Below are positions 1 through 64,000 of a DNA stretch of 64,000 nt, one piece after another. The notes beneath the pieces are model-generated. The model was not told the DNA's origin, searched no databases, and worked only from the letters and a program-made list of their open reading frames with translations. This stretch comes from Candidatus Dormibacteria bacterium (GTDB lineage Bacteria; Chloroflexota; Dormibacteria; Aeolococcales; Bog-877). The position numbers and the translations under genes were made by a program. How positions within the stretch are numbered: position 1 is the first letter of the stretch; every line of letters begins with the position of its first letter. Location of the stretch: NCBI GenBank assembly GCA_049518775.1, contig JBEKRL010000004.1, positions 4,968-68,967 on the forward strand, in the 5' to 3' direction.

Positions 1-1
1 C

Positions 2-685
2 CGCGTGGCGGTGGCCGAGGCCCCGATTCGGAAGGTCCGGGTGGTGGGTGCTCTCCACCCGCTGCGGATCACCGGTGACGCCGAGGTGCGCGAGGCGGTG
101 GTGAGTGGCCCACACGAGGCTCACAGGGAGGGCGACACCCTGGTGGTGAGGAGCTCGGCGCTGGGGGACGAGGACTCCGGCTTCTCCTTCCGCTGGCCGG
201 GCCGGGCCGGGCCCCACAACTTCGGCGGAGGCCACCCTGAGCGGGCATTCCGCCCGCTCCAGATAAGGATGAACCCCGAGCTGGCTCTTGAGGTGGAGAT
301 GGCCGCCGGTTTGCTCTCGGTCCAGGGGGTCAAGGGACCGATCAAAGCTGAGATCCAGGCCGGGAGCGCCAAGCTGGAGGGATTCGCCAGTCCATTCGAC
401 ATCAAGGTCACCTGGGGCACCGTGTCCGCCACCGGGCTGCTCACGGACGGCGAGTCCCGGGTGCAGTGTGAGGCCGGCACGGTCAAGGTGGGGCTGGAGA
501 AGGGATCCAGCGTCAAGGTCGTGGCACGCAGCGTGCTGGGCCGGATCACCCTGCCCGGGGAGGTCGCCGGGATCGCCGAGGGCTGGACCATGGGCGGCGG
601 GGATCGTGAGGCCACGGTGGGCTCGGGCCAGGGCAAGCTGGACGTGGAAACCACCACCGGCGCGGTCTGGGTGGAGGAGCTCTGA
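2..685 (+). CDS. DUF4097-like putative adhesin/beta-strand repeat protein (5' end probably outside window)
   Basis: ORF open to window start; Gly/Val/Thr-rich repeated beta-strand segments (VKV..GxVxV) typical of DUF4097/LiaG-like C-terminal domains; followed 3 nt later by DUF2089 gene (common pairing). Confidence 0.5.
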   Translation, partial: RVAVAEAPIRKVRVVGALHPLRITGDAEVREAVVSGPHEAHREGDTLVVRSSALGDEDSGFSFRWPGRAGPHNFGGGHPERAFRPLQIRMNPELALEVEMAAGLLSVQGVKGPIKAEIQAGSAKLEGFASPFDIKVTWGTVSATGLLTDGESRVQCEAGTVKVGLEKGSSVKVVARSVLGRITLPGEVAGIAEGWTMGGGDREATVGSGQGKLDVETTTGAVWVEEL

Positions 686-687
686 GC

Positions 688-1053
688 GTGGCGGGGCACC
701 ATGCCCCCGGAACCTGTCCGGTGTGTGGTGAGCACCTCCAGCTCACCAGGCTCTCCTGTCCGGACTGCGGCACGGAGCTGGCGGGGGACTTTGAGAGCTG
801 CGAGTTCTGTGCCCTCGGCGGCTCCGACCGTGAGCTGCTCAAGCTATTCCTTGGCTCCAGGGGCAACCTGAAGGCAATGGAGCGTCAGCTGGGGTTGAGC
901 TATCCCACGGTGCGCTCGCGGTTCGAGCAAGTGCTGGCCCGCCTGGGTCTGGAGCCGCGCGAGCCCCAACCCGAGTCGCCTCTGGAGGTCCTCCAAGCGC
1001 TGGCCAGAGGTGAGGTGGAGTTGGAACAGGCTCAGGCCAAGCTGCTCGGCTAG
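688..1053 (+). CDS. DUF2089 family protein (N-terminal zinc ribbon CPVCG..CPDCG + HTH-like C-terminus)
   Basis: GTG start immediately after upstream stop; two CxxC pairs (CPVCGEH..CPDCGTE) then helix-rich segment LGLSYPTVRSRFEQVL typical of DUF2089. Confidence 0.6.
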   Translation: MAGHHAPGTCPVCGEHLQLTRLSCPDCGTELAGDFESCEFCALGGSDRELLKLFLGSRGNLKAMERQLGLSYPTVRSRFEQVLARLGLEPREPQPESPLEVLQALARGEVELEQAQAKLLG

Positions 1054-1171
1054 GGTTCTCCCGGCCGAGCCGCGGCCCGCGACGGAGGCGTCGCTGGCCC
1101 TGACGTCGCTCTGGCGCGTGCCTGTGACCTGCCCCCGGCACCGAGGGCTCCCCCGGTGGGACCGGCCCACC

Positions 1172-1627
1172 TCAAGCCCCCCTGGGCCCGCATCTGGGCG
1201 GCAGAGGAGCCTGGGCCCAGGCCTTGGCCTTCACATCCATCACCGCCGGGGCGACGGCGTCGGCCAGCTCCCTCGTGGTGGCGATGCGCACCGCCGGCCA
1301 CCAGCTGAGGTCCCTGCCAAGTTCAGGTAGCTCCCCCAGCCGCTGCTTGGCCTCGCGGTCCGCCTGAGGCTCAGCGGGCCGGTCCGGTGGCGGAGGTGGT
1401 GGTCGCGGTCGGGCCGTTGCCGAGGATGGCGCCAGGCCCGCCCTGATCTCGTCAGGGCCCGAGGAGGCCGCCTTCCGCCGAACGTCGGGCCGTCTCCTCG
1501 GGCTTGCTCCGGCGACCTGGCTGCCGGGAGGGCCGAACCGGCCTGGTGCACCGCTCGGCGGCGGGCCAGGCTGTCCCCCGGGACGGCGGGAGGGGATCAC
1601 AAGACTGCTGGGAAGGACCGCTCCCAA
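1172..1627 (-). CDS. hypothetical Pro-rich protein (weak call)
   Basis: ORF 45 bp downstream of MarR on same strand; C-terminal 60 aa have protein-like composition and codon position GC pattern (pos1>pos2, GC3 ~97%); N-terminal half is low-complexity Pro/Arg-rich. Confidence 0.25.
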   Translation of the reverse strand: MGAVLPSSLVIPSRRPGGQPGPPPSGAPGRFGPPGSQVAGASPRRRPDVRRKAASSGPDEIRAGLAPSSATARPRPPPPPPDRPAEPQADREAKQRLGELPELGRDLSWWPAVRIATTRELADAVAPAVMDVKAKAWAQAPLPPRCGPRGA

Positions 1628-1672
1628 CCCTTGGCCACCGAGATGCCACTGGGCAGCCGGACTTCCGCTCGC

Positions 1673-2224
1673 TCAGGCGCCGAGTGCTCCCGAACCGGAG
1701 GAGGGCGGTTCAGCACCGCGGTCGGGGAGCGCCGAGCCACAGCCTGGCGGCATCGCGGCCGCCACCTGCTCGAGGGCCAGCCGCAGCGCCTCGACCTGCT
1801 CGTCCTGGAGCGGCTTGGCGAAGTGGGAGTGCACGGAGCTGAGGTGAGAGGGCGCCGCCTCCTCGAGCCGCCGGCGCCCCTCGTCGGTGATCACCGCGAA
1901 GAAACCCCTGGCGTCGCTGGGGCAGGCCTCTCGGCGGACCAGCCCGCCAGTCTCGAGTCGCTCGACCAGTCTGGTCAGACCGCTGCGGCTGAGCAGGACC
2001 CGGTCGGCCAACTGCGACATTCGCAGAGCTCCTCCGTCGGCTTCCTGGAGCTGGACCAGCACGTCGTACTCGGCGAGCGGCAGGCGGTGGGCCGCCAGCA
2101 GCTCCCGCTCCAGGGCCCTGGTGACCACGGTGTGGGCCCTGAGGAAGGCCCGCCAGGCCTTCAGCTGGCTGGCCGAAAGCGGTCCTTCCTCGGCTGACGC
2201 CTGGGCAGATGGTTGCACTGGCAA
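1673..2224 (-). CDS. MarR family transcriptional regulator
   Basis: winged-helix MarR signature (LAEYDVLVQL..G..LRMSQLADRVLLSRSGLTRLVERLE..GLV R); TTG start; divergent from YceI gene. Confidence 0.75.
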   Translation of the reverse strand: MPVQPSAQASAEEGPLSASQLKAWRAFLRAHTVVTRALERELLAAHRLPLAEYDVLVQLQEADGGALRMSQLADRVLLSRSGLTRLVERLETGGLVRREACPSDARGFFAVITDEGRRRLEEAAPSHLSSVHSHFAKPLQDEQVEALRLALEQVAAAMPPGCGSALPDRGAEPPSSGSGALGA

Positions 2225-2240
2225 GTACCCGTGTTATATG

Positions 2241-2271
2241 ATTGCTCACGCAATTATCGCGCATCTGCGCA
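2241..2271. promoter_or_regulatory. candidate MarR operator in MarR/YceI divergent intergenic region
   Basis: perfect palindrome ATTGC-TCAC-GCAAT (2241-2254) followed by GCGCAT-CT-GCGCAT repeat containing self-complementary TGCGCA hexamers, in the 72-bp gap between divergent starts. Confidence 0.3.
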
Positions 2272-2296
2272 TCGCCGCGAACAGGGAGGGCTCTTC

Positions 2297-2839
2297 ATGA
2301 GCTGGAAACTGGACAATGCCCACACCTCGATCGAGTTTTCCGCCCGCCACATGATGGTGAGCACCGTCCGAGGAAATTTCACCGAGTTCTCAGGCGAGAT
2401 CGAGCTCGACCCCGACGACCTCGCCAAGGGTCGCGCCACCGCCACCATGAAGGCGGCCAGCATCGAGACCCGCGAGGGGGCTCGGGACACGCACCTGCGC
2501 TCCGCCGACTTCTTCGATGTGGAGAAGTACCCGGAGATCACCTATCGCAGCACCCAGGTGGAGAGCCGCGGCGGTAACCACTATCGGGTCGTGGGGGATC
2601 TGACCATCAAGGACGTCACCCGTCCGGTGCAGCTGGACGTGGACTTCCTAGGCGTGGAGCACAGCCCCTACGGGTTCAGGGTGGCCGGCTTCGAGGCCAC
2701 CGGCAAGATCAGCCGCAAGGACTTCGGCCTCACCTGGAACGTCGCCCTCGAGACCGGTGGCTTTATGGTCGGCGATGAGATCAAGATCCGGATCGACGCC
2801 GAGGTAGACGAGGTGGCCGAGGCCGCCGCATCCGCCTGA
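2297..2839 (+). CDS. YceI family protein (polyisoprenoid-binding lipocalin-like)
   Basis: ATG at 2297 preceded by AGGGAGGG RBS; YceI-like motifs (W..D..HS.I.F...H.MVS.VRG.F..F.G). Confidence 0.8.
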   Translation: MSWKLDNAHTSIEFSARHMMVSTVRGNFTEFSGEIELDPDDLAKGRATATMKAASIETREGARDTHLRSADFFDVEKYPEITYRSTQVESRGGNHYRVVGDLTIKDVTRPVQLDVDFLGVEHSPYGFRVAGFEATGKISRKDFGLTWNVALETGGFMVGDEIKIRIDAEVDEVAEAAASA

Positions 2840-2845
2840 CCCGAA

Positions 2846-3433
2846 TCAACCCTGCCTGCCGGCGGGCTGGAGTGCATCCTGCGCACCAGCCCGCCGGCTG
2901 CTGGGCCGCCCCCGGCTGGATCGCCGCTCGCTGGCCCGATCGGCCTCGTCCGCGGCGCTGACCTCCTCGAAGGTGGCGCCGGGAGCGAGCCGCTCCGAGC
3001 AGAGGGTTCCCTGGAGGTGGTCGGATTCGTGCTGAACGATCCTCGCCAGCCACCCCTCGAAATCCCGCTGCACTCCCTTGCCCTGGACGTTGCGGTAGCG
3101 GACCGTGACCTGCTCCGCCCGGCGCACCAGCCCGCTGCGGTTGGGCATGGAGAGGCAACCCTCATTGGCGTCCACCTCGCCCCGGGCCGAGACCACCTCG
3201 GGGTTGCAGATCGCGAACCGCCGGCCCTCGTAGATGATCACCGCGACCTGGAGGTTGAGCCCCACCTGAGGCGCCGCCAAGCCCACTCCGTTCCACTCCT
3301 CGCAGCGGACGTACATCTCGTCGACAAGCCGACGGAGGGCGCTACCAAAGGTCCTCGCCGGAGCGCCCCGGTGGTGGAGGACGGCAGCTGGGTCAAGTAC
3401 CAGCCGCAAGGGGGGTTTGGAGCTCACGGTCAC
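2846..3433 (-). CDS. def: peptide deformylase
   Basis: three deformylase motifs: GVGLAAPQVG, EGCLS, QHESDHLQG; inferred GTG start at 3433 overlapping upstream stop (GTGA); long upstream ORF extension is Pro/Arg-rich and judged non-coding. Confidence 0.85.
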   Translation of the reverse strand: MTVSSKPPLRLVLDPAAVLHHRGAPARTFGSALRRLVDEMYVRCEEWNGVGLAAPQVGLNLQVAVIIYEGRRFAICNPEVVSARGEVDANEGCLSMPNRSGLVRRAEQVTVRYRNVQGKGVQRDFEGWLARIVQHESDHLQGTLCSERLAPGATFEEVSAADEADRASERRSSRGRPSSRRAGAQDALQPAGRQG

Positions 3434-4131
3434 ATCTTCGCAGGAGCCAGATCGGGACCGCCGAGGAGGCGGGCGGCTGCGTCCCGGTCGGTCCCGGACA
3501 GCCCCGGCAGCTCGGAGATCGATATCAGCCGGGCCCCGTTCACACCAGAGCCGAACACCAGGTGGCAGGCATTCAGCGCCGCCAGCTCCTCGGGGCCGGG
3601 CGGGCAGACTGCCACCACCCCCCGAACCAGCCCCCAGCCGCCGGTCAGGCGCAGGCCGAGACCGGCCAGCTTGCGGCCCTCGACGGACAGGTCGCTGAAG
3701 CCCGGGCACCAGGCACCGTCCACCTGTCCCTGGCTCAACCGCACCCTGGAAGGGCGAAGCCGCTCTTCGAGGAAAGCGCGCAGCGAGTGGGTGAGACGGT
3801 CCAGTGGCCGAGGGCAGGGTTGAGGCATTCGGGCGACTGCCAGGAACCCGAGCCAGTTCTCGCCGCCGGGGCCGACCGTGCCGGCGATCGGACTGGTCCG
3901 GACTTCTCCGATCTCGCGGATCCGCCGAATCTGGGCCACCAGCTCGGGCTTGCGAGTGAGGCTGCTGCCCAGGGTGACCCCCGGGCGGCTCACCAAAAGC
4001 AGAAGGGAGATCTCCCCGGCCGCCGCGGTGAGGCCCGCCCGGGGCTGGGCTTGGACCACCGGGTCCTCCTCGTGGGCGAGCCCCACCACCTGGACCGGCC
4101 AGATGGGCGGCTCGGCATTGACCGGGCTCAA
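3430..4131 (-). CDS. lipB: lipoyl(octanoyl) transferase-like BPL/LPL catalytic domain protein
   Basis: LipB-like motifs LLLLVSRPGVTLG (cf. WLLEHPPVYTLG) and GRKLAGLGLRL...VAVC (cf. GRKIAAIGVRV...ALNC); start uncertain (TTG 4131 chosen by N-terminal length comparison; ORF open to 4275); stop overlaps def start. Confidence 0.5.
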   Translation of the reverse strand: MSPVNAEPPIWPVQVVGLAHEEDPVVQAQPRAGLTAAAGEISLLLLVSRPGVTLGSSLTRKPELVAQIRRIREIGEVRTSPIAGTVGPGGENWLGFLAVARMPQPCPRPLDRLTHSLRAFLEERLRPSRVRLSQGQVDGAWCPGFSDLSVEGRKLAGLGLRLTGGWGLVRGVVAVCPPGPEELAALNACHLVFGSGVNGARLISISELPGLSGTDRDAAARLLGGPDLAPAKM

Positions 4132-4760
4132 CTGGGGCCGAAGGCGCCGGGTCGGAGGGAGCCTCGGGGCCGGCCAGGCCAGCGACCCACCCTCGCCAGC
4201 AGCCCGTTCAAGTCCCGAGTCCCCCGCCTGCGATCGGCGACTTGCCTGGGCTGGTCGCACCGGGCCCGCGACCACTCGCTGCCCGTCATCCGGCGTCCCG
4301 CCACCAGTCGGATGCTCGACCGGTCGGCCACGTGACGTGAGCGCTGGAGCCAGCCGGAGGTCCGGCAGGCTCCGAGGACCCCCCAGGGGACGCTGGGGAC
4401 ATCTGCGGCGAGGTCCGAGACCGGCTCATCGGAGCTAGGGCACCGAGGCACCCGTTCGCCTCAGGCACTGACCGGACGGGCTGGGACATGGCTTGAGGAT
4501 ATCCGCTGGGGTCGGAGCGGTGCCCCGAGGGACACCATCAACCGCTCGCCCGGCTCGACCAGTTCTCGAAGTGGGACCTCGTCTGCGCGACCCCTCGGGG
4601 CGCCGTCCATCGCGCCGGTGGGGAGGAGGCTGGTCACCGCATTGCGGGCTGTGGCTACGGTCCCCCTGGCCGGGGGCCTCGGTGAAGCGCGACTCCCTCC
4701 AGCCCCGGCTCCATTGAGACCCCATGCTCGGGCCGGGCGGCGGCGGGCACAGGTTCGGGA

Positions 4761-4790
4761 GCGGCTCGGTGCGGCTCGGTGCGGCTCGCA
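4761..4790. repeat. short tandem repeat (GCGGCTCGGT x ~2.8)
   Basis: direct reading of sequence 4761-4790 in non-coding region upstream of the GGDEF gene. Confidence 0.4.
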
Positions 4791-4939
4791 ACGCTGCCGC
4801 ACCGGGTTTGCTCTGAGCTCCGCCTGTCGGACGCGCCCGGTGGGGGCTCCGCAAGTACCTCTGCCTCGGTCAAATTCAATTGCACAACCGTCACTTCACC
4901 GTCGCTTGGCTCGGAGCTGCCCGATGGCAAGATCTCGCC

Positions 4940-6898
4940 ATGGCGGCGATGGTGCGGGATCAGGGCGAGGTGGCCGTGTGGCCGGACGCGCAGGAGGTCA
5001 CGCCGCGCCGGACGGCCAGAAATCGGAGGACCGATTCTCCGACCGCGGCCGAGCTCGCCATCCGAGACCTGCTTCGGCCCAATGCCATCCGCCTCATGGT
5101 TCAACCTTTCAACCGCCTTTGCGACAAGGCCATTCTGGGTTATGAGATCCGCTGGCGAATCCCCCGGTTGGACGTCCTGCCGTCGCGCGAGGAGATCTGG
5201 GCCGCGGCCGAGGCTGCCGGCCTGCTGAGCACTCTGGACGACACCCTGCTCCGGGCCGAGCTGGAGGTGGCCGCTCGGCTGAGCCCCGGGGCGGTGACGT
5301 TGGAGCTGCATCCCTGGCGCTGGCATCGGCGGGGGGTCGTCGGGCTGCTCTCGAGGGAGGTCAAAGCGAGCGGGGTCGACCCCGGTGGGATCGTCTGGCA
5401 ACTGTTGGAGCAGGAGCACCTTGAGAGCGGCGTCATCTACGACATGTCCGCCCAGCTCCACGGGCGAGGCTTCAAGGTGGCGCTGGCCGGGCTGGGAGCC
5501 GTCCGGTCCCGGCTCTCGGACGCCGGCAAGGTCGAGCCTGACGTCATCCAGATGGCCCCGATCATGATCGAAGGAGTGGACCAGGACCGGGGTCAGCGTG
5601 CCATGGTCTCGGCTCTGGTCGGGTTCGCGCGCCAGATGGGCGCCTATCTTATTGCGGACGGGATCGCCGAGAAAGCGGAGCTCTCCACCCTCATCGACCT
5701 TGGGGTCCAGTTCGGCGATGGGCCCCTCCTCGGGGCCCCCTTCGACGCTGCTGGCGAGCTCCAGCCGCCCGGGCGGCTGCCGCTGCTCTCGCTTGACTCC
5801 CCGCCTCCCGTCGACGGTGACAAGCCGTCCAGTCAGGGGGCCGTCGCCAACTCCCGCCGCCGGGTCCGGAGCGTCCCCCTCCATTTCCAGCAGCTCGGAG
5901 TCGCCGAGGTCCTGACCCAGGCCGGCAGGGCCTTTCAGGCCGAGCACGATCTCCGCGCGATCGTTGAGCTGGCGGCCGACTATCTGGACCAGCTGGTCCC
6001 CTCGGACGGGATCGCCGTATATGAGGCGGACTGGGACTCGGGTCAGTTCCGGCCGATCCTGGCCCGCTCTTCCAAGGACCCCACCTATGCGGTGGGGGTG
6101 ATGGCTCACCCCTTCAGGTTCGGCATGGGACTCACCGGTTGGGCCTTCGACCAGGGGACGCCTCAGCGAGTCAATGACGCCGAGGCCCATCCGGCCGCAG
6201 GCCACCTCCCCGGCACCGCCCCGCAGGACGAGTCGATGCTGCTGCTGCCGCTCACCTCCGGCGACCACCGGCTGGGGATGCTGGACGTGGTCCGCTTCCG
6301 CCGCGACGCCTTCGTCGCCAACGAACTCATCGTGGGCGGACTGGTTGCCTACATGGCAGCCGCCGCCTGGTACAACGCCCAGCTCTATGTCGAGCAGGTG
6401 CAGCACGCCATCACCGATCCCCTCACCGGGTTGTTCAACACCAGGTGGCTCCAGGACGCCGACGGCCGGGAGTTGGCCATGGCCGAGCGCAACGGTACCG
6501 AGATGGCCCTCCTGATGATCGACCTCGATGACTTCAAGCAGATCAACGACAGCTGCGGCCACGCCGTCGGCGACGATATCCTGCACAGCGTCGGCCGGGT
6601 CCTCCAGGGGGCGATCAGGACCGACGATGCCGCGGTCCGCTGCGGGGGAGACGAGTTCGTCCTGGTCCTCCGGGGTTCCAGCCGGGAGGGGTCTCGGCGG
6701 ATCGCCCGCGAAGTCCGCAAGGGGCTTGCCGAGATCGCGCTTCCGGCTGCGAGCACCCTGCCTGTCGTCACCGCCTCGATAGGGATTGCCTATTTCCCCA
6801 GGCACGGTCGCACCATCGGCCAGCTGCTGGGGGTGGCGGATGGCGCCATGTACAGCGCCAAGCGCAGGGGCAAGGACCGAGTCCTGGCGGCCCGCTAG
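4940..6898 (+). CDS. c-di-GMP signalling protein, degenerate EAL - GAF - GGDEF (diguanylate cyclase with I-site)
   Basis: C-terminal GGDEF domain with intact RCGGDEF and RTDD I-site 5 aa upstream; central GAF-like region; N-terminal EAL-like domain with EAL->EIR and loss of DDFGTG/EGVE/KID motifs; ATG 4940 chosen (ORF open from TTG 4880); long antisense ORF 4655-6805 rejected. Confidence 0.8.
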   Translation: MAAMVRDQGEVAVWPDAQEVTPRRTARNRRTDSPTAAELAIRDLLRPNAIRLMVQPFNRLCDKAILGYEIRWRIPRLDVLPSREEIWAAAEAAGLLSTLDDTLLRAELEVAARLSPGAVTLELHPWRWHRRGVVGLLSREVKASGVDPGGIVWQLLEQEHLESGVIYDMSAQLHGRGFKVALAGLGAVRSRLSDAGKVEPDVIQMAPIMIEGVDQDRGQRAMVSALVGFARQMGAYLIADGIAEKAELSTLIDLGVQFGDGPLLGAPFDAAGELQPPGRLPLLSLDSPPPVDGDKPSSQGAVANSRRRVRSVPLHFQQLGVAEVLTQAGRAFQAEHDLRAIVELAADYLDQLVPSDGIAVYEADWDSGQFRPILARSSKDPTYAVGVMAHPFRFGMGLTGWAFDQGTPQRVNDAEAHPAAGHLPGTAPQDESMLLLPLTSGDHRLGMLDVVRFRRDAFVANELIVGGLVAYMAAAAWYNAQLYVEQVQHAITDPLTGLFNTRWLQDADGRELAMAERNGTEMALLMIDLDDFKQINDSCGHAVGDDILHSVGRVLQGAIRTDDAAVRCGGDEFVLVLRGSSREGSRRIAREVRKGLAEIALPAASTLPVVTASIGIAYFPRHGRTIGQLLGVADGAMYSAKRRGKDRVLAAR

Positions 6899-7123
6899 TC
6901 TTCGCTGACGCAGGCTGCCTTCTGACTGGCGCCGGGTGGAACCCGCGCTGGACCGCGATCTCGGGCACCTTGAGGGGACCTCGTGCCGGAGGCAGCCCGG
7001 CCGCGGCTGCGAACTCGGCGCCCGCCACCCAGACTGCGGCGGCGGCCGCCAACCCGGCAGAGGTACCGGCGGTCGCTCAGCCGGCGAGGCGTCACCCCAT
7101 ACGGCACCCGCCCGGCTGGGACA

Positions 7124-8608
7124 TCAGCTCTCAACCCCCTCGATTTCGACGTCGGCTGGATGTCCGTAGAATTCCGACTTCCCGAATACCTTAGACAGCA
7201 CCACGACGACGGCAGCCAGCACCAGCGTGACCACGAAGGTCAAGATGGTCTGGGCCGTCAGCCCGTGCAAGGTCTCCACCCCAATCCAGATGAGGACCAG
7301 TGCCCCGCCTACCGGCAGCAGGAGCCCGGTCACGAAGGACACGACGCTGGTGAGCACCACGCGCCGAAGCATCCACGCTGCGGTCAGGCCGGTGAGTGCG
7401 TAGTACACGACGAACATCAACCCGATGCTGCTGACGAGGTTGGTAAGCACAGTGCCGATGGTTCCCGTCGAGGACCACAGCGAGAACAGGAACATGGCAA
7501 ACGAAGGAACTGACAGGATGATCATGGCTAGCCACGGAGTCTTCGTCCGGTTGTTCACGGCGGCGAATACCTTGGGCAGAACGCCATCGCGTCCCATGGA
7601 GAATGCGACCCGGCCGAAGGTGATTATCGTGGTCTGAATCCCGCCTATGAAACTTGAGCAGATCGCCAACGCCAGAATGTCGCCCCAGGGGTGGCCGGCA
7701 AGATGGGTTCCGACATCGGCGAGCCAGGTGCCGGAGTTGGCCCCCATCTGCTTCGGGGAGACCAGGGTCAGGTAGAACATCGAGAGAACGACGGAAGCGA
7801 GAAGGACGCCAACCAGGGCCCAGATCCCAGCCAGACCGGGGTTCCGGAACCGGTGAGTGGTCTCCTCGTTCACCACGACAGCCGTCTCCCAGCCGGAGTA
7901 CCAGAACACCGTGATCAGCAGCCCGGAGAGAAGACCGCCTGTCCCCCCAGCGCCCGCGATGGTGAACCATTGTGGGCTGGGAGCCTTGGCGCCGACGGCG
8001 TGGGTGGTGAGCCCGTGAACCATGGCCCAAACACCGAACAGGGTGAAGACCGCCAGCTCACAGCTGGTGAGGACCCACTGGAAGCGCGCTGAAATCCTGA
8101 TCCCGCTCACCACCAGAACAGTGATGGCAAGCAAGAACACGGTCCCCGTGATCATGACGATGAAGTGGTTGGAGGCGTACTTTGGGGAGAAGAGTGTGAG
8201 CAGCGTCGTCGAGGCCGGAATGATCGAGAAGGCGTTGGAGACGACGAAGGCGAGGATGATCAAAATCCCCACAAACGCCCCGAGATACGGGCTGATGATC
8301 CGACCGATCCAGGCGTAGGAGATCCCGACGTCCGGCCGCCACCGGTTCAGGTAGTAGAAGCCGAAGGCGATCCCGACGAGGGGAAGAAAGCCCACGAACA
8401 GGGCGAACAGCGCTCCGTACCCGGAGGCGCCGGCAAGTGACGCCAGGACCCCGGCCAGGCTGACCCCCGGCGCTGCGCTGGCGAACCCGAGGACGATGCC
8501 GGAGGTGGCGCCGATGGCATTCTCCCGAAGAGGGCGGTGGCGGGGCTGCTGGGCCTGGAACTCACCCCCGGGGCCGACCTCTGCTCCCTTGCTGTCCGAG
8601 ACGCCCAT
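7124..8608 (-). CDS. APC family amino acid/polyamine permease
   Basis: 12-TM hydrophobic profile with APC-like segments; ATG at 8608 with GGAGG RBS; upstream ORF extension judged non-coding. Confidence 0.8.
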   Translation of the reverse strand: MGVSDSKGAEVGPGGEFQAQQPRHRPLRENAIGATSGIVLGFASAAPGVSLAGVLASLAGASGYGALFALFVGFLPLVGIAFGFYYLNRWRPDVGISYAWIGRIISPYLGAFVGILIILAFVVSNAFSIIPASTTLLTLFSPKYASNHFIVMITGTVFLLAITVLVVSGIRISARFQWVLTSCELAVFTLFGVWAMVHGLTTHAVGAKAPSPQWFTIAGAGGTGGLLSGLLITVFWYSGWETAVVVNEETTHRFRNPGLAGIWALVGVLLASVVLSMFYLTLVSPKQMGANSGTWLADVGTHLAGHPWGDILALAICSSFIGGIQTTIITFGRVAFSMGRDGVLPKVFAAVNNRTKTPWLAMIILSVPSFAMFLFSLWSSTGTIGTVLTNLVSSIGLMFVVYYALTGLTAAWMLRRVVLTSVVSFVTGLLLPVGGALVLIWIGVETLHGLTAQTILTFVVTLVLAAVVVVLSKVFGKSEFYGHPADVEIEGVES

Positions 8609-9090
8609 GCTTCTTCCTCCCCGAGCGGTCGGCGAAATGGGAGCCATCATAGCCCCGGATGTCTGGGCAGTCAATAGACATCAGTTGACAGACAACAGCC
8701 TCTCTGAGTAGAGTCCCCCCCATGCCGTCGTCGTGGGTCAGGTCTGACTTCGGCTGGAACTGGAGAGCGGCGGGCGTCCGAGAGTCGGCCGGCGCGGGCC
8801 AAGGAGCCGCGCCGCCGCCCACGGGCGGTGCTGCCGCCGCACTCGACCGGTTGCGGAGACCGAGAGCCGAGGGACAGGGGCCACCACCTGCCGTGGCCTC
8901 TTGAGTCAGCGCGGCGCTGGGTGTCCCAGGCCGGTACGCCCGTCGCGGCGAGAAGAGCCGGGGTGCAGAACTGGGGCCGGACCGCGGCCCGGCCACGCCG
9001 GCCGCCCTGGGCCCGAGCCCAGGTGCCCCGACGGTACCGTCAAGACGCTCTCGTGATTTGGCAGTGCGACATAGACTGGAGGCATAGGAC

Positions 9091-10140
9091 ATGGCCGCCG
9101 AAGATCAAGACCCCATGGCAGAGAACCGCCCCGGCGATGTAGCTGGTCACGCCCCTCAACTGGTCTTCGGGCGCGGGATCCTGGCGCCGGCGATCGCGGA
9201 TCTGCCGCGGCCGTATGCCTTGCTGGCCCAGCCGGAGCCGCTGGAGTTCGTTCCTCCCGAGGTCAGGGGTGAGGCGGCCTACGTCGGGTTGGTGACGTCG
9301 CTGGAGGAGGAGGTCCTCGAGCGCTGGGACCGCCTGGTCCCGCCTGTGGCTGCGGTGCTCGGGTTGGGGGGAGGCACGGCGATGGACTCGGCCAAGTACG
9401 TGGCGTGGCGCCGAGGCCTGGCACTGTTCGAGGCCCCGTCGGCGGTGAGCGTGGACGCCTCCGTCACCAACACCGTGGCCGTCCGCAGCGGCGGGCGGGT
9501 CGAGTACCGGGGCTTCGTCACCGCCGACCGCGTATTCGTGGACTTCGGCCTCGTCCAGACTGCTCCCGTCCAGATGAACCGTGCCGGGGTGGGGGACCTG
9601 CTCTCGATCCACACAGCGCTCTGGGACTGGCGCCTGGCTGATGAGCGCGGCCGGTCGCGGCTGGTTCCGGCCTTCGCCGAGCGGGCCGAGACGATCCTTG
9701 ATCGGGTGGAGTCGCTCAGCGGAGAGATCCGGGATGTTTCCGACCGGGCCGTGGAAGCCATCGTGCGGGCCTACCTTGAGGTCAACGACATGGTGGCCGA
9801 ACTCGGCCACGCCCAGGTCGAAGAGGGTTCCGAGCACTACTTCGTCTATTGCCTCGAGCGGGTGACTGGCCGTTCCTTCGTGCATGGCGAGGTTGTGTCG
9901 TTGGGAACCGTACTGATGGGGTTCCTGCAAGGCGGTCGCACCGACCGCCCGCTCAAGATCGCTGAGCGTGCCGGGGTGCGCTGGCGGGCCACCGAGCTCG
10001 GGATCTCACGCGAGGAGTTGATCGAGACGCTGCGACGCCTGCCCTCCTTCGTGCGTGAGTCCTCACTCTCCTACTCGGTCATCAACGAGGTCTCGTTCGA
10101 CGAAGCATCGATAAATCACCTGGTGGAACTCGCATCGTGA
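9091..10140 (+). CDS. Fe-ADH_2 family NAD(P)-dependent dehydrogenase (glycerol-1-phosphate dehydrogenase/AraM-like, DHQS superfamily)
   Basis: GGGTAMDSAKYVA nucleotide-binding motif and ~350 aa length characteristic of G1PDH/Fe-ADH_2; first gene of 5-gene coupled operon. Confidence 0.6.
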   Translation: MAAEDQDPMAENRPGDVAGHAPQLVFGRGILAPAIADLPRPYALLAQPEPLEFVPPEVRGEAAYVGLVTSLEEEVLERWDRLVPPVAAVLGLGGGTAMDSAKYVAWRRGLALFEAPSAVSVDASVTNTVAVRSGGRVEYRGFVTADRVFVDFGLVQTAPVQMNRAGVGDLLSIHTALWDWRLADERGRSRLVPAFAERAETILDRVESLSGEIRDVSDRAVEAIVRAYLEVNDMVAELGHAQVEEGSEHYFVYCLERVTGRSFVHGEVVSLGTVLMGFLQGGRTDRPLKIAERAGVRWRATELGISREELIETLRRLPSFVRESSLSYSVINEVSFDEASINHLVELAS

Positions 10141-10928
10141 CTTCACCGCGGGGTGCGCTCCGGATCGTTCCCGATCCCATCGATCAGTTGCAGCCGGTGG
10201 TCAGTGACCCGCGGTCTCTGTCAGTCCAGATCGCTGAACGAATCCGTCAACTCATCTCCGACGGGGCCCTCGGCCCCGGCGAGCGGCTGCCCACTGAGGC
10301 GGGATTCGCGTCCCGGTTCAGGGTGGGAAGGACGACCGTCCGCGAGGCGCTGAAACTCCTCGAGAACGACGGGCTCATCCAGGTGAGGAGGGGGCGGGGC
10401 CGATTTGTTTCCGCAACGCCCTTGGTCCGACGTCCGCTCACCCGGCTGGAGGGAGTGACGGAGATGATGGAGGCGTGCGGGTACGACGTCACCAACCGCG
10501 TCGTGTCCGTCACCGTGGAACGGCCGACGCCGGAGGAGCGGGAGGTTCTTCAGCTTCCCGATGGCGCCGACGTGATTCGTCTGGAACGCATCCGCCTGCA
10601 TCGCGGGGAGCCCTACATTCTCTCTCTCGACGTCATCCCGCGCTCCCACTTCGCCGAGGATATTGGCGCACTCGACTGGAGCGGGTCGCTCCTGGCTCTG
10701 CTTGAGGCTCGTGGCGCGATGCCCGCCTTTGCCGTGGCGCGGGTCTCTGCCGTGCAGTTGCCGCGGGCTCTCCTGCGTCGGCACAAACTGGCCAGCGGCG
10801 TCCCGTGGCTGCTGATGATTCAGACCAACACCACCGAGGAAGGGGTGCCCGTGATCTACTCTCACGACTATCACCGAGGCGACTGTTTCACGTTCGACGT
10901 CCTGCGCCGGGTGGAGAGGCGGCCATGA
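10137..10928 (+). CDS. GntR family transcriptional regulator, HutC subfamily (UTRA effector domain)
   Basis: N-terminal GntR wHTH (LPTEAGFASRFRVGRTTVREALKLLENDGLI) + C-terminal UTRA-like domain; GTG start overlaps upstream stop (GTGA). Confidence 0.8.
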   Translation: MTSPRGALRIVPDPIDQLQPVVSDPRSLSVQIAERIRQLISDGALGPGERLPTEAGFASRFRVGRTTVREALKLLENDGLIQVRRGRGRFVSATPLVRRPLTRLEGVTEMMEACGYDVTNRVVSVTVERPTPEEREVLQLPDGADVIRLERIRLHRGEPYILSLDVIPRSHFAEDIGALDWSGSLLALLEARGAMPAFAVARVSAVQLPRALLRRHKLASGVPWLLMIQTNTTEEGVPVIYSHDYHRGDCFTFDVLRRVERRP

Positions 10929-12049
10929 TGGCGGAGAGCGGGCCCCCAGTGATCCTGGCCGAGGACGCGAGACGATGGCACGCCAAGATTGCAGGCGAGT
11001 TGCGGGCGGCATTCGAGGATGTTCTTGAGGTCGGCAAATTCACCATGGGCCGCCACCTCTCGGCCTTTGAGGGAGAGTTCGCCGCCTACAGTGGGGCGCG
11101 CGCCTGCGTCGGCACTTCGAGCGGGACCTCGGCGCTGCAGCTGGCGCTGCTGGCCCTTGGAGTTGGCCCGGGTGACGAGGTCATCACGGTGCCGAACACC
11201 TACGTTGCGACCGCGTTCGCCGTGACCTATGTGGGGGCGGTGCCGGTGTTCGTCGACGTCGACCCCATCACGTACAATCTCGACCCGCAGAGGATTGCGG
11301 AGGTCCGCACCGATCGCACCCGGGCGGTGTTGCCCGTGCACATGTACGGACAGGCCGCTGATGTCGACGCTATCCGCCACGTCGCCCCCGACCTGCCTAT
11401 CCTGGAGGACGCAGCTCACGCCCATGGGGCGACGCTGGGGGAGCGGAGGGCTGGCAGTCTCGGGGATCTGGCTGCATTCTCGTTCTATCCGACCAAGGTC
11501 CTGGGCGCGCTCGGAGATGGCGGAGCCATCACCACCTCACGTGAGGATCTTGAGCAGCGAGCGCGCCAGCTCCGCTACATGGGACAGCGGGCGATCAAGC
11601 ATGACCATGAGGCGCTCGGCTACCAGGAGCGGCTGGATGAAATGCAGGCGGCTTTCCTTCAGGTGAAGCTTCGTCAACTTGAGGACCAGATCGCCGGTCG
11701 CCGCCGGGTGGCGGCCGCCTACCGAGAGCTACTTGCGGGAACGCCGCTCACCCTGCCCGCACATGATGTGAGCGGTCGGCACGTGTACTACATGTTCACC
11801 GTGCTTGCCCCCTCCCGGGACGCCTTGGCACGACATCTGCTCGACCGCGGCATCACGACGCAGGTGATCTACCCGAGGCTGGTTCCTGAGCAGAAGGCTT
11901 ACCGTGACTTGCCCTGGCGCGCCGGCGAGCTGCCGGTGGCGAAGAACCTTCCCTCTCGAATCCTCTGCTTGCCCATGTTCGCGGAGCTTTCAACGGCCGA
12001 GATCGAGCGGGTCGCAGAGGCAATCCGGGAATTCTACGGACCTAGCTGA
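10925..12049 (+). CDS. DegT/DnrJ/EryC1/StrS family sugar aminotransferase (PLP-dependent)
   Basis: fold-type I sugar aminotransferase motifs incl. catalytic Lys region SFYPTKVLGALGDGGAI; ATG 10925 overlaps GntR stop (ATGATGA). Confidence 0.85.
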   Translation: MMAESGPPVILAEDARRWHAKIAGELRAAFEDVLEVGKFTMGRHLSAFEGEFAAYSGARACVGTSSGTSALQLALLALGVGPGDEVITVPNTYVATAFAVTYVGAVPVFVDVDPITYNLDPQRIAEVRTDRTRAVLPVHMYGQAADVDAIRHVAPDLPILEDAAHAHGATLGERRAGSLGDLAAFSFYPTKVLGALGDGGAITTSREDLEQRARQLRYMGQRAIKHDHEALGYQERLDEMQAAFLQVKLRQLEDQIAGRRRVAAAYRELLAGTPLTLPAHDVSGRHVYYMFTVLAPSRDALARHLLDRGITTQVIYPRLVPEQKAYRDLPWRAGELPVAKNLPSRILCLPMFAELSTAEIERVAEAIREFYGPS

Positions 12050-12051
12050 CG

Positions 12052-13281
12052 ATGCGATTCGCGGTCCTTGGCGGCAACGCGGCGTCGACGCTGCAGCTCG
12101 TCGATGCCATCGCCGCCTGGCCGGGCGGCCAGGATCGCAGGCCTGAGATAGAGCTGATTCTCCACGGGCGGTCCTCCGAGCGGCTGGGCCTGATGGCGGC
12201 GGCGTGCCGTGCGCGGGCTGGACAGCTTGGCTTGGACCTTCGCGTGGTCGGCGAGGCCCAGCGCCCGGCGGCTCTGGACGGCGCGGACGTCGTCCTCAAC
12301 CAGATACGCGTCGGCGGCCTGCAGGCGCGCTCCGTCGATGAATCGTTGGCCCACGACTTCGGCCTGCCTGGTGAGGAGACGTTGGGCCCGGGGGGCTTCG
12401 CCTGCGCGGTGCGCACGGTTCCTGCGCTGCGTCCGGTCTGGGGTGATGTCGCCCACTATGCGACGGGCAGCTTGGTGATCAACCTGACGAATCCCGCCGG
12501 GATCGTCCAGCAGGCTGCCAGGGCCGGGTTCGAGCTGGAGGTCGTAAGCGTCTGCGACAGCCCGGTGACCCTGCTCGACAGTGTCGCTGCGCGCCTGGGC
12601 CGGGGGAGCCAGGAGGTGCGATCACGGTACGTGGGGATGAACCACGTTGGCTGGTACCTGCCAGCGGACCTGGCCGAGCTGGACTCCCTGGGAGGCTTGG
12701 TCGAGGGGATTGACCCTGCACTTCCGCAGCTGCACGCAGGCCTGCCGAGCGCCTACCTGCGCTACTACGTGCATCCTGACCGTGTACTTAGGGCGCAGTT
12801 GGGTCGGCCCACCCGTGCCCAGGAGTTGATGCGCATCCAGGAGGAGGTGCTGGGGTCGCTGCGGGGCGGGCCGGGCTCGATCTCCACGCCCTGGAAGCGG
12901 AGGGCGGTTTGGTACTCGCTCGCGGTTGTGCCGCTGGTCGATGCCTGGTTCAACGGGTCGGAGGAGACGCTCATCGTCGGCCTGCCCAACCGAGGACGCA
13001 TCCCCTGGCTCCACGACGATGTCGTGATCGAGGCTGCGATCGCGATCCGGGTTCCTCAACGCCTGGACGTCCTCCCGCTGCCTGCCGTCCCCGAGCTGCC
13101 GCGCGCGCTCCTGTCCCAGCAGGCGGCGTTCGAGACTCTGACGACCCGGGCGCTGCTTGGGGCCGCCACCGAGGAAGGGCTGACACGAGCCTTGCTGGCG
13201 AACCCCATGGTGCGAAGCGTCGACCAAGCGCGTGGGCTGGTGGATGCCATCCGCCGAAGCGTGGAAGCTGGCCCTGGGTGA
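12052..13281 (+). CDS. glycoside hydrolase family 4 (NAD+/Mn2+-dependent 6-phospho-glycosidase-like) with atypical N-terminal dinucleotide motif
   Basis: GH4 signatures INLTNPAGIV, VCDSPV (catalytic Cys), GMNHVGWY; Rossmann motif reads VLGGNAAS instead of canonical IGAGS. Confidence 0.7.
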   Translation: MRFAVLGGNAASTLQLVDAIAAWPGGQDRRPEIELILHGRSSERLGLMAAACRARAGQLGLDLRVVGEAQRPAALDGADVVLNQIRVGGLQARSVDESLAHDFGLPGEETLGPGGFACAVRTVPALRPVWGDVAHYATGSLVINLTNPAGIVQQAARAGFELEVVSVCDSPVTLLDSVAARLGRGSQEVRSRYVGMNHVGWYLPADLAELDSLGGLVEGIDPALPQLHAGLPSAYLRYYVHPDRVLRAQLGRPTRAQELMRIQEEVLGSLRGGPGSISTPWKRRAVWYSLAVVPLVDAWFNGSEETLIVGLPNRGRIPWLHDDVVIEAAIAIRVPQRLDVLPLPAVPELPRALLSQQAAFETLTTRALLGAATEEGLTRALLANPMVRSVDQARGLVDAIRRSVEAGPG

Positions 13282-14300
13282 TGGACGGCTCGGCTGAGGT
13301 CCGCCATTCAGGGGTGCTGCTAGCTGCGGACGTCGGCGCTTCGAAGACTCTGGTTGCCTTGGTGGACCCTGGTCCCGGCGGTTGGACCTGGCTTGGCTCC
13401 CCGCTCCGCTTCGCGACACCTCAAGATCCAGCTGCCTTGGTCGAGCTGATCGCCCAGGCCGCTGAAGTGCGCGCCCGCGATGCCGGACGGTCGATCCGAG
13501 GCGCAGGGATAGCCATTCCCGGACCGCTCGATCCGGACCAGGGGATCGTTACCCATCTGCCGAATCTCGGCTGGCACAACGTCCCGTTCGCCAGGATGCT
13601 CACGGCTCGGCTTCACGTTCCCGTCGCCCTCAATGACGATGCTCGCATGGGCGCACTCGGGGAGTGGGCGGTCGGCGCCGGTCGAGGTACCAACATCCTC
13701 GTCTTCGTGGCGGTGAGCACGGGGATTGGCTCCGGCCTGGTGATCGACGGGCGCCCGTACGTCGGCGCCCATGGGTTCGCGGGCGAGTTTGGCCACATTG
13801 TCGTGGACCCCAACGGCCCTCGCTGTGGCTGCGGCCACCGAGGATGCGTCGAGGCCTATGCGGGTGGACTCGCCCTGGCGCGCGCCGCCTGCCGGGCGTG
13901 GCCGCGCCGTCGGCTCGAGGACGGGAGTCCATCTCCGCGAACCGCGAGCGATGTCTTCCGCCTGGCACGGCAGCACCATCCGGTGGCGGCCTCGCTCGTC
14001 GACCAGGCCACCGACGCCCTCGCCCTGGGGATCGGCGCCATCGCGGCCGTATTCGACCCCGGGTTGATCGTGATCGGTGGCTCGGTGGCAATGGGCGAGC
14101 GGCGCTGGCTCGCCTCGGTGGTGGCTCGCGCCCGCCAGCGCTGCATTGCGGATGCCGGCAGAGAGATACGGGTCGCCCCGCCGGGCCTGGGAGGCCTCTC
14201 CTCGCTGGCCGGGGCTGCCCAGCTTGCCATTGGCGTCGGCGGCGAGGGAGCAACTGTGCCGGTGACCTCGTCAGCAAACGGCCACGGCGATTCCGGATGA
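13281..14300 (+). CDS. ROK family sugar kinase (glucokinase/N-acetylglucosamine kinase-like)
   Basis: ROK motifs LAADVGASKT, GIGSGLVIDGRPYVGAHGFAGEFGH and Zn-binding CGCGHRGCVE; ATG overlaps GH4 stop (TGATG). Confidence 0.8.
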   Translation: MDGSAEVRHSGVLLAADVGASKTLVALVDPGPGGWTWLGSPLRFATPQDPAALVELIAQAAEVRARDAGRSIRGAGIAIPGPLDPDQGIVTHLPNLGWHNVPFARMLTARLHVPVALNDDARMGALGEWAVGAGRGTNILVFVAVSTGIGSGLVIDGRPYVGAHGFAGEFGHIVVDPNGPRCGCGHRGCVEAYAGGLALARAACRAWPRRRLEDGSPSPRTASDVFRLARQHHPVAASLVDQATDALALGIGAIAAVFDPGLIVIGGSVAMGERRWLASVVARARQRCIADAGREIRVAPPGLGGLSSLAGAAQLAIGVGGEGATVPVTSSANGHGDSG

Positions 14301-14577
14301 CCTAGGTGGTGGGAGCAAGCAGGGGGCCGGTCTTCGCCGTGGGATCGGGGAGGACGAGGGTCTCCAACACCTGGCCGGTGCGGTATCTGTCAGGTAACGC
14401 GGCCGGGCCCTTGCTAGCGGGGCTGGGCCCGACCCGGTGATGCTAGCTCCACAGAGGATGCCGAGCCTGCGGCTGCCTCCGTGGCGGAACTCCTTCCCCG
14501 GCACGGATCCCCATCAATCCGGCACCTTCTGATCGTCCGACCCCGATTCCGGCTCGAACCTCCGCCGCTTGGGAGAG

Positions 14578-15072
14578 TCAGCCCCGGCTCTGGTGCGACC
14601 CGCCCTCGAGGCATCGGTGGACGGCCGCCAGCACCTTGAGAAGGGCCTGGAGCTCCTGAGTGTCGAAGCCGCAGAGGAGCTGGAGCGCCTCCTGGTGGTG
14701 GTATCCGGAGGCCGCCTCGGCGGCGGCGATCCCCTCAGGCGAGAGCGCCGCGTGGACCACCCGGCGGTCGGCATCGTCACGGGTGCGGATCGCCAGCCCA
14801 TGCTCCTCCAGGCGGTCCAGAGCCGAGCTGGCGGAGGGCAGGCTGATCCCCAGCGCTTCCGCCAGCGCTCCCACCGTGGCGGGGCCGATCTCGTGCAGCA
14901 CCATCACCATGTGCATCTGCCCGACCGGCAGCTCTCGGTGGGCCCAGCGGCCTGCGGGCCCCTGGCGCCACTGCCGGGCTGCGGTCTCCTCCAGGGCGGC
15001 GAGCGCCTCCGCCCGAAGCTGGGTGCGGGCGGTGTCGGTTTGGAGGGCCTCGGTCGAGCCAGCGGTGGGCAT
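14578..15072 (-). CDS. MarR family transcriptional regulator
   Basis: MarR wHTH (MHMVMVLHEIGPATVGALAEALGISLPSASSALDRLEEHGL); ATG 2 nt after MFS stop, i.e. co-operonic with the pump. Confidence 0.75.
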   Translation of the reverse strand: MPTAGSTEALQTDTARTQLRAEALAALEETAARQWRQGPAGRWAHRELPVGQMHMVMVLHEIGPATVGALAEALGISLPSASSALDRLEEHGLAIRTRDDADRRVVHAALSPEGIAAAEAASGYHHQEALQLLCGFDTQELQALLKVLAAVHRCLEGGSHQSRG

Positions 15073-15074
15073 CG

Positions 15075-16745
15075 TCAGCCTCTCGGTGGGCCGGCCGCTA
15101 CCAGCTGCTCTTCCCGGGCCGGCTCGGCGGGTGCCTCGGTTGACTCGGCCGGCGGTGCCTCGTGATGGGTGGTGCGCAGTGGCAGCTCCTTGAGGAAGAG
15201 GGTCGCCACCACCGCCAACACTGAGACCACCAACCCGATCCGGAATGACGAGACGATGCCCTGGGCCAGGGCCTCGTGGATCGCTCTCACGATGGCGCCG
15301 ATGTAGGGATGGGCGACCGCGGGCAGGACGTGGGCCAGCTCGGCACCCAGGTTGCCCACCCCGGTGAGGCTGCTGTTAGAGCTGGACGAGAGGTGGCCGG
15401 CGAGCGACGCCGGCACTCCGGCTCGGGCCAGGTCCTTGGGGACCTCGGTGGTGACAGCCGCGGAGAGCGAGGTCCCGGCGATGGCGAGGCCGATGGTGCC
15501 GCCGATCTGACGAACGAAGGTCAGGGTGCTGGTGGCCACACCCAGCTGGTTGATGGGGACCGAGTTCTGCACCACCAGGATGTAGCCGGACATGGACGGC
15601 CCGATGCCGATCCCGAGCACGAACAGCCAGCTCCAGAGGGGAAGGTTGCCGGTGGTGGCGGTGAGCTGGGTCATCAGCAACAGTCCCACCGTGAGGATCG
15701 CCATCGAGCCGACCAAGAGGGCCTTGTACCTACCTGTGCGGGCGATCAGCAACCCGGCGCCGACGCTGGTCGCCATCAAGCCCAACAGCAGGGGCCAGAG
15801 CATGTAGCCGGAGGCAGTGGCGCTGATGCCCCGAACCGCCTGGTAGTAGCGGGGCATGAAGATCACCGCGATGAAGAAGGCGAAGGACATGAAGAAGATG
15901 GCCGCCTGCGAGGCCGCGTAGGTGCGGATCCGGAACAGGTGCAAGGGCAGGATCGGCTCCTTGGCCCGGCTCTCGATGTAGAGGAACACCAGTCCCAGCA
16001 GAGACCCCACCAGGATCAGCCCGCCGACCCGCCAGGAGAACCACGAGTAGGCGATCCCGGAGCTGCCCGAGAGGCCCTTTTCGGTGAGCCCGATCAGTAT
16101 CGGCACCAGCGCCATGGAGAAGACCAGGGCGCCCAGGTAGTCGATCGAGGGGCTGGCCCCCTCCCGCTTGTGGTTGGGAAGCTGGGTGGCGATGACCGCC
16201 AGGGCGACGATCCCGATCGGGAGGTTGACGTAGAAGACCCAGTGCCAGCTGATGTTGTCGGTGATCCAGCCGCCCAGGAAGGGCCCCACCAAGAACGCGA
16301 GCCCGAAGACGGCCCCAAAGAAGCCCTGGTACTTGCCCCGCTCGCGGGGGGTGAAGAGGTCACCGATGACCGCCAGGGCGATCGGGAAGAGGGCGCCGGC
16401 GCCCAGGCCCTGAAGGCCCCGGAACAGGATCAGCTCGGTCATGTTCTGGGAGAGCCCGGAGAGGGCGGAGCCGACCAGGAACAGCCCGATGCCGATGATC
16501 AGAAGCAGCTTGCGTCCGAAGAGGTCGGAGAGCTTGCCGTAGATGGGCACGGTGATGGTGCTGGTCAGCAGGTACGCGGTCACCACCCACACGTAGAGGT
16601 TGTTCCCGCCTAGGTCGGTCACGATGGTGGGCAGGGCCGTCCCTACGACGGTCTGGTCCAGGGCGCTGAGGAAGAGCCCCAGCATCACCGCCGCCACGAT
16701 GGCCAGCTTGGCGCGCTGGGAAAGGTGCATCACGGGTTGGGGCAT
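15075..16745 (-). CDS. MFS transporter, DHA2 (EmrB/QacA-like 14-TMS drug:H+ antiporter) family
   Basis: MFS motifs (GKLSDLFGRKLLLIIG, 14 hydrophobic segments, ~550 aa); ATG 16745 preferred over TTG 16751. Confidence 0.85.
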   Translation of the reverse strand: MPQPVMHLSQRAKLAIVAAVMLGLFLSALDQTVVGTALPTIVTDLGGNNLYVWVVTAYLLTSTITVPIYGKLSDLFGRKLLLIIGIGLFLVGSALSGLSQNMTELILFRGLQGLGAGALFPIALAVIGDLFTPRERGKYQGFFGAVFGLAFLVGPFLGGWITDNISWHWVFYVNLPIGIVALAVIATQLPNHKREGASPSIDYLGALVFSMALVPILIGLTEKGLSGSSGIAYSWFSWRVGGLILVGSLLGLVFLYIESRAKEPILPLHLFRIRTYAASQAAIFFMSFAFFIAVIFMPRYYQAVRGISATASGYMLWPLLLGLMATSVGAGLLIARTGRYKALLVGSMAILTVGLLLMTQLTATTGNLPLWSWLFVLGIGIGPSMSGYILVVQNSVPINQLGVATSTLTFVRQIGGTIGLAIAGTSLSAAVTTEVPKDLARAGVPASLAGHLSSSSNSSLTGVGNLGAELAHVLPAVAHPYIGAIVRAIHEALAQGIVSSFRIGLVVSVLAVVATLFLKELPLRTTHHEAPPAESTEAPAEPAREEQLVAAGPPRG

Positions 16746-16807
16746 GGACAACGGAGGACCTCGAGATGGCTGCTGATCGCTCGGCGGCCGGGCCGCGGCG
16801 ATAGCAG

Positions 16808-16848
16808 AAGGTTAGCTTGTCGAGAATAATTCTGTCAAGTCTAACCTT
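16808..16848. promoter_or_regulatory. AT-rich imperfect palindrome upstream of MFS-MarR operon (candidate MarR operator / bidirectional hairpin)
   Basis: AAGGTTAGCTTGTCGAGAATAATTCTGTCAAGTCTAACCTT: outer 8-bp arms perfectly complementary, inner arms near-complementary; only AT-rich patch in a 90-bp intergenic region; overlaps stop of J-domain gene. Confidence 0.35.
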
Positions 16849-18220
16849 TGCCGATCTCGGGCTCGGCGGGGAACCCGAGGTTGTCCACGTAGGCGGCCCT
16901 GACTGAAGCGGCCAGGGTCAGGCCGGCCGCCTTGGGGTGGGAATGCACCCGAAAACGCAGCCGAGCGCCCCTCATTGCCACCAGGTGGACCCCATCCGGC
17001 TGATCTCGGAACAGACGCTCCAGCACCCGGCCGACCAGCCTGGCCGCCGCGTCGCCCAGCCGGCGGTCCAGACCGCACTGGGACAGCGGCTCGCCCCAGG
17101 GGAGCCGGCCGGGGCCCCGGCCCGAGTCAAGCAGCCAGCTCCGGCTCGTCGGCAGGGCCTGGAGCAATCGCTCCAGGGCGGCCGGCGGCCGCCCCCCGTC
17201 CAGTGCCGAGCCCGGGAGCGGCTCGTAGCCATCCCGCCGGCCCCTCCGCGCCTCCAGGGCCCGCTGGGCTGAGCCCACCTCGGCCAAGCTGAGCTGGGCC
17301 ACCGCGGCCAGTCCGTCCCAGCCCCGCTCCAGCGCGCCCATCGCCCGTCGGTCCTCGGCCCAGGCCGTGACCAGCGCCAGGGCGGGAGACGGGAGGCGGA
17401 GGTCGAGCAGAGCCTCCGAGTTGCGCCGCCTCGCCTCCTGCCGGTCTGCGGGACGGGGCTCCAAAGCCTGGTAGATCCCGCCCGGATGGGGCAGGTTGAT
17501 CTCGTAGCCGGAGACGGAGAGCCTGCCCATGAGGCTGACGTCCGCCCGGTAGGGGAGTTCCTGGCGTCGGCCTGGGAAGGCGCTCGCCCATCGGGTCAGG
17601 GCTCGCTCCAGCTGCTGCAGCTTCCACTCCCCGTTCTCGTCCAGCTCCTCCTCGTCCGACCCCCGCGCCTCGGCGGGGCCCTCGAGCCCCACCATGGTCA
17701 CGAGCCGGTGTCGCTCGACGAAGTCGGCTGCCCGCAGCGCCTCACGCAGGGCCGGATGGGGGGGCAGGTCTCCGATCAGCAACGGCGGCCTGGCGGCGTC
17801 CGCTGCTCGCCTCAGGAACCGCGAGAGCGACAGGTCCCAGTCGCCCCCGGGGATCGCGATGTGGAGGTCGCCGGGCCCGGTCCGGAGCAGCACCCCGACG
17901 AAGGGCCCAACACTCCATGCGGGTACCAGAGATGGCCGCCGCCGGCGGGCGACGGGCTGGGGTTCCGCTCTGAGCAGGAGGTCGTACGCGGCCCGGCGCT
18001 CCGGGGTGGCCACCAGCGACCAGGCCGTCTGGAGCTGAGTGAACAGGGCGGTGGCCCGGGACTGATCGAGCCGGGAGAGAGCCGGCCGCCGGACCTGGAC
18101 GTCGGGATGGAGCTCTCGGGCCCGGGCTCGATAACTGCGGCGCAGCTCGGTCCAGCTGGCGGAGCGGGGCGCTCCCAGCACCGAGTAGACATCGAGCAGC
18201 GCGCGCTGCCTGGTCTTCAC
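16841..18220 (-). CDS. J-domain (DnaJ-like, HPD motif) protein with ~380-aa C-terminal region of unknown function
   Basis: N-terminal J domain LLDVYSVLGAPRSASWTELRRSYRARARELHPDV...AAYD; remainder unrecognised; GTG start; antisense ORF 17486-19321 rejected. Confidence 0.5.
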   Translation of the reverse strand: MKTRQRALLDVYSVLGAPRSASWTELRRSYRARARELHPDVQVRRPALSRLDQSRATALFTQLQTAWSLVATPERRAAYDLLLRAEPQPVARRRRPSLVPAWSVGPFVGVLLRTGPGDLHIAIPGGDWDLSLSRFLRRAADAARPPLLIGDLPPHPALREALRAADFVERHRLVTMVGLEGPAEARGSDEEELDENGEWKLQQLERALTRWASAFPGRRQELPYRADVSLMGRLSVSGYEINLPHPGGIYQALEPRPADRQEARRRNSEALLDLRLPSPALALVTAWAEDRRAMGALERGWDGLAAVAQLSLAEVGSAQRALEARRGRRDGYEPLPGSALDGGRPPAALERLLQALPTSRSWLLDSGRGPGRLPWGEPLSQCGLDRRLGDAAARLVGRVLERLFRDQPDGVHLVAMRGARLRFRVHSHPKAAGLTLAASVRAAYVDNLGFPAEPEIGKG

Positions 18221-18532
18221 TTTGGGCGCGTGTCTAACTGCAGGCTGGGGACCAGTCCGCTGCGCTCGGGGGTGGAAGAGGGCCCGGGAGCAGGCTGGGG
18301 GCGGGGGAGAGCCTGCTCCGTTGCGGGGACACCTCGCCGGCGACCCGGAGCCTGCTGGTCGCCGCAGCCCCAGTTCCGCCGAGATCGGAGATCGGCCGCT
18401 GCGGCCAGCCGAGGGATGTCAGCAGTCGGCCGGCCTCGCCGGCCGGCCGCGCCGCCAGGCCCAGTGGCGCTCCCAGCCAGCCAGCGTGCCGACGTGGGAG
18501 CCTGGGGCTGGGCTGGGCCCTGGGCGCTGACC

Positions 18533-20341
18533 TCAGGTCTGGGCGTGGCCAGCCATCCGGGCCAGCTCGATCTCAGCCAGCTCCGGCTCCAGCTTGCGAA
18601 AGAGCGGCGCCGGTTCCCTAAGGCGTTGTCCCGCAGCCAGCCGGCTGGGGGCCCAGCTCACCTCCGGCGTGTCGTAGTCGCCAGTCAGCGCCAGGTGGGG
18701 GTCGTCCGCGGGGCCAACCAGTTCCAGGCGCGGCATCGGGGCGATCACCCCCTCGCCCCCCAGCATCTGGTGCAGACGCTGGCAGCTGAAGGGCAGGAAG
18801 GGGAGCAGCTGCACCTTGAGGTTGTCGATGCAGTTGAGAGCCACGTAGAGCACCGTCGCGGCGCGCTCCCGGTCGCTGGAGACCAGCCGCCAGGGCTCGT
18901 TGTCAGCGAGGTACTGGTTGACCAGGGCCGCCAGACCCATCGCCTCCGCCAAGGCGGCTTTGAAGCGGGCTGCGTCCAGCAGCCTGCCCACCGAATCGAA
19001 GCCGGCATCCACCTGTCCGATCAGTGCCTGGTCGGCCTCGGTCAGCTCCGCCGCCTGGGGCACCTCCCCAAACTGGCGCTTGGCAATGGCGAGGGTCCGA
19101 TTGACCAGGTTGCCCCAGGTGGCCACCAGCTCGTCGTTGTTGCGGCGGATGAACTCGGCCCAGGTGAAGTCGGTGTCCTGGGTCTCGGGCCCGGCGGCGG
19201 TCAGGTAGTAGCGGAGCGAGTCCGGGTCGTAGCGGCTGAGGAAGTCGCGGACCTCGATGGAAATGCCCCGGCTGTTGGAGAATTTCTGGCCCTCCTGGGT
19301 CAGGAACTCGCTGCTGACTAGGTTCTCCGGCAGTACCAGCGGCAGGTTGGGTGGCCCGCCCCCCAACTCCCCGCCGCTGCCATAGCCGAGGAGCATGCTG
19401 GGCCAGATCACGCTGTGGAAGATGATGTTGTCCTTGCCCATGAAGTAGAAGTGGCTGGCCTCCGGGTTCTGCCACCAAGCCCGCCAGGCCTCGGGCTCAC
19501 CCCGGCCCAGGGCCCACTCCACACTGGCCGAGAGGTAGCCCACCACGGCGTCGAACCAGACGTAGATCAGCTTGTCATCCCGCTCGGCGAACTCCGGCAA
19601 GGGAATGCGAACCCCCCAGTCGATGTCCCTGGTGACCGCCCTGGGCTTGAGGTCGGCCACCACGTTGAGCGAGAAACTGCGCACGTTGCTGCGCCAGCCC
19701 GACTTGGACCCGATCCAGTCGGCGAGAGCCCCCGCGAAGGCGGGCAGATCCAGGAAGAAGTGCTCGGACTCCCGGAAGACCGGCGGCTCCCCGTCGATCC
19801 TCGAGCGGGGCTCGATCAGTTCGGTAGGGTCCAGCAGCCGGCCGCAGCTGTCGCACTGGTCGCCACGGGCGCCCTCGTAACCGCAGTGGGGGCAGGTACC
19901 CTCGATGTAACGGTCGGGCAGGGCCCGCCCGTTGGCGGCCGAGAAGGCGCCATGCTGGGCTTGGCGCAGGAGGTAGCCCCGGTCGTGCAGGGTCTTGAAG
20001 ACGTCTTGGACCACTCGGGCGTGGTTGGCGGTGGTGGTCCTGGTGAAGAGGTCGTAGCTGAGCCCGAGCCGGAGCAGGTCCTCGGCGATGACCTGGTTGT
20101 AGCGGTCGGCGATCTGGCGCGGGCTGATACCCTCCCGGTCGGCCGCGACCAGGATGGGGGTGCCGTGCTCGTCGGTACCGCTCACCATCAGCACCATCGC
20201 TCCCCGCAGCCGCTGATACCTGGCGAAGATGTCGGAGGGAACGCCGAACCCGGCGACGTGACCGATGTGGCGAGGCCCGCTGGCGTAGGGCCAGGCCACC
20301 GCGACCAGCACGTGAGCCGTGCCTGGGCGAGATGCACTCAA
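18533..20341 (-). CDS. metG: methionine--tRNA ligase
   Basis: HIGH motif (PRHIGHVAG), Zn knuckle CPHCG...CDSCG, KMSKS-position motif reads KFSNS; TTG start at 20341 inferred from N-terminal length (ORF open to 20410). Confidence 0.9.
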
Positions 20342-20385
20342 GATCGGATCGATGGTAGCCGGTCGACTGTGAGTGAGGTGGAACA

Positions 20386-21474
20386 ATGGCACCCATGAAC
20401 AGGGACTCACGGGTGCTCTTGGTCATTGCCGACAGCTCCCGGAGCGGCGGGCCCGAGCATGTTCTGACCCTGGCCAGAGAGCTCTCAGCTGCCGGGTGGG
20501 CAGCACTGGTGGCCTGTCCGCCGGGCGAGCTCGTCGACCGCTGCGGCGGCGCGGGGATCGCCGTTGCCACCATCTCGGTGGGAGGCAGGAGCTGGGCTAC
20601 GGCTCCGATCCAGCTCCGCCAGCTGGCCCGGCAGTGGCGCGCGTCCGTCGTCCACAGCCACGGGCTGAGGGCTGGGGCCCTCCTCCGTCGGGCCCGGGCT
20701 CAGGCCCCCATGATCCACACCCACCACCTCGACGGATGGTTCGCCTCCGGTGCGGTCAGGCTCATGGTCCACCGCCACGAACTGCGCGCCCTGGGTCGGG
20801 CATCCAAGCTGCAGATCGCGGTCTCCAATGCGGTCGCCGCGTTCCTGATCGACGAGGTGGGGACCGACTCGCGCCGGGTCCGGGTGGTACCCAACGGCAT
20901 CGACCCGCTTCCATTGGTGCCCCGCGCCGCGCCGTCCGGACACCGCGTCGGCGTGCTGGCCAGCCTCACCCTCTCCAAGGGGATCGACACCGCGATTCTG
21001 GCGCTGGCCACCCCGGCCGGCCAGACCCTCTCCCTCTTCGTGGGGGGGACCGGGCCTGAGCTCTCGAGCCTGGCGGACCTCGCCTACACCGTCGGGGTAG
21101 CGGACCGCGTCAACTTCGTGGGGGAGGTTCGGGACCGGGAGAGGTTCTTCTCTGGCTGCGATCTGGCCTGGGTCCCATCGAGGGCCGAGCCGTTCGGCCT
21201 TTCCGCCTGCGAGGCGATGAGTTCAGGGTTGCCGGTGGTGGCCAGCCGGGTGGGCGGCCTGACGGAGATCCTGGATCCACCCCATGCCGGGCTGGTTGTC
21301 GGGGCCGGCAATCCCGCCGCCCTAGCCGCAGTCAGCTTGGCCCTGCTGGGCGACCCCGATCGGTACGCGGCCCTGAGCGCCGCCGGGGCGGAGCGCGCTC
21401 GCCAGCGCTTCTCGGCCGCTCGGATGGCGGCTCTCACCAGGGGGGTATACCGCGAGGTGATGGGCGTCCAATAG
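20386..21474 (+). CDS. glycosyltransferase family 4 (GT-B, EX7E motif)
   Basis: C-terminal [20 protein letters not shown] (E-X7-E) and GT4 architecture; divergent from metG. Confidence 0.8.
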
Positions 21475-21536
21475 AACAGCTCTGGGCCGGGGCGGCTGGA
21501 GCAGGGTGAGAATCACGGGCTCGGTCCAGGGCCGTG

Positions 21537-21570
21537 CCTCCCACTGCAACTTTGTGGTTGCAGTGGGAGG
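21537..21570. terminator. perfect 14-bp inverted repeat hairpin (CCTCCCACTGCAAC-tttgtg-GTTGCAGTGGGAGG); intrinsic-terminator-like or operator
   Basis: read directly; 60 bp downstream of GT4 stop and upstream of SRPBCC start; no U-tract (common for high-GC actinobacterial terminators). Confidence 0.4.
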
Positions 21571-21617
21571 CGAAAACGTGCCCTCTTTGGGCTGCAACTC
21601 TCCCCAGTCGCAGGGGC

Positions 21618-22070
21618 GTGCCTACGAGCGACGACCGCATTGAGCAGCAGGTCATCATCAATGCCAGCGCGGATCGGGTCTGGGACCTTTTGAGCCGGCC
21701 CGGCTGGTGGGCGCCGACCGAGGCCGACGCTCCGGTCGATCGAACGCCAGGCCACCAAGTCGTGCGGGAGAGCAAGGATTGGGGGCGATTCGCGGTCGAG
21801 GTTGTCGACATCAAGCCTCTGACCTATGTCGCCTTCCGGTGGGCGAGCCAGTTCTCGGGTGAGGAGCTCGGCTCAGGCAGGGCGACCCTGGTCGAGTTCC
21901 AGGTCGAGCCCACCAGCGGCGGGATCAGGGTGGCTGTGTTGGAAAGTGGGTTCGCGCCGTTGGATGCGCCGGAATCGGTACGCCGGGCGGCCCTCGACGG
22001 CAACGCCGGCGGGTGGGCCGAGGAGTTGCGCGGGCTCCGGGAGCGGGCCGAGCGGTTCCCGAGCCCCTGA
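21618..22070 (+). CDS. SRPBCC family protein (AHSA1/activator-of-Hsp90-ATPase-homolog-like)
   Basis: IEQQVIINASADRVWDLL...GWW motif pattern of AHSA1/SRPBCC; GTG 21618 chosen downstream of the hairpin (ORF open from 21534). Confidence 0.6.
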   Translation: MPTSDDRIEQQVIINASADRVWDLLSRPGWWAPTEADAPVDRTPGHQVVRESKDWGRFAVEVVDIKPLTYVAFRWASQFSGEELGSGRATLVEFQVEPTSGGIRVAVLESGFAPLDAPESVRRAALDGNAGGWAEELRGLRERAERFPSP

Positions 22071-22327
22071 GCCCGCACGCCGAAGCCGAGGTCGCTCAGG
22101 TCTTTGTGGCTCTCGCCGATCCCACTCGGCGCCGGCTGCCGCGCGGACACTGGAGAGGTGATGCCTTAGGACATGGTCACCTCGTTTCCGGGCCGGCGAT
22201 GACGGCGTCCAGCTCGAACTGAGCAAGGGCGAACAACGTGCAGCAGGCAGAGGCCGACGGGCGACTCAGCCCGCCCGGCTCCAGCTCAGCCGGCCGGCTG
22301 CGCTGACAACCCCTTCGCGGGCTCGAG

Positions 22328-22822
22328 CTAGGTGTCGGGGTCCGGGGGTCCCAGGCCGCTGCCAACGAAGGCACTCAGAACATCCACGAGGATGTCCCTC
22401 TGGGATGCATCCAGCTCCTGCCCGAGACGCCTCAGGGAGCGTCTCCGCCAGCCGCGATACACCTCCAGGGCGCGGGCCGCCCGTGGGGTTGGCGCCAGCC
22501 AGACGGTGCGCCGGTCCTGGGGATCGTCCCGGCGCTCAACCAGCCCCTGGCGGATCATCCGGTTGGCCATGGCGGTCGCCGCCGCTCCGGTGATCCCCAT
22601 CGACGCCGCAAACCGCCGCATGGGCATGCCTTCCGGAGGCAGGCAGCCAACCGCTTCGAGCTGGCGCCAGGTGACCGATCCGAGCTGGCGGCTGACATTG
22701 TGCGGAAGGGGCCTGTCCAGGACCGACCGGAGCTGCGGCTGGAGCTTCAGCATCCGTTCCACGAAGTCGTCAACTGGTGCAGTGTCCCTATCCCCAGGCC
22801 CATCGCCCGGCTGAAGGTTCAC
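22328..22822 (-). CDS. MarR family transcriptional regulator
   Basis: MarR wHTH (MRRFAASMGITGAAATAMANRMIRQGLVER); GTG start. Confidence 0.7.
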   Translation of the reverse strand: MNLQPGDGPGDRDTAPVDDFVERMLKLQPQLRSVLDRPLPHNVSRQLGSVTWRQLEAVGCLPPEGMPMRRFAASMGITGAAATAMANRMIRQGLVERRDDPQDRRTVWLAPTPRAARALEVYRGWRRRSLRRLGQELDASQRDILVDVLSAFVGSGLGPPDPDT

Positions 22823-22851
22823 GCAGTGAATTATGTGACTGTCAGAGTCAC
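22818..22851. promoter_or_regulatory. two adjacent perfect palindromes at MarR start (TTCAC-GCA-GTGAA and GTGACT-GTCAG-AGTCAC): candidate autoregulatory operator
   Basis: read directly; first palindrome overlaps GTG start codon of MarR 22328-22822, second lies 13 bp upstream. Confidence 0.35.
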
Positions 22852-23006
22852 CGGGCAGTTCCCGGCCGGTTTCGTCGGGGATGGCGGAGATCTGCGCCCC
22901 GCGCCTTCGCTGCGGTGCGGGGGCAGCTGCGGTGGTGCCCGCCGTCCGCCGGGCGGCCCGCTGATCGCGATGAAACCGAGTCGGGAGACGGCCCGTTTAA
23001 CCGGAC

Positions 23007-23309
23007 GTGCCTCTCAGCGCCGACCGCTCCCGTTTGGCCGATGGCCTGGACCGCTGTCATGAGGCGGCGGTGCTCCTGAACACCGCGCTGACCGACCTGT
23101 CAGACGCCGAGGCCAGGGAGCTCGCCCTCGACGCCGTGGCGGCGGTGGCCCGGCTGGAGCGGCGGCTTCAGCTCCTCGCGGAGGCCTTCCGAATCGCCGA
23201 GAGCTTCCTCGCCGCCGACCAGTTCCTGGTGTCGGGCGCCGACACGGACGAGCAGGAGCCGGTGGCCTCGGTCCTGGGCCGACCCGCCCGCATCGGAAGC
23301 TCCGACTAG
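23007..23309 (+). CDS. hypothetical small protein (weak call), divergent from MarR
   Basis: 100-aa ORF with helical Ala/Leu/Glu-rich composition in MarR divergent position; no recognisable family. Confidence 0.25.
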   Translation: MPLSADRSRLADGLDRCHEAAVLLNTALTDLSDAEARELALDAVAAVARLERRLQLLAEAFRIAESFLAADQFLVSGADTDEQEPVASVLGRPARIGSSD

Positions 23310-23326
23310 CGCTCGCCCCTGGCCGC

Positions 23327-23929
23327 CTACTCCTTGGAGGACGGGTAGTAGGGGTTGGTGCCCTCGGCGTGATCGGTGGTATCGACCACCTCGACGATCT
23401 CCTCGAAGCGCTCCAGGATGGCGGTCCGCACTCCCTGGGACAAGGTGGTCTCGGCGAGGCCGCAGCCCTGGCAGCCGCCCCCCATCTGCACGTAGGCGAC
23501 GCCATCGGCGATGTCGAGCAGACCGATGTAGCCGCCGTGGCCGGCCACCGCCGGGTTGATCTCCTGATCGAGCATGCGCTGGACCGCCTGGGCCAGGGGA
23601 TCCTCATCGGGGTCGTAACCGGTCTCCAGACTGAGCGCTCCGGAGATCGGGTCGGCCTCCACGCGGGAGCCGACCACATGGCGGGTGATGACCCGAGGAG
23701 CCACGAAGAAGATGTCGGGTGCCCCCTCCACCAGCACCTCCTCCGGCTTCAGCCCGCCCGCCTCAACCAGATCGAAGTTGAAGGTCAGCCGCTCGCCCTG
23801 GAGTAACCCCGGGGTCACCGAGACCCATGCCTCGGGGTGCCCCTGGCGCGCTCGGAAGCTCCGGATCCGGGCCGCGGCCCGCTCACTCAGCTGAAGCCGG
23901 GGCACGTCCCCCCTGGTCTTGGTCTCCAC
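23327..23929 (-). CDS. NfuA-like Fe-S cluster biogenesis protein (degenerate A-type carrier domain + Nfu domain)
   Basis: C-terminal Nfu motif GGGCQGCGLAETTL; N-terminal HesB/IscA-like fold lacking Cys; GTG start 23929 inferred (ORF open to 24091). Confidence 0.75.
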   Translation of the reverse strand: METKTRGDVPRLQLSERAAARIRSFRARQGHPEAWVSVTPGLLQGERLTFNFDLVEAGGLKPEEVLVEGAPDIFFVAPRVITRHVVGSRVEADPISGALSLETGYDPDEDPLAQAVQRMLDQEINPAVAGHGGYIGLLDIADGVAYVQMGGGCQGCGLAETTLSQGVRTAILERFEEIVEVVDTTDHAEGTNPYYPSSKE

Positions 23930-24120
23930 TTGTCCCAGTCTGACGCGACGGGCTGGAGAGTGCCTGTGGCGCGCCGCTCGGTGGGCGGGGGATCCGCGAT
24001 CCAGCCCGGTCATCGATGCGGTCGAGGCAGCGGCCGTCCGCGGAGGCCTGAGGCCGCTTGTCGTCGCCTGGCAGGACTCGACCCCGCCCACCGGGCGGGG
24101 GCTGGAGGGACTAGCCGGGC

Positions 24121-24975
24121 GTGACCGTCACTTCGTCCGCCGGCCGGCCGGCCGACGCGTCCGCGCCCCGCCAGGCGAAGGCCGAGCTCCTCGACCAGCT
24201 GACGCTGGGGGTGTTGGAGCTCACGTCATCCGCGGCCTGGGCCCGGTGGCTGCAGGTGAGCCGCCGCTTCCACCGCTACAGCTTCCCGAACCAGATCCTG
24301 ATCCTGAGCCAGCGCCCAGATGCCACCTGGGTGGCCGGGTATCGGGCCTGGGTCCGGCTGGGCCGGCAGGTGCGCCAGGGGGAGAGGGCGATTCGAATCC
24401 TGGCTCCGTGCCTGGTCGTCCCGGAACCGGCGGAGGGAGAGGGGCCGCCGTCCCCCACCCTGCTCGGGTTCCGAGTTGCCCACGTGTTCGACCTGGCCCA
24501 GACCGCCGGAGAGGAGCTTCCCCAGCCGGTGCGGACCCTCACCGGGCCGGGTTCGCCGGACCAGCTCGGCAAGCTGGCCCGGCACGCCGTGGATCTGGGG
24601 TTCGACCTTCAGTTCAAGGCTCTCCGGGGCGCCAGGCACGGGGACTGCTCCCACGCCCTGCGGCGGATCCGGGTCAGCAGCGAGCTGGCCCCGGCCCACC
24701 AGCTGAAGACGCTGGCCCACGAACTGGCCCATGCGATCCTCCACGGGCCCGAGTTCCAGGGCTCCAGGGCACTGGCGGAGCTGGAGGCCGAGAGCGTCGC
24801 CTATGTGGTCTGCCAGGCGTTGGGGGTGGAGAGCCGAGACTACAGCTTCGGCTACCTGGCCACCTGGTCGGGAGGCGGTCCGGAGGCGGCACGGCTGGTG
24901 ATCGCCGCCGGAGGGCGAATACTGAAGGCCGCCTCCTCGATCCTGGATGCGAAGGACGACCAACCGGCACCCTGA
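24121..24975 (+). CDS. ArdC-like antirestriction protein: N-terminal ssDNA-binding domain (DUF1738) + C-terminal zincin metallopeptidase (HEXXH)
   Basis: N-terminal QILILSQRPDATWVAGYRAWVRLGRQVRQGERAIRILAP matches ArdC-N pattern; C-terminal HELAHAILH HEXXH motif. Confidence 0.7.
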   Translation: MTVTSSAGRPADASAPRQAKAELLDQLTLGVLELTSSAAWARWLQVSRRFHRYSFPNQILILSQRPDATWVAGYRAWVRLGRQVRQGERAIRILAPCLVVPEPAEGEGPPSPTLLGFRVAHVFDLAQTAGEELPQPVRTLTGPGSPDQLGKLARHAVDLGFDLQFKALRGARHGDCSHALRRIRVSSELAPAHQLKTLAHELAHAILHGPEFQGSRALAELEAESVAYVVCQALGVESRDYSFGYLATWSGGGPEAARLVIAAGGRILKAASSILDAKDDQPAP

Positions 24976-25030
24976 GGGGACCCAAGCCCCCGTCGCGGCC
25001 ACTCCAGCGCGGGCGCGCTCCGACCCGGCC

Positions 25031-25059
25031 TTGACAAAATGAGCCGCCACTCATAGGGT
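25031..25059 (+). promoter_or_regulatory. candidate sigma70/SigA-type promoter for XRE gene (TTGACA - 17 nt - TAGGGT)
   Basis: perfect -35 TTGACA at 25031-25036, 17-nt spacer, TAnnnT -10 at 25054-25059, 28 nt upstream of GTG 25088. Confidence 0.3.
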
Positions 25060-25087
25060 CGGAGGCGGAATCAGGGGGTGATCAGGG

Positions 25088-25414
25088 GTGTCCAGCAGCA
25101 ACTTCGACGTCTTGTTCCCGGAGGTGGAGGTTGAGGTCTCCGACCCAGGCCTTGCTGCCTTCCGCGACCAGGATGCCATGCGGGTCAAGTCACGCCTCAT
25201 CGAGCTCGTCCTGGTGCGGCGCTTGGAGCTGGGGCTGACCCAGGAGCAGCTGTCACAGCGCTCGGGCGTGGCCCAGACGGAGATCAGCCGGATAGAGCGG
25301 GGCCGAAAGACCCCCAACCTGGACACCTACGCGCGGCTGGCCGCGGCGCTCAACTTGGATCTGATCGCGAGGAGACCACAACGGGTGGCCAGCCGGCGGC
25401 GGCCGCGCGTCTGA
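25088..25414 (+). CDS. XRE family helix-turn-helix transcriptional regulator
   Basis: HTH_3/XRE motif LGLTQEQLSQRSGVAQTEISRIERGRKTPNLDTYARLAAAL. Confidence 0.7.
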   Translation: MSSSNFDVLFPEVEVEVSDPGLAAFRDQDAMRVKSRLIELVLVRRLELGLTQEQLSQRSGVAQTEISRIERGRKTPNLDTYARLAAALNLDLIARRPQRVASRRRPRV

Positions 25415-25810
25415 GGCCGGTCGCCGCTCTCACACGAGACTTGAGCATCCTCAGCTCGGTGCCAGCGCCTGCGAACAACCCGCGCCGGCGCGCATTCCCA
25501 GCGCGTTCCTCGTCGCGATGCGTCGGGCGACCGTCGCCGCCGGGATGAGGCAAACCGCAGCGGCTGGCGCGACCATCCGTCCGGGTGGTCTCCACGCCCT
25601 CACCGAGAGTGAGGAGGATCCTCATGCCGATCGGCCGTCTCCGCCGGGACGACGGAGTCGGGACCACGACGCCATTCCCAGGGGGTCTGGTTCAGGGGCC
25701 GGCAGCTGCGGTCAGGGCAGCCCGCCTCTTGGCGGCCGGCACCATCGCTTGGACAAGGCTCAGGCTACAGTTTGGCTCTGAAGCAGCGCGAAGGGCGAGA
25801 CGGCAACCCG

Positions 25811-26359
25811 ATGAAGGCGCTCCATGTTGCCGATGGCAGCGAATGGCGCGCGTGGTTGGTGAGCAACGCCAAGACCTCCGAGGGGGTCTGGCTGCTCTAC
25901 TACAAGAAGAGTTCGGGAAAGCAGCGGATTCCCTATGAGGACGCCCTCGACGAAGCTCTCTGCTTCGGCTGGATTGACAGCAAGATCAGAAAGGTCGACG
26001 AAGCCAGCTACGCGCAGCGGTTCACGCCCCGCAAACCCAGCAGTCGCTGGTCAGCCTCGAACGTTCGGCGCATGGAGAGACTGATCCGAGACGGGAGGAT
26101 GACCCAGGCCGGGATGGATGCCTTCGCGTCTCACCAGACCCGGAGGGCCCCACCCCTGCCAACCCAGCTCCCGCGAGGCCAGGAGGATAGATTTAAGGCG
26201 CAGACTGCGGCGTGGGGCAACTTCGAGCGCCTCTCTCCCTCGTACCGGCGCCTGGCCATCGCCTGGGTCGCCGGCGCCAAGAAGGAAGAGACTCAGATCA
26301 AACGCCTCAATCAGCTCGTCGAGTCCTCAGCAGCCAACAAACGCCTCGAGTTCATGTAG
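25811..26359 (+). CDS. YdeI/OmpD-associated (OmdA/DUF1905-like) family protein
   Basis: W..WL..N......WLLYYKK......IPYEDALDEALCFGWIDS..RK.D......RFTPRK..S.WS..N pattern; ATG 25811; local GC (~60%) lower than flanks. Confidence 0.6.
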   Translation: MKALHVADGSEWRAWLVSNAKTSEGVWLLYYKKSSGKQRIPYEDALDEALCFGWIDSKIRKVDEASYAQRFTPRKPSSRWSASNVRRMERLIRDGRMTQAGMDAFASHQTRRAPPLPTQLPRGQEDRFKAQTAAWGNFERLSPSYRRLAIAWVAGAKKEETQIKRLNQLVESSAANKRLEFM

Positions 26360-26444
26360 CCGATCTCACGCTGGGTCCCCTTGGAATCCGGCGGCAGGGG
26401 GCCGGGGCTCAGTCACTCCAGGGGGCCGGGCTCAGCGGTCGATC

Positions 26445-27539
26445 TCAGCTCTGGAGCAGACGGCGAACCTCGCGGGCGATCTCCAGGTCCTCTCGGCTCT
26501 CTATGACCATGGTCGAGGCCGGCGCGTCCGCCGCACCGATCTGCCGGTCCCCTATCCCGGATCGGTTGCCCTCGGGGTCGATGTGGATGCCCAGAAAGCC
26601 CAGACCGTCGCAGCACTCGCCCCGGATTCGCGGGGAATTCTCCCCCACCCCGCCGGCGAACACCAGAGCGTCGAGCCCGCCCATGGCCGAGGCCATGGCT
26701 GCCACCCCGGCGCGCAGGCGGTGCAGATAGACGCCGATCGCCAGAGCGGCGGCGGGGTCACCGGAATCGCGCCTGCTCAGAAGCACCCGGATGTCGGCGC
26801 TGCCGCCCAGGCCGAGCAGCCCGGATCGGTACTCAAGGGTTGCCGCGAGTTCGGCGGGAGCCATCCCCACGTGCTCCTCGAGCCAGAGCACCAGGCCGGG
26901 ATCGACGTTGCCACATCGCGTCGCCATCACCAGGCCTTCGAGTGGCGTGAACCCCATCGTGGTGTCGACGGAACGGCCATCTGCGACCGCACACAGGGAA
27001 GCTCCGGCCCCAAGGTGGCAGGTGACCAGGCGAAGCCCCTTCGCCGGGCGCCCGAGGATGGCGGCAGCCTGTCGGGAGAGGTAGGCGTGTGATAGCCCGT
27101 GAAAGCCGTAGCGGCGCAGATTCCAGCGCTCGCGCCACGCCCGGGGCAGGGCATAAGAGGCCGCCGCGTCGGGCATGGTGACGTGAAAGGCAGTGTCGAA
27201 GCAGGCCACCGCCGGCACTCCGGGGAGGGCCGCCTTGGCGGCATCGACACCGGCAATCGACTTCGGCTGATGGAGGGGAGCGAGTTCCGTCAGGGCCCTC
27301 AGCCGCCGCTCGACCTCCGGCCCGAGCCGCACTGCAGCGGTGAACTCGGTGCCGCCGTGCACGATCCGGTGTCCGACCGCGTCGATGGGACCCAGACCGC
27401 GGATCTCCTCCTCCACCGCCGAGAGGGCGGCCGCTTCATCGAACGCCGCCAGGTCCTTGGCCGCGGAGACGGTGTCGTCCGTCTCCACTACTCGAAGCTT
27501 GAGGCTGCTCGATCCGGCGTTGACAACTAGGACACGCAC
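26445..27539 (-). CDS. ackA: acetate kinase
   Basis: N-terminal VLVVNAGSSSLK, acetate/propionate kinase motifs; GTG 27539 with GGAGAG RBS (ORF open to 27710). Confidence 0.85.
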   Translation of the reverse strand: MRVLVVNAGSSSLKLRVVETDDTVSAAKDLAAFDEAAALSAVEEEIRGLGPIDAVGHRIVHGGTEFTAAVRLGPEVERRLRALTELAPLHQPKSIAGVDAAKAALPGVPAVACFDTAFHVTMPDAAASYALPRAWRERWNLRRYGFHGLSHAYLSRQAAAILGRPAKGLRLVTCHLGAGASLCAVADGRSVDTTMGFTPLEGLVMATRCGNVDPGLVLWLEEHVGMAPAELAATLEYRSGLLGLGGSADIRVLLSRRDSGDPAAALAIGVYLHRLRAGVAAMASAMGGLDALVFAGGVGENSPRIRGECCDGLGFLGIHIDPEGNRSGIGDRQIGAADAPASTMVIESREDLEIAREVRRLLQS

Positions 27540-28215
27540 TGTCTCTCCGCGGCCGGCCCCTTCCCGGCGCGAAAGTCGAGAGGGCCTACACCCTGCTCGC
27601 GAAAGTGGAGGCGGCAGTCGAGCCCCCCGTCGATAGTCGTCTGACGGAGATGACCCTGCCCGGCGAGCGACCTCGGCCTGCCACCGGCGGCGTCGATGAT
27701 GAGGTCGCAACGGTCGAGGTCGTTCGCTAGCACTGGGTCAAACCGAGCGTGGTGGTGCATTCTTCCCGGCAACCGCTGACCTGGGGGTTGAGCCGTCGCC
27801 GCCTCGAATTGGGCCGACGAGGAGGGAATGGTAGTGCATGCCGGCGCATGACGGGTCTCCGGGGGGCACCGCTTCCGGTTACCTGGGCGCCCTGCCTGCG
27901 GTGAGGGAATGATTCTCACCGCGGAGGTAGGAGTCGATCGGGAGTCGGTGCCCGCTTGCCCGGGGCACGCCGCCGAGGCCTGGGCGTGCACCTCGTGGGG
28001 CCATGGGAGCGTCACCACCGCACGTCTGAAGGCCAGGCCGCAGCCGCCCGTTGTCCCCGCTGATCTGGGTAATCTTGCCCCGCGTGTCCGCCAGGTCCGT
28101 CCGAGGATTCCAGCCGCTGGCGGGAGTCGACGAGGAACCAGGGCCTCACCACCGCCTCCGGGACAATCCCCAAGCCGCGCATCACAAGGTGTTCAACGCT
28201 GGAGGTCAGGTGAGC

Positions 28216-28252
28216 TGGGCAGCGCCATTAGGCCCGGCCCAACGGCGCTGCC
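28216..28252 (-). terminator. GC-rich hairpin immediately downstream of NCS1 permease gene (terminator-like, no U-tract)
   Basis: GGGCAGCGCC - 17 nt loop - GGCGCTGCCC perfect 10-bp stem, flanked by second complementary pair AGGTGA/TCACCT; 45 bp from stop codon at 28300. Confidence 0.35.
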
Positions 28253-28299
28253 CGCAACGATCAGGATTCTCGCGTCACCTCAGCTTGTTGGTATTGCCG

Positions 28300-29757
28300 C
28301 TATGTCTCCGAGGCGCGGGTGGCGGCTGCTTCCTTCCGCACGCTGCCCACGGAGAGGACGAAGTAGACAAGGCCGCCGACGAGAATGCCGACCACCCAGC
28401 TGAAGTCAGCACCTCCGGTAGCCTTGGAAAGCGGGCCCGTAAAGGAGGGCACGTAGAAGGCGGCATCGATCCACAGCATCGCGGCCACCATTCCCAGCGC
28501 CTGAGCGACAAGCGCCTTCCAGTTCACACCGCCGTTCCGCCAGTACAGTCCGCCAATCCTCGACACCAGCGAGCCGGTGTCGTAGCGGCCACGGCGGAGC
28601 AGGTAGTCGACCATCAAGATCCCGAACCAGGGTCCGAGCCAGACCACGATGTAGTCCAGGAAGCCCGACAGGTCGGTGTAGAACTTGCCCTTGAAGATCA
28701 CCAGGGCGGTGACGGCCCCGGCCACGATGGTGTCGATGACGACCGCTCCCCAGCGCTTGATCGGCAGCCCCAAGGCCTGAAGCGTCACCGACGACGAGTA
28801 CATGTCGATCGAGTTGATGGCGAACAGCTGGGGGAGGACCAGGATGAGGAAGGGCCAGAAGAACCAACTCGCGAACGAGGATGGCACGCCGGTCACAGCG
28901 GTCACGCTCGGGCTCACAATGAAAGCCAGCGCTCCCAGAATCTCCAGCAGGATCGCGGGGATGGCGCCGCCCAGGGTGGCGGCCCAGAACGTCCTGGCCT
29001 TGGGTGTCGAGCGGGGCAGGTAGCGCGAGTAGTCGGCGGCATTCTCGGTCCAGCCCAGGCCACCAGCCGAGACGATCAGCACTACGGCAGTGGTCCACAG
29101 CGCCCACGAGCCTGACTGATGGAAGTGGGAAAGGTTGACATGGGGGATGACCAGCACCGCCATGATCACGAAGAGCACGATGAAGACGTAGGACAGGTAG
29201 CGCAGGAGCCTGGTGATCATCGCGTGGCCGAGGAACGGCACTATGAACTGAATCAGGACGGCCGCGACTATCAGGATGGCCTTGAGCCCGGTCCCGACCC
29301 CGATGCCGCCCTTGACGAACATCGCCACGGCCACCAGCACGACAAGCACGATGCCCTCGATCTCAAAGCCCACCTGGGTGAGCCAGTTGAAGAACGAGAC
29401 CACTCGGTTGCCGTTGATCCCGAAGGGGGCTCTGGAGACCATGAAGGCCGTGGTGCCGGTCTCTGGCCCGGGCAGGCTGGCCCAGCCCAGGAATGAGTAG
29501 AAGAGGTTGCCAACCAGGATGGCGAGCACCGCCTGGCCGAATGAGAGTCCGAATGAAATCGCCAGAGCTCCGTAGACCAGGAACTCAACGTTCCAAATCG
29601 CCCCGGCCCAGAGCCAGAACAGCCCTGAGGGCTTCATCTTCCTGTCCGCGTCGGGGATCAGATCGATGCCGCGCTGCTCGACCTTGAGCGCCGAGTACTC
29701 CTCCGTCGCCGGGACGGGCGCGCCCTGCCCTACATTGGTCGGATAGTTCCTTGCCAA
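28300..29757 (-). CDS. NCS1 family nucleobase:cation symporter (cytosine/purine/uracil/allantoin permease-like)
   Basis: 12-TM NCS1 profile (ALKVEQRGIDLIPDADRK...LFWLWAGA..); TTG 29757 preceded by AGGGGGGA RBS; upstream part of ORF (to 30168) is Pro/Arg-rich and non-coding. Confidence 0.8.
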   Translation of the reverse strand: MARNYPTNVGQGAPVPATEEYSALKVEQRGIDLIPDADRKMKPSGLFWLWAGAIWNVEFLVYGALAISFGLSFGQAVLAILVGNLFYSFLGWASLPGPETGTTAFMVSRAPFGINGNRVVSFFNWLTQVGFEIEGIVLVVLVAVAMFVKGGIGVGTGLKAILIVAAVLIQFIVPFLGHAMITRLLRYLSYVFIVLFVIMAVLVIPHVNLSHFHQSGSWALWTTAVVLIVSAGGLGWTENAADYSRYLPRSTPKARTFWAATLGGAIPAILLEILGALAFIVSPSVTAVTGVPSSFASWFFWPFLILVLPQLFAINSIDMYSSSVTLQALGLPIKRWGAVVIDTIVAGAVTALVIFKGKFYTDLSGFLDYIVVWLGPWFGILMVDYLLRRGRYDTGSLVSRIGGLYWRNGGVNWKALVAQALGMVAAMLWIDAAFYVPSFTGPLSKATGGADFSWVVGILVGGLVYFVLSVGSVRKEAAATRASET

Positions 29758-30779
29758 GGCATCCCCCCTGTGATCTGGGCCGTTGGACTCGCCGGAAGTT
29801 CCCGCCACTATAAGGCTAGCCGGCGGTTCCCGGCTGGGGTCGGTTGGACCCCAGCCGGGGCGGGGTTGGGAGCTGCCCCCGGTCAGCGGCGGGGTAGCCG
29901 CGAACAGGCGTCTGCGGCGGTAGCAGCAGCGGGTGAAGCTGGCCGCCTGGACCCGGGTCAATGGCGTCCGCCCTAAGACCGCCGTTCGTGGGGGGAAGGC
30001 ACGCTCCCGGCGCCGGCACGCACGGTCGGTCCGCGGCCCATCCTGGTGGAGACCGGGCCGCCCGGAGTCCCCGGGGCCGTCGCGATCTGCGCCCGCGCCT
30101 CCTCCCCCGACCGACCGGCAGATATCGAGTGCCAGGTGGGTCGGCTGGCGGAATCGGCGGCCTCGCACTCGTTACCGGTGAGCCGGACCTTCGCCGAGGT
30201 GGGCTCGGGGTTGAACGGATCTCGCCCCAGGCTGCGGCGGCTGCTGCCGGATCGGACGGTCAGGACGATCGTAACCGAGCATCTCACCAGCCTTCGCGCC
30301 CGGCTCTACGGGAGGTGCTCAGCCTGCACCAGAGCGGCTCGAGCCCTGGGGGCCGACGCGCCGGCCGGCCGGTGGAGGTCGCCTGAATGGCGAGAGCCCG
30401 CCGCGCGTGCGATATACGCCGACGGGGCGGATGACGGACCGGGAGCTCTCCCGGCAGCTCGCGGTGAAGCACGAACCGGGGTCACCCCAAGGCTCGCGCC
30501 CGGGGCCGGGGTCCTCGATCACGGCAGAGCTCCTGTCCCGATGGGCCCGGTGATCAGGAATGGTGGCCGCTCCCCCACCGTCGCCGGGCCGCGTCGGCGT
30601 CCCCGGGCCAGAGCGATCGAGGGCCGATCGCGTCTCCAGGATCAAGAGCCCGAGCTGCGCCTGGTGAGAGCCGACCCGGTTCCCGAGGAGCCTGAAGCAC
30701 CTGGCCTCCACCCCAAGTGGCATCGTCGGTCTTCCGCGTTCCGGCCTCACGCATCACTGCGTCGATGGTGGCCGGCCCT

Positions 30780-32186
30780 TCAACTCGGGTACTGGCAGAA
30801 GCCCCGCACGATGAACCGCCCGTCGCCGCGCCGGCCGACGTATTGGCCCCGGTCCAGCACCACCGAACCCCGCAGAAGCACCGTTTCCACCCGCCCCGAG
30901 ATCTCCATGCCCTCGTAGCAGGAGTAGTCCACTGCCATGTGATGGGTGCTGGCGGAGATCGTGCTCCGCGCAGAGGGGTCGTAGATCACCACGTCGGCGT
31001 CGGCCCCTGGCCGCAGGCTGCCCTTACGGGGATACATGCCGAACATCTTGGCCGGCGAGGTCGAGGTCACGTCGACCCAGCGGGTGAGGCTGAGCATGCC
31101 TCGCACCACCCCTTGGTGGATCAGGTTCATGCGGTGCTCCACCCCGGGCAGCCCGTTGGGAATCTTGGAGAAGTCACCGCGGCCCAGGTCCTTCTGCCCC
31201 TGGAAGCGGAAGGGACAGTGGTCGGTGGCGACCACCGACAGGTCGCCGCCGTGGAGGCCGCGCCAGAGGGCCAGCTGATCGTGGCTCGACCTCAGCGGCG
31301 GGGAGCAGACGAATTTGGCACCTTCGAATCCGTCCCTGGCCAGATCGTCCTCGGAGAGGAAGAGGTATTGGGGGCAGGTCTCCGCGAAGACCGGCTGGCC
31401 CCGGTCGCGGGCCCCCACCACCTCCGCCAGCGCCGCCGCCGCCGAGACGTGCACGATGTACAGGGAGGCTCCGGCCACCCTGGCCAGCTGGATCGCCCGA
31501 TGGGTGGCCTCCCCCTCCAGGACCGCCGGCCTGGTCGAGGAGTGGAAACGGGGAGCCACCTCACCGCGGGCCAGGGCCTGGGCCACCAGCAGCTCGGTCG
31601 CGATCCCGTTCTCGGCGTGAATCTGGATCAGGGCCCGGTTGTGGGCGCCGTGCTGGAGCGCAGCCAGGATCTGGCCATCCGTGGAATAGGAGACACCGGG
31701 ATAGGCCATGTAGAGCTTGAAGCTGGTCACTCCCTCATCGACCAGCTGGTCCATCTCGCGCAGGGAGGACTCGTTGACATCGGCGAAGCCCATGTGAAAG
31801 CCGTAGTCGGCAGCGCAGTTGCCCTCCGCCTTGAGCCGCCAGCTCTCCAGCGCGTCATGCAGCGACCCACCCCGGATCTGGCTGGCGAAGTCCACGATGG
31901 TCGTGGTACCCCCCCAGATGGCCGCCCTGGTGCCGGTCTCAAAGGAGTCGGAGGCGACCGTGCCCGCGACCGGCAGCTCCATGTGGGTGTGGGCGTCCAC
32001 CCCGCCCGGCAGCACGTACCTGCCCGCCGCCTCCAGGACTCGGTCCGCCGACTCTGCGAAGGCCTGGCTCAGCTCCGACCGGGCGGCGGCCAGGCCGACG
32101 ACCCGCTGGTCTTCGATCAGCACGTCCGCCGGCTCGGCCGAGTCCGCAGTCAGGACGGTGCCACCCCGGATGATCAGGCGCGCCAC
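30780..32186 (-). CDS. dihydropyrimidinase / D-hydantoinase (cyclic amidohydrolase; HyuA/YgeZ-like position)
   Basis: GGVDAHTHMELP, FKLYMAY (carboxylated Lys), HAENG, DHCPF, KIPNGLPGVEHRM; GTG start with GGGAGATGAG RBS. Confidence 0.85.
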   Translation of the reverse strand: MARLIIRGGTVLTADSAEPADVLIEDQRVVGLAAARSELSQAFAESADRVLEAAGRYVLPGGVDAHTHMELPVAGTVASDSFETGTRAAIWGGTTTIVDFASQIRGGSLHDALESWRLKAEGNCAADYGFHMGFADVNESSLREMDQLVDEGVTSFKLYMAYPGVSYSTDGQILAALQHGAHNRALIQIHAENGIATELLVAQALARGEVAPRFHSSTRPAVLEGEATHRAIQLARVAGASLYIVHVSAAAALAEVVGARDRGQPVFAETCPQYLFLSEDDLARDGFEGAKFVCSPPLRSSHDQLALWRGLHGGDLSVVATDHCPFRFQGQKDLGRGDFSKIPNGLPGVEHRMNLIHQGVVRGMLSLTRWVDVTSTSPAKMFGMYPRKGSLRPGADADVVIYDPSARSTISASTHHMAVDYSCYEGMEISGRVETVLLRGSVVLDRGQYVGRRGDGRFIVRGFCQYPS

Positions 32187-32373
32187 CTCAGCTCATCTCC
32201 CGGCTCGCTCGGCCAGCGCCGGGGCAGCCCCTGAGACCTGGCTGCGGTTCGACCGGCTCGGCATCAGGGCCGCCGGTGGCGCTTGTCGAATCGGCGCCCT
32301 CCCGGCCCGCGGCCGGTGAGGCTCCGGAAAATGCCACCCGTCGCGCTGGCGCCGCCCCGAGGTGCCGCGGCCA

Positions 32374-33333
32374 TCAGTCCCTGGTGATTCGCGTGCCGGT
32401 CTCGCCCCGCAGCGCTCGCTCGATGTTGGCAGGGTTGGTCACGATCGCCTCCTTGCCACCGGCGTCGAGATAGTTGAGCACGGCCTGGATCTTCGGAGCC
32501 ATGCTGCCGGCGGCGAAGTGGGTCCCCTGTTGCAGGTACTCGCGGGCCTGCGCCGCCGTCAGATGATCGACGTCGTGCTGCTCCGGGGTACCGAAGTACA
32601 GCGCCACCTTCTCCACCGCGGTGGAGATCAGCAGCAGGTCCGCCCCCAGTTTTGCCGCCAGCAGGGCGGAGGCGAGGTCCTTGTCAATGACCGCCGCGAC
32701 CCCTCGCAGCTGCCCTTCGTCGTCGGCGACCACGGGGATCCCCCCGCCGCCCACGGTGATGACGATCGTGCCACTCTCGACCAGCCGCCGGATCGCGGGC
32801 AGCTCCACGATGCGCTTCGGGAGTGGGGACGCGACCACACGGCGCCAGCCCCGGTTGGCATCCTCGATCAGGGCCCAACCGTCCGCCCGCCGGCGCTCGG
32901 CCATCGCCTCGTCCATGAAGGAGCCTATGGGCTTGCTGGGGTGGGAGAAGGCCGGGTCGTCAGCCGCCACCACGGTCTGGCAGATGACAGTGACCGCCTC
33001 GCGGTCGATCCCCAGATCCAGAAACTCGTTGTGGAGGTTCTGCTGAAGTTCGTAGCCGATGGCGCCTTGGGAGTCGGCCCCGCACACGTCGAGCGGCACC
33101 TCATGGAGCTCGTGCGCAGCGAGCTCGGAGCGCCGGAGGATGAAGCCCACCTGGGGGCCGTTGCCATGACTCACGACCACCGTCCAGCCCGCCTTCACCA
33201 TCGCCGCGATGTGGTGGCTGGTCTCCTTGGCGGCGAGGTTCTGGTCCTCAACCGATTGGTGTGCCTTGTCGATGATCAGCGAGTTGCCCCCGATCGCCAC
33301 CACCGCGGTTCGCTCGGCCCTGGCCGCGCTCAT
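32374..33333 (-). CDS. arcC: carbamate kinase
   Basis: VVAIGGNSL, GNGPQVG, GGGGIPV, AAGSMAPKI motifs; ATG overlaps upstream stop (ATGA). Confidence 0.85.
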   Translation of the reverse strand: MSAARAERTAVVAIGGNSLIIDKAHQSVEDQNLAAKETSHHIAAMVKAGWTVVVSHGNGPQVGFILRRSELAAHELHEVPLDVCGADSQGAIGYELQQNLHNEFLDLGIDREAVTVICQTVVAADDPAFSHPSKPIGSFMDEAMAERRRADGWALIEDANRGWRRVVASPLPKRIVELPAIRRLVESGTIVITVGGGGIPVVADDEGQLRGVAAVIDKDLASALLAAKLGADLLLISTAVEKVALYFGTPEQHDVDHLTAAQAREYLQQGTHFAAGSMAPKIQAVLNYLDAGGKEAIVTNPANIERALRGETGTRITRD

Positions 33334-34307
33334 CGCATCGTCAGGGCCATCACGGCCTTCTGCCCGTGGAGGCGGTTCTCGGCCTGGTCATAGACCGCGG
33401 AGTGGGGCCCGTCGATGACCCCGTCGGTCACCTCGACGTTGCGTGCCGCCGGCAGGGGGTGCATGAAGATGGCATCCTCGCTCGCGGTGGCCATGTGGGC
33501 TTCGTCGGTCATCCAGGACCGGTACTTGTTGATGAGGCGGGTCTCCTCGGCCTCGTCCGAGGTGGTGACCATCGCTCCCCAGCTCTTGGCATACACCACG
33601 TCGGTACCCCGGAAGCCGGCCTCGAAGTCGTCCATCAGCTCGAAGCCGACATGGGCCCGCCGCGCGTTCTCCTTCATCTGCTCGACTATCTCGGGCATCA
33701 GAGCGAACTCCGGCGGGTGGACCAGGCGCACGTTCATGCCGAAACGCGGCAGCAGCAGCGCCAGGCTCTGCGGCGCACTCACCGGCTTCAGGTAGGTCGG
33801 ATCGTGCGCCCAGCTCACCGTGGCGGTCCGGCCCCGGAGGTCCTTGAAGCGCTCGAGGATCGTCATCAGGTCCGCCAGGGCCTGGTGGGGGTGGTAGACC
33901 TCGCACTGCATATTGAGCACCGGGACGCGGCTCGCCTCGGCGACGTCCCGGATGTAGCGGTTGCCCACGCCCCAGTCCACGTTGCGGATCGCGATCCCGT
34001 CGTTGTAGCGGCCGAGGATCTCCCCGATCTCCTTCGCCGTGTCGCCATGCGCGATCTGAGTGGTCCGGGATTCGATGAACTGCGCATGTCCTCCGAGCTG
34101 CGCCATTCCGGCCTCGAAGGACGCCCGGGTCCGGGTCGAGGAGAAGAAGAAGAGCATGGCCAGCACCTTGTCGCGCAGGAGCGGATGGGGGATCCCCAGC
34201 GCGCGCTCCCGCTTCAGAATGAAAGCCACGTCGAGCAGGGTCTCGATCTCGCCCAGGGTCCACTCCTGCAGGTCGATCATGTCGCGCCCGCGCAGGTCTG
34301 TCTGCAT
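33330..34307 (-). CDS. carbamoyltransferase, OTC/ATC superfamily (YgeW-like paralog 1)
   Basis: STRTR carbamoyl-phosphate motif, HPHQ and HPLPA motifs, N-terminal DLRGRDMIDLQEWTLGEI. Confidence 0.75.
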   Translation of the reverse strand: MQTDLRGRDMIDLQEWTLGEIETLLDVAFILKRERALGIPHPLLRDKVLAMLFFFSSTRTRASFEAGMAQLGGHAQFIESRTTQIAHGDTAKEIGEILGRYNDGIAIRNVDWGVGNRYIRDVAEASRVPVLNMQCEVYHPHQALADLMTILERFKDLRGRTATVSWAHDPTYLKPVSAPQSLALLLPRFGMNVRLVHPPEFALMPEIVEQMKENARRAHVGFELMDDFEAGFRGTDVVYAKSWGAMVTTSDEAEETRLINKYRSWMTDEAHMATASEDAIFMHPLPAARNVEVTDGVIDGPHSAVYDQAENRLHGQKAVMALTMR

Positions 34308-34312
34308 GGCCG

Positions 34313-35266
34313 TCAGTCCACCGCGCCGAGGACGAGTGCGAGCAGAGCCATGCGCATCACCACCCCGTTGAAGGCCTCGACCCAGTAGCGGGCGTGGCGA
34401 GTGGCGTCGACCTCGACCGGCAGCTCGTCCATCCGGGGCAGCGAGTGCACCACGATCGCCCCACCCTTGCCCTTGGTCCGCAGCAGCTCCCGGGTGACCC
34501 GGTAGGCGGCGGGAGTGCGACCCTTGTCCTCGGTCGCCTCGACGCGCGACTGGGTGTAGTCGGGCTGCACCACGGGCTCCATGTAGATGACATCGGCGCC
34601 CTCGATGCAGGCCTCGACGCTCTCCATCTCCTGGTAGCGGACGCTGCGCTCATCGAGCTCGGCCTTGAACTCCGGGAGCAGCGACATGTCCGGCGGGGAG
34701 ACCACGAACGCCTCCATGTCGAACTGGGACATCGCGTAGAGGATGGAGTGCATCGTGCGCATCCGCATGTCGCCGACCAGCAGAACCTTCAAGCCATCGA
34801 GGGTGCCCTTGTCCTGCCAGATGGTGTACAGGTCGGTGAGCACCTGGGTGGGGTGCTCGCCCCATCCGTCCCCGCAGTTGATGACCGGTACCGAGGCCCA
34901 TTTTGCCGCCTCGTGCGGCGCACCCTGCTGGAAGTGGCGCATGGCGATGACATCGCCGTAGTACTCGAGCATGTGCACCGTGTCCTTGATCGACTCCTGA
35001 TAGAAGTCGCCCGCCCTGGTCATCTTGGCATCGGAGAAGCCGAGGACGTGGCCGCCGAGACGGTGCATTGCTGCCTCGGTGGCCAGCCGGGTGCGGGTGC
35101 TCGGTTGGTAGAAGGCGGTGAGCAGAGTCTTGTGCTGGAGCAGGTCACCGTTGCGCCGCTCGGCTGCATACGGCTTGAGTTCGTCGGCCACCCGGAAGGT
35201 CTGGAAGTACTCCTCTCGCTCCATGTCCTTCAGGGACAGAATGTCGCGGCCGAGAAAGCTCCTCAT
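34313..35266 (-). CDS. carbamoyltransferase, OTC/ATC superfamily (paralog 2)
   Basis: STRTR, HPTQ, HSLPR motifs; ATG 35266 with GGAAGGGAGAA RBS (ORF open to 35416). Confidence 0.75.
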   Translation of the reverse strand: MRSFLGRDILSLKDMEREEYFQTFRVADELKPYAAERRNGDLLQHKTLLTAFYQPSTRTRLATEAAMHRLGGHVLGFSDAKMTRAGDFYQESIKDTVHMLEYYGDVIAMRHFQQGAPHEAAKWASVPVINCGDGWGEHPTQVLTDLYTIWQDKGTLDGLKVLLVGDMRMRTMHSILYAMSQFDMEAFVVSPPDMSLLPEFKAELDERSVRYQEMESVEACIEGADVIYMEPVVQPDYTQSRVEATEDKGRTPAAYRVTRELLRTKGKGGAIVVHSLPRMDELPVEVDATRHARYWVEAFNGVVMRMALLALVLGAVD

Positions 35267-35434
35267 GCCTGTTCTCCCTTCCAACTCCTGCTCATATACA
35301 TCTCCTTCTGCTGCCACTTCGCCGGCAGCTGGCGGGCACCTCGGTGCACGGGCCTTGAGCTGGCCCTGGCGCACGGAAAGCCCGGCGCCGCAGCCATCAT
35401 AGCTCGGGCGCCGCAAAGGGGGTGGACCTGTGGG

Positions 35435-36931
35435 TCAGGCGGTCGCCGGGGCGCCGACCTGGGCGTTGAACTCGGCGATGAGCTCATCCCAGGCTCCTAC
35501 CTGTTCCATGAGCCCATCCCAGAATGCCTGGCGCCGACGCACCTCGAAGGCCTCGAGCGACACTCCCTGCTGTTCCACCCAGGTGAAGTAGCCAAGGTTG
35601 AAGATCCGGGTCCGGTCCTGGTGCCGAAGCTCCAGCAGCTCGGAGTGCTCGGCATCCTGCAGATCTCGCGCCAGGGCGGCCAGGGCAGCTGGTTCGTCCA
35701 GGCCCTCAGGGAAGTCACGCCGGACCCGGGCCTGACGCTGGTCGGCGTACATCGCCGCCCCGTCGGTGGCCAGGGTCAGGACCAGGTCCTCTGGACCCAG
35801 CTCAAAGTGGCGGGCCACCGCCACGGCAGCCACCACGTTGGCCAGCGCCGACAGGCCGAAGTGGGCCATCCCCGCCAGCAGCGATTGCTCCAGACCGGGG
35901 GCCTGCTGCAGAGCCGCCAGCCCTTCCTTGGTGTGGAAGATGGCATCCAGCCGGTCGGTGTTGCGGTCCGACACCGCCACCACCACGTCGGTGTTCATGA
36001 CGTTGTGGATGAGGGGAATGTGCTTGTCACCGATGCCCTGGATGTTGTGGTCCCCGAAACCGTTGCGCAACATGGTGGCGCACTCCACCGGTTCCGCGGC
36101 CACGGTTCGCGTCCCCAATCGCTGCTTCAGGTGGTCGCCAGCGCCGAGGGAGCCCGATGAGCCGGTGGTGGCGACGAAGGCGAAGGGCTGCAGCTGGGGT
36201 CGCTGGACCCGCAGGTGCTCCACCAGCCGCTCCAGGGCCCGCCCGGTGCAGAGGCGGTGGACCACATAGTTGGGGTACTCGGCGAACTGGTTGAGGATCA
36301 CGTTGCGCTCGTCCTCGGCCAGTTCCTGGCAACGCTCGTAAATCTCCCGCACGTTGCTCTCACCACCGGGCGTGGTGATGACGTCGCTGGGTTCCGCGAC
36401 CCAGCGACGCAGCCACTCGAAGCGCTCGGTGCTCATGTCCTCGGGGAGTACCGCGACGCCCCGGCATCCCAGCATCCGGGAGATCGCCACCCCGCCGCGG
36501 CAGAAGTTCCCGGTCGACGGCCAGACCGCGCGCTGCGAGGTGGGGTCGAAGCCACCGCTGACCAGACGCGGTGCCAGGCAGGCGTACGCAGCCAGCACCT
36601 TGTGGGCCCCGATCATGGGGAAGCGGTCCGCCAGGGCGACCACGATGGTCGCGGGGACGCCGGTCAGTTCCGGCGGGAGCACAAGGTGGCTGGGCACGGG
36701 GACCAGGCTCCGCCGGTCGGCTCCGTTGTACCAGTGAACCCGGTAGAGGTTGCGGGGGTCGGGGGCGTCGGGGTCGATGCCGATCAGCTGGGAGAGGAGC
36801 TGAACGTCAAGGCTGCTGGGGTCAGCGAGCTCTGCGAAGGTCGGTAGGACGATGGCGAGTTCACGGCAGCGCGCGACCGCCTGCCGGTATGCGGTCGGAT
36901 CGGTGATGCCCCCTGCTGTCTCCACCATCAC
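35435..36931 (-). CDS. PLP-dependent enzyme, tryptophan-synthase-beta (fold type II) superfamily, unusually long (498 aa)
   Basis: fold-II-like Gly-rich loop (ATTGSSGSLGAG) and length/architecture; exact subfamily not recognisable by eye; AGAGGTGA RBS. Confidence 0.55.
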   Translation of the reverse strand: MMVETAGGITDPTAYRQAVARCRELAIVLPTFAELADPSSLDVQLLSQLIGIDPDAPDPRNLYRVHWYNGADRRSLVPVPSHLVLPPELTGVPATIVVALADRFPMIGAHKVLAAYACLAPRLVSGGFDPTSQRAVWPSTGNFCRGGVAISRMLGCRGVAVLPEDMSTERFEWLRRWVAEPSDVITTPGGESNVREIYERCQELAEDERNVILNQFAEYPNYVVHRLCTGRALERLVEHLRVQRPQLQPFAFVATTGSSGSLGAGDHLKQRLGTRTVAAEPVECATMLRNGFGDHNIQGIGDKHIPLIHNVMNTDVVVAVSDRNTDRLDAIFHTKEGLAALQQAPGLEQSLLAGMAHFGLSALANVVAAVAVARHFELGPEDLVLTLATDGAAMYADQRQARVRRDFPEGLDEPAALAALARDLQDAEHSELLELRHQDRTRIFNLGYFTWVEQQGVSLEAFEVRRRQAFWDGLMEQVGAWDELIAEFNAQVGAPATA

Positions 36932-37259
36932 TCACCTCTCTCATCGACCGGTGATCCAAAGTCGTGGCCTCGGGGCCCAGTGCGCGGGCAGGATACCATC
37001 CCGCCACGACGCTTCCGGCGAGTGCCAGCCCAGCTTGATTCGATCTCAGCCAGCATGGGCGCGGTCCGTCCCAGGGGCGGATGTGAAACTCCGCTTCCAT
37101 GAGTGGCTTACCGTCGTTGTCGCCTTGGCAAGCGTTTTGTGACGCCCTGCTCGCCCGGGAGCGGGGCCGCTCAGGAACCGGGACCGTGCCTGCCGTCAGT
37201 GCTCCTGCGGTGGCGGTGGCGCTGCCGCGGCCGTCCGGAGACACGCACAGGCGAGGGGC

Positions 37260-38294
37260 TCAAACCAATTCCAGGATTGGCTCTCCCGGTTGGCTGTCCC
37301 GCACCTCTCCGATCAGCACCGCGGAGGGCAGCAACTCGACGAGGTGGGCAGCGCGGTCGGCCCCGAGCGTGATCACCAGTCCTCCGCTGGTCTGAGCGTC
37401 GCAGGCCAGGATGAGCAGGGCATCGGGGACGTCAGCCGCGATTCGAGTAACGGTTCGGGCCAGCTCCAGATTGCGCCTGGTTCCTCCCGGGATGCGTCCC
37501 TGCGCGACCAGGTCGAGGGCACCCGGCAGCAGGGGAAGGTCTGCGGCTCTAACTGTGACTTGAACTGACGAAGCCCGGGCGAGGTTGTGGAGGTGGCCCA
37601 GGAGCCCGAAGCCGGTCACATCGGTGGCGGCGTTGGCGCCGGCCTCGACCATGGCCTGGGCCGCCGCCCGGTTGAGCTGGCGCATGGTGGCGACCGCACC
37701 TGCCAGGACCGTCGCTGCCACCTGCTGAGCCTTGTGAGCGTTGAGGATCACCCCCGTTCCCAACGGTTTGGTGAGGAAGACCAGGTCTCCGGCGCGAGCG
37801 GTGGCGTTGGTGATCATCCGGCGGGGATCGACCGAGCCCAGCACCGCGCATCCGAAGATCGGCTCGGGACTGCGGATGGAGTGGCCACCGGCGATCGCGC
37901 AGCCGGCTTCGGCCGCCACCTCCGCGCCCCCCTCGAGGATCTGCCGGAGGATCTGCCCGTCGAGGTTGGCCAGGTCGAAGCCCACCAGGTTCAGGAGCAG
38001 GAGGGGAGTGCCACCCATCGCGTAGATGTCGGAGAGGGCGTTGGCGGTGGCGATGCGACCGTAGTCGCGGGGATCGTCGACTGGGGGCGGGAAGAAGTCG
38101 GTGGTGGCGACCACGGCCAGGCTGTCGCCAACCCGGTATACGGCTGCATCGTCCATGGTCTCGGCCGAGACCAGCAGGTCGCCGCTCGCCGGGGAGGCGA
38201 TCCCGGCCAGGATGGAGGCCAGGTCGGCCTGGGCGATCTTGGCGGAACACCCGCCCTGCCCGGTGAGCTCTGTCAGTCGCACGGATCCCGCCAC
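37260..38294 (-). CDS. selD: selenide, water dikinase (selenophosphate synthetase), Cys-type
   Basis: N-terminal RLTELTGQGGCSAKI (Cys at the Sec/Cys position), PurM-like fold motifs; GTG 38294 with GAAGGAG RBS (ORF open to 38477 would overlap upstream gene by 130 bp). Confidence 0.85.
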   Translation of the reverse strand: MAGSVRLTELTGQGGCSAKIAQADLASILAGIASPASGDLLVSAETMDDAAVYRVGDSLAVVATTDFFPPPVDDPRDYGRIATANALSDIYAMGGTPLLLLNLVGFDLANLDGQILRQILEGGAEVAAEAGCAIAGGHSIRSPEPIFGCAVLGSVDPRRMITNATARAGDLVFLTKPLGTGVILNAHKAQQVAATVLAGAVATMRQLNRAAAQAMVEAGANAATDVTGFGLLGHLHNLARASSVQVTVRAADLPLLPGALDLVAQGRIPGGTRRNLELARTVTRIAADVPDALLILACDAQTSGGLVITLGADRAAHLVELLPSAVLIGEVRDSQPGEPILELV

Positions 38295-38347
38295 GCCATC
38301 TCCTTCACCCTCGCACAGGACGGCACCCGCAGCCGTGGCCCAACCGG

Positions 38348-39730
38348 CTACAGCACCGGCCAGCGTGGGCCGGGGTCGATTCCGGTGGACCGGTAGAGCC
38401 GCCCAGCTCGCTCCCGGGCCTGAGCCACCGCTCTCTCCTCGTCGATGGTGAGCAACCGCCCATCCCGGACCAGCCACCTGCCATCGACCATCACCGAGTC
38501 CACGTCAGCCCCGGTGGAGGCGTAGACCAGCGAGGAGACCGGGTTGAGGCCGGGCGCCATGTGGGCGCGCTCACGGTCGACGACCACCAGGTCAGCCTTC
38601 TTGCCCACCTCGAGCGAACCGATCTCGTGCTCCCAGCGCAGCGCCTTGGCTCCATTGATCGTGGCCATCTCCAGCACCGTCTCCGCGGGCACGACGGTGG
38701 GGTCCCGTGAGACCGCCTTGTGAACCAGGGCCGCCAGCTTCATCTCCGCGAGGAGGTCGTAGGTGTTGTTGCTGGGACCTCCGTCGCAGCCGAGGGCCAC
38801 GTTCACCCCGGCTGCCAGCAGCTTGGGGACCGGGCAGACCCCCGAGCCCAGCTTGGAGTTGGAGGAGGGGTTGTGGGACACGCTGGTGCCGGTCTCGGCC
38901 AGGATGCGAATGTCCTGGTCATCGATCCACACCATGTGCACCAGGACCACGTCAGGACCCACCAGGCCCACGCTGCGGGCGAACTCCACGGGAGACATCT
39001 GGTACGTCTGGCGCAGGAACTGGCGGTCCGCCTCGATCTCGGCCAGGTGCATGGTGATCTCCATGCCCCGGCTCCGGGCCTCGGACACCATCTCCCGGTA
39101 GAGCTCGGGAGACACCCCCCCCGGGGTCCGGGGGCCGAAACCGACGTGGATCCGGCCGTCGGCCGCCCCGTCCCAGCGGTCGAACATGTCGAGCGTGGTC
39201 AGCAGGCTCTCCTCGCGGGTCTCGCGCAGCCCCATCGGCATGGCGTTGTCCTGGGTTGCGTAGGTGGCGATGTCCATCACCTTCTTGGTCAGGCAGGCGC
39301 GGATGCCGGTGTCGACGACCACTTGGGCCACTCCGTCGAAGCCGTACCGATGCGCCAGGCCCGACTCCAGAAACGTGGTGGTGCCGGACCTCAACATCTC
39401 GGCGATGCAGAGGCGGGCGCTGACCACGCCATCCTCGTGGTCATAACTGCCCTGCAGCACCCACACCCGCTCGCAGAGCCATTGGACCAGCGCCATGTCG
39501 TCAGCGCAATCGCGGATCATCGCCTGCGCTTCGTGGACGTGGGTGTCGACCAGCCCGGGGATGATCAGCTTGCCGGCGAGGTCGATCTGCTCCTCGTCAG
39601 GATAGGCGCGCAGAACCTCGTCGGCCGGGCCCACCGCCGCGATGCGGTCCGCCCGCGCCACCAGCGCGCCGCGGCGAAAGATCCTGCGCCCGGGATCCAC
39701 CGTGATGATCGTCGCCCCGTTCAAGAGCAT
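38348..39730 (-). CDS. amidohydrolase, SsnA/chlorohydrolase/nucleobase deaminase-like
   Basis: metal-dependent hydrolase motifs (GLVDTHVHEAQ, ..MHLAE.., ..HNPSSN.., GCDGGPSNN); ATG 39730. Confidence 0.75.
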   Translation of the reverse strand: MLLNGATIITVDPGRRIFRRGALVARADRIAAVGPADEVLRAYPDEEQIDLAGKLIIPGLVDTHVHEAQAMIRDCADDMALVQWLCERVWVLQGSYDHEDGVVSARLCIAEMLRSGTTTFLESGLAHRYGFDGVAQVVVDTGIRACLTKKVMDIATYATQDNAMPMGLRETREESLLTTLDMFDRWDGAADGRIHVGFGPRTPGGVSPELYREMVSEARSRGMEITMHLAEIEADRQFLRQTYQMSPVEFARSVGLVGPDVVLVHMVWIDDQDIRILAETGTSVSHNPSSNSKLGSGVCPVPKLLAAGVNVALGCDGGPSNNTYDLLAEMKLAALVHKAVSRDPTVVPAETVLEMATINGAKALRWEHEIGSLEVGKKADLVVVDRERAHMAPGLNPVSSLVYASTGADVDSVMVDGRWLVRDGRLLTIDEERAVAQARERAGRLYRSTGIDPGPRWPVL

Positions 39731-39794
39731 GCCCGACCTCCTGGCCGATTCGACCCGGGCGCGCGGATGGGCCCGGGGACGCCCCTGCCGCTGG

Positions 39795-41165
39795 TCAATC
39801 CATGACCGCCCGGTGCCACAGGGCACCGGCGCGCTCCCGGCTGCGGGCGGCGATCTCCTCCTCGTCGAGGCCGACCAGCTCCCGCCGTCGCATCAGCCAC
39901 CGCCCCGCCACCATCGTGTCGGAGACCTGGCAGCCATCCGCTCCGGCGACGATATGTCCGCCCACGTTGCTGGCGGTGAGCGGCGTGGGCGCCCGGTAAT
40001 CCAGGAGCACCAGGTCCGCTGGTCCTCCCACCCGCAGCTGCCCCAGCGGCCCCAGTTGGGGGACGAAGGGAGCGAAGAGCGAGTCGCAGATCCGCCCGCC
40101 GCCGGAGAAGGCGAGCGCCACCACCTCATCCGGCGGCAGCAGCCGGGGATCCCGGCCGGTCAGCCGGGCCTGTGACTGAGCGGCGCGCATCTCCTCGAAC
40201 ATGTTCATGCTGACGCCGTCGGTGCCCAGCCCGATCGTCACCCCGGCCTGGCGGAGCGCGGTGATGGGGGCGCTGCCCACCGCGTTGCCCATGTTGGAGC
40301 GGGGGTTGTGCGCGACCGCCACCCCGGCCTGGGCCAGCTCGGCGATCTCGCGGCCGTCGACGTGGACGCAGTGGGCGGCGAGCGACCCGGGGCCCAGCAC
40401 GCCGTGGGCTACCAGGTGCGGTACGACGCGACTGGCGAAGCGACGCTGACAGTCCTCCTGATCGACCGGGCCCTCGGCGACATGCACGTGGCAGCCCACC
40501 CCCTGCGCCGCGCCCAGGTCAGCGCAGGCGGACAGGGTCGCGGGGCTCAGGGTGAATGAGGCATGCAGCCCCACGGCCGCGGCCAGGCGGCCCCCCGGAG
40601 CGGCGGTTGGGGAGCGCAGGGAACTAATGAAACGCGCGTTCTCACGGATCCCCGCCTCGGTGTCGGCCGTGCCGTTGCGCTCCGACACCTCGTAGGCGAG
40701 GCACGCGCGCAGCCCCGAGGCCTCCACCGCGGTGGCGATCACGTCCAGGCTGCCGTCCACGCAGGATGGGCTGGCATGGTGGTCGACCAGGGTGGTGACG
40801 CCGTGCCGAATCGCGTCGACCAGACTCACCTCGGCGCTGGAGGCGATGTCCGCCGGGGTGAGGAGGCGGTCCAAGCGCCACCACAGCCCTTCCAGGATCT
40901 CCTGGAAATCCCGCGGCGGGTCCCCGGGAAGGGCCATGCCGCGGGCGAACGCGGAGTACAGATGGGTGTGCGTGCAGAGCATCCCCGGCAGGCACAGGCC
41001 GCCCTCCGCATCCACCAGCTCGGCCTCCGGATGTTCGGCCGTCAGTGAGCTCGAACCGATGGCCCCGATCCGGCCATCCGCCACCAGGATCGCCCCGGTC
41101 TCCACCAGGGGGGCGCGCTCGTCCATGGTCACCACGGTGGCATTGGCGATGCAGATCGGCTTCAC
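39795..41165 (-). CDS. amidohydrolase, SsnA/TRZ-ATZ-like (second paralog)
   Basis: GMLCTHTHLYS, VHVAE, HNPRSN, GTDGVSMN motifs; GTG 41165 inferred (ORF open to 41447 is Pro/Gly-rich). Confidence 0.75.
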   Translation of the reverse strand: MKPICIANATVVTMDERAPLVETGAILVADGRIGAIGSSSLTAEHPEAELVDAEGGLCLPGMLCTHTHLYSAFARGMALPGDPPRDFQEILEGLWWRLDRLLTPADIASSAEVSLVDAIRHGVTTLVDHHASPSCVDGSLDVIATAVEASGLRACLAYEVSERNGTADTEAGIRENARFISSLRSPTAAPGGRLAAAVGLHASFTLSPATLSACADLGAAQGVGCHVHVAEGPVDQEDCQRRFASRVVPHLVAHGVLGPGSLAAHCVHVDGREIAELAQAGVAVAHNPRSNMGNAVGSAPITALRQAGVTIGLGTDGVSMNMFEEMRAAQSQARLTGRDPRLLPPDEVVALAFSGGGRICDSLFAPFVPQLGPLGQLRVGGPADLVLLDYRAPTPLTASNVGGHIVAGADGCQVSDTMVAGRWLMRRRELVGLDEEEIAARSRERAGALWHRAVMD

Positions 41166-41391
41166 CGCGGCCCCCTGGGGATCGTGACCGGAGATCGCAG
41201 GGGTGGCGGAGGAGCGGGCCAGCGGGTGTCGACCTGGTCGCAGGAAGATGCGGCAGACCGCGCCGGCCGCCCCTCCCCCTCCCGGCTGGAAGCGGTTGGC
41301 GCTGCCCTTGTCCAGGCTGCAGCGGGCGGCGCCCCGCGATGGAGCCGGACGGGCTCCACCGCCTCCTGGCGGCGTATGTCGCGGTCCGAAC

Positions 41392-42444
41392 TCATGGCGC
41401 CGGGTTCGCCTGACCGCCGGCCCCGGAACCGGGGGTGACACCCTCAAGGCCGCCGGCGAAGAGGTCGATCATGGCCCGAACGTCCGGACCCAGCGGGTAC
41501 AGCACCGGGCAGGTGCAGCCGCTGGCGACGTACTCGGCAACCTTGGCCCGGCACTCGTCGGGCGTCCCGGAGGCGCTGAGCATCTGCACCACGTCATCGG
41601 GCACCAGGTGGGCGGCCTCCACCACCTCCGCATGGGTGGCCGGCCAGTGCAGCACCGCGGCGATGCGGTCGAGCAGGTCCTGGGGTACGCCCGACGCCTT
41701 CATGAGATGGGGCTGCTGGCCCAGGTACTGGGTGATCAGCAGGCGCGCCGCATCCAGCGCCACCCGGCGGTCCCGGTCCAAGGAGCAGATGACCAGCTGG
41801 GGACGGTCGACGTCCACGACCCCGCGGCCGGCCCGCGCCGCCCCTTGTTGCAACTGCTCCAGCGCCTGGCGGGTGTAGCCGGGTGACACCAGATAGTTGA
41901 GCAGGACCCCATCAGCTATCTCCCCCGCCAGCTCCATCATCCGCGGCCCGGTGGCGCCGATGTAGATCGGTACCGCCTTGGGTCGCCGCTCCTGATGCAC
42001 GTAGTCCAGCTCCACCGCGTCGAGGTGGACGAACTCTCCCTGGAAGGTCACCGACCCGCCCGCCAGCAGAGCTCGGACCGTGGTCACCGTCTCTCTCATG
42101 GCGACCACCGGCCGGGAGCGCTGGATGCCGACGCGGCTGGCCAGGGGGTCCCACCAGTCACCGATCCCGAGCATGACCCGACCCGGCGCCAGGTCGTCCA
42201 GGGTGGAGAAGGTGGAAGCCAGCAGCGCGGTGTTGCGCGTCCACCGGTTGACCACGCCGCTGCCCACCAGGATCCGCTCGGTCGCGGTGAGGAACGCGGC
42301 CATGGGTACCGTCGCCTCCCGGGCCAGCCGGCTCTCGGCCTGCCATACCGCGGAGAAGCCATTGGCTTCGGCGTACTGGGCCAGGGTGATCCCCTGGCGC
42401 ACGGAGTGGGCGTCCTGAAGGTAGAGGGCGACGGGGACGGTCAC
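41392..42444 (-). CDS. LLM class (luciferase-like) flavin/F420-dependent oxidoreductase
   Basis: typical LLM N-terminus [20 protein letters not shown] and TIM-barrel length. Confidence 0.7.
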
Positions 42445-42633
42445 GACCGCTTCCCCCTACGCGGGCGCTGGCCCGGCCGGCGGCGGCCGCCGAGTGGCTC
42501 TGGGGATCCGTGGTGGTGCCCGCCGGCACCACCGAGAGATTGGGTGTCTGATCTCATGAAATGCACCTTCTTGGGACGCGCCGACGGTTCCGGTCGCCAA
42601 TTGTGCGGATGGGTCGCACCGTCCTTGCTTCTC

Positions 42634-43779
42634 CTAGTTCCCCGGGCTGTCTCCGACCACCGCCCGGTAGCCGGCCGGATCGGTGGCCCCCTCGGTGTTC
42701 ACGATCAGCACCCGCGCCTTCCGGCCCAGGCCCAGCGCCAGGCGGGCCTGCCGCTGCTCTGCCAGAGCCAGCAGTCCCGCCACGCCCGCGGCGCCTGACT
42801 CCCCGGATTCGACGCCGGCGGCCGCCAGATCGCGCATCGCCTTCCGGGCCCACTCATCATCGATGGCGCAGAAGACGGTGGCGAGCGCCTGGACGTAGGG
42901 CCAGGCCACCAGGGACGGTGTTCCGCAGTTCAAACCGGCCATGATCGAGTCCTGGGTGGCATCGACACTGGTGCGCCGGCCCGCGCGTGCCGAGGCCAGG
43001 CAGCAGGCGGCGGTCAGGGGCTCGACGACGGCCATTCGAGGCGGCCGGGGGACGCTCAGGTAGTACCTGGCGGCCGCCCCGGCCAGGGCCCCGACGCCCG
43101 CCTGGATCAGCACCACGTCCACCGGTCCGGGAAGCTGGTCGGCGCACTCCGCAAAGATGGTCTGGTAGCCATCCATGACCCAGCCGGGGACGGTCACGTC
43201 CGTCCCGATGGCCACGTCGACCACCAGCAGCCATCCCTGGCTCGCGGCGGCGGCGGTGGCGGCCTCCACCGCCTGGTCGAAGGTGCCCGGTTCCACCCGC
43301 ACCAGCGCGCCCTCGCCCTCGAGGGCCTCGATCCGGGCGGGTACGGTCTCGTCGGGGACATACACGACCGCGTTCAGGCCGAGCTCGCGAGCCATGTGAG
43401 CCACGCCTCGGCCGTGGTTGCCGTCGGTGGCGGTGACCAGGGTGAGGTCGCCCATGCCGGCGGCCGCCGCCTGCAGCTGGGCCCAGCCCGATCCGGCGAA
43501 GGGCAGGCCCGCTCGTCCCAGGATCAACCGGTTGACGGCCCAGGAGCCACCCAGGATCTTGAAGGAGGGGAGGCCGAGGCGCTCGCTCTCGTCCTTGATC
43601 CAGAGCTCGCCAACTCCGAGCTCCTCCGCAAGCTTGGGGAGGAGGTGCACGGGCGTGGGCGCGTAGCCCGGGATGGTGCGGTGGAAGGGCCTCGGATCCT
43701 GGACACCCTCGACGGGCTCGCTCGGACGCGGTCCCGCGTCCAGCACCAGCACCTCCGGGGGGGTGGCCGCAGGACTCAT
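42634..43779 (-). CDS. 2,3-diaminopropionate ammonia-lyase (YgeX/DpaL-like, PLP fold II)
   Basis: FKILGGSWA, TATDGNHGRGVA and IVNTEGATDP motifs, closely resembling E. coli YgeX. Confidence 0.75.
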   Translation of the reverse strand: MSPAATPPEVLVLDAGPRPSEPVEGVQDPRPFHRTIPGYAPTPVHLLPKLAEELGVGELWIKDESERLGLPSFKILGGSWAVNRLILGRAGLPFAGSGWAQLQAAAAGMGDLTLVTATDGNHGRGVAHMARELGLNAVVYVPDETVPARIEALEGEGALVRVEPGTFDQAVEAATAAAASQGWLLVVDVAIGTDVTVPGWVMDGYQTIFAECADQLPGPVDVVLIQAGVGALAGAAARYYLSVPRPPRMAVVEPLTAACCLASARAGRRTSVDATQDSIMAGLNCGTPSLVAWPYVQALATVFCAIDDEWARKAMRDLAAAGVESGESGAAGVAGLLALAEQRQARLALGLGRKARVLIVNTEGATDPAGYRAVVGDSPGN

Positions 43780-43996
43780 GCGCGCGCGCTCCCCGGCTCC
43801 ACCTGAAGCGGAGCCTCCTCAGCCTGCCCAGCCTCCGGGCTCACCGGCCGGCCGCCCCCGCCACCCTTCGTCCCTCCCCCGGAGCGCTGGGCCGCTCGCG
43901 TAGGTCCGGTGGGCGCGCCGAGAAGCCATGCCCTGTCCAGGCCACCGGATCAAGATGGCCGTCCGCACCCACTGCCGCGGCTGTCAACCGCACCCG

Positions 43997-46966
43997 CTAC
44001 CCGTCCTCGCCGGCGGGCGCCGCGGCCGCGCTCTGGAGCGCAGCCCACACCCGCGGTGGGGTGAGCGGGATCTGGCGGATGCGGACGCCAGTGGCATCAG
44101 CCACCGCATTCGCCACCGCCGGGGCCACCCCGTCCAACGGGATCTCGGCGACCGCCTTGGCCCCGTAGGGACCGAAGGGGTCATGGGTCTCGACCAGATA
44201 GGTATCCATCGAGGGCATGTCCTGGGCGCCGAAGATCCGGTACTCGGCCAGATCGGTGGTCAGCAGTCGGCCGGCGCCGTCGTAGAGCATCTCCTCGCTG
44301 ACGGCGTAGCCGAGCGCCTGGGTGACGCCGCCGTCCACTTGGCCCTCGGCGGTGGCCGGGTTGATGGCGCGCCCGCAGTCGACCGCGGACACCACCCGCA
44401 GGACCGTCACCGCCCCGGTCTCGGTGTCGACCTCGACCTCAACGAACTGGGCCGCGAACGGCGGCGGCGAGTTGTTGCTCATGTAGGAGGCGGTGGCCAT
44501 GATCTGATGCTGGTCCTCGACGTGCAGGGAGTGCAGCGCGACCTCTGAGACACTGACCCCCGGCCCTTCCGGGCTGCTCACGATCCGGTTGGCGCACTGC
44601 AGCCGGTCCGGGGCAGTGCCGAGCATGGCGCCGGCCACCGCGAGGATCTGCGTCCGCGCCCGTTCCGCCGCCAGCTTCACCGCTCCGCCGGAGATGTAGG
44701 TGGTGCTGGAGGCGTAGGCCCCGGTGTCGAAGGGGGTGAAGTCGGTGTCGGAGGAATGGATGATGATGTCCTCGAGCGGGACCCCGAGAACCTCGGCGGC
44801 GATCTGGGCCAGCACCGTGTCGGATCCGGTGCCGAGATCGGTCGCCCCCACCAGCAGGTTGAAGGACCCGTCGTCGTTGAGCTTGATGCTGGCGGCACCC
44901 ATGTCCAGGCCGGCGATGGCGGTCCCGTGCATGGCGATCGCCATGCCGATCCCGCGTCGGAGGGGCCCGCGATCGGCTCCCTTCCGCCTGCGCTCCCAGC
45001 CGATCGCCGCCGCCCCCTTCTCCATGCAGTCCACCAGCCCACAGCTCTCGATGATCTGAGGCAGGCCCTCCTTGCCCTCGCCGAGCGCCTCCGCCAGGAT
45101 GTTCTGGTCCCCCACGCGCACGCAGTTCTGGAGGCGCAGGACCAGCGGATCCATTCCCAGGCGGCGCGCCACCTCATCGATCTGGCTCTCCAGGGCGAAG
45201 AAACCCTGGGGCGCGCCGTAGCCCCGAAAAGCACCGGCGGGGGGAAGGTTGGTGTACACGACGTCGGCCACGAAGCGCACGTTGGGGACTCGGTAGATGG
45301 GAAGCGACTTGGAGCCGGTGTTGCCCTGCACGGTGAGGGCGTGAGTCCCGTAGGCGCCGGTGTTGCCGAGGACGTACATGTCGTTGGCCACGATGGTGCC
45401 GTCGCGGTTGGCCCCGGTGCGCAGGCGGATGCGCTGCGGGTGGCGCGAGCGGCTGCTGCGGAACTCCTCAGCCCTGGTGTACTCGAGCCGCACCGGCCGG
45501 TTGGTCGCCATGGTCAGGTGGGCGCAGATGTCCTCGATCAGCACCTCCTGCTTGACCCCGAAGCCACCGCCGATCCGTGGCTTGATGACCCTGATCCGCC
45601 GCGGTGGCAGGCCGATCACGGGCGCGATGATGCGGCGGACGTGGTAGGGCACCTGGGTGCTGGTGCGCACCACCATGCGCTCATCCTCATCCCAGTAGGT
45701 GATGACGATGTGATTCTCCAGGGGAGTCTGCTGTACCTGGGGCACCAGGTACTCCGCCTCGACCACCAGGTCGGCCTCCGCCAGCGCCTTCTCCACATCC
45801 CCCACCTCGGCCTCGATGCGGGCGGCGAGGTTCCGGTCTCGGTCCTCGATGTGATAGGCCTCCGGCTCGGGATGGATGCAGGGCGCCCCGGGCCGCATCG
45901 CCTCTTGCGGATCCAGGACTGCGGGCAGGATCTCGTAGTCCACCTCTATCAGCTGGAGCGCCCGCTCGGCGATCTCCTCGGTGTCGGCGGCGACCGCGGC
46001 GACGCGATCTCCGACGAACCGGACCACCGAGTCCAGGCTGAACTGGTCATGAGGGCCCGGTTCGGGCCAGGACTGGCCCGCAGAGGTGTACACGACGCGG
46101 GGCAGGTCCGCGTAGGTGAGCACGGCGTGGACGCCGGGCAGGCCCCGGGCGGCGCTGACGTCGATTCGGCGCAGGCGCGCGTGGGCATGGGGGCTGGTCA
46201 ACAGCTTGGCGTGGAGCAGGCCCCGGAGCTCGACGTCGTCCACGAAGCTGGGACTGCCCGCGGTCAGCTTGGGGGCGTCGACCTTGCGCTCGCGCTTTCC
46301 CACCACCTGCAGCTGCTCGGCCGGACGGGCCGGGGGCGCGCCCGACTCCGGCTGCCGGTTGCGGCCCTGTCGGTCGCCCGGCCCGGTGGAGCCGTCATCC
46401 CCGTCATCCCCGCCGTCCGGCTGCCGCGGATCGGCGATACGGGGAGCCCACGGGTGCCCCGCATCCAGTGGCCTGAGGGCACCTGGCGGCCCCGCGCCGG
46501 GAGCATCTCCCCGCATCACCGCCGCCGCCTGGAGAATCGCCTCAACCGGCTTGAGGTAGCCGGTGCACCGGCAGAGGTTGCCTGACAGGGCGTCCCGGAC
46601 CTCGGCCTCGGAGGGGTTGGGCTCGCGGTCCAGCAGGGCCTTGGCCCCGAGGACCATCCCGGGGATGCAGAAGCCGCACTGCACCGAGCCGTTGTCCACC
46701 AGAGCTTGCTGGATCGGGGTCAGCCCCGTGGACCGTCCCAGGCCCTCGACCGTGGTCAACCGGCGCCCCTGGGCCTGGGCCGCCAGCATGACGCAGGTCA
46801 CGCGCGGCACCCCGTCGACGAGGACGGTGCACACACCGCACTCCCCGGTCTCGCATCCGTGCTTGACACTGAAGACGCCGGCGGAGCGCAGAGCCTTTAG
46901 CAGGGAGGTGTTGGGGGCGACCTCGAGCTCCAGGGAGCTGCCATTGAGCTCGCAGCGGAGCTTCAT
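43997..46966 (-). CDS. molybdenum hydroxylase, fused [2Fe-2S] + molybdopterin-binding subunit (XdhD-like)
   Basis: N-terminal ferredoxin CGFCIPGMVL...GNLCRCTGY followed by aldehyde-oxidase/xanthine-dehydrogenase a/b hammerhead and MoCo-binding domains (989 aa); ATG overlaps FAD subunit stop. Confidence 0.85.
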   Translation of the reverse strand: MKLRCELNGSSLELEVAPNTSLLKALRSAGVFSVKHGCETGECGVCTVLVDGVPRVTCVMLAAQAQGRRLTTVEGLGRSTGLTPIQQALVDNGSVQCGFCIPGMVLGAKALLDREPNPSEAEVRDALSGNLCRCTGYLKPVEAILQAAAVMRGDAPGAGPPGALRPLDAGHPWAPRIADPRQPDGGDDGDDGSTGPGDRQGRNRQPESGAPPARPAEQLQVVGKRERKVDAPKLTAGSPSFVDDVELRGLLHAKLLTSPHAHARLRRIDVSAARGLPGVHAVLTYADLPRVVYTSAGQSWPEPGPHDQFSLDSVVRFVGDRVAAVAADTEEIAERALQLIEVDYEILPAVLDPQEAMRPGAPCIHPEPEAYHIEDRDRNLAARIEAEVGDVEKALAEADLVVEAEYLVPQVQQTPLENHIVITYWDEDERMVVRTSTQVPYHVRRIIAPVIGLPPRRIRVIKPRIGGGFGVKQEVLIEDICAHLTMATNRPVRLEYTRAEEFRSSRSRHPQRIRLRTGANRDGTIVANDMYVLGNTGAYGTHALTVQGNTGSKSLPIYRVPNVRFVADVVYTNLPPAGAFRGYGAPQGFFALESQIDEVARRLGMDPLVLRLQNCVRVGDQNILAEALGEGKEGLPQIIESCGLVDCMEKGAAAIGWERRRKGADRGPLRRGIGMAIAMHGTAIAGLDMGAASIKLNDDGSFNLLVGATDLGTGSDTVLAQIAAEVLGVPLEDIIIHSSDTDFTPFDTGAYASSTTYISGGAVKLAAERARTQILAVAGAMLGTAPDRLQCANRIVSSPEGPGVSVSEVALHSLHVEDQHQIMATASYMSNNSPPPFAAQFVEVEVDTETGAVTVLRVVSAVDCGRAINPATAEGQVDGGVTQALGYAVSEEMLYDGAGRLLTTDLAEYRIFGAQDMPSMDTYLVETHDPFGPYGAKAVAEIPLDGVAPAVANAVADATGVRIRQIPLTPPRVWAALQSAAAAPAGEDG

Positions 46967-47901
46967 CCGGCGGCCCCGCGGGAGGGGTCCGCGCGGTCGG
47001 TGGCGGCGCGTTGGGCGGCTTGGCGGATGGCCCGCCGCAGGAGCACGCGGCTCACCGCCCCCCGGTAGCGCCTCGAGGCCCGGAAGTCGTCGCCAGGCAG
47101 CACCGCCTCAAGGCCCCGGTCCAGCGCCCGGTCCACCGCGGCGGCGGCGAGGTCGGTCCCGCGCAGCTCCGCCTCTACCCCCGCAAGCCGGACCGGTGCC
47201 CATCCGGCCCCGCCCAGCGCCAGCCGCACGACACAGCCACCGCCGGCGCAGGGCTCCACCACGGCCACCGCGTGGAGCAGCGCCGGGTCGCTGGCTGTGC
47301 GCGCCACCCGCAGGAAGGAGGCCCCGCGCCCGGGTCCGACGGCGGACCCCGACGGGGCTCGGCCGGTGACCAGGCCGGTTTGATCCGGATGGGGGACCTG
47401 GACCTGGAGGAGGATGCCCGGCGTCGGGAGCCCGTCCCTGCAGTCCGCCATTGCCAGCTCGTGCTCCCGGCCTTCCAGGCCCATAACTCTCACCCTGGCC
47501 TCAAGCGCCAGCAGCACCACCGCCAGGTCGGCTCGGGAGGCGCTCCCCAGCGCCAAGGTCCCCCCGAGGGTGGCGGCGTTGCGCAGCATTCGGGTGGCGG
47601 AGCTCTGCGCGGCGGCCGCGATCACCCCCCACCACAGGGCCCGGCTGGTGCGGTCCTCGGCCAGAGCCTGCAGGGTCGTCGTGGCCCCGATCACCAGGCC
47701 GTCGGGGTCGAAGCGGATGAAGTCGAGGCCGAGGCCGCCGAGGTCCACGACGGCCTCCACTCCGGCGGCCGGGCCGCCGCTGAGAGCCGTGGCACCGCCG
47801 AGTGGCACCGTGCGAGGCCGCACCCGAGACAGGAGCCTCAGGGCCTGCGCCATCTGGATGGGGCGGTCGTACTCGAGCAGGTCGGCGAGCATCCGCTCCA
47901 C
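46963..47901 (-). CDS. molybdenum hydroxylase FAD-binding subunit (CoxM/YgfM-like)
   Basis: FAD-binding-5 domain pattern (PLGGATAL...NAATLGGTLA); overlaps both neighbours by 1-4 nt. Confidence 0.75.
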   Translation of the reverse strand: MERMLADLLEYDRPIQMAQALRLLSRVRPRTVPLGGATALSGGPAAGVEAVVDLGGLGLDFIRFDPDGLVIGATTTLQALAEDRTSRALWWGVIAAAAQSSATRMLRNAATLGGTLALGSASRADLAVVLLALEARVRVMGLEGREHELAMADCRDGLPTPGILLQVQVPHPDQTGLVTGRAPSGSAVGPGRGASFLRVARTASDPALLHAVAVVEPCAGGGCVVRLALGGAGWAPVRLAGVEAELRGTDLAAAAVDRALDRGLEAVLPGDDFRASRRYRGAVSRVLLRRAIRQAAQRAATDRADPSRGAAG

Positions 47902-49619
47902 TATGCCTGAATCGGGATCAGGCGGCCGGCCTCAACGTCGACCAGCCCCTGGTCGGTCAACTTCAACGCCGGGATCACCGACAGGCAGAGGAAGCTGAGG
48001 GTCGAGCAAGGGTGCGCCAGCCGGCAGCCCAGCGCCGCGGCGGCCTGATCCAGCGCCCCCAGCTGGGCCACGAGCACCGCCGCCGGGGCGTTCGACACCA
48101 GGCCCGCGACGGGCAGGGGGACGGTGGCCAGCACCCGGCCGCCGGCCGCCACCGCGAAGCCGCCCTTGGCCTGGATCACCGCCTCCATGGCCAGCAGCAT
48201 GTCGGCGTCGTCGACCCCCACCGCCAGCAGGTTGTGGGCGTCGTGGGCCACCGTGGAGGCGATCGCCCCCTGGCGCAGGCCCATCCCCCGTACCAGGCCC
48301 AGGCCCGCACGCCCGCTCCCGTGGTGGCGATCCACCACGATCATCTTGCAGAGGTCGCGCGCCGGGTCGGCCACCACCTGGCCGTCGCACCAGGGGGCCT
48401 CCTCGGTGAGGTGCCGGGTGGTGACCGTCCCGTCCTCCACCCCGATGACGGCGGCCGGCCCGGGCCGGCCCCGGATCATCAGCATCTCGGCCGTGAGCGG
48501 CGCCACCCGCAGCCCCTGCCAGGTCGGAGGCGGATCGCTGGCGGGGACAGCGAAGAGCGGCCGGCCCTGGTCCGCCACCAGGACCCCATCCTTGTAGACG
48601 GACTGGACCTGGAAGCGCTCCAGGTCCTCCACCACCACCAGGTCCGCCACGTACCCGGGTGCCACCACCCCGCGATCCCGGAGCCCGAAATACTGGGCGG
48701 TGTTCAGGGTCGCCATCCGCACCGCCTCGATGGGATCGAGCCCGGCCGCGATCGCCTCCCGCACCACTGAGTCGATGTGGCCCCGGGTCATGAGGTCAAC
48801 GGGGTCGCGATCGTCGGTGGCGAACAGGGCCCGGGGCGGATGCAGCTCCTGGATGACCGGCAACAGGGCGTGGAGGTTGCGGGTGGCGGATCCCTCGCGC
48901 ACCATCAGCCACATCCCCAGACGCAAGCGCTCCCGGGCCTCCTCCGGGGTAGTGCACTCGTGGTCGGACATGGGGCCGGCGGTCGCATAGGCGCAGAGGT
49001 CACGGCCGCTGAGTCCCGGCGCATGCCCATCGACCACTCCCCCCTGCGCGCGCACCGCCTCAATCTTGGCGAGCACGTCGGAATCGCCCGCCAGCACCCC
49101 GGAAATGTCCATCATCTCGGCCAAGCCGAGTACCTTGGGGTGCTCCAGGAGCGGCACCAGGTCCGCCGCACTGAGTGGTCTTAGCGGGGTCTCGAAGGGC
49201 GAGGCCGGCACGCAGGACGAGAGCATCACGTAGGTGGAGAGGGGCACGTCGCGGCCCGAATCGAGCACGTAGCGGATCCCGTCGATGCCCAGGACGTTGG
49301 CGAATTCGTGAGGATCCAGGACGACCGTGGTGGTCCCGTGGGGCACCACCATCTGGGCGAACTCGGCCAGCACCATCATCGTGCTCTCCAGATGCATGTG
49401 CGCGTCGATCAGCCCGGGTACCAGGAAGCGTCCCTCCAGCTCGACCTCGCGGATCGCCCGGTAGCCCGGTCCCAGTGCCACCACCCGGCCCTCGGCCACC
49501 ACCACATCGGTGGGCTCGACTCTCCCAGTACACACGTTGACCAGGTTGGCGCCTCGCAACAAGAGATCGGCGGGTTCGTGTCCGCGGGCGACCGCAATGC
49601 GATGACCGAGACCCATCAT
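47901..49619 (-). CDS. ade: adenine deaminase
   Basis: GLIDAHMHLESTM metal site, ~570 aa two-domain architecture. Confidence 0.85.
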   Translation of the reverse strand: MMGLGHRIAVARGHEPADLLLRGANLVNVCTGRVEPTDVVVAEGRVVALGPGYRAIREVELEGRFLVPGLIDAHMHLESTMMVLAEFAQMVVPHGTTTVVLDPHEFANVLGIDGIRYVLDSGRDVPLSTYVMLSSCVPASPFETPLRPLSAADLVPLLEHPKVLGLAEMMDISGVLAGDSDVLAKIEAVRAQGGVVDGHAPGLSGRDLCAYATAGPMSDHECTTPEEARERLRLGMWLMVREGSATRNLHALLPVIQELHPPRALFATDDRDPVDLMTRGHIDSVVREAIAAGLDPIEAVRMATLNTAQYFGLRDRGVVAPGYVADLVVVEDLERFQVQSVYKDGVLVADQGRPLFAVPASDPPPTWQGLRVAPLTAEMLMIRGRPGPAAVIGVEDGTVTTRHLTEEAPWCDGQVVADPARDLCKMIVVDRHHGSGRAGLGLVRGMGLRQGAIASTVAHDAHNLLAVGVDDADMLLAMEAVIQAKGGFAVAAGGRVLATVPLPVAGLVSNAPAAVLVAQLGALDQAAAALGCRLAHPCSTLSFLCLSVIPALKLTDQGLVDVEAGRLIPIQA

Positions 49620-49699
49620 CGGCGCCTCCTTGCAGTCGGACGGTCACTTCTGGCCAGAATCGACCAGTGCCACTCCGGCGGCACAGGCGTTCGTCGTGG

Positions 49700-49731
49700 G
49701 TGACCCCTCGGTTGAAGCCGATCAGTATAAT
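49700..49731 (+). promoter_or_regulatory. candidate promoter for plus-strand xdh operon (perfect TATAAT at 49726)
   Basis: TATAAT hexamer in 72% GC DNA, -35-like GTGACC ~19-20 nt upstream; 150 nt upstream of TTG 49883. Confidence 0.3.
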
Positions 49732-49882
49732 TCTGGGATGTCTGCCAGAGGATCGCGGGCTGCCTCCGGGAATTGGTGGGGCGCCCTCGGGTCGGCCAGC
49801 ATCACGCGGGGCTGGTGGCCCTGGCGGGTGGCGTCGGCAGGGCCGCCTTGGCGTCGGTCGCGACTCACAAGGTGGCCATGAC

Positions 49883-50806
49883 TTGACGGCTGCGGTCGGC
49901 GAGATCTATCTCGACCGAGGCCGGGCGGCAGCACCAGTTTCCCCAACCACCGTGCTGGTGGGGGTGCGCGGTGCGGGGGAGATGGCCACCGGGGTCATCC
50001 ACCGCCTGCGCCGGTCGGGGTTCCCCGTGGTGGCTGCGGAGATGGAGCAGCCGACGGTCGTTCGCCGCTCGGTGGCCTTCGCCAGCGCGGTCTGGGAGGG
50101 CCGCGTGGAGGTGGAGGGAGTCACCGCGGTGAGGGTCGACGACGGTGAGGGTGCGGCGGCGGCGTTGGGCTTGGGGCAGGTGGCCATCCTCGTGGACCCC
50201 AGCGCGGAGCTGCTGCTGGGGCTTCGCCCCCAGGTGCTGGTGGACGCCATCCTCGCCAAGCGCAATTGCGGCACCCGGCGGGCCGACGCTCCGCTGGTGA
50301 TCGGGCTCGGCCCGGGGTTCACCGCCGGGGACGATGTCGACGCCGTGGTCGAGACCAATCGGGGCCATCACCTCGGCCGTGTCCTGCTTCGGGGCAGCGC
50401 CCAGCCCAACACCGGGGTCCCCGCGCCTGTCGGCGGGCACAGCGCTGACCGGGTCCTGCGGGCGCCGCGCCCGGGCCGCCTGCTGGGGTGCCAGCGCATC
50501 GGCGATGAGGTGGCGGCCGGCACCGTGGTGGCAAGCGTGGATGGAGAGCCGGTGGTTTCGAGCATCGCGGGGACGCTGCGGGGCCTCCTGCATGACGGGG
50601 TGGAGGTCAGCAGCAACATGAAGGTCGGCGACGTCGACCCCCGCGCCGTCCCCGAATACTGCTTCACGATCTCCGACAAGGCCCGCGCCCTGGGGGGGGC
50701 GGTGCTGGAGGCAATCCTGATGCTCTATCCTCTCGCCGCCCAGCGCCCGGCCGGCGAGGTCGATGCCCTGACGGTGGCCGGCGGCGGGTGGCCAGGAACA
50801 TGTTGA
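49883..50806 (+). CDS. YqeB/EF2563-like (XdhC-Rossmann-like) selenium-dependent Mo-hydroxylase maturation protein candidate
   Basis: LVGVRGAGEMATGV Rossmann start and VIGLGPGFTAGDDVDAVVETNRGHHLGRV motif; TTG 49883 with AAGGTGG RBS (ORF open from 49667); family assignment from memory, not verified. Confidence 0.5.
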   Translation: MTAAVGEIYLDRGRAAAPVSPTTVLVGVRGAGEMATGVIHRLRRSGFPVVAAEMEQPTVVRRSVAFASAVWEGRVEVEGVTAVRVDDGEGAAAALGLGQVAILVDPSAELLLGLRPQVLVDAILAKRNCGTRRADAPLVIGLGPGFTAGDDVDAVVETNRGHHLGRVLLRGSAQPNTGVPAPVGGHSADRVLRAPRPGRLLGCQRIGDEVAAGTVVASVDGEPVVSSIAGTLRGLLHDGVEVSSNMKVGDVDPRAVPEYCFTISDKARALGGAVLEAILMLYPLAAQRPAGEVDALTVAGGGWPGTC

Positions 50807-51672
50807 GAATCGACGCCTACCACCGGCCTGCCACGCTCGACCTGGCGCTGGCACTGATGACGGAGGGCCGGACCGTCGTGGCGGGCGGGACCGACCTCCT
50901 GGTCAATCCTCGCTACCTGGTTGGGGTCACCGAGGTGGTGGACCTCGGTGACCTGCCGCTGGACTTCGTGGAGGTGGAACCGGACCTGATCCGCATCGGC
51001 GCCAATGCCACCATGGCCAGGGTGGCCGCCTCGCCGGAGGTTCGTGCCCTGGCTGACGGCATCGTCAGCCGGGGAGCGGCGGTCTGTGGGTCGCCCAACA
51101 TCCGCAACATGGCGACCCTGGTCGGCAACGTGGCCTCCGCGCTTCCGTCCTCCGACACTCCGCCACCCCTCCTGGTCCTGGGGGCCCGGGTGGTGCTGCG
51201 GAGCCGCAGCGCCACCCGCCGGTTGGCGCTGGAGGAGTTCTTCCTCGGACCGGCGGTCAGCGCGCGTCGCCCGGATGAGCTGGTCGAGAGTGTGGAGATT
51301 CCCCGTCCGCGGCCCGGCACCAGGGGTGGCTTCTACAAGGTGAAGCGCACCGCCGACGACATCGCCATCGTCAACAGCGCGGCCTGCCTGTGTGTCGAAG
51401 AGGGGCGGATAGCCTTCGCCCGAGTGGTGGTGGGAGCGGTGGCGCCCGTCCCGCTGCGGATTGCGGCTGCGGAGCAGCACCTGCTCGGTCGGCAGCCAAG
51501 CGAAGAGGTGCTCGCGGAGGCCGGCCGCCTCGCGGCCGCCGCCGCCCGGCCCATCACCGACCAGCGGGCGACGGCGGAGCATCGACGCCATCTGGCCGGG
51601 GTCTGCGCGACTCGTGCCCTGCGCCAGGCGGCGGGGCTGGATCCCCACGGCGCGGAGCTGGAGCATGCCTGA
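50800..51672 (+). CDS. xanthine dehydrogenase family FAD-binding subunit
   Basis: FAD-binding domain of molybdopterin dehydrogenases (VAGGTDLL...NMATLVGNVASA); ATG overlaps upstream stop (ATGTTGA). Confidence 0.75.
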   Translation: MLRIDAYHRPATLDLALALMTEGRTVVAGGTDLLVNPRYLVGVTEVVDLGDLPLDFVEVEPDLIRIGANATMARVAASPEVRALADGIVSRGAAVCGSPNIRNMATLVGNVASALPSSDTPPPLLVLGARVVLRSRSATRRLALEEFFLGPAVSARRPDELVESVEIPRPRPGTRGGFYKVKRTADDIAIVNSAACLCVEEGRIAFARVVVGAVAPVPLRIAAAEQHLLGRQPSEEVLAEAGRLAAAAARPITDQRATAEHRRHLAGVCATRALRQAAGLDPHGAELEHA

Positions 51673-52213
51673 GCCGACCCCGGTCACCATCGAGTGCACG
51701 GTCAACGGCCGGCTGCACCGCTGGCAGTCGCCGCCCGGGGCCACCCTGCTGGAGGCCCTCCGGGAGGCCCACGTGCGGGGGCCCAAGCTGGTGTGTGGCA
51801 CCGGCGACTGCTGCGCCTGTGGAGTCATGCTCAACGGGCGTTCGGTGAACTCCTGCTGCACCCTGGCGGCCCAGGCCGCGGGGGCGACCGTGCTCACCGT
51901 GGAGGGTTTGGCCGAGGATGGCCAGCTTCATCCCCTCCAGGCTGCCTTCCTGGAGACCGGCGCGGCCCAATGCGGCTTCTGCACCCCCGGCCTCCTCATC
52001 CGCGCCTACGCGCTCCTGCAGGCCCAGCCCGATCCCGACGAGGCGGCGGTGCGGGTCGCCCTCGGTGGCAACATCTGCCGCTGCACCGGCTACGTCAAGC
52101 CGGTGGAGGCCGTGTTGGAGGCAGCCAGGCGGATGCGGGCGGCGGCGGCGGATGCCACCCGCCAGGGGTCGGTCGAGCCCGGACTGCCCGCCTCGGACTC
52201 CGCCCTCCGATGA
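51665..52213 (+). CDS. xanthine dehydrogenase family [2Fe-2S] small subunit
   Basis: CGTGDCCACGV and CGFCTPG, NICRCTGY motifs; ATG overlaps upstream stop. Confidence 0.85.
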   Translation: MPEPTPVTIECTVNGRLHRWQSPPGATLLEALREAHVRGPKLVCGTGDCCACGVMLNGRSVNSCCTLAAQAAGATVLTVEGLAEDGQLHPLQAAFLETGAAQCGFCTPGLLIRAYALLQAQPDPDEAAVRVALGGNICRCTGYVKPVEAVLEAARRMRAAAADATRQGSVEPGLPASDSALR

Positions 52214-54687
52214 GCACCCGCACGCCACCACGCAGCGCCCCGCCGGGCGCGCCGGGCGTCGCCCCGCCCCTGCGCGTGGTCGGCAGGGGGCTGCCCCGGG
52301 TCGACGGGCGGGCCCTGGTCACGGGCAGCCCCGTGTACACGGCGGACATGGACGTGCCGGACATGCTCCACGGCAAGATCCTGCACTCGCCGCTGGCCCA
52401 TGCCCGGATCGTGGCCATCGACACCGGCGCCGCTCGGGCCCTGCCGGGGGTTCGCGCGGTGCTGACCCACTTAGACGTGCCCGCGATCCTTCACGCCACC
52501 GCCGGCCAACCCTTCCCGGAGCTATCGCCCTACGACACCCGACTGCTCGATCCCCACCTGCGTTATGTCGGGGACTGGGTCGCCCTGGTGGCGGCCGAGA
52601 GCGAGGCCATCGCGGAGGCGGCGCTGGCGCTGATCAAGGTGACCTACCAGGAGCTGCCGGCAGTGTTCGACCCCGTCGAGGCGATGCGCGACGGCGCCCC
52701 TAAGCTCCACGAGCCCGACGTCGCCCACCCGCTCTTCGAGCGGTCGCCCGGGCCCACCTATGACGCGCGGCACAACATCGCCGGCCACGAGGAGATCTGG
52801 CGCGGGGCCGACTTCGCGACCACCATGGCCGCGGCCGACCACATCGTCACCGGGACCTACCACACTCCGCGGATCGCCCACTGCGCGCTGGAGCCCCACG
52901 TGGCGATCGCCCACGCCGACGGATACGACCGGCTCAACGTTTGGAGCAGCACCCAGGTCCCATACCACACCCGCCGTCAGCTGGCCCGGGTCCTCCAGTG
53001 GCCGGTCTCGCGCATCCGCGTGATCAAGCTGCGCGTGGGCGGCGGCTTCGGCGGTAAGCAGGAGATGGTGCTCGAGCCCGCGGTCGCGGTCCTGGCGATG
53101 GCCACCGGACGACCGGTGCGGATCCTCTACAGTCGCCAGGAGGAGTTCGCCGCCAGCCGGGTCCGGCACCCGATGACCATTCACATGCGCTCTGGGGTGG
53201 CCAGCGACGGGACCCTTCTCGCCCTGGAGATGCGCGTCATCTCTGACACCGGGGCCTACGGGGGGCACGGTCTGACGGTGGCCCAAGGGGCTGGTCACAA
53301 GACGCTCTGTCTCTACCGGGCCCGCGCCTATCACTTCGTGGCCGACGCGGTCTACACCAACTCGCCGGTGTCGGGAGCGATGCGCGGCTACGGGGCACCC
53401 CAGGGGTACTTCGCACTGGAGTCGCACATGGACGAGATCGCGGCCAGGCTGGGGCTGGACCCCCTCGACTTCCGCCGCCGCAACCATGTCCGCCGGGGCG
53501 ACTACGACCCCATCAATCTGGACTCCTCCTCAGGAGTGCCGCGGTCACAGCGGCACTTTCGCTCCTGTGCCCTGCCGGAGTGCCTCACCCGGGGCGCCGA
53601 GGCGATCGGCTGGGACCTGCCGTTCGATCGTGGTCAGGGGGTCGTGCGGCGCGGCCGTGGCCTGGCCACCGCCATGCAGGGCAGCGGCGTCGCCGGTTCA
53701 GAGCTGGGCGGGGCCAGCATCAAGATGAACGAGGACGGCTCCTTCAACGTGATGACCGGGGCCACCGACATCGGCCAGGGCAGTGACACCGTCCTGGCTC
53801 AGATCGCGGCCGAGACCCTCGGCGTCGGGCTGGACAAGATCATCATGCACTCGTCCGACACTGACATCGACGTGTTCGACTACGGCTCCTACGCCTCCTC
53901 CACCACCTTCGTCACCGGCACCGGGGTGCGGCTGGCCGCCGAGGCGGTCCGGGACCAGATCCTGGCGGTGGCGGCCCGGATGACGGGGTGCCCCGCCGCC
54001 GACCTGCACCTGGAGGATGGGCGTGTCCACGCCGCCGGTGGGCCCCTCGGGCTCACCCTGGCCGAGGTGGCGCTAGAGACCCTCTACGGTTCCCGGCGAC
54101 AGCAGATCATGGCCAGCGGGCACGCCTCCTGCCATGACTCGCCTCCACCCTTCCACGCCCAGTTCGTGGAGATTGCCGTCGACTGCGAGACGGGCCAGAT
54201 CCGGGTTGAACGCTCCGTCAATGCCATCGACATGGGTCGGGCCATCAACCCCCGCCTTGCCAGCGGCCAGGTGGAGGGGGCGATCGCGATGGGGCTGGGA
54301 TTCGCGCTCAGCGAGGAGCTGCTGATGGACGAGCGCGGGCAGGTCCGCAATCCCGCCTTCGTCGATTACAAGGTGCTCTCCTGCCTCGACATGCCCGCCA
54401 TGACCACCATCCTGGTGGACGACCCCGAGCCCACCGGTCCCTTCGGGGCGAAGTCCTGCGGCGAGGTCCCGATCAACACCCCGGCTCCGGCCGTGGCCAA
54501 CGCCCTCTTTGATGCGCTGGGCATCCGGGTGCGCAGTCTGCCGATCACCGCCGAGAAGGTGCTGGCCGCCCTCCGGGCCAGGGACTCTGCGCCGACCGGG
54601 CCGGTCGCTCACCCCGGTGGCCCCTTCGCTCCGCAGGACGGCGCGGGGCACCAGTCGGTGCCCCGGTGCTCCGGCCCGGGATCGTGA
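52210..54687 (+). CDS. xanthine dehydrogenase family molybdopterin-binding large subunit
   Basis: a/b hammerhead + MoCo-binding domains, 825 aa; ATGA overlap with FeS subunit. Confidence 0.85.
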   Translation: MSTRTPPRSAPPGAPGVAPPLRVVGRGLPRVDGRALVTGSPVYTADMDVPDMLHGKILHSPLAHARIVAIDTGAARALPGVRAVLTHLDVPAILHATAGQPFPELSPYDTRLLDPHLRYVGDWVALVAAESEAIAEAALALIKVTYQELPAVFDPVEAMRDGAPKLHEPDVAHPLFERSPGPTYDARHNIAGHEEIWRGADFATTMAAADHIVTGTYHTPRIAHCALEPHVAIAHADGYDRLNVWSSTQVPYHTRRQLARVLQWPVSRIRVIKLRVGGGFGGKQEMVLEPAVAVLAMATGRPVRILYSRQEEFAASRVRHPMTIHMRSGVASDGTLLALEMRVISDTGAYGGHGLTVAQGAGHKTLCLYRARAYHFVADAVYTNSPVSGAMRGYGAPQGYFALESHMDEIAARLGLDPLDFRRRNHVRRGDYDPINLDSSSGVPRSQRHFRSCALPECLTRGAEAIGWDLPFDRGQGVVRRGRGLATAMQGSGVAGSELGGASIKMNEDGSFNVMTGATDIGQGSDTVLAQIAAETLGVGLDKIIMHSSDTDIDVFDYGSYASSTTFVTGTGVRLAAEAVRDQILAVAARMTGCPAADLHLEDGRVHAAGGPLGLTLAEVALETLYGSRRQQIMASGHASCHDSPPPFHAQFVEIAVDCETGQIRVERSVNAIDMGRAINPRLASGQVEGAIAMGLGFALSEELLMDERGQVRNPAFVDYKVLSCLDMPAMTTILVDDPEPTGPFGAKSCGEVPINTPAPAVANALFDALGIRVRSLPITAEKVLAALRARDSAPTGPVAHPGGPFAPQDGAGHQSVPRCSGPGS

Positions 54688-55877
54688 CCAGCCCGCACCC
54701 GGATGGTGCTGCCGTCTTCGCCGTCCTCGGTGAGTTGCTGGCCCGGGGGGAGGCGGTGGCCCTGGCCACTATCGTCGGGCAGCGCGGCTCGACGCCGCGC
54801 GAGATCGGAACCAAGATGTTGGTCCGCTCGAACGGGGCCATCGTCGGCACCGTGGGCGGTGGAGCGGCCGAGGCGGAGGTCTGCCGGCAGGCGGCGGTGG
54901 TGCTGGAGAGCGGTCGGTCCCAGCTCCTCACCCTCGACTTCAACGGCACCCTGGAGCAGCCGGGGCTGGGCATCTGCGGGGGCAGCGTCGACGTGTTCAT
55001 CGAGTCCTGGAGCAGCTGTCCCCCCCAGGCCGCGCCCGGCCCAGAGGCGGTCGGTGGGGCCGCGGAGGTTGTCCGCGCCGCAGTGGGCGCCCTGGAGGAG
55101 GGCCGTCCCGTCACCCTGGTCACGGTGATTGACGCCGAGGGCCGCTGGGCGGCCGCTGCCGGCGCGCGGATCCTTTTCGGCGACCGCGGGCCAGTCAGTG
55201 CGGTCACCGCCCCGGAGGAGCTGATGGCCCAGGCGGCGCTGGCCACAGTCGGCCCGCGGCCCGGGCCGACGGCAGGGACCTGGGTCCGGACGCTTACCGC
55301 GGGGGACGGCGTCGCGCAGGCCCGGGTCCTGGTCGAGCCGCTGCGCCCGCCGGAGGCGCTCCTCATCATGGGTGGCGGGCACATCGCCCAGCCCTTGGCC
55401 GCGATCGCCACCATCTGCGGCCTCGCCGTGACCGTTGTCGACGACCGCCCGGGCCTTGCCACCCCGGCCCGCTTCCCAACGGCTCGAGCCGTGACGGCCG
55501 ATGCGGCCAGCTTCCTGGCCCAGCGCCTCCCCGGGGCCGAGACCCATGTGGTGTTCGTGAGCCGGGGGCCAGCGCAGGACATGGCCGGGCTGCGGGCTCT
55601 CCTGAACTCCGCCGCCGGCGGTTACGTGGGGCTGATCGGCAGTGAACGCCGGGTCTGGTCCGTGCTCACGGCGCTCCGCGCCGAGGGCGTGCCAGCGGAA
55701 CAGTTGGCCCGGGTCCACGGGCCGGTGGGGCTCGCCCTCGGCGGCACGTCACCGGCGGAGATCGCCCTGGAGATCATGGCCGAGATGCTGGGGTGGCGGC
55801 ACCAGAGCACCGGTCAGGAGCGGTCGGCCCGCCTGCGCCGGCGCCTCCTCACTCCGGTGGCGCCGGCCTCAGGCTGA
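54684..55877 (+). CDS. XdhC/CoxI family molybdenum-cofactor insertion accessory protein
   Basis: XdhC N-domain (AVLGELLARGEAVALATIVG..GSTPR) + Rossmann C-domain (LLIMGGGHIAQPLA); GTGA overlap with large subunit. Confidence 0.75.
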   Translation: MTSPHPDGAAVFAVLGELLARGEAVALATIVGQRGSTPREIGTKMLVRSNGAIVGTVGGGAAEAEVCRQAAVVLESGRSQLLTLDFNGTLEQPGLGICGGSVDVFIESWSSCPPQAAPGPEAVGGAAEVVRAAVGALEEGRPVTLVTVIDAEGRWAAAAGARILFGDRGPVSAVTAPEELMAQAALATVGPRPGPTAGTWVRTLTAGDGVAQARVLVEPLRPPEALLIMGGGHIAQPLAAIATICGLAVTVVDDRPGLATPARFPTARAVTADAASFLAQRLPGAETHVVFVSRGPAQDMAGLRALLNSAAGGYVGLIGSERRVWSVLTALRAEGVPAEQLARVHGPVGLALGGTSPAEIALEIMAEMLGWRHQSTGQERSARLRRRLLTPVAPASG

Positions 55878-56358
55878 TCACCTGCGATTCGGGACGGACG
55901 ACCACCGCCGGGCAGTGGGCGTGGGTCGCGCAATGCTGGGAGACCGACCCCAGCAGGAGGCCGACAACCCCTCCGTGCCCCCGCGAGCCGACCACCCGCC
56001 GCGAGGCCCGTTCGCTGGCATCGGTCAGGAGCTGGGCGACTGAGCCCTCGACCGTCCTGCCCTCGATCTGAACCGCGGGGTGCTCCTGGGAAGCCGCGGC
56101 GATTTCCGTCGCCAGGACCTTCTGGTGGTAGTCGGTCAGCTCTTCCACGTCGGCGGGGTCGAAGAGGAAGCCGGGAGCTGCCGTGCCCAGGGTAGGGATG
56201 AGGTAGGAGCTGATCGCCAGGACCCGCTGGCCGCGGACCTCCGCCTCTCGGCCCGCCCACTCCAGGGCCTTGCGCGAGGCCTCTGAGCCGTCGACTCCGA
56301 CCACGATCGGAAGGGGCTGGCTCTCCGTTTCCGAGATGGTGTTCGGAGTTCTGGTCAT
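55849..56358 (-). CDS. universal stress protein (UspA family)
   Basis: IVVGVDGSEASRKALEWA ... GSRGHGGVVGLLLGSVSQHC motifs. Confidence 0.75.
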   Translation of the reverse strand: MTRTPNTISETESQPLPIVVGVDGSEASRKALEWAGREAEVRGQRVLAISSYLIPTLGTAAPGFLFDPADVEELTDYHQKVLATEIAAASQEHPAVQIEGRTVEGSVAQLLTDASERASRRVVGSRGHGGVVGLLLGSVSQHCATHAHCPAVVVRPESQVISLRPAPPE

Positions 56359-56543
56359 CGGACCCGGTGGCTTTATGCGGCGGTCGGGACGATGGCTGAG
56401 ACGTCTTGTGCAACCGCCTCCACCATCAGCCTCAGCTGGCGGCGCGGCAAAGATGTGACCCTGGCGCGCACCTCAGTTGGGGGGCGCTCCCTAGCGGCAG
56501 CGCCGATCCCGGCCGGTCTGGAAGGGGAGAGGGCGGCGCTACC

Positions 56544-58274
56544 ATGGGCGGCCAGGACATGAGCGCAGGTACGGGAAGGGCGGACGCGAATCCGCAATCA
56601 CCGCCCGCCGAGGACTTGGAGGCCGCCCTGATCGAGGCCGGGGTGCTGCTGGCCTCGGAGCTCACCCTCCCCGCAGTCCTGCGCCGGCTGGTTGAGATAG
56701 CGGTCCGGATCACCCACGCTCGCTACGGGGCCATGGGGGTGACCGGTCCCCACGGTGAACTCGTGGAGCTCATCACCGTCGGGCTCACCGACCAGGAGCG
56801 AGCCGCCATCGGTCCCGCCCCCCGGGGGCTGGGGATCCTGGGAGCTCTGCTCCACGATCCCCACCCGCTGCGGCTGAGCCGGCTTCAGGACGACCCCCGC
56901 TCGGTGGGCTTTCCTCCCCATCACCCCCCCATGACCTCCTTTCTGGGGGCCCCAGTCCGCGCCCGGGGCCAACTGGTGGGCAACCTGTACCTGACCGATA
57001 AGGAGGGCGGTCGGCCCTTCGACGGCGCCGACGAGGGCGCGGTGGCCACCCTGGCGACCCAGGCCGCAGTCGCCATCGCCAACGCCCAGACCTACCGGGA
57101 GCTGCGTCAGCGAGAGCGCTGGTTGGGGGCCCTCCACGAGATCACCGCGGCGCTGCTGGCCGGTGAGCCGCAGCAGACTCTGATGAACTCGATCGTGCGC
57201 AGCGCTCGGGAGGTGAGCGGAGCCGACCTGGCCGCGATCGCGCTGGCGGTGGGCGGGGGGTCGAGCGAGCTGCGCGTCGCCGCCGCCGACGGTGCCGGGG
57301 CGGACCGCATCCTGGGCACCCCCGCGATGGCGTCGCGTACCACCTTCCACAGCGTGCTGGGCACGGGGCGTCCGTTGATCGTCCGGCCCTCGCCGGGCGA
57401 CCGCTTCACCCAGTCTCTGCAGGGCGCCGGCATCCCGGTCGGGGTCCTGATGGTCGTCCCCCTGCTCATCCGCGAGCGCGCCAGCGGGGCGATCGTCCTG
57501 ATCCGCTCCGCCCCGGATGCCAACTTCAACTCCGAGGACCTCAGCCTGCTCGAGAGCTTCGCCAGCCAGGCGACCCTGGCGCTCGACTACGCCGCCGTCC
57601 AGGTCCAGTCCCGGCGCCTGGCGGTGATCGAGGAGCGCCATCGAATCGCCCGTGACCTCCACGACGAGCCGGTCCAAGCTCTGATCTACCTGGCCCGGCG
57701 GCTGGAGGCGATGGCACTGGAGGCGGCCGCCACCGGGACCGCCGCCACCCAGTTGGAGGACACCATGCAGCTGGCCGTGGCGGTGGCTGACGGCCTGCGG
57801 CAGCTCACCGAGGGGCTGCGGTCCGAGATTCTCGAGTACGAGGGTCTGCCGGCCGCCCTGGGTGACTTGGCCGAGCGCTTCAGCGCCCGGGTGGGGATCC
57901 CGGCCGAGGTGTCGATTCGAGATGAGCTCCAGCGCTCGACGCCGGAGGTGGAGCGCGGCCTGCTCCGGGTGGCTCAGGAGGCGCTCAGCAACGTCGAGCG
58001 GCACGCCCAGGCCCGGCGGGTCCGGCTGGACCTGGCCGTGCGAGCCGGCCAGCTCAGTCTCCGGGTGGCTGACGACGGGGTCGGGTTCCTCGTCTCCGGA
58101 GAAGGCGCGGTCAGGCCGGGACTGGGGACGATCGGCATGCGCGAGCGGATGGAGCTGATGGGCGGCCGGCTCCTGATCTGGTCCCGACCACGCCGCGGAA
58201 CCCTGGTGGTGGCCAGGCTCCCCAACGACGTGTACCAGCGGGCCGGTGGCAACCACGCCGGTGGCAATAGGTGA
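56544..58274 (+). CDS. sensor histidine kinase, tandem GAF - HisKA_3 - HATPase_c (DosS/DevS-like)
   Basis: two GAF-like domains, H-box ERHRIARDLHDEPVQAL, HATPase motifs (RVADDGVGF, GLGTIGMRERMELMGGRL); ATG 56544. Confidence 0.8.
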   Translation: MGGQDMSAGTGRADANPQSPPAEDLEAALIEAGVLLASELTLPAVLRRLVEIAVRITHARYGAMGVTGPHGELVELITVGLTDQERAAIGPAPRGLGILGALLHDPHPLRLSRLQDDPRSVGFPPHHPPMTSFLGAPVRARGQLVGNLYLTDKEGGRPFDGADEGAVATLATQAAVAIANAQTYRELRQRERWLGALHEITAALLAGEPQQTLMNSIVRSAREVSGADLAAIALAVGGGSSELRVAAADGAGADRILGTPAMASRTTFHSVLGTGRPLIVRPSPGDRFTQSLQGAGIPVGVLMVVPLLIRERASGAIVLIRSAPDANFNSEDLSLLESFASQATLALDYAAVQVQSRRLAVIEERHRIARDLHDEPVQALIYLARRLEAMALEAAATGTAATQLEDTMQLAVAVADGLRQLTEGLRSEILEYEGLPAALGDLAERFSARVGIPAEVSIRDELQRSTPEVERGLLRVAQEALSNVERHAQARRVRLDLAVRAGQLSLRVADDGVGFLVSGEGAVRPGLGTIGMRERMELMGGRLLIWSRPRRGTLVVARLPNDVYQRAGGNHAGGNR

Positions 58275-58981
58275 TTTCTCGGAGCCCCGGGCCGGACGAA
58301 GCGGGTAGCCTCGACCCCGTGACGGGTGCGGGCGTGACCACCATCGTGCTGGCGGAGGACCACGCCCTGGTGCGTGAGGGCACCAGGCAGATCCTCTCGG
58401 CACAGAGCGACCTCAGGGTCGTGGGGGAGGCCGCCAGGGGCGACGAGGCGGTGCGGGTGGTCCTGGAACTGCGTCCGGACGTGGTCCTGATGGACATGCG
58501 CATGCCGGGGATGAACGGGATCGAGGCGACGCGCCAGATTCTGGCCCGGGCACCGGCCACCAAGGTCGTCATCGTCAGCGCCCATGAGGACGCCGACTAC
58601 GTTCGCGAGGCGCTGGCCGTGGGAGCGGCCGGCTACATCCTCAAGACGGCGCCGGCCCGGGAGCTGGTGGAGGGCATCCGTGCGGTGGCCGTGGGTTCGC
58701 TGGTGCTCTCGCCCAGCCTCTCCCGGCGTCTGGCCCAGTCCCGCGACGAGCCCGCCAGGGCCAGCGACCGGCTGAGCGCCCGGGAGCTGGCGGTGCTTCG
58801 TGAGATCGCCCTGGGTCACGGGAACAAGGAGATCGCCCGCGACCTGGGCATCAGCCTGCGCACGGTCGAGGGCCATCTCCACAACATCTTCGAGAAGTTG
58901 CGGGTCACCTCCAGGACCGAGGCGGTGGTGTACGCGGCCAACCGCGGGATCGTCTCCATCGAGTCGACCGAGGCCAGATGA
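58271..58981 (+). CDS. response regulator, NarL/FixJ (LuxR-type HTH) family (DosR/DevR-like)
   Basis: REC domain (IVLAEDHALVREG...DVVLMDMRMPGMNG) + LuxR HTH (LSARELAVLREIALGHGNKEIARDLGISLRTVEGH); GTGA overlap with kinase. Confidence 0.8.
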   Translation: MISRSPGPDEAGSLDPVTGAGVTTIVLAEDHALVREGTRQILSAQSDLRVVGEAARGDEAVRVVLELRPDVVLMDMRMPGMNGIEATRQILARAPATKVVIVSAHEDADYVREALAVGAAGYILKTAPARELVEGIRAVAVGSLVLSPSLSRRLAQSRDEPARASDRLSARELAVLREIALGHGNKEIARDLGISLRTVEGHLHNIFEKLRVTSRTEAVVYAANRGIVSIESTEAR

Positions 58982-59054
58982 GCCTCCCGTCGGCTCGTTC
59001 CGGCAGGTACCGGACGGAGTTGGTGCGACTCGTGGCCTAGGGGACGGCGGCCGA

Positions 59055-59625
59055 GTGGCTGCGATCTTTCGGGCGATCGAAGCCGAGCGGAGTCAGCTGG
59101 CCGAGCTGCTCAACGACGAGCCGGTCCAGACCCTGGCCCACATCTCCCGGGTCCTGCAAAGCCTGGATGACATCCCGGACGCAGCGGCCCCGGCGGCTGC
59201 GGCCTTCGATCCTCGACGACCTGCGGTTGGGGGCCGCACTCCGCCAGCTGGCCGGGGATTTCGCCGTGGCCTCGACACTCACCGTCCGGGCCGACCCGGG
59301 GGCTGTGACGGGGACCGGGCTCGCCGAGGCGGATCTCGCGCTGTTCCGGGTGGCTCAGGAGTCCCTGCGGAACACCGAGGTCCATGCTGCGGCGACCGAG
59401 GTCGACTTGCGGCTGCGCCGGCGGGGCGCCCGGGTGAGCCTCACTGTGGGTGACAACGGCATCGGTCTGGCGGCGTGTTCCCAGATGGCTGGCTCCGGCA
59501 CTGGCTTCCCGGACATGTGGGAGCGGATGCGGTCGGTCGGGGGCAACCTGACGGTGCGCTCGAGGCCGAGCGTGGGGACGGTGGTGCTGGCCACGGTGCC
59601 AAGCTCGGCTCCGCCCCGCCCTTAG
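59055..59625 (+). pseudogene. sensorless HisKA_3/HATPase_c histidine kinase remnant with frameshift (~59190-59220) and H-box His->Asn
   Basis: frame A encodes ERSQLAELLNDEPVQTLAHI (H-box with N instead of H); frame B (ORF 59167-59625) encodes LRPSILDDLRLGAALRQL...GDNGIGL...GSGTGFPDMWERMRSVGGNL (intact HATPase_c); the two segments are in different frames and closer together than in intact homologues. Confidence 0.35.
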
Positions 59626-59815
59626 GGATCGGGTCGGGTCGGCTCAGCGCCGGCGGCCGAAGCCTTCGAGGGCTGGCCCCGGCCTGGCTAGGCTCTGGCG
59701 CCGATGGGTGCGAACGCTCGGCGGTCCCGAGGAGTTCAGGGCCCCTCCCTGCGCTCACCGCCCCCGGGCGTGGTCTCGGTGGCGGAAGGCCGCCGGCGGG
59801 ACTGCCGTCGAGCGC

Positions 59816-62524
59816 CTAGCGGACCCGCTTGGCGCCCACCAGGGCAGGCAGCTGCGCCTGGGTCACCCGGACGCGAACGTCGACCGCGCGAGACCCACTG
59901 GCGCCGGCGATGACCGGGTTGGCTTCGATCTCCGCGATGGCGCTGTGGGCCTCGGCCATGGCCGCCAGCCTGACGATGACGTCGCAGAGTGCCTTGAGGT
60001 CCACCTTGGCGGCACCCCGGAACCCGTCGAGCAGGGGGAATGTGCTCAGCTTCCGGAGCATCTCCTCGGCTTCGCCAGGCCCGATCGGCGCCAGCCGGAC
60101 GGTCATGTCGCGGACCAGCTCAACTGCCGTCCCCCCGGCCGCGACCACGACCACGGTCCCGTAGGCGGGGTCGTTGGTCGCCCCGACCAGGACCTCGACT
60201 CCGGTCGGCGCTTGCTCCTGGAGCAGGAATCGCGTCACCGGAGTCGCGGTGCCCGCGAGCCGCGCCTGCATCTGCCGGGCGGCCAGCTCCACCTCAGGCC
60301 CTGCCTCCAGCCCGACCACCACAGCCCCCAGCTCACTCTTGTGCAGGATGCCCGGGCCGACTCCCTTCAGCACCACCTTGGCGCCCAGGTCCAGCGAGGC
60401 TTGAGCCGCCTGCTCGGGGGTCTCAACCTCGGCCGAGCGCAGAACCGGAATTCCGTAGGCCCGCATGATCGAGTCGGTCTCGGCACTGTCGAGCCACGCG
60501 CGCTTCTCCAGTAGACAGTGAGCCACCGTGGTCGCCACCGCCACCGGATCGACCCCGGCCGGGACCGCGGGCTCGCTCCGGGGACGCTTGCGCCACTCCG
60601 CCAGCCGGCAGGTGCCGGCCAGGGCCCGGACGGCGTTCTCGGGGAGTAGGAAAGTGGGGATGCTCACATGGTCCGACTTCACATGCCCCGTGATCCCCGA
60701 GTTGGCCATGAACACCCCGATGATCGGGATCGGCTGCTTGAACCTGGCCACTGCGTCCGCCAGAGCCTGGGCCACGTCCTCGGCCCGGGTCAACATGGGA
60801 GGGATGAAGATGACCACGATGGCGTCCACGTTCTCGTCGGCGGCCACCATGTCGATCACCGCGCCGTAGTCCTCGGCGGAGGCCGAGGCGATCATGTCAA
60901 TCGGGTTGCGGACGGAGGCGTGGGGGGAGGAGAGTCGCGCGGCCAGCTGGGTCTGGGTGGCAGCGGCCAGCTCGGCGACCTGGAGGCCATTCGACTCGCA
61001 GGCATCGGCGCAGAGGATCCCGGGACCGCCCGCGTTGGTGATGATGGCGACACGGTTCCCCTGGGGAAGCGGCTGGGTCGACAGCAGCGCCATGAGGTCG
61101 AACATTTCGCCCAGGCTGTGGGCTCGGAGCGCTCCGGTCTTCTCGAAGAGGGCGTCGACGGCGGCATCGGAGGCCGACACCAGGGCGGCGGTGTGGGAGG
61201 CCGCGGCTCGTTGCGCAGCGACGCCGATCGCGCTCTTGACCACCACGATCGGCTTGGTCCGGGAGACCCGCTCGGCGATCTGGGCGAACTTGCGGGCGTT
61301 GCCGAACGATTCCAGGTAGAGCGCGATCACCTCGGTGCGCGGGTCCCCATCCCAGAAGCTCAGCAGGTCGTTTCCACTGATGTCGGCCTTGTTGCCCACC
61401 GAGATGAAGGCGCTGAGCCCGAGGCCGAGCCGGCGAGTGGCGTCTATCACTGCCAGCCCCAGGGCACCGCTCTGGGAGAGGAACCCGATCTGGCCCCGAT
61501 CTGGTGGCACCGGCGCGAAGGTCGCGTTGAGGCCGACCTCTGGGCTGGTGTTGATGATGCCCATGCAATTCGGCCCCACGATGCGCATCCCTGAAGAGGA
61601 GCAGATCTCGAGGAGCTCATCCTGGAGGCCCCGCCCCCGCTCACTCTCCTCGGCAAACCCGGCGGAGATCACCACCAGGGATCGGACCTCCTTGGCGGCG
61701 CATTCTCGTGCCACGGCGATCACCGCCGACACCGGGACCGTCACCACGGCCAGATCCACAGGGCCCTCGATGTCGGTGACGTGCCGGTAGGAGCGGACCG
61801 ATTGAATGAACTCGGCCTCGGGGTGGACGGGATAGACCGGGCCCTGGAATTCGCCCTCCAGAAGGTTGTGGAAGATCGTGCCGCCGATCGTGCGGCGCTG
61901 ACGCCCGGCGCCGATCACCGCCACCGATTTGGGGTTGAGGAGCATCCGGACAGCCGAGGCCGAGGCCTGCTCCTCGCGCTCCTCGAAGCGGTGCATGGCC
62001 TCGGGGGTCAGCTCGGTGGGGAACTCCAGTCTCACCAAGCCCGGCTGTGAGTAGGTGTGAATCGCGAATCCACTGTGCGCGAACACGTCCAGCATGGCCG
62101 CGTTCTCCGGCTGGACGGCGGCTTCGAATACCTCGACCCCCATCGAGCAGGCGACCTGGGCCAACTGGCCCAGCAGTAGGGATCCGATTCCCTTGCCCTG
62201 AAGGGAGTCGGCCACCGTGAAGGCGGCCTCCGCGCGGACGCCAGCGGTGCGGATGAAGATGCCGTGCCCGACCACCCGGGGGGGCTGTCCCTGGATCGCG
62301 ACCAGGCCCACCGAGTTGCGTCCGTCAACCCTGCCCAGCATCTGGGCCGCCTCAGGCAGGGCCACTCCGGCGGCGAGGAAACGGAACGCGAGCGACCTCG
62401 GCGACAGCGTGTGCAGGAACTCCAGGACCAGCTCGACGTCGTCGGGTTGCTGCTCGCGGAGCCTGAGCACGGACCCGTCCTTGAGGACCACGTCGCTGTC
62501 CGGGATCAGGGAATTCTCCACCAT
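59816..62524 (-). CDS. GNAT acetyltransferase fused to ADP-forming acyl-CoA synthetase (CoA-binding + ATP-grasp) domains: actinobacterial Pat-like protein lysine acetyltransferase
   Basis: N-terminal GNAT (QGKGIGSLLLGQLAQ), then succinyl-CoA-synthetase-like CoA-binding (VAVIGAGRQ...GPNCMGI) and ATP-grasp domains; ATG 62524. Confidence 0.8.
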   Translation of the reverse strand: MVENSLIPDSDVVLKDGSVLRLREQQPDDVELVLEFLHTLSPRSLAFRFLAAGVALPEAAQMLGRVDGRNSVGLVAIQGQPPRVVGHGIFIRTAGVRAEAAFTVADSLQGKGIGSLLLGQLAQVACSMGVEVFEAAVQPENAAMLDVFAHSGFAIHTYSQPGLVRLEFPTELTPEAMHRFEEREEQASASAVRMLLNPKSVAVIGAGRQRRTIGGTIFHNLLEGEFQGPVYPVHPEAEFIQSVRSYRHVTDIEGPVDLAVVTVPVSAVIAVARECAAKEVRSLVVISAGFAEESERGRGLQDELLEICSSSGMRIVGPNCMGIINTSPEVGLNATFAPVPPDRGQIGFLSQSGALGLAVIDATRRLGLGLSAFISVGNKADISGNDLLSFWDGDPRTEVIALYLESFGNARKFAQIAERVSRTKPIVVVKSAIGVAAQRAAASHTAALVSASDAAVDALFEKTGALRAHSLGEMFDLMALLSTQPLPQGNRVAIITNAGGPGILCADACESNGLQVAELAAATQTQLAARLSSPHASVRNPIDMIASASAEDYGAVIDMVAADENVDAIVVIFIPPMLTRAEDVAQALADAVARFKQPIPIIGVFMANSGITGHVKSDHVSIPTFLLPENAVRALAGTCRLAEWRKRPRSEPAVPAGVDPVAVATTVAHCLLEKRAWLDSAETDSIMRAYGIPVLRSAEVETPEQAAQASLDLGAKVVLKGVGPGILHKSELGAVVVGLEAGPEVELAARQMQARLAGTATPVTRFLLQEQAPTGVEVLVGATNDPAYGTVVVVAAGGTAVELVRDMTVRLAPIGPGEAEEMLRKLSTFPLLDGFRGAAKVDLKALCDVIVRLAAMAEAHSAIAEIEANPVIAGASGSRAVDVRVRVTQAQLPALVGAKRVR

Positions 62525-63080
62525 GCTCAACTGTGACCCGGTGCCGGACTCACCGACACGGGTGCTTTCCTCCGGCCGGGGCGCGTGACTACCGCCAGCG
62601 CTGCGAACGCTACCACACCTCCCGCCGGCGTCCGGCCATCAGCATCGAGCGGCCACGGCCATCGGAGCCTCCCTCCCGGACGTGGAGGTCACGACCCCGC
62701 CGGCCGGCCTTCTCCCGTGCGTCCCGAGGCCCGTGAGTGAAAGCTCGGCCCCCCGGTAGGTGCAAGCGACGTGGCGGGCGAGTGCTCGCAGCACCAACCT
62801 TGGACCATGGCGACGGGTCTCAGGCATCAACACGGGATGCGGCCTCCGGCTGCGGAAGCTGGTATCAGCGCCGGGGCGCAGGACGGCTCGCCCCGGCGAG
62901 GTAAGCGTGGTGGCCAGGCGCCGCAGGGACCGGAGGCCTGTCTCTGGCCGGGGAGGTGGGCCGTCCGATGACTGGCTGGAGAAACCAGGGTCACCCGGGA
63001 GGGTGCATACCGCTGGTGGAGCTGGGCCGGCCCGCCCCGGGAGGTTCCCGTGATTGCGGGGAATCTCGGGAGGCATCGCT

Positions 63081-63557
63081 GTGAGCGAGGGCAACCGAGG
63101 CAAGATCGTGGTCGGGGTGGACGGGTCGGAAGGGGGCCGCCTGGCCCTGCGGTGGGCGATCGGTGAGGCGGGCCTACGCCACGCCGAGGTGGTGGTGGTG
63201 CATGCGATCCAGCCTTGTCTCACGGCGACCGGGCTTCCCACCTATCCGGCGGCGGAGGTGCGATTCCCCTTCGATGTCGAGGACGCCGCCCGACAGCTCA
63301 TCAACCGGGAGCTGGGAGTGGTGCGGCCGGAGGCTGACGGGGTCGCGGTCAGTCGGACGGTGGTCGATAGTGCCCCGGCGCGGGGACTTCTGGAGCAGAG
63401 CCAGGGCGCCCTGATGCTGGTGGTCGGCTTGCGCGGGATGGGAGGTTTCCCCGGCCTGGCGATGGGCTCGGTGGCCCATCAGTGCGTCCAGCATGCGGGC
63501 TGTCCTGTGGTGGTGGTGGGACCGGAGAGCGCTCCCGCGCGGGCCGCCGCGGGCTGA
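63081..63557 (+). CDS. universal stress protein (UspA family)
   Basis: KIVVGVDGSEGGRLALRWA ... GLRGMGGFPGLAMGSVAHQC; GTG 63081 with GGGAGG RBS 7 nt upstream. Confidence 0.7.
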   Translation: MSEGNRGKIVVGVDGSEGGRLALRWAIGEAGLRHAEVVVVHAIQPCLTATGLPTYPAAEVRFPFDVEDAARQLINRELGVVRPEADGVAVSRTVVDSAPARGLLEQSQGALMLVVGLRGMGGFPGLAMGSVAHQCVQHAGCPVVVVGPESAPARAAAG

Positions 63558-63747
63558 GTCCACCGCGGGTTCCCGTGGGGGCGTTGAGCGCGTAGCCGGG
63601 GACTGGCGGTGGCTGAGCCCGGCGAGGTCGATGCGGCGCCCCCACTCCGGTCGGCCGGTCGATGCGTTGGTCCCATGGCGGCCGAGAACGCTCGGGTCCG
63701 TCACCCCGGGGAGACGCGGCCGGGGGCCGTGCTTTCCGCTTCGGTCC

Positions 63748-64000
63748 TCAGCCCTCCTGCAGTACGGCGGCGAAGACATTGGCCTGCTCGCCGGGATAGG
63801 CCCGGATCCGGGGCAGCTCCCAGGGCTGGGTGGCGCTCTCATGCCAGGGGGCCCCGGGCAGCCAGTCGTCCTCGAGCCCGCCTACGTATCCAAGCGGTCC
63901 GAGCTCGGAGAAGAGCTCGGTCTCGCCCGGGCCCACCTGGGTCCCCGACTTATACGGCCACAGGCCGCTGTAAGCGATGAACTGGATCGGCGCGTTGGTG
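63748..64000 (-). CDS. hypothetical protein, C-terminal fragment (gene continues beyond right window edge)
   Basis: frame ending at TGA 63748 stays open to position 64000 (…TNAPIQFIAYSGLWPYKSGTQVGPGETELFSELGPLGYVGGLEDDWLPG…); no family recognised. Confidence 0.3.
   Translation of the reverse strand, partial: TNAPIQFIAYSGLWPYKSGTQVGPGETELFSELGPLGYVGGLEDDWLPGAPWHESATQPWELPRIRAYPGEQANVFAAVLQEG

Follow-up and report, generated by a model that had tools for sequence, protein, structure and literature searches.

A DegT aminotransferase-GH4 gene pair conserved across phyla is the core of a candidate amino-sugar utilisation operon in a Candidatus Dormibacteria bacterium

Regulators of the HutC/UTRA kind typically belong to catabolic operons, and HutC proteins commonly sense GlcN-6-P or GlcNAc-6-P. 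The DegT family of aminotransferases, in contrast to this, is overwhelmingly biosynthetic. A GH4 enzyme and a ROK kinase occur together in csnR-EFG-H-K, the cluster that serves uptake of glucosamine oligosaccharides in actinomycetes (PMC5635096; bioRxiv 10.1101/2023.09.20.558697). The chemistry of GH4 enzymes centres on C3 (PMC10628242), and pathways are known in which C3 oxidation, beta-elimination, hydration and 3-keto reduction are divided among separate enzymes (PMC10628242; PMC7676230). Our search of the literature found no published description of a catabolic cassette that joins DegT to GH4; the original prediction had called a DegT aminotransferase plus an Fe-ADH_2/AraM-like dehydrogenase in one operon an undescribed catabolic combination. 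Here we analysed an operon with DegT and GH4 in a 64,000-nt stretch of DNA, referred to below as the window.

Direct reading of the sequence revealed five co-directional, tightly packed open reading frames (Table 1), and six metagenome contigs with an identical operon, whose genes were called independently, gave the same five genes. The five form a single operon. All genes had been said to overlap by 1-4 nt. This holds for three junctions, with 4-nt overlaps between genes 1 and 2 (GTGA) and genes 2 and 3 (ATGA) and a 4- or 1-nt overlap between genes 4 and 5 (GTGA or TGATG, depending on the start chosen), but not for the DegT/GH4 junction, where TGAcgATG leaves a 2-nt gap. The five family assignments (Fe-ADH_2, HutC-type GntR, DegT, GH4 and ROK) were upheld by Pfam.

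Table 1. Features of the operon and its flanks, in window coordinates; L093 is the closest relative.
Feature	Position	Strand	Length	Basis
APC-superfamily permease (AA_permease_2)	7124-8608	-	494 aa	Gene calling and Pfam search, identical contigs
Divergent control region	8609-9090	.	482 bp	Promoter scan and comparison with L093
Gene 1: G1PDH/AraM-like NAD(P)- and metal-dependent polyol(-phosphate)/keto-sugar dehydrogenase (Fe-ADH_2)	9091-10140	+	349 aa	Pfam, NCBIfam, family profile
Gene 2: HutC-subfamily GntR regulator (wHTH and UTRA effector domain)	10137-10928	+	263 aa	Pfam
Gene 3: DegT/DnrJ/EryC1-family PLP sugar aminotransferase	10925-12049	+	374 aa	Pfam
Gene 4: atypical GH4, NAD(P)/Mn2+-type redox-elimination glycosidase fold	12052-13281	+	409 aa	Pfam, AF2, Foldseek
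Gene 5: ROK-family sugar kinase, no DNA-binding domain	13281 (ATG) or 13278 (GTG) to 14300	+	339/340 aa	Pfam
Degraded remnant, 5' end of NagB-II-like SIS gene	14300-14390	+		Comparison with L093

An APC permease gene, whose ATG at 8608 is preceded by GGAGGAA, is transcribed divergently from the operon and belongs to one unit with it, a link that had been missed. Its NCBIfam matches are to generic amino-acid/polyamine transporters only, and we regard it as a candidate importer of an amine-bearing substrate. The closest relative, L093, has a 92% identical permease in the same position, and in seven further relatives (L011, L047, L051, L055, L057, L061 and L064) the cassette likewise has an APC permease beside it. 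A promoter scan of the intervening control region returned two sites against 0.3 expected; both are sigma70-like and stand back to back (8674-8646 on the minus strand and 8685-8714 on the plus strand). Their -35 boxes together make up a palindromic candidate operator, AGTCAA-N10-TTGACA, and L093 keeps this palindrome together with the proximal 130 nt of the region, the middle being an indel. Downstream of the promoters a leader of about 370 nt runs to the ribosome-binding site GGAGG before ATG 9091. The control region has no Rfam match, and shuffled sequence folds just as well as the leader (z = 0). The HutC-type protein is the presumed repressor of both operon and permease. It matched GntR (74 bits) and UTRA (86 bits) in Pfam and reached no NCBIfam equivalog. 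Fourteen related genomes carry an orthologue of 39-65% identity at the equivalent position.

For gene 1, AraM/EgsA and DOIS/DHQS had been put forward as competing homologies. Although Fe-ADH_2 was barely over its cut-off (29.8 against 28 bits) and the NCBIfam G1PDH match was far under its own (104.9 against 413 bits), a family profile of gene 1 searched against the PDB found the G1PDH structure 5fb3 as its best match at 148 bits, with DHQS at no more than 43 bits. The protein is thus G1PDH/AraM-like and not a sugar-phosphate cyclase of the DOIS/DHQS type. Across 22 homologues, a GGG motif, Asp169, His249 and His265 do not vary. At the other end of the operon, the kinase scored 200.7 bits with Pfam ROK and contains the motifs DVGASKT and CGCGHRGC; its best NCBIfam match was ROK glucokinase (153.8 bits, under the 260-bit cut-off). 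In L093 a sixth gene overlaps the ROK stop codon and encodes a 365-aa SIS protein that matches NagB-II (208.7 bits) and the GlmS isomerase domain (203 bits). The nucleotide alignment of the window with L093 continues to 14383 and then ends, and no SIS gene is present anywhere in the 64,000 nt.

The DegT protein (Pfam DegT_DnrJ_EryC1, 372 bits; no NCBIfam equivalog reached) is better conserved than any other protein of the cassette, with 65-78% identity across phyla and a place always directly upstream of GH4. Its best match among solved structures was 7b0d (308 bits), followed by the C3-aminotransferases QdtB, DesV and WbpE; NtdA scored 169 bits and BtrR/StsC-type structures 150 bits. The motif SFYPTK aligns with the Lys186 motif of QdtB, and the catalytic Lys is kept. 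Regiochemistry at C3 is suggested by the best-scoring solved relatives with named regiochemistry, the name of the top match being uninformative.

The GH4 protein matched Glyco_hydro_4 (75.5 bits) and Glyco_hydro_4C (54.3 bits), and its AF2 model (pLDDT 92.3) gave TM scores of 0.85-0.88 to 6-phospho-alpha/beta-glucosidases in Foldseek. Its catalytic residues are conserved (Cys168-Asp169, Asn197-His198 and Tyr235 in YLRYY), so the Cys and His on which the original prediction had been made to depend are both retained. The non-canonical NAD motif remarked on earlier is real, LGGNAAS aligning with IGGGSSY of solved GH4 enzymes, and is one part of a larger remodelling of the cofactor site. Throughout the clade GGGS is switched to GG(S/N)(A/G) and the Asp directly after beta2 to (G/A)-Arg-(S/T), represented here by GGNA and Gly39-Arg40-Ser41, while canonical GH4 enzymes within the same data set retain GGGS and Asp. 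By analogy with Rossmann folds in general and with LDH/MDH, the whole dinucleotide site appears NADP-like, which had gone unnoticed. With NAD(P)+ bound tightly, the enzyme could nevertheless be an ordinary glycosidase that works by the usual redox-neutral cycle. The analogy once drawn to ChbF and chitobiose is weak: identity to solved 6-phospho-glucosidases is 24-26%, the Cys-Asp of alpha-type enzymes stands where ChbF/BglT-type enzymes have Cys-Asn, and a canonical Nonomuraea GH4 located beside a ROK regulator shares only 33% identity and still has GGGS, Asp and Cys-Asn. In Halanaerobiales, GH4s with the same cofactor-site switch have GH13, LacI and an MFS transporter as neighbours and no DegT or Gfo partner; the switch alone therefore does not imply a partner that supplies a keto group.

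Comparison across genomes revealed that the DegT-GH4 pair is the conserved core of the cassette, a point missed previously. In 54 species-level genomes of the roughly 65 that could be evaluated, DegT directly precedes a gene of this GH4 clade and has the same orientation; the genomes come from Actinomycetota, Chloroflexota, Acidimicrobiia, Acidobacteriota and others. ROK follows GH4 directly in 34 of the 54 and a G1PDH-like gene lies nearby in 25, while all five genes occur together in seven genomes plus L090 and L093. Synteny of DegT-GH4(-ROK) in more than 50 species-level genomes of several phyla is far beyond chance. The carriers found, dozens of them soil bacteria, are all uncultured MAGs or metagenome contigs. 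Also recurrent are G1PDH-like and HutC genes, an APC permease or CUT1 ABC importer, a NagB-II-like SIS deaminase and a cupin PGI, with regulators of the HutC, DeoR or ROK type. Many orthologous cassettes share one transcription unit with SBP-dependent ABC importers, the SBPs resembling polyol- and trehalose-binding proteins. Since importers, SIS and PGI genes recur, and no glycosyltransferase, nucleotidyltransferase or cyclase recurs around the orthologous cassettes, the context reads as catabolic; the orthologous blocks found keep company with importers and sugar-phosphate isomerases/deaminases and do not lie within aminoglycoside or other biosynthetic clusters. A minimal version in Streptosporangiaceae is GntR-DegT-GH4, an SDR replaces the G1PDH-like enzyme in some relatives, and in the closest GH4 relatives (61-63% identity) a gene for a Gfo/Idh/MocA oxidoreductase overlaps the GH4 start in the position of DegT.

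Based on this comparison we tentatively favour, as a possible rather than a probable reading, an inducible catabolic unit formed by the permease and the five-gene operon, to which relatives add SIS as a sixth gene. Its substrate would be an amine-bearing sugar or small glycoside that is imported and then deaminated by DegT before GH4 acts. Uptake would proceed through the APC permease here and a CUT1 ABC importer in many relatives. Running in the deaminating direction, DegT would turn an amino group of the ring, most likely the one at C3, into a ketone, with a 2-oxo acid taking up the nitrogen. This would yield a 3-keto sugar or glycoside, the very intermediate that GH4 enzymes normally make themselves by NAD+ oxidation; GH4 would take it pre-formed, eliminate the aglycone and add water with its retained Mn2+/Tyr/Asp machinery, and then reduce C3 with NAD(P)H. 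In lineages whose substrate bears OH in place of NH2, the keto group would come from the Gfo/Idh/MocA dehydrogenase. A free keto-sugar(-phosphate) product may be reduced by the G1PDH-like enzyme or SDR, whose role is the weakest part of the proposal, and the released hexose or hexosamine would be phosphorylated by ROK and enter glycolysis, with SIS in relatives. Given the ROK kinase, together with the NagB-II-like deaminase/isomerase and cupin PGI in relatives, the exit is expected to run from hexose(amine)-6-phosphate to fructose-6-phosphate. This reading is supported by the shared theme of C3, in the named solved relatives of DegT and in GH4 chemistry, by the intact catalytic residues and the switched cofactor site of GH4, by the swap of DegT for Gfo/Idh/MocA, and by the precedent of pathways that divide such steps among enzymes. 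Kanosamine-type 3-amino glycosides or 2,3-diamino sugars are candidate substrates. However, 3-amino and 2,3-diamino sugars are not known to be abundant in peat soils, and L042, which has GH4-ROK-SIS and two G1PDH-like genes without DegT, also counts against the reading. So does the APC permease, which points to a small substrate; if this were a monomer, no glycosidic bond would need cutting.

The DegT step could instead fall on the aglycone, which we consider doubtful. ROK would phosphorylate a hexosaminyl-cyclitol or -polyol (a mycothiol- or aminoglycoside-like pseudodisaccharide), GH4 would be an ordinary (6-phospho-)alpha-glycosidase delivering hexosamine-6-P to SIS, and DegT (amine) or Gfo/Idh/MocA (hydroxyl) would turn an inosamine- or inositol-type aglycone into an inosose, with the G1PDH-like enzyme or SDR acting next. 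The NagB-II-like SIS and ROK genes do adjoin GH4, whose Cys-Asp is the motif of alpha-specific 6-phospho-glucosidases, the SBPs are polyol- and trehalose-like, and the DegT-to-Gfo swap fits an amine versus a hydroxyl on the aglycone equally well. Inosose aminotransferases belong to the DegT family and BtrR/StsC-type structures are detected, but the NDP-sugar C3 aminotransferases score higher; likewise the Gfo protein of L089 weakly matches inositol 2-dehydrogenase (45 bits), but the clusters show no recurrent genes of the iolE/D/B/C type or for other cyclitol catabolism. Moreover, the NADP-like GH4 site is left unexplained, the tight DegT-GH4 coupling would join non-consecutive steps, and we know of no abundant natural glycosyl-inosamine. 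A rather unlikely alternative is salvage of a monomer, a reversal of Ntd/Kab, in which a kanosamine-like 3-amino hexose would enter through the permease, be phosphorylated by ROK and be converted by DegT to 3-oxo-glucose-6-P, GH4 serving only as an NADPH-dependent 3-ketoreductase that cleaves no bond. A small substrate is suggested both by the APC permease and by the polyol/monosaccharide-like SBPs; GntR-DegT-GH4 of Streptosporangiaceae suffices for amine to ketone to alcohol, and the NADP-like site, the detectable homology of NtdA and the glucokinase-like best ROK match agree. Yet GH4 retains Tyr235 and Asp169, which are needed for elimination and not for simple hydride transfer, the G1PDH-like enzyme and SDR would be redundant extra reductases, and the loci of same-switch relatives without DegT are of an oligosaccharide type, containing GH13 and sugar transporters.

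An operon for chitosan (glucosamine oligosaccharides) resembling csn, in which GH4 and ROK would take the roles of CsnH and CsnK, SIS would deaminate GlcN-6-P, and DegT and the G1PDH-like enzyme would be accessory or act on a side product, is unlikely. The GH4-ROK pair of the actinomycete cluster, the ligands common among HutC regulators, and the SIS and CUT1 importer genes of relatives speak for it, but DegT, the most conserved and most constant member, is hardly accessory, the Nonomuraea canonical GH4 is distant, the regulator is HutC here versus the ROK-type CsnR, and no chitosanase lies near the operon. Biosynthesis of an amino sugar or aminocyclitol (kanosamine- or 2-deoxystreptamine-like) is highly improbable. 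In that case ROK would make G6P, the GH4-like or G1PDH-like enzyme would oxidise or cyclise it, DegT would aminate and the APC permease would export; a kinase, two NAD(P) enzymes and DegT do formally resemble NtdC/NtdA or DOIS/aminotransferase/dehydrogenase sets, and the habit of the DegT family fits. Against this stand the G1PDH-type gene 1 in place of a cyclase, co-transcription of many orthologous cassettes with SBP-dependent importers, the co-located deaminase-like SIS and PGI genes, the catabolic character of HutC/UTRA regulators, and the finding that no phosphatase, glycosyltransferase or resistance gene recurs in the clusters.

A novel pathway for amino-sugar or amino-glycoside utilisation or remodelling had originally been predicted; we found no support for remodelling, and the catabolic context makes utilisation, beginning with deamination by DegT and continuing with GH4, the best reading. 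If this reading is true, the operon would encode a route for breaking down an amino sugar or amino-glycoside that has not previously been described.

The five open reading frames of the operon run in the same direction, and an identical operon is found on six metagenome contigs, where independent gene calls agree with the frames listed in the table. The original prediction held that all five genes overlap. Read from the sequence, 4-nt overlaps join genes 1 and 2 (GTGA) and genes 2 and 3 (ATGA), and genes 4 and 5 meet at GTGA or TGATG, but the DegT and GH4 genes are separated by a 2-nt spacer (TGAcgATG), so the description needs correcting at that junction. The G+C content of the window is approximately 70%.

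Features of the operon and its flanks, in window positions
Feature	Position	Strand	Basis and remarks
APC-superfamily permease	7124-8608	-	divergent from operon
Two back-to-back promoter-like sites	8646-8714		in permease-operon spacer
Gene 1, G1PDH-like	9091-10140	+	ORF, Fe-ADH_2; only just above Pfam cut-off
Gene 2, HutC-subfamily GntR	10137-10928	+	ORF, GntR and UTRA
Gene 3, DegT aminotransferase	10925-12049	+	ORF, PF01041; 374 aa
Gene 4, GH4	12052-13281	+	ORF, GH4 N- and C-terminal domains
Gene 5, ROK kinase	13281 (13278)-14300	+	ORF, PF00480
Remnant of SIS gene	14300-14390		degraded, ~90 nt, 5' part of gene
MarR regulator and MFS transporter	14578-16745	-	convergent with operon; the MFS is 14-TMS-type, Sugar_tr/TRI12/MFS_1

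The 482-bp spacer between the permease gene and the operon contains two promoter-like sites, where 0.3 would be expected by chance. The -35 boxes of these two divergent sites together make up a palindrome, AGTCAA-N10-TTGACA, that could serve as a HutC operator. L093, the locus from elsewhere that carries the closest relative of the window operon, has conserved both this block and the last 130 nt before the ATG at 9091, while the middle of the spacer is an indel. The positions of the promoter-like sites imply an operon leader of ~370 nt. This leader gave no Rfam match and no excess of structure (folding z-score 0), and a riboswitch or other structured 5' UTR was dropped for these reasons. GC3 is 0.76-0.83 for the permease and the five genes, compared with 0.86-0.92 for the flanking genes (GGDEF/EAL, MarR, MFS, DnaJ-like, MetRS and GT4), and a resolvase gene lies just downstream of the operon in L093. 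These features suggest that the permease and operon (7124-14300) were laterally acquired. The L093 proteins are 77-92% identical to those of the window, and the L093 operon has a sixth gene (L093 6857-7954) that overlaps the ROK stop codon. It encodes a 365-aa SIS protein, which scores 208.7 bits against NagB-II glucosamine-6-phosphate deaminase and 203 bits against the GlmS isomerase domain. A SIS gene was not found anywhere in the 64-kb window; a degraded remnant follows the ROK gene, and this last operon gene seems to have been lost in the window lineage. The MarR-MFS pair keeps its position on the identical contigs and is absent from L093; it is probably an efflux pair unrelated to the operon.

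Both Pfam domains of GH4 were recovered in the product of gene 4 above their gathering scores (N-terminal PF02056, 75.5 bits against a cut-off of 23.2; C-terminal PF11975, 54.3 bits against 24.1), which bears out the family assignment. Identity to the closest solved structures, which are 6-phospho-beta- and 6-phospho-alpha-glucosidases, is 24-26%. An AlphaFold (AF2) model built on 21 homologues (pLDDT 92.3) consists of an LDH-like Rossmann domain and the GH4 C-terminal fold. Foldseek aligned this model to 6dux, 1s6y, 5c3m, 1up6 and 1u8x with TM values of 0.85-0.88, whereas the non-phospho enzymes AglA, Agu4 and LplD fitted more poorly than the 6-phospho-glucosidases (TM 0.77-0.80). The catalytic cysteine and histidine are retained: Cys168-Asp169, Asn197-His198 and Tyr235 (YLRYY) are invariant in the 21 homologues and align to the CD/CN, NH and YL(R/Q)YY motifs of the solved enzymes, at the positions of the Mn2+ ligands, acid and base of GlvA and BglT. 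The non-canonical NAD motif pointed out in the original prediction proved to be one part of a dinucleotide site that is remodelled throughout a clade of GH4s. The canonical loop GGGS(S/T)YTP becomes GG(S/N)(A/G)xxT in this clade and GGNA in the window, and where every canonical GH4 ends beta2 with an Asp (YDID, VDIP, YDND), the clade has (G/A)-Arg-(S/T). The window protein carries Gly39-Arg40-Ser41 here, directly after strand 33-38 of the AF2 model. Canonical GH4s in the same alignment and in the loci surveyed keep both GGGS and the beta2 Asp, and those of the loci also have Cys-Asn. The window GH4 therefore departs from the canonical NAD+ site in both of its marks, the GxGS loop and the acidic residue that closes beta2. 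In Rossmann folds, NADP-dependent malate dehydrogenases among them, NADP(H) binding is marked after beta2 by a small residue and then an Arg, and by analogy we infer an NADP(H)-type cofactor site for the clade.

The DegT protein matches PF01041 at 372 bits and has the catalytic Schiff-base lysine, with SFYPTK aligning to SFYPAK of QdtB (Lys186) in place of the histidine of 3-dehydrases. All characterised NCBIfam equivalogs scored far below their cut-offs, the best being PseC at 225.9 bits against 423.5. Its solved relatives rank as 7b0d (308 bits), QdtB (281 bits), DesV (259 bits) and WbpE (254 bits). The name of the top match is uninformative, and the closest relatives of known regiochemistry are, by these scores, the C3 aminotransferases QdtB, DesV and WbpE. 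Gene 2 encodes a GntR winged-helix domain (PF00392, 74.3 bits) and a UTRA domain (PF07702, 86 bits), which place it in the HutC subfamily. The product of gene 5 matches PF00480 at 200.7 bits over residues 46-318 of 340, and an ATP motif (DVGASKT) and the zinc motif CxCGxxGC (CGCGHRGC) can be read in the translation. Since it has no N-terminal HTH, it is assigned as a kinase; it scores 153.8 bits against the glucokinase subfamily model, whose cut-off is 260.

Gene 1 had been left between AraM/EgsA and DOIS/DHQS homology. It scores 104.9 bits against the G1PDH equivalog NF002022 (cut-off 413) and is, judged from this score, a G1PDH-like relative and not an orthologue of sn-glycerol-1-phosphate dehydrogenase (EgsA/AraM). 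A family profile built from 22 homologues was matched to solved structures and fell on the G1PDH side, with 148 bits for G1PDH 5fb3 and 119 bits for 4rgq, 76-97 bits for GldA, and at most 43 bits for DHQS. The GGG loop (G93-G95) and the metal site (D169, H249, H265) are invariant in the 22 homologues. The predicted protein is a G1PDH-like NAD(P)/metal dehydrogenase and not a sugar-phosphate cyclase, which removes a 2-deoxystreptamine-type biosynthetic reading. Interpretation of gene 1 as a DOIS within an aminoglycoside cluster was rejected on these scores and because neither glycosyltransferase nor resistance genes recur in the more than 60 related loci.

We then surveyed the cassette, meaning a DegT gene directly upstream of a GH4 gene, in other genomes. 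A scan of one genome per species yielded 80 loci; tblastn was run with the window proteins and with recurrent neighbours, and the outcome was tallied. About 70 of the loci have a GH4 with the cofactor-site switch. Immediately upstream of this GH4, in the same orientation, 54 of them carry a DegT gene; of the 16 that do not, five are at contig ends. Among the 54 DegT-GH4 loci, a ROK gene directly follows GH4 in 34, a G1PDH-like gene of one of two paralogous types is present within 8 kb in 25, and a HutC regulator is found in 14. The full set of five, whose co-occurrence had been in question, was recovered in seven genomes (Acidimicrobiales, Chloroflexia, Ktedonobacteraceae and Acidobacteriota) and in two metagenome loci, L090 and L093. 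Across phyla, identity to the window protein is 65-78% for DegT, 44-63% for GH4, 34-62% for ROK and 31-53% for the G1PDH-like protein, which leaves DegT much the best conserved of the set. The cassette carriers found are all MAGs or metagenome contigs, mostly from peat, permafrost and soil. One DegT protein (P0123), 92% identical to that of the window, was deposited under a 'Candidatus Saccharimonadales' MAG; this label is implausible for an actinobacterial-type gene of 65-70% G+C, and the contig has probably been mis-binned.

Recurrent neighbours of the cassette include CUT1 ABC importers, two kinds of APC permeases, SDRs, NagB-II-like SIS proteins, a cupin PGI (PF06560), and DeoR or ROK regulators. 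In four Chloroflexota loci (L020 3590-5484, L022, L023 9265-10104 and L053), a cupin PGI-like gene and a NagB-II-like SIS gene are inserted between GH4 and ROK, which points to a hexose- or hexosamine-6-phosphate as the product. Three of these (L020, L022 and L023) also suggested that the G1PDH-like gene and the SIS-cupin PGI pair are mutually exclusive, but this idea was discarded as L093 and two other loci (L042 and L048) have both. An extended cassette occurs in Chloroflexia and Ktedonobacteraceae (L047 11259-16468, and similarly L057, L064 and L051), where the added genes encode an APC permease, a weak metallophosphoesterase-like protein, a neutral/alkaline-ceramidase-like protein (PF04734, 51.8 bits) and a second G1PDH-like paralogue. 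This extension may hint at a substrate derived from an N-acylated, phosphorylated glycolipid. Deacylation of glycosphingolipid or lipid A, as read from the ceramidase-like and phosphoesterase-like genes of L047, L057 and L064, is a lead that draws on too few loci.

The GH4s most similar to that of the window (61-63%) come from Actinomycetota loci in which DegT is replaced. Here a Gfo/Idh/MocA oxidoreductase gene overlaps the GH4 start, in the position otherwise held by DegT, at the end of a ROK-DeoR-SBP-permease-permease-Gfo/Idh/MocA-GH4 array. These loci (L089 8944-10004, L007, L008, L017 and L050) also carry ROK, DeoR and a CUT1 ABC importer, and a GlmS/NagB-II-like SIS gene is divergent to the array. 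In L089 a frameshift splits the oxidoreductase gene into two ORFs; both halves are present, and the frameshift is probably a (long-read) assembly error. GH4s of Halanaerobiales have the same switch (37% identity), with a GGSG loop, Gly-Arg-Thr after beta2 and Cys-Asp, and have neither a DegT nor a Gfo partner. In Halanaerobacter jeridensis DSM 23230 (L049 2686-9221) the GH4 gene lies beside genes for a GH13 alpha-amylase-family protein, an MFS_1_like sugar symporter, a LacI regulator and a DUF362 protein carrying two 4Fe-4S motifs; Orenia metallireducens (L062) has a GH4 with the same motifs. These two are the only culturable members of the clade that were found.

The importers, repressors, kinase, deaminase/isomerase and PGI mark a catabolic locus ending at fructose-6-phosphate, and we consider it likely that the operon serves catabolism of an amino sugar or amino-glycoside. 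As the DegT-GH4 pair is the constant element, it must perform the pathway-specific chemistry. GH4 enzymes work via a 3-keto intermediate, by successive oxidation, beta-elimination, hydration and reduction (PMC10628242). This chemistry and the C3-aminotransferase relatives of DegT are two independent lines that converge on C3. A 3-amino glycoside is not oxidisable by a GH4. In the mechanism that we propose, DegT would transaminate such a glycoside to the same 3-keto intermediate through which GH4s pass, and GH4 would eliminate, hydrate and reduce this intermediate. The outcome would be a net reduction, which would explain why the cofactor site has changed to the NADP(H) type. Where the substrate bears a hydroxyl, a Gfo/Idh/MocA dehydrogenase would take the place of DegT; supply of the keto group by a partner would account for this exchange. 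Free keto-sugar products would be reduced by the G1PDH-like enzyme or an SDR, and ROK and SIS would finish the route. Drawn as it is from sequence comparison, this mechanism is offered tentatively, and we think it rather more apt to fail than to hold. In its most specific form, which could be termed transamination-primed beta-elimination, DegT would act on 3-amino-3-deoxy or 2,3-diamino glycosides, and an NADPH-loaded GH4 would skip the oxidation, eliminate the aglycone and reduce C3; this we regard as unlikely. Several observations speak against the mechanism: the Halanaerobiales GH4s manage without any partner, in L042 GH4-ROK-SIS is joined by two G1PDH-like genes but by no DegT, and the role of the G1PDH-like enzyme is left unexplained by the model.

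Four other explanations were weighed. One of the main rivals is hydrolysis of a hexosaminyl-cyclitol or -polyol, in which DegT or Gfo acts on the aglycone; the SBPs of the neighbouring importers resemble polyol- and trehalose-binding proteins most closely, and inosose aminotransferases match DegT at ~150 bits. Another is salvage of a monomer with GH4 as a plain 3-ketoreductase. Uptake by an APC permease fits a small substrate, perhaps a monomer, which is also a weak point of the mechanism proposed above; against this rival, the glycosidase residues of GH4 are intact. Biosynthesis is the least likely explanation: DegT has relatives in biosynthetic pathways, but the cassette loci have no recurrent glycosyltransferase, nucleotidyltransferase, cyclase or exporter, and the blocks were not found inside aminoglycoside-type clusters.

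The remaining main rival is a glucosaminide pathway like that of the csnR-csnEFG-csnH-csnK locus of Streptomyces and Kitasatospora, which takes up and processes chitosan-derived glucosamine oligosaccharides and in which CsnH (GH4) and CsnK (ROK-family kinase) are only presumed enzymes (PMC5635096; bioRxiv 10.1101/2023.09.20.558697). In both systems an intracellular GH4 stands beside a ROK-family kinase, the locus being for amino-sugar use in csn and probably so in the window, and relatives of the window operon add the CUT1 ABC importer and a glucosamine-6-phosphate-deaminase-like gene. However, csn has no DegT or G1PDH-like gene, its repressor is of ROK type and not HutC, and its transporter is the CsnEFG ABC importer where the window has an APC permease. 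The one actinomycete GH4 beside a ROK regulator that was compared, from Nonomuraea (L092), is 33% identical to the window GH4 and canonical, with GGGS, Asp and Cys-Asn. This locus is PLSDB NZ_LT559118.1, an 11.85-Mb Nonomuraea gerenzanensis chromosome filed as 'plasmid' and barely annotated. A tblastn search of the plasmid collection with GH4 returned only canonical 6-phospho-beta-glucosidases, at no more than 35% identity. A fructosamine (frl-like) reading, prompted by the combination of APC/ABC transport, HutC, SIS and kinase, was rejected since the SIS protein scores 36 bits against FrlB compared with 209 for NagB-II. Moreover, a secondary amine is not a substrate for a PLP transaminase.

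Canonical GH4 6-phospho-glycosidases act together with a PTS or with the ROK beta-glucoside kinase BglK, so that pairing of a ROK kinase with a GH4 is known from BglK systems as well as from csnH-csnK. The window GH4 resembles the canonical enzymes GlvA, AglB, BglT and ChbF/CelF in its fold, its Cys/His Mn2+ ligands and its Tyr base, has an Asp next to Cys as in the alpha-type enzymes, and is likewise adjacent to ROK. It differs from them in its low identity, in GG(S/N)A for GGGS, in Gly-Arg-Ser for the NAD-ribose-binding Asp, in the absence of a PTS, and, as in most of the clade, in being partnered with an aminotransferase or Gfo/Idh/MocA enzyme.

The chemistry proposed for the DegT-GH4 pair has partial parallels elsewhere. 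NtdABC/KabABC is a biosynthetic kanosamine pathway that consists of a Gfo/Idh/MocA glucose-6-phosphate 3-dehydrogenase, the DegT-family NtdA and a HAD phosphatase. There, too, a DegT-family enzyme and an NAD(P) enzyme act at C3, interconverting C3-OH, C3=O and C3-NH2 on glucose-6-phosphate, and NtdA matches the window DegT at 169 bits. However, that pathway runs in the direction opposite to the catabolic model, and the window operon has a GH4-fold dehydrogenase, importers, a kinase and a HutC regulator, and contains neither a Gfo/Idh/MocA gene nor a (HAD) phosphatase. The window DegT, at 374 aa, also lacks the N-terminal extension of NtdA and is closer to the NDP-sugar C3 aminotransferases such as QdtB. 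GnnA/GnnB and WbpB/WbpE pair a UDP-GlcNAc(A) 3-dehydrogenase with a DegT C3-aminotransferase to make 2,3-diamino sugars in envelope biosynthesis. They share with the cassette a C3 oxidoreductase coupled to a close DegT homologue, but their substrates are UDP-sugars, and no nucleotide-sugar enzymes accompany the window cassette. In the split pathways, the steps are distributed over separate enzymes: GlycDH, OGE, a hydratase and a Gfo reductase for 3-keto-glycosides in Agrobacterium (PMC10628242), and, in the levoglucosan LGDH pathway, C3-keto formation, beta-elimination, hydration and reduction (PMC7676230). As in our model, one enzyme forms the keto group (DegT or Gfo) and others carry out the remaining steps (GH4, with or without a G1PDH-like enzyme or SDR). 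In contrast to our model, the keto group there arises from oxidation of a hydroxyl and never from transamination of an amine, and the eliminases are sugar-phosphate-isomerase-like TIM-barrel Mn2+ enzymes and not GH4s. We know of no transaminase that serves as the keto-forming step. A pyrrolamide pathway described as 'GH-like dehydratase + DegT' was set aside as a parallel because its enzyme is GH42-like and acts on GDP-sugars (PMC12983305).

None of the component families is new, and operons for sugar catabolism are commonplace. In agreement with the original view that this is not a described catabolic combination, full-text literature searches returned no description of a DegT+GH4 cassette, and neither the conserved DegT-GH4 core nor the clade of GH4s whose cofactor site is altered appears to have been described. 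To our knowledge, DegT-family enzymes are almost exclusively biosynthetic and use nucleotide sugars as substrates. A conserved DegT that serves catabolism and takes free or phosphorylated sugars would, if true, widen the role of the family. We also know of no degradation routes for the rare 3-amino and diamino sugars of antibiotics, O-antigens and lipid A, where GlcN3N forms the backbone of many lipid A molecules. A route primed by transamination would, if true, be the first catabolic one for 3-amino sugars (kanosamine-type antibiotics, lipid A GlcN3N) and would define the first net-reductase GH4 subfamily with an obligate keto-supplying partner, be it DegT or Gfo/Idh/MocA. With its intact catalytic residues and putative NADP-type site, the clade lends itself to asking whether the oxidation-elimination-reduction cycle that GH4s run in one active site can be divided, and driven by a keto group supplied from outside. 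Should the operon instead perform plain glucosaminide hydrolysis, a new GH4 subfamily and an unexplained aminotransferase would remain. Among MAGs from peat and soil, those of Chloroflexota, Acidimicrobiia and Streptosporangiaceae-like Actinomycetota commonly contain the cassette, and the proposed route would appear to be widely distributed in the uncultured Chloroflexota and Actinomycetota of these habitats. Necromass amino sugars are a large soil nitrogen pool, and this distribution means that the cassette may matter for their turnover; the proposed route, if true, would reveal a means by which bacteria in soil reclaim the carbon and nitrogen of rare amino sugars.

Follow-up and report, generated by a model that had tools for sequence, protein, structure and literature searches.

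A vertically inherited ArdC-like gene, an adjoining XRE regulator gene and a variable slot in the chromosomal backbone of Candidatus Dormibacterota

The locus described here lies in a 64-kb stretch of DNA from a Candidatus Dormibacterota genome, referred to throughout as the window. It comprises three co-directional genes for an ArdC-like protein, an XRE-family helix-turn-helix (HTH) regulator and a YdeI/OmdA-family protein, flanked by a NifU-like gene and the acetate kinase gene ackA (Table 1). The identities of the three genes, proposed in the original prediction, were borne out by Pfam, and public metagenome-assembled genomes (MAGs) already carry the same annotations. The ArdC-like gene starts with GTG, preceded 11 nt upstream by a GGAGGG Shine-Dalgarno sequence, and the N-termini of its homologues align from the first residues. 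For YdeI, the listed open reading frame (ORF) begins at 25772, while the probable start given in Table 1 yields a protein of the same length as the JGI gene call (182 aa). The NifU-like protein is 200 aa long in relatives, whereas the mechanical ORF extends to 24091.

Table 1. Features of the locus, in window coordinates.
Feature	Position	Strand	Details
NifU-like gene	23327..23929	-	Left backbone neighbour; Pfam NifU 1e-18
Deletion junction	23964..24060		97 bp replacing ~1.2 kb ATP-grasp (LAL-type) gene
Proposed islet	24121-26359		ArdC-like, XRE and YdeI genes
ArdC-like gene	24121..24975	+	284 aa; ArdC-N ssDNA-binding domain and C-terminal gluzincin (M78-type) HExxH peptidase
HELAH zinc-binding/catalytic motif	24718..24732	+	Residues 200-204; H200, E201, H204
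Glutamate helix AELEAES	24775-24795		Residues 219-225; E220, E222, E224
Putative XRE promoter	25031..25059	+	TTGACA, 17 nt, TAGGGT
Palindrome ATGAG-N6-CTCAT	25039-25054		In promoter spacer
XRE-family HTH regulator gene	25088..25414	+	108 aa; Pfam HTH_3 (5e-15) and HTH_37
Lineage-specific variable segment	25417..26406		XRE stop codon to ackA; 396-bp spacer and YdeI gene; GC 0.660
YdeI/OmdA-family gene	25811..26359	+	Probable ATG start; 182 aa; Pfam OmdA 1.4e-14
Acetate kinase gene (ackA)	26445..27710	-	Right backbone neighbour; Pfam Acetate_kinase 2e-113

Both halves of the ArdC-like protein are recognized by Pfam. The ArdcN model (PF08401) gives a modest and partial match covering model positions 35–96 of 123 (E 1.2e-7; 32.4 bits, cutoff 22.6), and Peptidase_M78 (PF06114) scores 31.1 bits, above its cutoff of 22 (E 2.3e-7). 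The HELAH motif and the glutamate helix are invariant or nearly so in the family alignment, being invariant in 36/36 proteins of the chromosomal clades and present in ~96% of the others. Also invariant are the ArdC-N motif FDLAQT (hhsxxQ-type) and a set of conserved W, Y, S, N and Q residues. Neither the ArdC-like protein nor the YdeI protein is matched by any PADLOC or NCBIfam model.

The closest protein of known structure is ArdC of the IncW plasmid R388 (6I89/6SNA; PMC7213743), which is the best PDB match by profile as well as by fold. In hmmsearch, the family profile matched 6i89 with an E-value of 3.3e-7 over residues 74–289 of 297, collinear across both domains. An AF2 model (pLDDT 81.5) likewise returned 6i89/6sna as its best Foldseek match (probability 1.0, E 1e-8, alignment across both domains), followed by ssDNA-bound PprI (8sln) and IrrE, both of which are also found among the profile matches. 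TM-scores of the model to ArdC are low (0.35–0.39), probably as a result of differing inter-domain orientation, and the fold argument therefore rests on the Foldseek probability and the collinear profile alignment. The two proteins are of similar length (284 and 297 aa) and share the order of ArdC-N followed by a gluzincin whose HExxH and Glu-helix align with each other. They differ in that identity is only ~20%, the C-terminal domain of the Dormibacterota protein scores as Peptidase_M78, and D175, C176, R182, R184 and C231 are invariant residues peculiar to the chromosomal clades. The ArdC-like protein is thus a full-length, distant homologue of R388 ArdC. A cysteine switch of the CapP type was considered and rejected, as no cysteine occurs between the HExxH motif and the Glu helix, and the clade-invariant C176 and C231 fall outside that loop.

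ArdC-family proteins were said in the original prediction to be typical of conjugative elements, and tblastn confirms this, with relatives on 1934 plasmids (833 conjugative, 711 mobilizable). Identity to these plasmid copies does not exceed 41%. Further relatives occur in phages and on an actinomycete-type integrative element (AICE-like) with integrase, FtsK/SpoIIIE and SSB genes, and SSB, VirB4-like and ParB-like genes are neighbours in other loci of the family. The ArdC-like proteins of Gram-positive/actinobacterial plasmids, AICEs and phages belong to the same family as the window's protein and align with it over the full length at 35–53% identity. Their genes, however, lie beside those for SSB, FtsK/SpoIIIE, VirB4/TraG-like and ParB-like proteins and integrase, whereas the window's clade lies beside NifU, ATP-grasp and ackA. 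A sister clade of chromosomal ArdC-like proteins is found in housekeeping contexts in Acidimicrobiales, and shares with the Dormibacterota clade the signature residues GDC, R182, R184 and C231. No mobile-element hallmarks appear around this sister clade among the Pfam/PHROG families listed (best 25 per search). A second Dormibacteria ArdC-like copy is located in a different, phage- or element-like context (L012).

The named matches at 57–72% identity come from Dormibacterota MAGs, where they are annotated as ArdC-like ssDNA-binding domain-containing proteins, and gene order around them is conserved. The housekeeping backbone of the locus runs MFS, DnaJ, MetRS, glycosyltransferase, MarR, NifU, [ATP-grasp], ArdC-like and, further on, ackA, and Dormibacterota relatives at 53–88% identity share its part from MetRS to the ArdC-like gene. 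NifU (reverse), ATP-grasp (forward) and the ArdC-like gene (forward) form a group in no fewer than 12 independent loci, at 53–88% identity, and the NifU-like gene itself is 68–80% identical and syntenic in Dormibacterota loci. For example, on a 2.39-Mb contig with an ArdC-like gene of 66% identity, the common backbone reaches the MFS, DnaJ, MetRS and glycosyltransferase genes, which correspond to the genes at 15–21.5 kb of the window. All syntenic loci fall into one clade of a neighbour-joining tree that was built on simple gene calls and carries no support values.

Divergence of the ArdC-like and XRE genes keeps pace with that of their neighbour. Between the window and L169, dS is 0.28 for the ArdC-like gene, 0.35 for XRE and 0.24 for NifU, and the corresponding values against L165 are 0.88, 0.86 and 0.65. 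The dN/dS ratios across these comparisons are 0.16–0.34, with 0.16–0.26 for the ArdC-like gene and XRE. Similar dS within each genome pair, together with these ratios, indicates vertical inheritance under purifying selection without decay, as examined within the retrieved Dormibacterota loci. The ArdC-like gene and XRE are, therefore, vertically inherited genes of the Dormibacterota chromosome, and the suggestion that the module is decayed does not hold for either of them.

The locus had been proposed as an islet in which GC drops to roughly 60% over ~1–1.5 kb between flanks of ~72%. Its GC of 0.685 compares with a mean of 0.699 across the window and lies at the 26th percentile among equal-sized windows, and the flanks measure 0.705 and 0.693. 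The depth of the drop was overstated, as the minima are 0.668 over 1.5 kb, 0.661 over 1 kb and 0.625 over 600 bp, and 0.603 is reached only at 300 bp (at 25741). This dip is due to the YdeI gene alone (GC 0.626, z −2.4; GC3 0.80, z −1.5; CAI-like z −1.4) and is one of seven regions of the window with a 600-bp GC of ≤0.64. The ArdC-like gene and XRE, with a joint GC of 0.706, are compositionally native, both in the former (GC 0.717, z +0.5; GC3 0.88, z +0.6; CAI z +0.8) and in the latter (GC3 z +0.5; CAI z +0.1). Tetranucleotide deviation is not significant in any segment, with 0.18, 0.51 and 0.43 of windows being at least as deviant.

Other markers of an island are similarly scarce. The 64-kb window contains no tRNA gene and no Rfam match at the gathering threshold, mobility genes are absent within ~10 kb on either side of the ArdC-like gene, and flanking direct or inverted repeats, whether of 24121–26359 or of the variable segment, amount to short, chance-level matches. 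For 24121–25414, neither atypical composition, nor insertion relative to related genomes, nor an att site, tRNA or integrase was found. Conserved synteny with native composition, the observation that the original prediction had itself set against its reading, is what the comparisons returned: the ArdC-like gene shows it in all Dormibacterota relatives that were compared, and XRE in the three closest lineages. Set against its relatives, the supposed three-gene island dissolves, and what remains is an ordinary piece of a Candidatus Dormibacterota chromosome.

The part that does vary begins directly after the XRE stop codon. Homology to L165 and L169 ends at 25415/25416, that to L165 restarts at 26407, and the acetate kinase region is homologous to L165 and L166 across 26407–27783. 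The intervening segment (GC percentile 0.08) occupies a slot that turns over between lineages. In L165, for instance, the same slot is filled by a cytochrome b gene and a gene for a 325-aa protein (3.2 kb), while in L169 it contains a 63-aa ORF and IS-type HTH fragments; IS fragments are also found in L170, and an IS adjoins the ArdC-like gene in L026. The window's occupant, YdeI, has its best non-self matches (68–70% identity) on contigs of 57.7% GC, and those matches with a taxon label are from Acidobacteriota, Terriglobia or Acidoferrales, with none from Dormibacterota. The YdeI gene was thus probably acquired horizontally from an Acidobacteriota-like donor, and the ~1 kb of spacer and YdeI looks like a recent, ordinary gene gain; it is lineage-specific and low in GC, but lacks repeats and mobility genes.

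These observations bear on the possibility that the three genes (anti-restriction, regulator and YdeI) are a decayed or streamlined remnant of a mobile element. Elsewhere, the great majority of the family is carried by plasmids or ICEs, and the lineage-specific, lower-GC YdeI segment and the IS sequences just described would suit such an origin. However, the ArdC-like gene and XRE are native in GC, GC3, codon and tetranucleotide usage, backbone synteny holds down to 53% identity, and the genes co-diverge with NifU under purifying selection in a setting without integrase, tRNA or att-like repeat. A remnant is consequently highly improbable and largely ruled out by synteny; only the spacer and YdeI segment retains the resemblance to a recent acquisition.

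The XRE protein has a 43-aa N-terminal extension, an HTH at residues 44–92 and a basic tail of 16 aa. Its best PDB match is the HigA antitoxin 6af3, in which the HTH is found at the same position, and PADLOC and NCBIfam yield generic HTH matches only, with capH among the weak PADLOC matches. Clusters at ≥55% identity number only 11. A homologue at 55% identity follows a Gp49 toxin gene, and Gp49 and XRE pairs occur in L099, L017, L061, L096 and L172; homologues at 57–73% identity precede Dcm/Vsr genes. HigA antitoxins and restriction-modification controller (C) proteins resemble the window's XRE in having an N-terminal extension before the HTH and a palindrome inside their own promoter, but the window's gene is a solo chromosomal copy. 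No restriction-modification gene lies next to it and no Gp49/HigB-like toxin gene directly upstream, where the 112-bp gap after the ArdC-like gene holds only the promoter. On its sequence, XRE is classed as a solo HigA/controller-type protein.

A consensus promoter and terminator scan of 23.3–26.7 kb called nothing, and missed the putative XRE promoter because its −10 element is non-canonical. In a cross-lineage alignment, however, three lineages share an unchanged promoter and palindrome block in the midst of intergenic DNA that diverges. The palindrome is probably an autoregulatory operator, through which XRE would most likely repress its own promoter.

A peptidase of the M78 type beside an XRE gene invites comparison with ImmA/ImmR of ICEBs1 and prophages (COG2856–XRE), PprI/IrrE–DdrO of Deinococcus and CapP–CapH, which regulates defence operons. 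In a pair of this kind, ssDNA would trigger the ArdC-like peptidase to cleave the adjacent XRE and thereby derepress a regulon. Cleavage of XRE repressors by ssDNA-activated M78 peptidases is established (PMC10904395, PMC13228613). The ArdC-like protein is a true M78 match with predicted ssDNA binding, three lineages have kept both genes, whose dS is equal and whose dN/dS is ~0.2, the XRE operator is conserved, and capH is among the weak matches of XRE. The pairing itself is not conserved, however: XRE adjoins an ArdC-family gene in 7/135 loci, all from the window's sub-clade, follows the ArdC-like gene only in the three closest lineages, and is missing beside the orthologous gene in other syntenic Dormibacterota loci (L001–L010, L178). 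Its HTH is C-terminal, following the HigA-like extension, whereas in DdrO, ImmR and CapH the HTH is at the N-terminus and the C-terminal part is a cleavable dimerisation domain, an architecture that the window's XRE does not share. The protease, for its part, contains neither a GAF nor an HTH domain, and from ImmA/ImmR the locus also differs in gene order and in not being on a mobile element. In addition, XRE has its own promoter rather than an operon with the protease, no further copy of its palindrome that might mark a regulon occurs in the 64-kb window, and its nearest outside relatives accompany the Gp49 toxin or Dcm/Vsr defence genes, with no M78 gene beside these relatives. A protease–repressor pair is therefore unlikely, and the proposed likeness to ImmA/ImmR is weak.

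Since the ArdC family is otherwise plasmid- or ICE-borne, the chromosomal clade is most readily interpreted as the product of an ancient exaptation, in which a mobile-element protein was taken over; for the ArdC-like gene, this agrees with the "domesticated" alternative of the original prediction. R388 ArdC is an ssDNA-binding protein whose metalloprotease domain is structurally near Spartan and IrrE (PMC7213743). PprI and CapP are activated by ssDNA (PMC10904395 and PMC13228613, respectively), which in both lies in a groove that separates the peptidase from a GAF domain; neither has an ArdC-N domain (PMC13228613). By analogy, the ArdC-like protein is most likely an ArdC-family, ssDNA-dependent protease that was co-opted for a host function. 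Its ArdC-N domain would bind ssDNA arising from DNA damage, replication stress or DNA uptake, and this binding would position or activate the intact HExxH/Glu-helix peptidase for cleavage of a protein target, much as in R388 ArdC, PprI/IrrE and CapP. Directly downstream, one sub-lineage has fixed a solo HigA/controller-type XRE gene that brings a promoter and palindromic operator of its own, ahead of the slot that now holds the acquired YdeI gene. The account as a whole, from ancient exaptation and a proposed host protease to the later additions, is held with moderate confidence, and draws on observed homology, fold, conserved catalytic residues, synteny, co-divergence with neighbours, selection and promoter/operator conservation. 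Against it, no adjacent gene hints at DNA metabolism; NifU, the ATP-grasp ligase and ackA are all metabolic.

Two more specific roles for a host ArdC-like protein may be considered. It could act as a DNA–protein crosslink protease of the Spartan/SprT type, recruited to ssDNA–dsDNA junctions to degrade proteins covalently trapped on host DNA. Spartan has the same two-module logic of a DNA-binding module coupled to a gluzincin, the ArdC protease domain has been reported as structurally closest to Spartan and IrrE (PMC7213743), and a housekeeping role in repair is in keeping with a constrained gene that is chromosomal and vertically inherited. On the other hand, zinc in Spartan is bound by a third histidine where the window's protein has a glutamate helix, the fold match to Spartan (6mdx) is weak (E 0.38), and the literature searched holds no experimental precedent for an ArdC-family member. 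No repair genes lie nearby. Such a role is unlikely. Alternatively, the host may have retained the task of plasmid ArdC, with the protein shielding incoming or exposed ssDNA from host nucleases, for instance in DNA uptake or in the alleviation of restriction. Full-length homology to R388 ArdC, whose antirestriction function is exerted in the recipient cell (PMC7213743), fits this idea. However, there is no obvious gain from disabling host restriction for a chromosomal gene under long-term purifying selection, and the neighbourhood has no restriction-modification or competence genes. This possibility is very unlikely.

In more far-reaching form, the exaptation reading would have a captured plasmid anti-restriction protein as a Dormibacterota core gene that now serves as a host ssDNA-sensing protease, either as a DNA-damage transducer of a new architecture, with ArdC-N replacing GAF, or as a crosslink protease; this proposal is tentative and on the doubtful side. 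ArdC-family proteins are treated as weapons of mobile elements, whereas here a whole clade in an uncultured phylum is chromosomal, syntenic and under purifying selection. While R388 ArdC is encoded in a plasmid leading region, its Dormibacterota homologue descends vertically in a conserved housekeeping neighbourhood. Should the clade prove to work for the host as an ssDNA-dependent protease, the M78 proteases activated by ssDNA would include a third architecture besides those of PprI and CapP, and the recruitment of ArdC-N into XPC/Rad4 in eukaryotes would have a bacterial counterpart.

One further peculiarity of the window lies on the left side of the locus. In all other syntenic relatives, an ATP-grasp gene separates NifU from the ArdC-like gene. 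The blastn alignment to L169 stops at 23963 and restarts at 24061, and L169 holds 1197 bp between these points; tblastn found no ATP-grasp remnant in the window. A 17-nt inverted repeat (23974–23990 and 24082–24098) spans the junction, and was dismissed as a repeated element, with no other copy and a fold z-score of only −2.9. As judged from these alignments, the ATP-grasp gene has been deleted in the window's lineage.

The three genes at 24121-26359 lie where the original prediction placed them, and their names agree with Pfam. The first encodes an ArdC-N domain joined to a zincin peptidase, an architecture described as classic for mobile elements (PMC6222260). A profile built from 25 homologues matched the crystal structure of R388 ArdC (6I89/6SNA; E 3e-7), with both domains collinear and the HExxH and glutamate helix superposed. 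When an AlphaFold model of the protein (pLDDT 81.5) was compared with the PDB, ArdC came first (probability 1.0, E 1e-8, 287 aligned columns), followed by ssDNA-bound PprI and IrrE, with selecase and Spartan much further down. These profile and fold matches argue that the protein is a genuine, distant, full-length ArdC family member whose protease half scores as M78.

Features of the 24121-26359 region and of comparable loci (window positions unless a retrieved locus, L, is named)
Feature	Position	Size	Content
ArdC-like gene	24121-24975	284 aa	Pfam ArdcN (E 1.2e-7) and Peptidase_M78 (E 2.3e-7)
HELAH motif	residues 200-204 of ArdC-like protein		
XRE promoter-like block	25031-25059		TTGACA, 17 nt, TAGGGT; palindrome ATGAG-N6-CTCAT in spacer
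XRE gene	25088-25414		HTH_3/XRE protein (Pfam)
YdeI gene	ORF 25772-26359		OmdA/YdeI (Pfam)
Variable slot, window			396-bp spacer and YdeI
Variable slot, L165/L166		3.2 kb	cytochrome b and further genes
Variable slot, L169/L170			63-aa ORF and IS-type HTH fragments
Gp49 + XRE pair	L099 3266-3950		
Gp49 + XRE pair	L017 1266-1954		
Gp49 + XRE pair	L061 7439-8161		
Gp49 + XRE pair	L096 7586-8687		
Gp49 + XRE pair	L172 237-1009		

Elsewhere, the family is typical of mobile elements, as had been proposed. It comprises 12,291 50%-identity clusters at E <=0.001 (1,540 at E <=1e-30), and members occur on 1934 plasmids (833 conjugative), none at more than 41% identity; a few phages also carry them. Relatives at 36-53% identity adjoin SSB (17 loci), VirB4/TraG-like ATPase and ParB-like genes, and one resides on an integrative element of typical actinomycete make-up, carrying an integrase, an excisionase-type HTH, FtsK/SpoIIIE and SSB.

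The window comes from a metagenome-derived Candidatus Dormibacterota bacterium. Dormibacterota MAGs account for the named matches to the ArdC-like protein at 57-72% identity, and one 32-kb metagenome contig from JGI matches it at 100%. A synteny survey covered GTDB representative genomes along with metagenome contigs. Wherever a Dormibacterota locus encoded a 53-88% identical protein, its gene had the same placement: MarR and a GT4 glycosyltransferase lie furthest left, then come a divergently oriented NifU-like gene, a co-oriented ATP-grasp gene (L-amino-acid-ligase type) and the ArdC-like gene. On a 2.39-Mb contig (66% identity), this backbone continues through MetRS, DnaJ and an MFS transporter, matching window 15-21.5 kb. 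Neighbour-joining on 121 family members, drawn from 164 loci, groups all syntenic loci in one clade.

Divergence of the ArdC-like gene and XRE follows that of the NifU gene. Against L169, a close Dormibacterota locus, dS was 0.28, 0.35 and 0.24, respectively, and against the more divergent L165 it was 0.88, 0.86 and 0.65, with dN/dS of 0.16-0.34 in the pairwise comparisons. Such similar dS values and low dN/dS point to vertical descent under purifying selection. One of the alternatives in the original prediction was a decayed or streamlined mobile-element remnant; despite the family's habits elsewhere, this reading ranks last and is highly improbable, as selected vertical descent and conserved synteny contradict decay. 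Conserved synteny and native composition, named in that prediction as evidence against itself, were found for the ArdC-like gene, given its placement and co-divergence in Dormibacterota; for XRE they hold within the three closest lineages only.

Some loci depart from this arrangement. In a Dormibacterota MAG (L026 5284-6195), the place of the ATP-grasp gene, immediately upstream of the ArdC-like gene, is taken by an IS-type transposase, and a rearrangement has put ackA on the transposase side. On a 2.5-Mb contig from another genome (P0111), the protein diverges and stops shortly before the HExxH position, and may represent a frameshifted copy. A second variable slot, between glycosyltransferase and MarR, holds one SRPBCC/AHSA1 gene in the window (21467-22486) versus DinB_2, an ECF-type sigma factor and small ORFs in L165 (272-3941).

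The proposed lower-GC islet proved mostly wrong. GC over the whole region is 0.685 (26th percentile among equal-sized windows) versus a window mean of 0.699 (sd 0.030 across 600-bp windows); the ArdC-like gene and XRE combined reach 0.706, and the 2-kb flanks 0.705 and 0.693. Relative to 51 window genes, the ArdC-like gene is unremarkable (GC z +0.5; GC3 0.887, z +0.6; CAI-like z +0.8), as is XRE (CAI-like z +0.1). The dip is confined to YdeI (GC 0.626, z -2.4; GC3 z -1.5; CAI-like z -1.4), bottoming out at 0.603 over 300 bp at 25741, and is one of seven window regions with 600-bp GC <=0.64. Tetranucleotide usage deviates unusually in no segment, and searches of the window found neither tRNA genes nor Rfam matches at the gathering threshold. 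Other stretches below the same GC limit are 7011-8750, with the lowest window GC (0.57-0.60 at ~7.1-7.4 kb), 28101-29850, a cytosine/purine permease gene, and five further regions.

Missing from the window lineage is the ATP-grasp (LAL-type ligase) gene, which every other syntenic Dormibacterota locus carries between NifU and the ArdC-like gene. At the deletion junction (23964-24060), 97 bp of unrelated, hairpin-rich sequence stands in place of 1197 bp in L169, and no ATP-grasp remnant was detectable in the window. A 17-nt inverted repeat (94% complementary; 23974-23990/24082-24098) spans the junction, and the ArdC-like gene now directly follows the NifU-proximal region. The loss is clean, and it shows that the ArdC-like gene does not depend on the ATP-grasp gene.

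The nearest tree neighbours of the Dormibacterota clade are ~22 ArdC-N+M78 proteins from Acidimicrobiales MAGs (L011-L044). These adjoin housekeeping genes (MFS, pyrophosphatase, TetR, polyphosphate kinase), with no mobility families among those listed around them. D175, C176, R182, R184, C231 and G244 are common to both chromosomal clades and variable in mobile ones. The single noteworthy aspect is an ArdC-family protease chromosomally fixed across Dormibacterota, and probably in Acidimicrobiales too.

The ArdC-type protein is intact, constrained and two-domain, with conserved catalytic residues, in a vertically inherited chromosomal context. By analogy with R388 ArdC (PMC7213743) and the ssDNA-activated M78 peptidases PprI (PMC10904395) and CapP (PMC13228613), its N domain would bind ssDNA, which would enable cleavage of a protein target by the peptidase. 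A host ssDNA-dependent protease is the umbrella reading, ranked first. Among narrower functions, proteolysis of DNA-protein crosslinks, ranked third overall, is unlikely, and retained anti-restriction, ranked fourth, is more doubtful still.

Only three lineages, all closely related, have XRE downstream of the ArdC-like gene (XRE identities 99%, 88% and 77-81%); the remaining syntenic Dormibacterota loci lack it. An iterative search of all 165 loci found an XRE of this type next to the ArdC-like gene in 7 of 135 loci; six belong to the sub-clade of the window, and the seventh is a marginal match (E 7e-3). Its promoter-like block, which a consensus promoter scan misses, is invariant across the three lineages amid diverged or indel-bearing intergenic DNA; the window has no second copy of the palindrome block. 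The protein has a 43-aa N-terminal extension before the HTH, and its best PDB match is the HigA antitoxin 6AF3, with identical HTH position. Among its nearest outside relatives, those at 57-73% identity precede Dcm/Vsr defence genes and one at 55% directly follows a Gp49 toxin gene; others are in the Gp49 (HigB-like) toxin and XRE antitoxin pairs that lie just downstream of mobile ArdC-like genes at 4-5 loci. These features mark it as a solo HigA/controller-type regulator, probably autoregulated. As its closest non-Dormibacterota relative is the antitoxin of such a Gp49 + XRE pair, it may itself be an antitoxin that has lost its toxin. Cleavage of XRE by the protease, ranked second, is improbable, adjacency alone tying the two together. 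In L168 and L173, window-XRE relatives head defence-type clusters (Vsr and Dcm methylase with HATPase, HEPN_Swt1 and DrmE_C-like genes).

The finding is ordinary and, for the most part, explained: the gene names are right and the island interpretation wrong, with one small gene gain, YdeI, probable in a turnover slot. Against the 87%-identical lineage L169, and likewise against L165, the alignment ends exactly at the XRE stop codon (25415/25416); homology with L165 restarts at 26407, in ackA, and each lineage has its own content in between. The best non-self YdeI matches (68-70% identity) lie on contigs of 57.7% GC, and all named YdeI matches are Acidobacteriota, Terriglobia or Acidoferrales, making a partly ameliorated horizontal acquisition plausible; no repeats or mobility genes were found around YdeI. 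The spacer between XRE and YdeI (25415-25810; GC 0.706) contains no recognisable gene and no homology to the corresponding region in L165 or L169; one of its frames shows weak third-position-like GC bias (0.756), and it might be a pseudogene remnant. In the convergent YdeI/ackA spacer, a 12-nt exact direct repeat, CAGGGGGCCGGG, occurs as two copies 24 bp apart (26395-26430).

Follow-up and report, generated by a model that had tools for sequence, protein, structure and literature searches.

A 64,000-nucleotide stretch of DNA (hereafter the window) from an uncultured soil Candidatus Dormibacteria carries a purine gene block of 25–28 kb, which likely forms a complete purine-to-pyruvate supercluster that encodes the 2,8-dioxopurine ('reductive urate') pathway with a non-canonical set of enzymes. 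Here, the anaerobic reductive urate/purine pathway has three enzymes swapped. In gut bacteria this pathway was solved and reconstituted in 2025 (PMC12507026; bioRxiv 10.1101/2025.04.24.650524): urate is converted to 2,8-dioxopurine and reduced, SsnA and HyuA open the rings to give 2,3-diureidopropionate, this leads via 2,3-diaminopropionate (DAP) to pyruvate, and YgeW and YqeA are responsible for ATP formation. We are highly confident in assigning the window to this route, because SsnA, HyuA, YgeX, carbamate kinase, YqeB, SelD and adenine deaminase, by which that pathway is defined, all score over curated cutoffs. The original prediction had suggested a variant, undescribed purine-to-ATP route; the enzyme set is indeed a variant (a luciferase-like oxidoreductase (LLM), the carbamoyltransferase CT2, no YgeY), while the pathway itself has been reconstituted (PMC12507026). 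The lower pathway, consisting of CT2, the second carbamoyltransferase CT1 and carbamate kinase, is what we infer to be the new element, as we found no published description of it.

The window has a GC content of ~70%, and GC3 was used to choose the reading frames, which match the gene calls on six metagenome contigs with an identical 989-aa Mo enzyme. The array and its coordinates are real: all of the genes listed in the original prediction were found roughly where it had placed them, with frames and HMMs in agreement (Table 1). Its likening of the block to the E. coli ygeW...xdhD-type purine catabolic supercluster also held. An NCS1 permease is probably the outer end of the cluster, beyond the limit noted earlier; its role is probably purine/urate uptake, and homologues with 60–65% identity are present in two CT2-type loci (L088 and L106). 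YqeC, YgeY, YgfK, MocA, SelA, SelB and tRNA genes were not found across the 64 kb, consistent with the earlier remark that YqeC and YgeY are not recognisable.

Table 1. Genes of the purine block (HMM figures are bits versus curated cutoff).
Feature	Coordinates	Strand	Evidence
NCS1-family nucleobase:cation symporter, last minus-strand array gene	28300..30168	-	TIGR00800 118 bits, below cutoff 353
HyuA-type D-hydantoinase/dihydropyrimidinase	30780..32186	-	TIGR02033 554 vs 393
Carbamate kinase, YqeA equivalent (carbamoyl-P + ADP -> ATP)	32374..33333	-	NF009007 385 vs 266
CT1, short YgeW-like catabolic carbamoyltransferase	33330..34307	-	best HMM OTCase, 255 vs 306
CT2, ATCase-like 'pseudo-ATCase' carbamoyltransferase	34313..35266	-	TIGR00670 247 vs 237
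PLP497, uncharacterised fold-type-II PLP enzyme, 497 aa	35435..36928	-	Pfam PALP 51 bits
SelD selenophosphate synthetase, Cys-type, within operon	37260..38282	-	TIGR00476 358 vs 125
Amh2, deaminase-type amidohydrolase	38348..39730	-	best HMM 5'-deoxyadenosine deaminase, 415 vs 522
SsnA, putative hydrolytic opening of reduced 2,8-dioxopurine ring	39795..41165	-	NF005540 459 vs 444
F420-type luciferase-like oxidoreductase (LLM)	41392..42444	-	PF00296 213 bits
YgeX 2,3-diaminopropionate ammonia-lyase (DAP -> pyruvate + 2 NH3)	42634..43779	-	NF006058 356 vs 276
Fused 2Fe-2S + Moco hydroxylase, XdhD architecture	43997..46966	-	Fer2, Fer2_2, Ald_Xan_dh_C, MoCoBD_1/2
FAD-binding subunit of fused Mo enzyme, YgfM/XdhB-like	46963..47892	-	PF00941 70 bits, PF03450 46 bits
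Adenine deaminase (adenine -> hypoxanthine), first minus-strand array gene	47901..49619	-	TIGR01178 557 vs 472.5
YqeB-domain protein, Se-dependent Mo-cofactor maturation marker	49883..50806	+	TIGR03309 349 vs 220
Three-subunit XDH, FAD subunit	50800..51672	+	XdhB model NF043083 161 bits, below cutoff
Three-subunit XDH, 2Fe-2S small subunit	51665..52213	+	both Cys motifs in translation
Three-subunit XDH, XdhA-like Moco large subunit	52210..54687	+	NF043082 732 vs 780
XdhC-family Moco insertion/maturation chaperone	54684..55877	+	PF02625, PF13478

Two SsnA-like amidohydrolases had been predicted, and only the one at 39795–41165 is SsnA (TIGR03314 428 vs 455.5, in addition to NF005540). The other, Amh2, was rejected as SsnA, given its 197 bits on the SsnA model and its closer deaminase-type matches. 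TRZ/ATZ is among the best HMMs of Amh2, its best-matching PDB entries are 4dyk, 4gbd and 4f0r, the last bearing the name MTA/SAH deaminase, its identity to E. coli GuaD is 28%, and its nearest matches are MTA/adenosine-deaminase and 8-oxoguanine-deaminase-type enzymes. These matches suggest that Amh2 is probably an aminopurine/nucleoside deaminase supplying the pathway; by homology, it would channel aminopurines into oxopurines together with adenine deaminase.

Both Mo enzymes contain the Ald_Xan_dh_C, MoCoBD_1 and MoCoBD_2 domains and are 50% identical to each other, each being about equally close (37–40%) to XdhA and XdhD. The fused enzyme shares 37% identity with XdhD across 1010 aa and its gene overlaps that of its FAD subunit by 4 nt, and the large subunit of the three-subunit enzyme is 38% identical to XdhA. 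The latter enzyme also has a FAD subunit with PF00941 and PF03450 on the gene call and a 182-aa 2Fe-2S subunit (Fer2_2 gene call, 42% identity to the E. coli XdhC Fe-S subunit) whose reading frame differs from that of the adjacent genes. By homology, the YqeB-led three-subunit enzyme would convert hypoxanthine and xanthine to urate by oxidation, and the fused XdhD-like FeS-Moco/FAD enzyme would convert urate to 2,8-dioxopurine by reduction. We favour these roles, DOPDH for the fused enzyme and XDH for the three-subunit enzyme, with reasonable confidence as follows: First, XdhD-YgfM likewise combines a fused FeS-Moco protein with an adjoining small FAD subunit. Second, the fused enzyme contains the GEGK loop typical of XdhD, with E630 aligned to E606 of XdhD, a residue that would orient urate according to Li et al. 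(PMC12507026); XdhA has no such loop, and its Glu is absent from the three-subunit enzyme. Third, the catalytic Glu context 'AEIP' is common to the fused enzyme and XdhD, while 'GEVP' in the three-subunit enzyme resembles 'GEPP' in XdhA. At last, the fused enzyme shares its strand with YgeX, LLM and SsnA. The reversed roles, with the fused Ade-operon enzyme as XDH and the YqeB-led enzyme as the Se-dependent urate reductase (DOPDH), are rather unlikely, though several observations would fit them: the fused enzyme is transcribed together with adenine deaminase, so that an XDH role would also suit it, YqeB lies immediately 5' of the three-subunit enzyme, XdhA and XdhD do not discriminate between the paralogues by overall identity, and SsnA-linked Mo enzymes do not all have the GEGK loop, most of those in other CT2-type and Firmicute loci being without it.

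The dearomatisation step is where the LLM would come in. The original prediction had regarded it as an extra enzyme; instead, it occupies the place of YgfK, as Li et al. proposed for Chloroflexota clusters, where they noted an F420 LLM instead of YgfK and suggested a role as F420 'yanthine reductase' (PMC12507026). The LLM has nine PDB hits at E<1e-10, every one an F420 enzyme, and Mer 1z69 scores best (1.8e-41). Moreover, the LLM adjoins or is near SsnA in 32 loci and shows no co-occurrence with full-length YgfK (32 vs 11 loci). F420 biosynthesis genes were not found in the window. We think it fairly probable that the LLM is the dioxopurine reductase in place of YgfK/UacX, in which case an F420H2-dependent dearomatisation would be coupled to ring hydrolysis by SsnA. 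The hydantoinase is 42.5% identical to E. coli HyuA, which converts the ureidomethyl-hydantoin ring to 2,3-diureidopropionate (PMC12507026), and would likewise open the hydantoin here to yield 2,3-diureidopropionate.

Both carbamoyltransferases, which had been described as YgeW-like, miss the YgeW cutoff of 453 bits: the description fits CT1 (171 bits), which carries YgeW-like substrate residues, but not CT2 (34 bits), which is ATCase-like. CT1 is 34% identical to YgeW versus 30% to ArgI, and agrees with YgeW at the second-substrate positions (S for ArgI N167, K for ArgI D231, and the KSW motif). Its orthologues (47–57%) adjoin YgeY in Ktedonobacterales, Acidobacteria and Peptococcaceae loci, from which CT2 is absent. 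CT2 is 38% identical to PyrB and retains an intact carbamoyl-P site (S52-T55, R105, H134, Q137) together with four replacements, R229 to P, Q231 to V, T228 to E and K84 to Y, that are invariant in 8 homologues, and the motif HSLP. It would be a pseudo-ATCase with a rebuilt aspartate β-carboxylate site. The CT2 gene lies within the purine operon and is separated by 5 nt from CT1, which in turn overlaps carbamate kinase by 4 nt. At least 597 CT2 relatives were confirmed in metagenomes, of which 80 (70–88% identical) were kept. That the missing YgeY is paired with a second, ATCase-like transferase is a point absent from the original prediction.

We surveyed 40 metagenome loci that were anchored on CT2 and no shorter than 10 kb, in which LLM was found 27 times, SsnA 27, CT1 28, carbamate kinase 22, PLP497 26, YgeY once and YgfK never. 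Over 97 pooled loci, CT2 and YgeY hardly ever occur together, with YgeY in 1/41 CT2-positive versus 31/56 CT2-negative loci (Fisher p = 8e-9, which overstates the evidence since the pool joins two differently anchored searches of often incomplete, phylogenetically non-independent loci). CT1 was not within range in 12 of the 41 CT2 loci. Two sister Dormibacteria have the same backbone (PLP497 80% and 84% identical) with a PF07969 amidohydrolase (UacY family) and a bona fide YgeY (NF009555 444 bits vs 321), and no transferase or kinase was found there within 10 kb downstream of PLP497. From these patterns we infer that CT2, CT1 and carbamate kinase occupy the place of YgeW+YgeY or UacY+YgeY. CT1 and CT2 would each phosphorolyse one ureido group, CT2 being proposed for the second, and the resulting two carbamoyl-P would pass through the single carbamate kinase to give as many as two ATP per urate. 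The variant may thereby yield two ATP per purine versus one in E. coli. The earlier view that the route ends in ATP formation by carbamate kinase was supported.

The conserved PLP497 that accompanies CT2 has a CysK/CBS-like core with N- and C-terminal extensions and the invariant residues H109-K110 and S138-G140-N141. Its AF2 model (pLDDT 88.6) most closely matched cysteine synthase, CBS and β-cyanoalanine synthase in Foldseek (TM 0.75–0.83, target-normalised), and the surroundings of one homologue (76% identical) show no purine context. We propose that PLP497 may be a β-lyase acting on DAP or ureido-alanine; since YgeX is also in the window, no unique role follows, and DAP would be converted to pyruvate and 2 NH3 by YgeX and/or PLP497.

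This enzyme bears on whether CT1 could be the sole transferase of the pathway, with ATP staying at one per urate. The second ureido group would then be removed by a YgeY/UacY-type hydrolase elsewhere in the genome, or PLP497 would β-eliminate urea from 3-ureido-alanine (albizziin), CT2 being a biosynthetic or moonlighting ATCase paralogue. CT2 does pass the NCBIfam ATCase equivalog cutoff and keeps R167/T168, PLP497 belongs by its core to a class that expels β-leaving groups and lies directly upstream of CT2 in most loci, there is one carbamate kinase gene, and our view of the genome spans 64 kb, so that such a hydrolase may lie outside. However, CT2 lacks R229, Q231 and K84, the residues defining aspartate binding, and its close homologues occur in purine-degradation neighbourhoods with no pyr-operon context among the mapped loci. 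Its position in the purine operon beside CT1, the missing YgeY in 40/41 CT2 loci, and the YgeY+UacY sister lineages without a transferase within 10 kb downstream also speak against CT1 acting alone, which we judge to be unlikely; we lean slightly towards both transferases acting on the two ureido groups.

The selenium link drawn in the original prediction was supported by both of its markers. SelD is 42% identical to E. coli SelD, with a TGT codon at the Cys17 position and Lys20 conserved, and is thus Cys-type as predicted; the YqeB-domain protein passes the equivalog cutoff of its family and is 49% identical to residues 270–526 of E. coli YqeB, while the XdhC-family chaperone matches residues 3–256, the N-terminal half (30–37% identity). 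Cys-SelD, YqeB and the XdhC-like chaperone, which together correspond to E. coli YqeB plus SelD, would provide a labile-selenium Mo cofactor. Both large subunits are remote from ordinary sulfurated XDHs, as the R. capsulatus enzyme 1JRO gives 181–186 bits versus 363–406 for 4-HBCoA reductase; the Se-dependent nicotinate dehydrogenase 3HRD gives ~381–383 bits summed. On YqeB membership and on the large subunits, the outcomes that the original prediction had named as refuting it were not seen. DOPDH from a selD mutant was inactive on purification; in C. sporogenes, XDH and DOPDH require SelD, and in C. difficile, YqeB is required for purine growth (Liu et al., bioRxiv 10.1101/2025.04.24.650524). 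The Mo enzymes here are probably Se-dependent. An ordinary sulfurated cofactor, with SelD serving selenocysteine/selenouridine synthesis and its operon position incidental, would fit the XdhC-type chaperone, the lack of YqeC in the window (YqeC accompanies YqeB in all gut strains of Liu et al., bioRxiv 10.1101/2025.04.24.650524) and the lack of SelD and YqeB in all 40 CT2-anchored loci and in the sister-lineage clusters. We regard it as improbable, because YqeB heads the XDH operon, SelD is part of the catabolic operon, with 65 nt between it and the gene upstream, selA, selB and tRNA-Sec were not found in the 64 kb, known sulfurated XDHs are remote from both large subunits, and the clostridial precedents need SelD or YqeB. 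Since SelD and YqeB are missing from 40/40 CT2-anchored loci, Se dependence is not general in the CT2 variant.

A different purine route, either oxidative via uricase/allantoin or the clostridial 'xanthinase' (Rabinowitz) fermentation whose loci the original prediction had invoked, is extremely improbable: although allantoin/oxalurate catabolism likewise has XDH-type enzymes, a cyclic amidohydrolase and carbamate kinase, uricase, HIU hydrolase, OHCU decarboxylase, allantoinase and an allantoate-degrading enzyme were not found in the window (the hydantoinase reaches 269 bits vs 358 on the allantoinase model TIGR03178), the reductive-pathway markers SsnA and YgeX pass their cutoffs, and the xanthinase pathway, reported in Clostridia and Bacilli, gives glycine, not DAP.

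Compared with the E. coli reductive urate cluster (ygeW-ygeX-ygeY-hyuA-yqeA / yqeB-yqeC / ygfK-ssnA-ygfM-xdhD), the window has orthologous SsnA (33%), HyuA (43%), YgeX (38%), carbamate kinase (46%, to YqeA) and YqeB domain (49%), an XdhD-architecture fused FeS-Moco enzyme with a FAD partner, an XdhA-like XDH and carbamoyl-P-derived ATP. In contrast to E. coli, the window has the LLM instead of YgfK, no YgeY and no true YgeW, with a shorter YgeW-like CT1 and an added ATCase-like CT2; YqeC and MocA are not nearby, two genes, YqeB and XdhC, take the place of the single YqeB, and SelD, adenine deaminase and PLP497 lie within the cluster. The Chloroflexota SsnA neighbourhoods with PF00296 of Li et al. 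share the LLM adjoining SsnA in place of YgfK/UacX, and Anaerolineae relatives of the window have LLMs 66–69% identical. Those neighbourhoods, noted by bioinformatics, were scored by Pfam only, with PF00185 as 'YgeW' and PF00291 as 'YgeX' (PMC12507026), and the two transferases, the YgeY loss and the PLP497 family were unreported. CT2 resembles the pseudo-ATCases of Barba et al. 2013 (PMC4016543) as an ATCase paralogue with STRT and HPTQ intact, H[ST]LP (HSLP) and no RxQ, but aligns as P-V-V at their 'GX[SC]' motif (R230-Q232). As in their subgroup 2 (Nocardioides sp. JS614), to which no substrate or pathway was assigned (PMC4016543), CT2 adjoins a ygeW homologue, xdh genes and hyuA, and a 79%-identical CT2 has these neighbours on a Nocardioides sp. 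contig. In subgroup 1, the ureidoglycine carbamoyltransferase Rxyl_2847 was shown to phosphorolyse allantoate (diureidoacetate), itself a diureido acid (PMC4016543), which favours the role proposed for CT2, although CT2 lies outside an allantoin context. The C. difficile variant (UacX + UacY + YgeY), whose lower pathway is fully hydrolytic, indicates that the reductase and ureido-cleaving steps are exchangeable modules; the sister Dormibacteria use the UacY family and YgeY as well, whereas the window uses neither hydrolase and seems to do the reverse, with a lower pathway that is phosphorolytic throughout. Finally, the arginine deiminase pathway (catabolic OTCase plus carbamate kinase) likewise proceeds from ureido phosphorolysis through carbamoyl-P to substrate-level phosphorylation, but in the window the predicted substrate is a diureido acid derived from purine, and one kinase would serve two transferases.

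Since the GC content is ~70% across the whole window, raw ORF lists were crowded with shadow frames, and frames were therefore picked by third-position GC (GC3). These frames match the gene calls of six independent metagenome contigs that carry an identical 989-aa fused molybdenum enzyme. Contigs with this enzyme are spread over JGI and ENA metagenomes (at least 37 data blocks). A PLP enzyme (PLP497, below) identical to that of the window is on record at NCBI from a Candidatus Dormibacteria MAG. Ranked by SsnA identity, two MAGs (80% and 70%) come nearest among the genome representatives, with Ktedonobacterales next (~57%). The 14 genes of the minus-strand array encode, in order, adenine deaminase, an FAD subunit, a fused 2Fe-2S/Moco hydroxylase, YgeX, a luciferase-like oxidoreductase (LLM), SsnA, an amidohydrolase (Amh2), SelD, a CysK-like PLP enzyme of 497 aa (PLP497), two carbamoyltransferases (CT2, then CT1), carbamate kinase, HyuA and an NCS1 permease, with several 4-nt overlaps or gaps of 5-65 nt between neighbours. 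The diverging plus-strand genes encode YqeB, the FAD, 2Fe-2S and Moco subunits of a three-subunit XDH, and XdhC; the 2Fe-2S subunit lies in a different frame, which explains a 997-aa ORF seemingly without Fe-S. Adenine deaminase, YqeB, SelD, SsnA, YgeX, hydantoinase and carbamate kinase passed curated HMM cutoffs, and together with the GC3 frames and the six contigs this confirmed the gene array of the original prediction.

Rfam at gathering threshold gave no riboswitch or other RNA regulator in the whole window, and no tRNA, including tRNA-Sec, was found in the 64 kb. Shared operator-like repeats in the intergenic gaps were rejected as chance matches, apart from long inverted repeats that come from paralogy of the molybdenum enzymes. 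The XdhC end of the cluster is directly flanked by genes for a universal stress protein, a multi-GAF histidine kinase (NarX/UhpB-like) and a NarL-type response regulator, which are candidate regulators; all six same-organism contigs also include the stress protein gene and the beginning of that for the kinase. At the other end, on the same strand and 562 nt past the NCS1 permease, is a gene for acetate kinase (PF00871, 379 bits), which could extend the energy logic (pyruvate to acetyl-P to acetate and ATP) or be unrelated. Farther away, the window holds an unrelated sugar-type cluster (Fe-ADH/DHQ-synthase-like protein, GntR, DegT/PseC-type aminotransferase, family-4 glycosidase and ROK kinase).

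Positions of the genes and regions discussed, in the window and in loci compared with it
Feature	Sequence	Position	Strand
Minus-strand array	window	49619 down to 28300	-
Carbamate kinase	window	32374-33333	-
CT1, short YgeW-like carbamoyltransferase	window	33330-34307	-
CT2, ATCase-like pseudo-ATCase	window	34313-35266	-
PLP497	window	35435-36928	-
Amh2	window	38348-39730	-
LLM	window	41392-42444	-
Fused FeS-Moco enzyme	window	43997-46966	-
Three-subunit XDH	window	50800-54687	+
Inverted repeats	window	44415-46713 vs 51936-54194	
Acetate kinase	window	26445-27737	-
Stress protein, histidine kinase, response regulator	window	55849-58981	
Sugar-type cluster	window	9088-14300	+
8-Oxoguanine deaminase	L170 (Nocardioides sp.)	8599-9969	
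PALP466	L170	11532-12932	
CT2 homologue	L170	15344-16297	
PLP497 homologue	L173	10001-11491	
Pyd-like run	L172 (Dormibacteria GCA_054609555.1, JBTRWD010000012.1)	12226-20465	
YgfK-N-terminal-like protein	L009, L010, L015, L047 (Ktedonobacterales)	~11400-12730	

The original prediction regarded the corresponding E. coli genes as poorly characterised and the route as undescribed, a view overtaken by the reconstitution of the E. coli-type reductive urate pathway (Li et al., PMC12507026; Liu et al., bioRxiv 10.1101/2025.04.24.650524). In this pathway, urate is reduced to 2,8-dioxopurine by XdhD/DOPDH, and YgfK or UacX dearomatises this product; opening of both rings by SsnA and HyuA yields 2,3-diureidopropionate; YgeW phosphorolyses one ureido group, YqeA makes ATP and YgeY hydrolyses the other; and, in the last step, YgeX converts 2,3-diaminopropionate (DAP) to pyruvate (PMC12507026; bioRxiv 10.1101/2025.04.24.650524). 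The order of ureido cleavage (2- or 3-ureido first) is still disputed, according to a commentary (Percudani). Comparison with the E. coli proteins gave clear window homologues of SsnA, HyuA, YgeX, YqeA, the YqeB domain, XdhD and XdhA, and judging from these homologies we place the cluster in the 2,8-dioxopurine pathway with high confidence. SsnA, which Li et al. took as their marker enzyme, is 33% identical to E. coli SsnA and scored 459 bits on NF005540 (cutoff 444) and just under the cutoff on TIGR03314 (428 vs 455.5). HyuA (TIGR02033, 554 vs 393), YgeX (NF006058, 356 vs 276) and carbamate kinase (NF009007, 385 vs 266) all exceeded their cutoffs. The earlier functional guess of purine catabolism was thus largely right, while the proposed kinship with clostridial purine-fermentation loci found no counterpart: the window holds no marker diagnostic of the clostridial xanthinase route or of the oxidative allantoin route. 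Of the two amidohydrolases predicted to be SsnA-like, one is SsnA and the other, Amh2, is deaminase-type; as a second SsnA it was rejected, since it reached only 197 bits on the SsnA model and its PDB relatives are deaminase-type. Among the compared loci, that of Nocardioides sp. encodes a bona fide 8-oxoguanine deaminase, a urate-producing enzyme (NF006055, 583 bits vs 532). Homologues 44-49% identical occur in L088, L093, L106, L127, L139, L160 and L167, and this frequency in CT2-type clusters suggests that oxidised guanine is among the intended substrates.

The lower pathway differs from that of E. coli. As predicted, neither YgeY (tblastn and HMM) nor YqeC (tblastn and HMM scans of the remaining ORFs) had a match anywhere in the 64-kb window; YgeY is present in sister lineages. 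In its place, the cluster has two carbamoyltransferases. CT1 is 34% identical to YgeW and 30% to ArgI, and its second-substrate positions are those of YgeW (ArgI N167 to S, D231 to K, and a KSW motif). Its scores are below the YgeW models (NF005538/TIGR03316, 171 bits vs 453 and 160 vs 500), its motifs are HPHQ and HPLP as compared with HP[TMF]Q and H[AVC]LP in YTCase, and the YgeW insertions are missing. Orthologues of CT1 (47-57%) stand beside YgeY, in the place of YgeW, in Ktedonobacterales, Acidobacteria and Peptococcaceae loci. The description of both transferases as YgeW-like therefore holds for the second-substrate residues of CT1, but neither protein reaches the YgeW cutoff.

CT2 shares 38% identity with PyrB, and its carbamoyl-phosphate site is intact (S52-T55, R105, H134 and Q137). 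Among the aspartate-binding residues R167, R229, Q231 and K84* (Shi et al. 2015, Table 1), only R167 is kept; the changes R229 to Pro, Q231 to Val, T228 to Glu, Lys84 to Tyr and HSLP for HPLP are invariant in eight homologues. From the sequence we infer that Glu at 228 and Pro at 229 would suit a beta-amino or beta-ureido substrate rather than the beta-carboxylate of aspartate. CT2 nonetheless exceeds the NCBIfam ATCase equivalog cutoff of 237 bits (window, 247; Nocardioides sp., 256), and because family members do so without Arg229, Gln231 and Lys84, automated annotation as PyrB is likely across many genomes.

A metagenome scan confirmed at least 597 relatives of CT2, of which 80, 70-88% identical, were kept. 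Forty of the CT2 loci spanned 10 kb or more; CT2 was accompanied there by LLM in 27, SsnA in 27, CT1 in 28, carbamate kinase in 22, PLP497 in 26, YgeY in 1 and YgfK in none. When pooled with SsnA-anchored loci, YgeY was present in 1 of 41 CT2-positive vs 31 of 56 CT2-negative loci (Fisher p = 8e-9), an exclusivity that is indicative only, since the pooled loci are non-independent and partly truncated. In two sister Dormibacteria (PLP497 80% and 84% identical), the backbone FeS/Moco - YgeX - LLM - SsnA - Amh2 - PLP497 is kept, with additionally a bona fide YgeY (444 bits vs 321) and a PF07969 amidohydrolase, the family assigned to UacY by Li et al. (PMC12507026); within 10 kb downstream of PLP497, neither has a transferase, carbamate kinase or SelD. 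Most simply, CT1 and CT2 would each phosphorolyse one ureido group, releasing it as carbamoyl phosphate, and the single carbamate kinase could then make up to two ATP per urate.

PLP497, which the original prediction listed among extra enzymes, usually lies directly upstream of CT2. Its AF2 model is confident (pLDDT 88.6), and the core aligns structurally with cysteine synthase, CBS and beta-cyanoalanine synthase (TM 0.75-0.83 normalised to the target, 20-28% identity). The protein has an invariant His-Lys (K110), an S-x-G-N substrate loop, and extensions of ~80 aa (N-terminal) and ~100 aa (C-terminal). A second DAP ammonia-lyase by homology was rejected, since both sequence and predicted fold group PLP497 with these enzymes and not with YgeX; the window carries both YgeX and PLP497. 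In many CT2-type loci a second PALP-fold protein of ~466 aa (PALP466), with a weak threonine-synthase-like match (75 bits), lies between PLP497 and CT2; it is 57-66% identical across L170, L106, L127, L139, L160 and L167, and absent from the window. In two loci PLP497 and PALP466 are both absent and YgeX fills that slot. From its modelled fold, its residues, its place beside CT2 and this exchange, we suspect that PLP497 is a beta-lyase acting on DAP or ureido-alanine. The family is large (at least 8000 scored proteins at E<=1e-10, the matches listed being ~60% identical or more), and its members are named in the sources only 'cysteine synthase' or 'PLP-dependent enzyme'. One homologue (L173, 76% identical) has a peptide ABC transporter, an S9 peptidase and a transposase as neighbours and lacks purine genes within 10 kb, indicating that the family is not strictly tied to purine clusters.

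For ring reduction, no match to YgfK was found in the 64 kb, and PF01180 (HMM scans) and UacX were also absent. LLM, the other enzyme considered extra, adjoins SsnA and stands in the slot that YgfK would occupy. The nine PDB relatives at E<1e-10 are without exception F420 enzymes (Mer, FGD1 and Adf), and so are its 18 best NCBIfam matches, none of which reached an equivalog cutoff (Mer, 181 vs 349). A search of the 64-kb window for genes of F420 biosynthesis found none. LLM and full-length YgfK were mutually exclusive in 97 related loci (10 kb or longer), with LLM in 32 and full-length YgfK in 11. The exchange of YgfK for an F420-dependent 'yanthine reductase' in Chloroflexota was already noticed and proposed by Li et al. 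(PMC12507026), and is therefore a published prediction and not new here. Four Ktedonobacterales loci have, after SsnA, a ~400-aa protein that is 38-39% identical to the N-terminal 400 residues of YgfK only; with neither full-length YgfK nor LLM, they qualify the statement that Chloroflexota lack YgfK/UacX-type reductases. Directly after one sister purine cluster (L172), a run of genes encodes PucR, aldehyde dehydrogenase, class-III aminotransferase, CN_hydrolase, a dihydropyrimidinase-like amidohydrolase and a second LLM. This run looks like a reductive pyrimidine (Pyd) pathway with LLM replacing PydA, paralleling the exchange of YgfK.

The large subunits of the two molybdenum enzymes share 50% identity, and each is 37-40% identical to XdhA as well as to XdhD. 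The fused enzyme shares with XdhD the FeS-Moco plus FAD-partner architecture, the GEGK loop (E630 = E606, proposed to orient urate; Li et al., PMC12507026) and the residues around the catalytic Glu ('AEIP'); at this site, 'GEVP' pairs the three-subunit XDH with XdhA. On TIGR03313 the fused enzyme is below the cutoff (725 vs 1102), its similarity to XdhA and XdhD being about equal. Glu606 was rejected as a universal DOPDH marker, as the GEGK loop occurs only in Dormibacteria, Ktedonobacterales and E. coli and not in other CT2-type or Firmicute loci. It is likely, though for this reason held with some reserve, that the fused enzyme is XdhD/DOPDH-type and the three-subunit enzyme XdhA-type. Inverted repeats of 335, 204 and 134 nt with 70-72% complementarity correspond to these two paralogous genes on opposite strands, an old duplication still visible at the DNA level.

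Both enzymes are far from sulfurated XDHs, as the original prediction anticipated, and nearer to 4-hydroxybenzoyl-CoA reductase and Se-dependent nicotinate dehydrogenase. The predicted YqeB (TIGR03309, 349 bits vs 220) and SelD (358 vs 125) also proved to be above their cutoffs, SelD being Cys-type (Cys17 and Lys20). E. coli YqeB consists of an XdhC-like half (residues 3-256) and a YqeB half (270-526), which correspond to two window genes flanking the three-subunit XDH genes. SelA, SelB and MocA were not found in the 64-kb window. In the work of Liu et al., DOPDH from a selD mutant had no activity after purification, and SelD was required for XDH as well (bioRxiv 10.1101/2025.04.24.650524). 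None of the 40 CT2-anchored loci encodes SelD or YqeB, and the visible parts of the sister clusters lack both; dependence on selenium thus seems particular to the cluster of this Dormibacteria lineage and not a property of the variant as a whole.

Taken together, CT1 and CT2 with different regiospecificity would take both ureido groups for two ATP per urate, an F420H2-driven LLM would reduce the ring, and a PLP497 lyase would handle the C3 amino acid, in a widespread environmental version of the pathway. We advance this full reading tentatively, as a possibility that falls somewhat short of probable; if true, it would define three new enzyme activities. If both ureido groups are phosphorolysed, the ureido step yields twice the ATP, which would matter for soil bacteria short of energy and for efforts to engineer uricolytic probiotics; Li et al. 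explicitly raise the question of which combinations of enzymes give the best balance between flux and energy conservation (PMC12507026). Each transferase should then take one ureido only, and the pair would be a clean natural system for, and a direct handle on, the 2- vs 3-ureido regiochemistry raised by Percudani. The variant yields clear, inexpensive biochemical tests. Members of both families are probably being misannotated, the CT2 type as ATCase and the PLP497 type as 'cysteine synthase'.

The pathway itself is now known, and apart from Li et al. and Barba et al. we found no literature describing an F420 variant or one with two transferases. New here are the proposed dual-transferase lower pathway without YgeY, the conserved PLP497 family, and the in-operon SelD with split YqeB in Dormibacteria. 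Work on the pathway has until now concerned gut bacteria; the window and many environmental relatives represent a distinct version, from Dormibacteria, Chloroflexota and Actinomycetota of soil, peat and sediment. Pseudo-ATCases were flagged by Barba et al. (2013), whose subgroup 1 enzyme was shown to phosphorolyse allantoate, a diureido acid with one carbon fewer than diureidopropionate. Their subgroup 2, of Nocardioides sp. JS614, has H[ST]LP and lies beside a ygeW homologue, xdh genes and hyuA. The 'GX[SC]' tripeptide of Barba et al. was not reproduced in our CT2 alignment, and the likeness to JS614 is drawn from its description. By STRT, HPTQ and H[ST]LP without RxQ, CT2 fits subgroup 2, and the same context is seen in the window and in a Nocardioides sp. 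contig, where CT2 is 79% identical and the context exactly of the JS614 type. The link that this makes between the orphan pseudo-ATCase subgroup 2 and the reductive purine pathway is likewise new.
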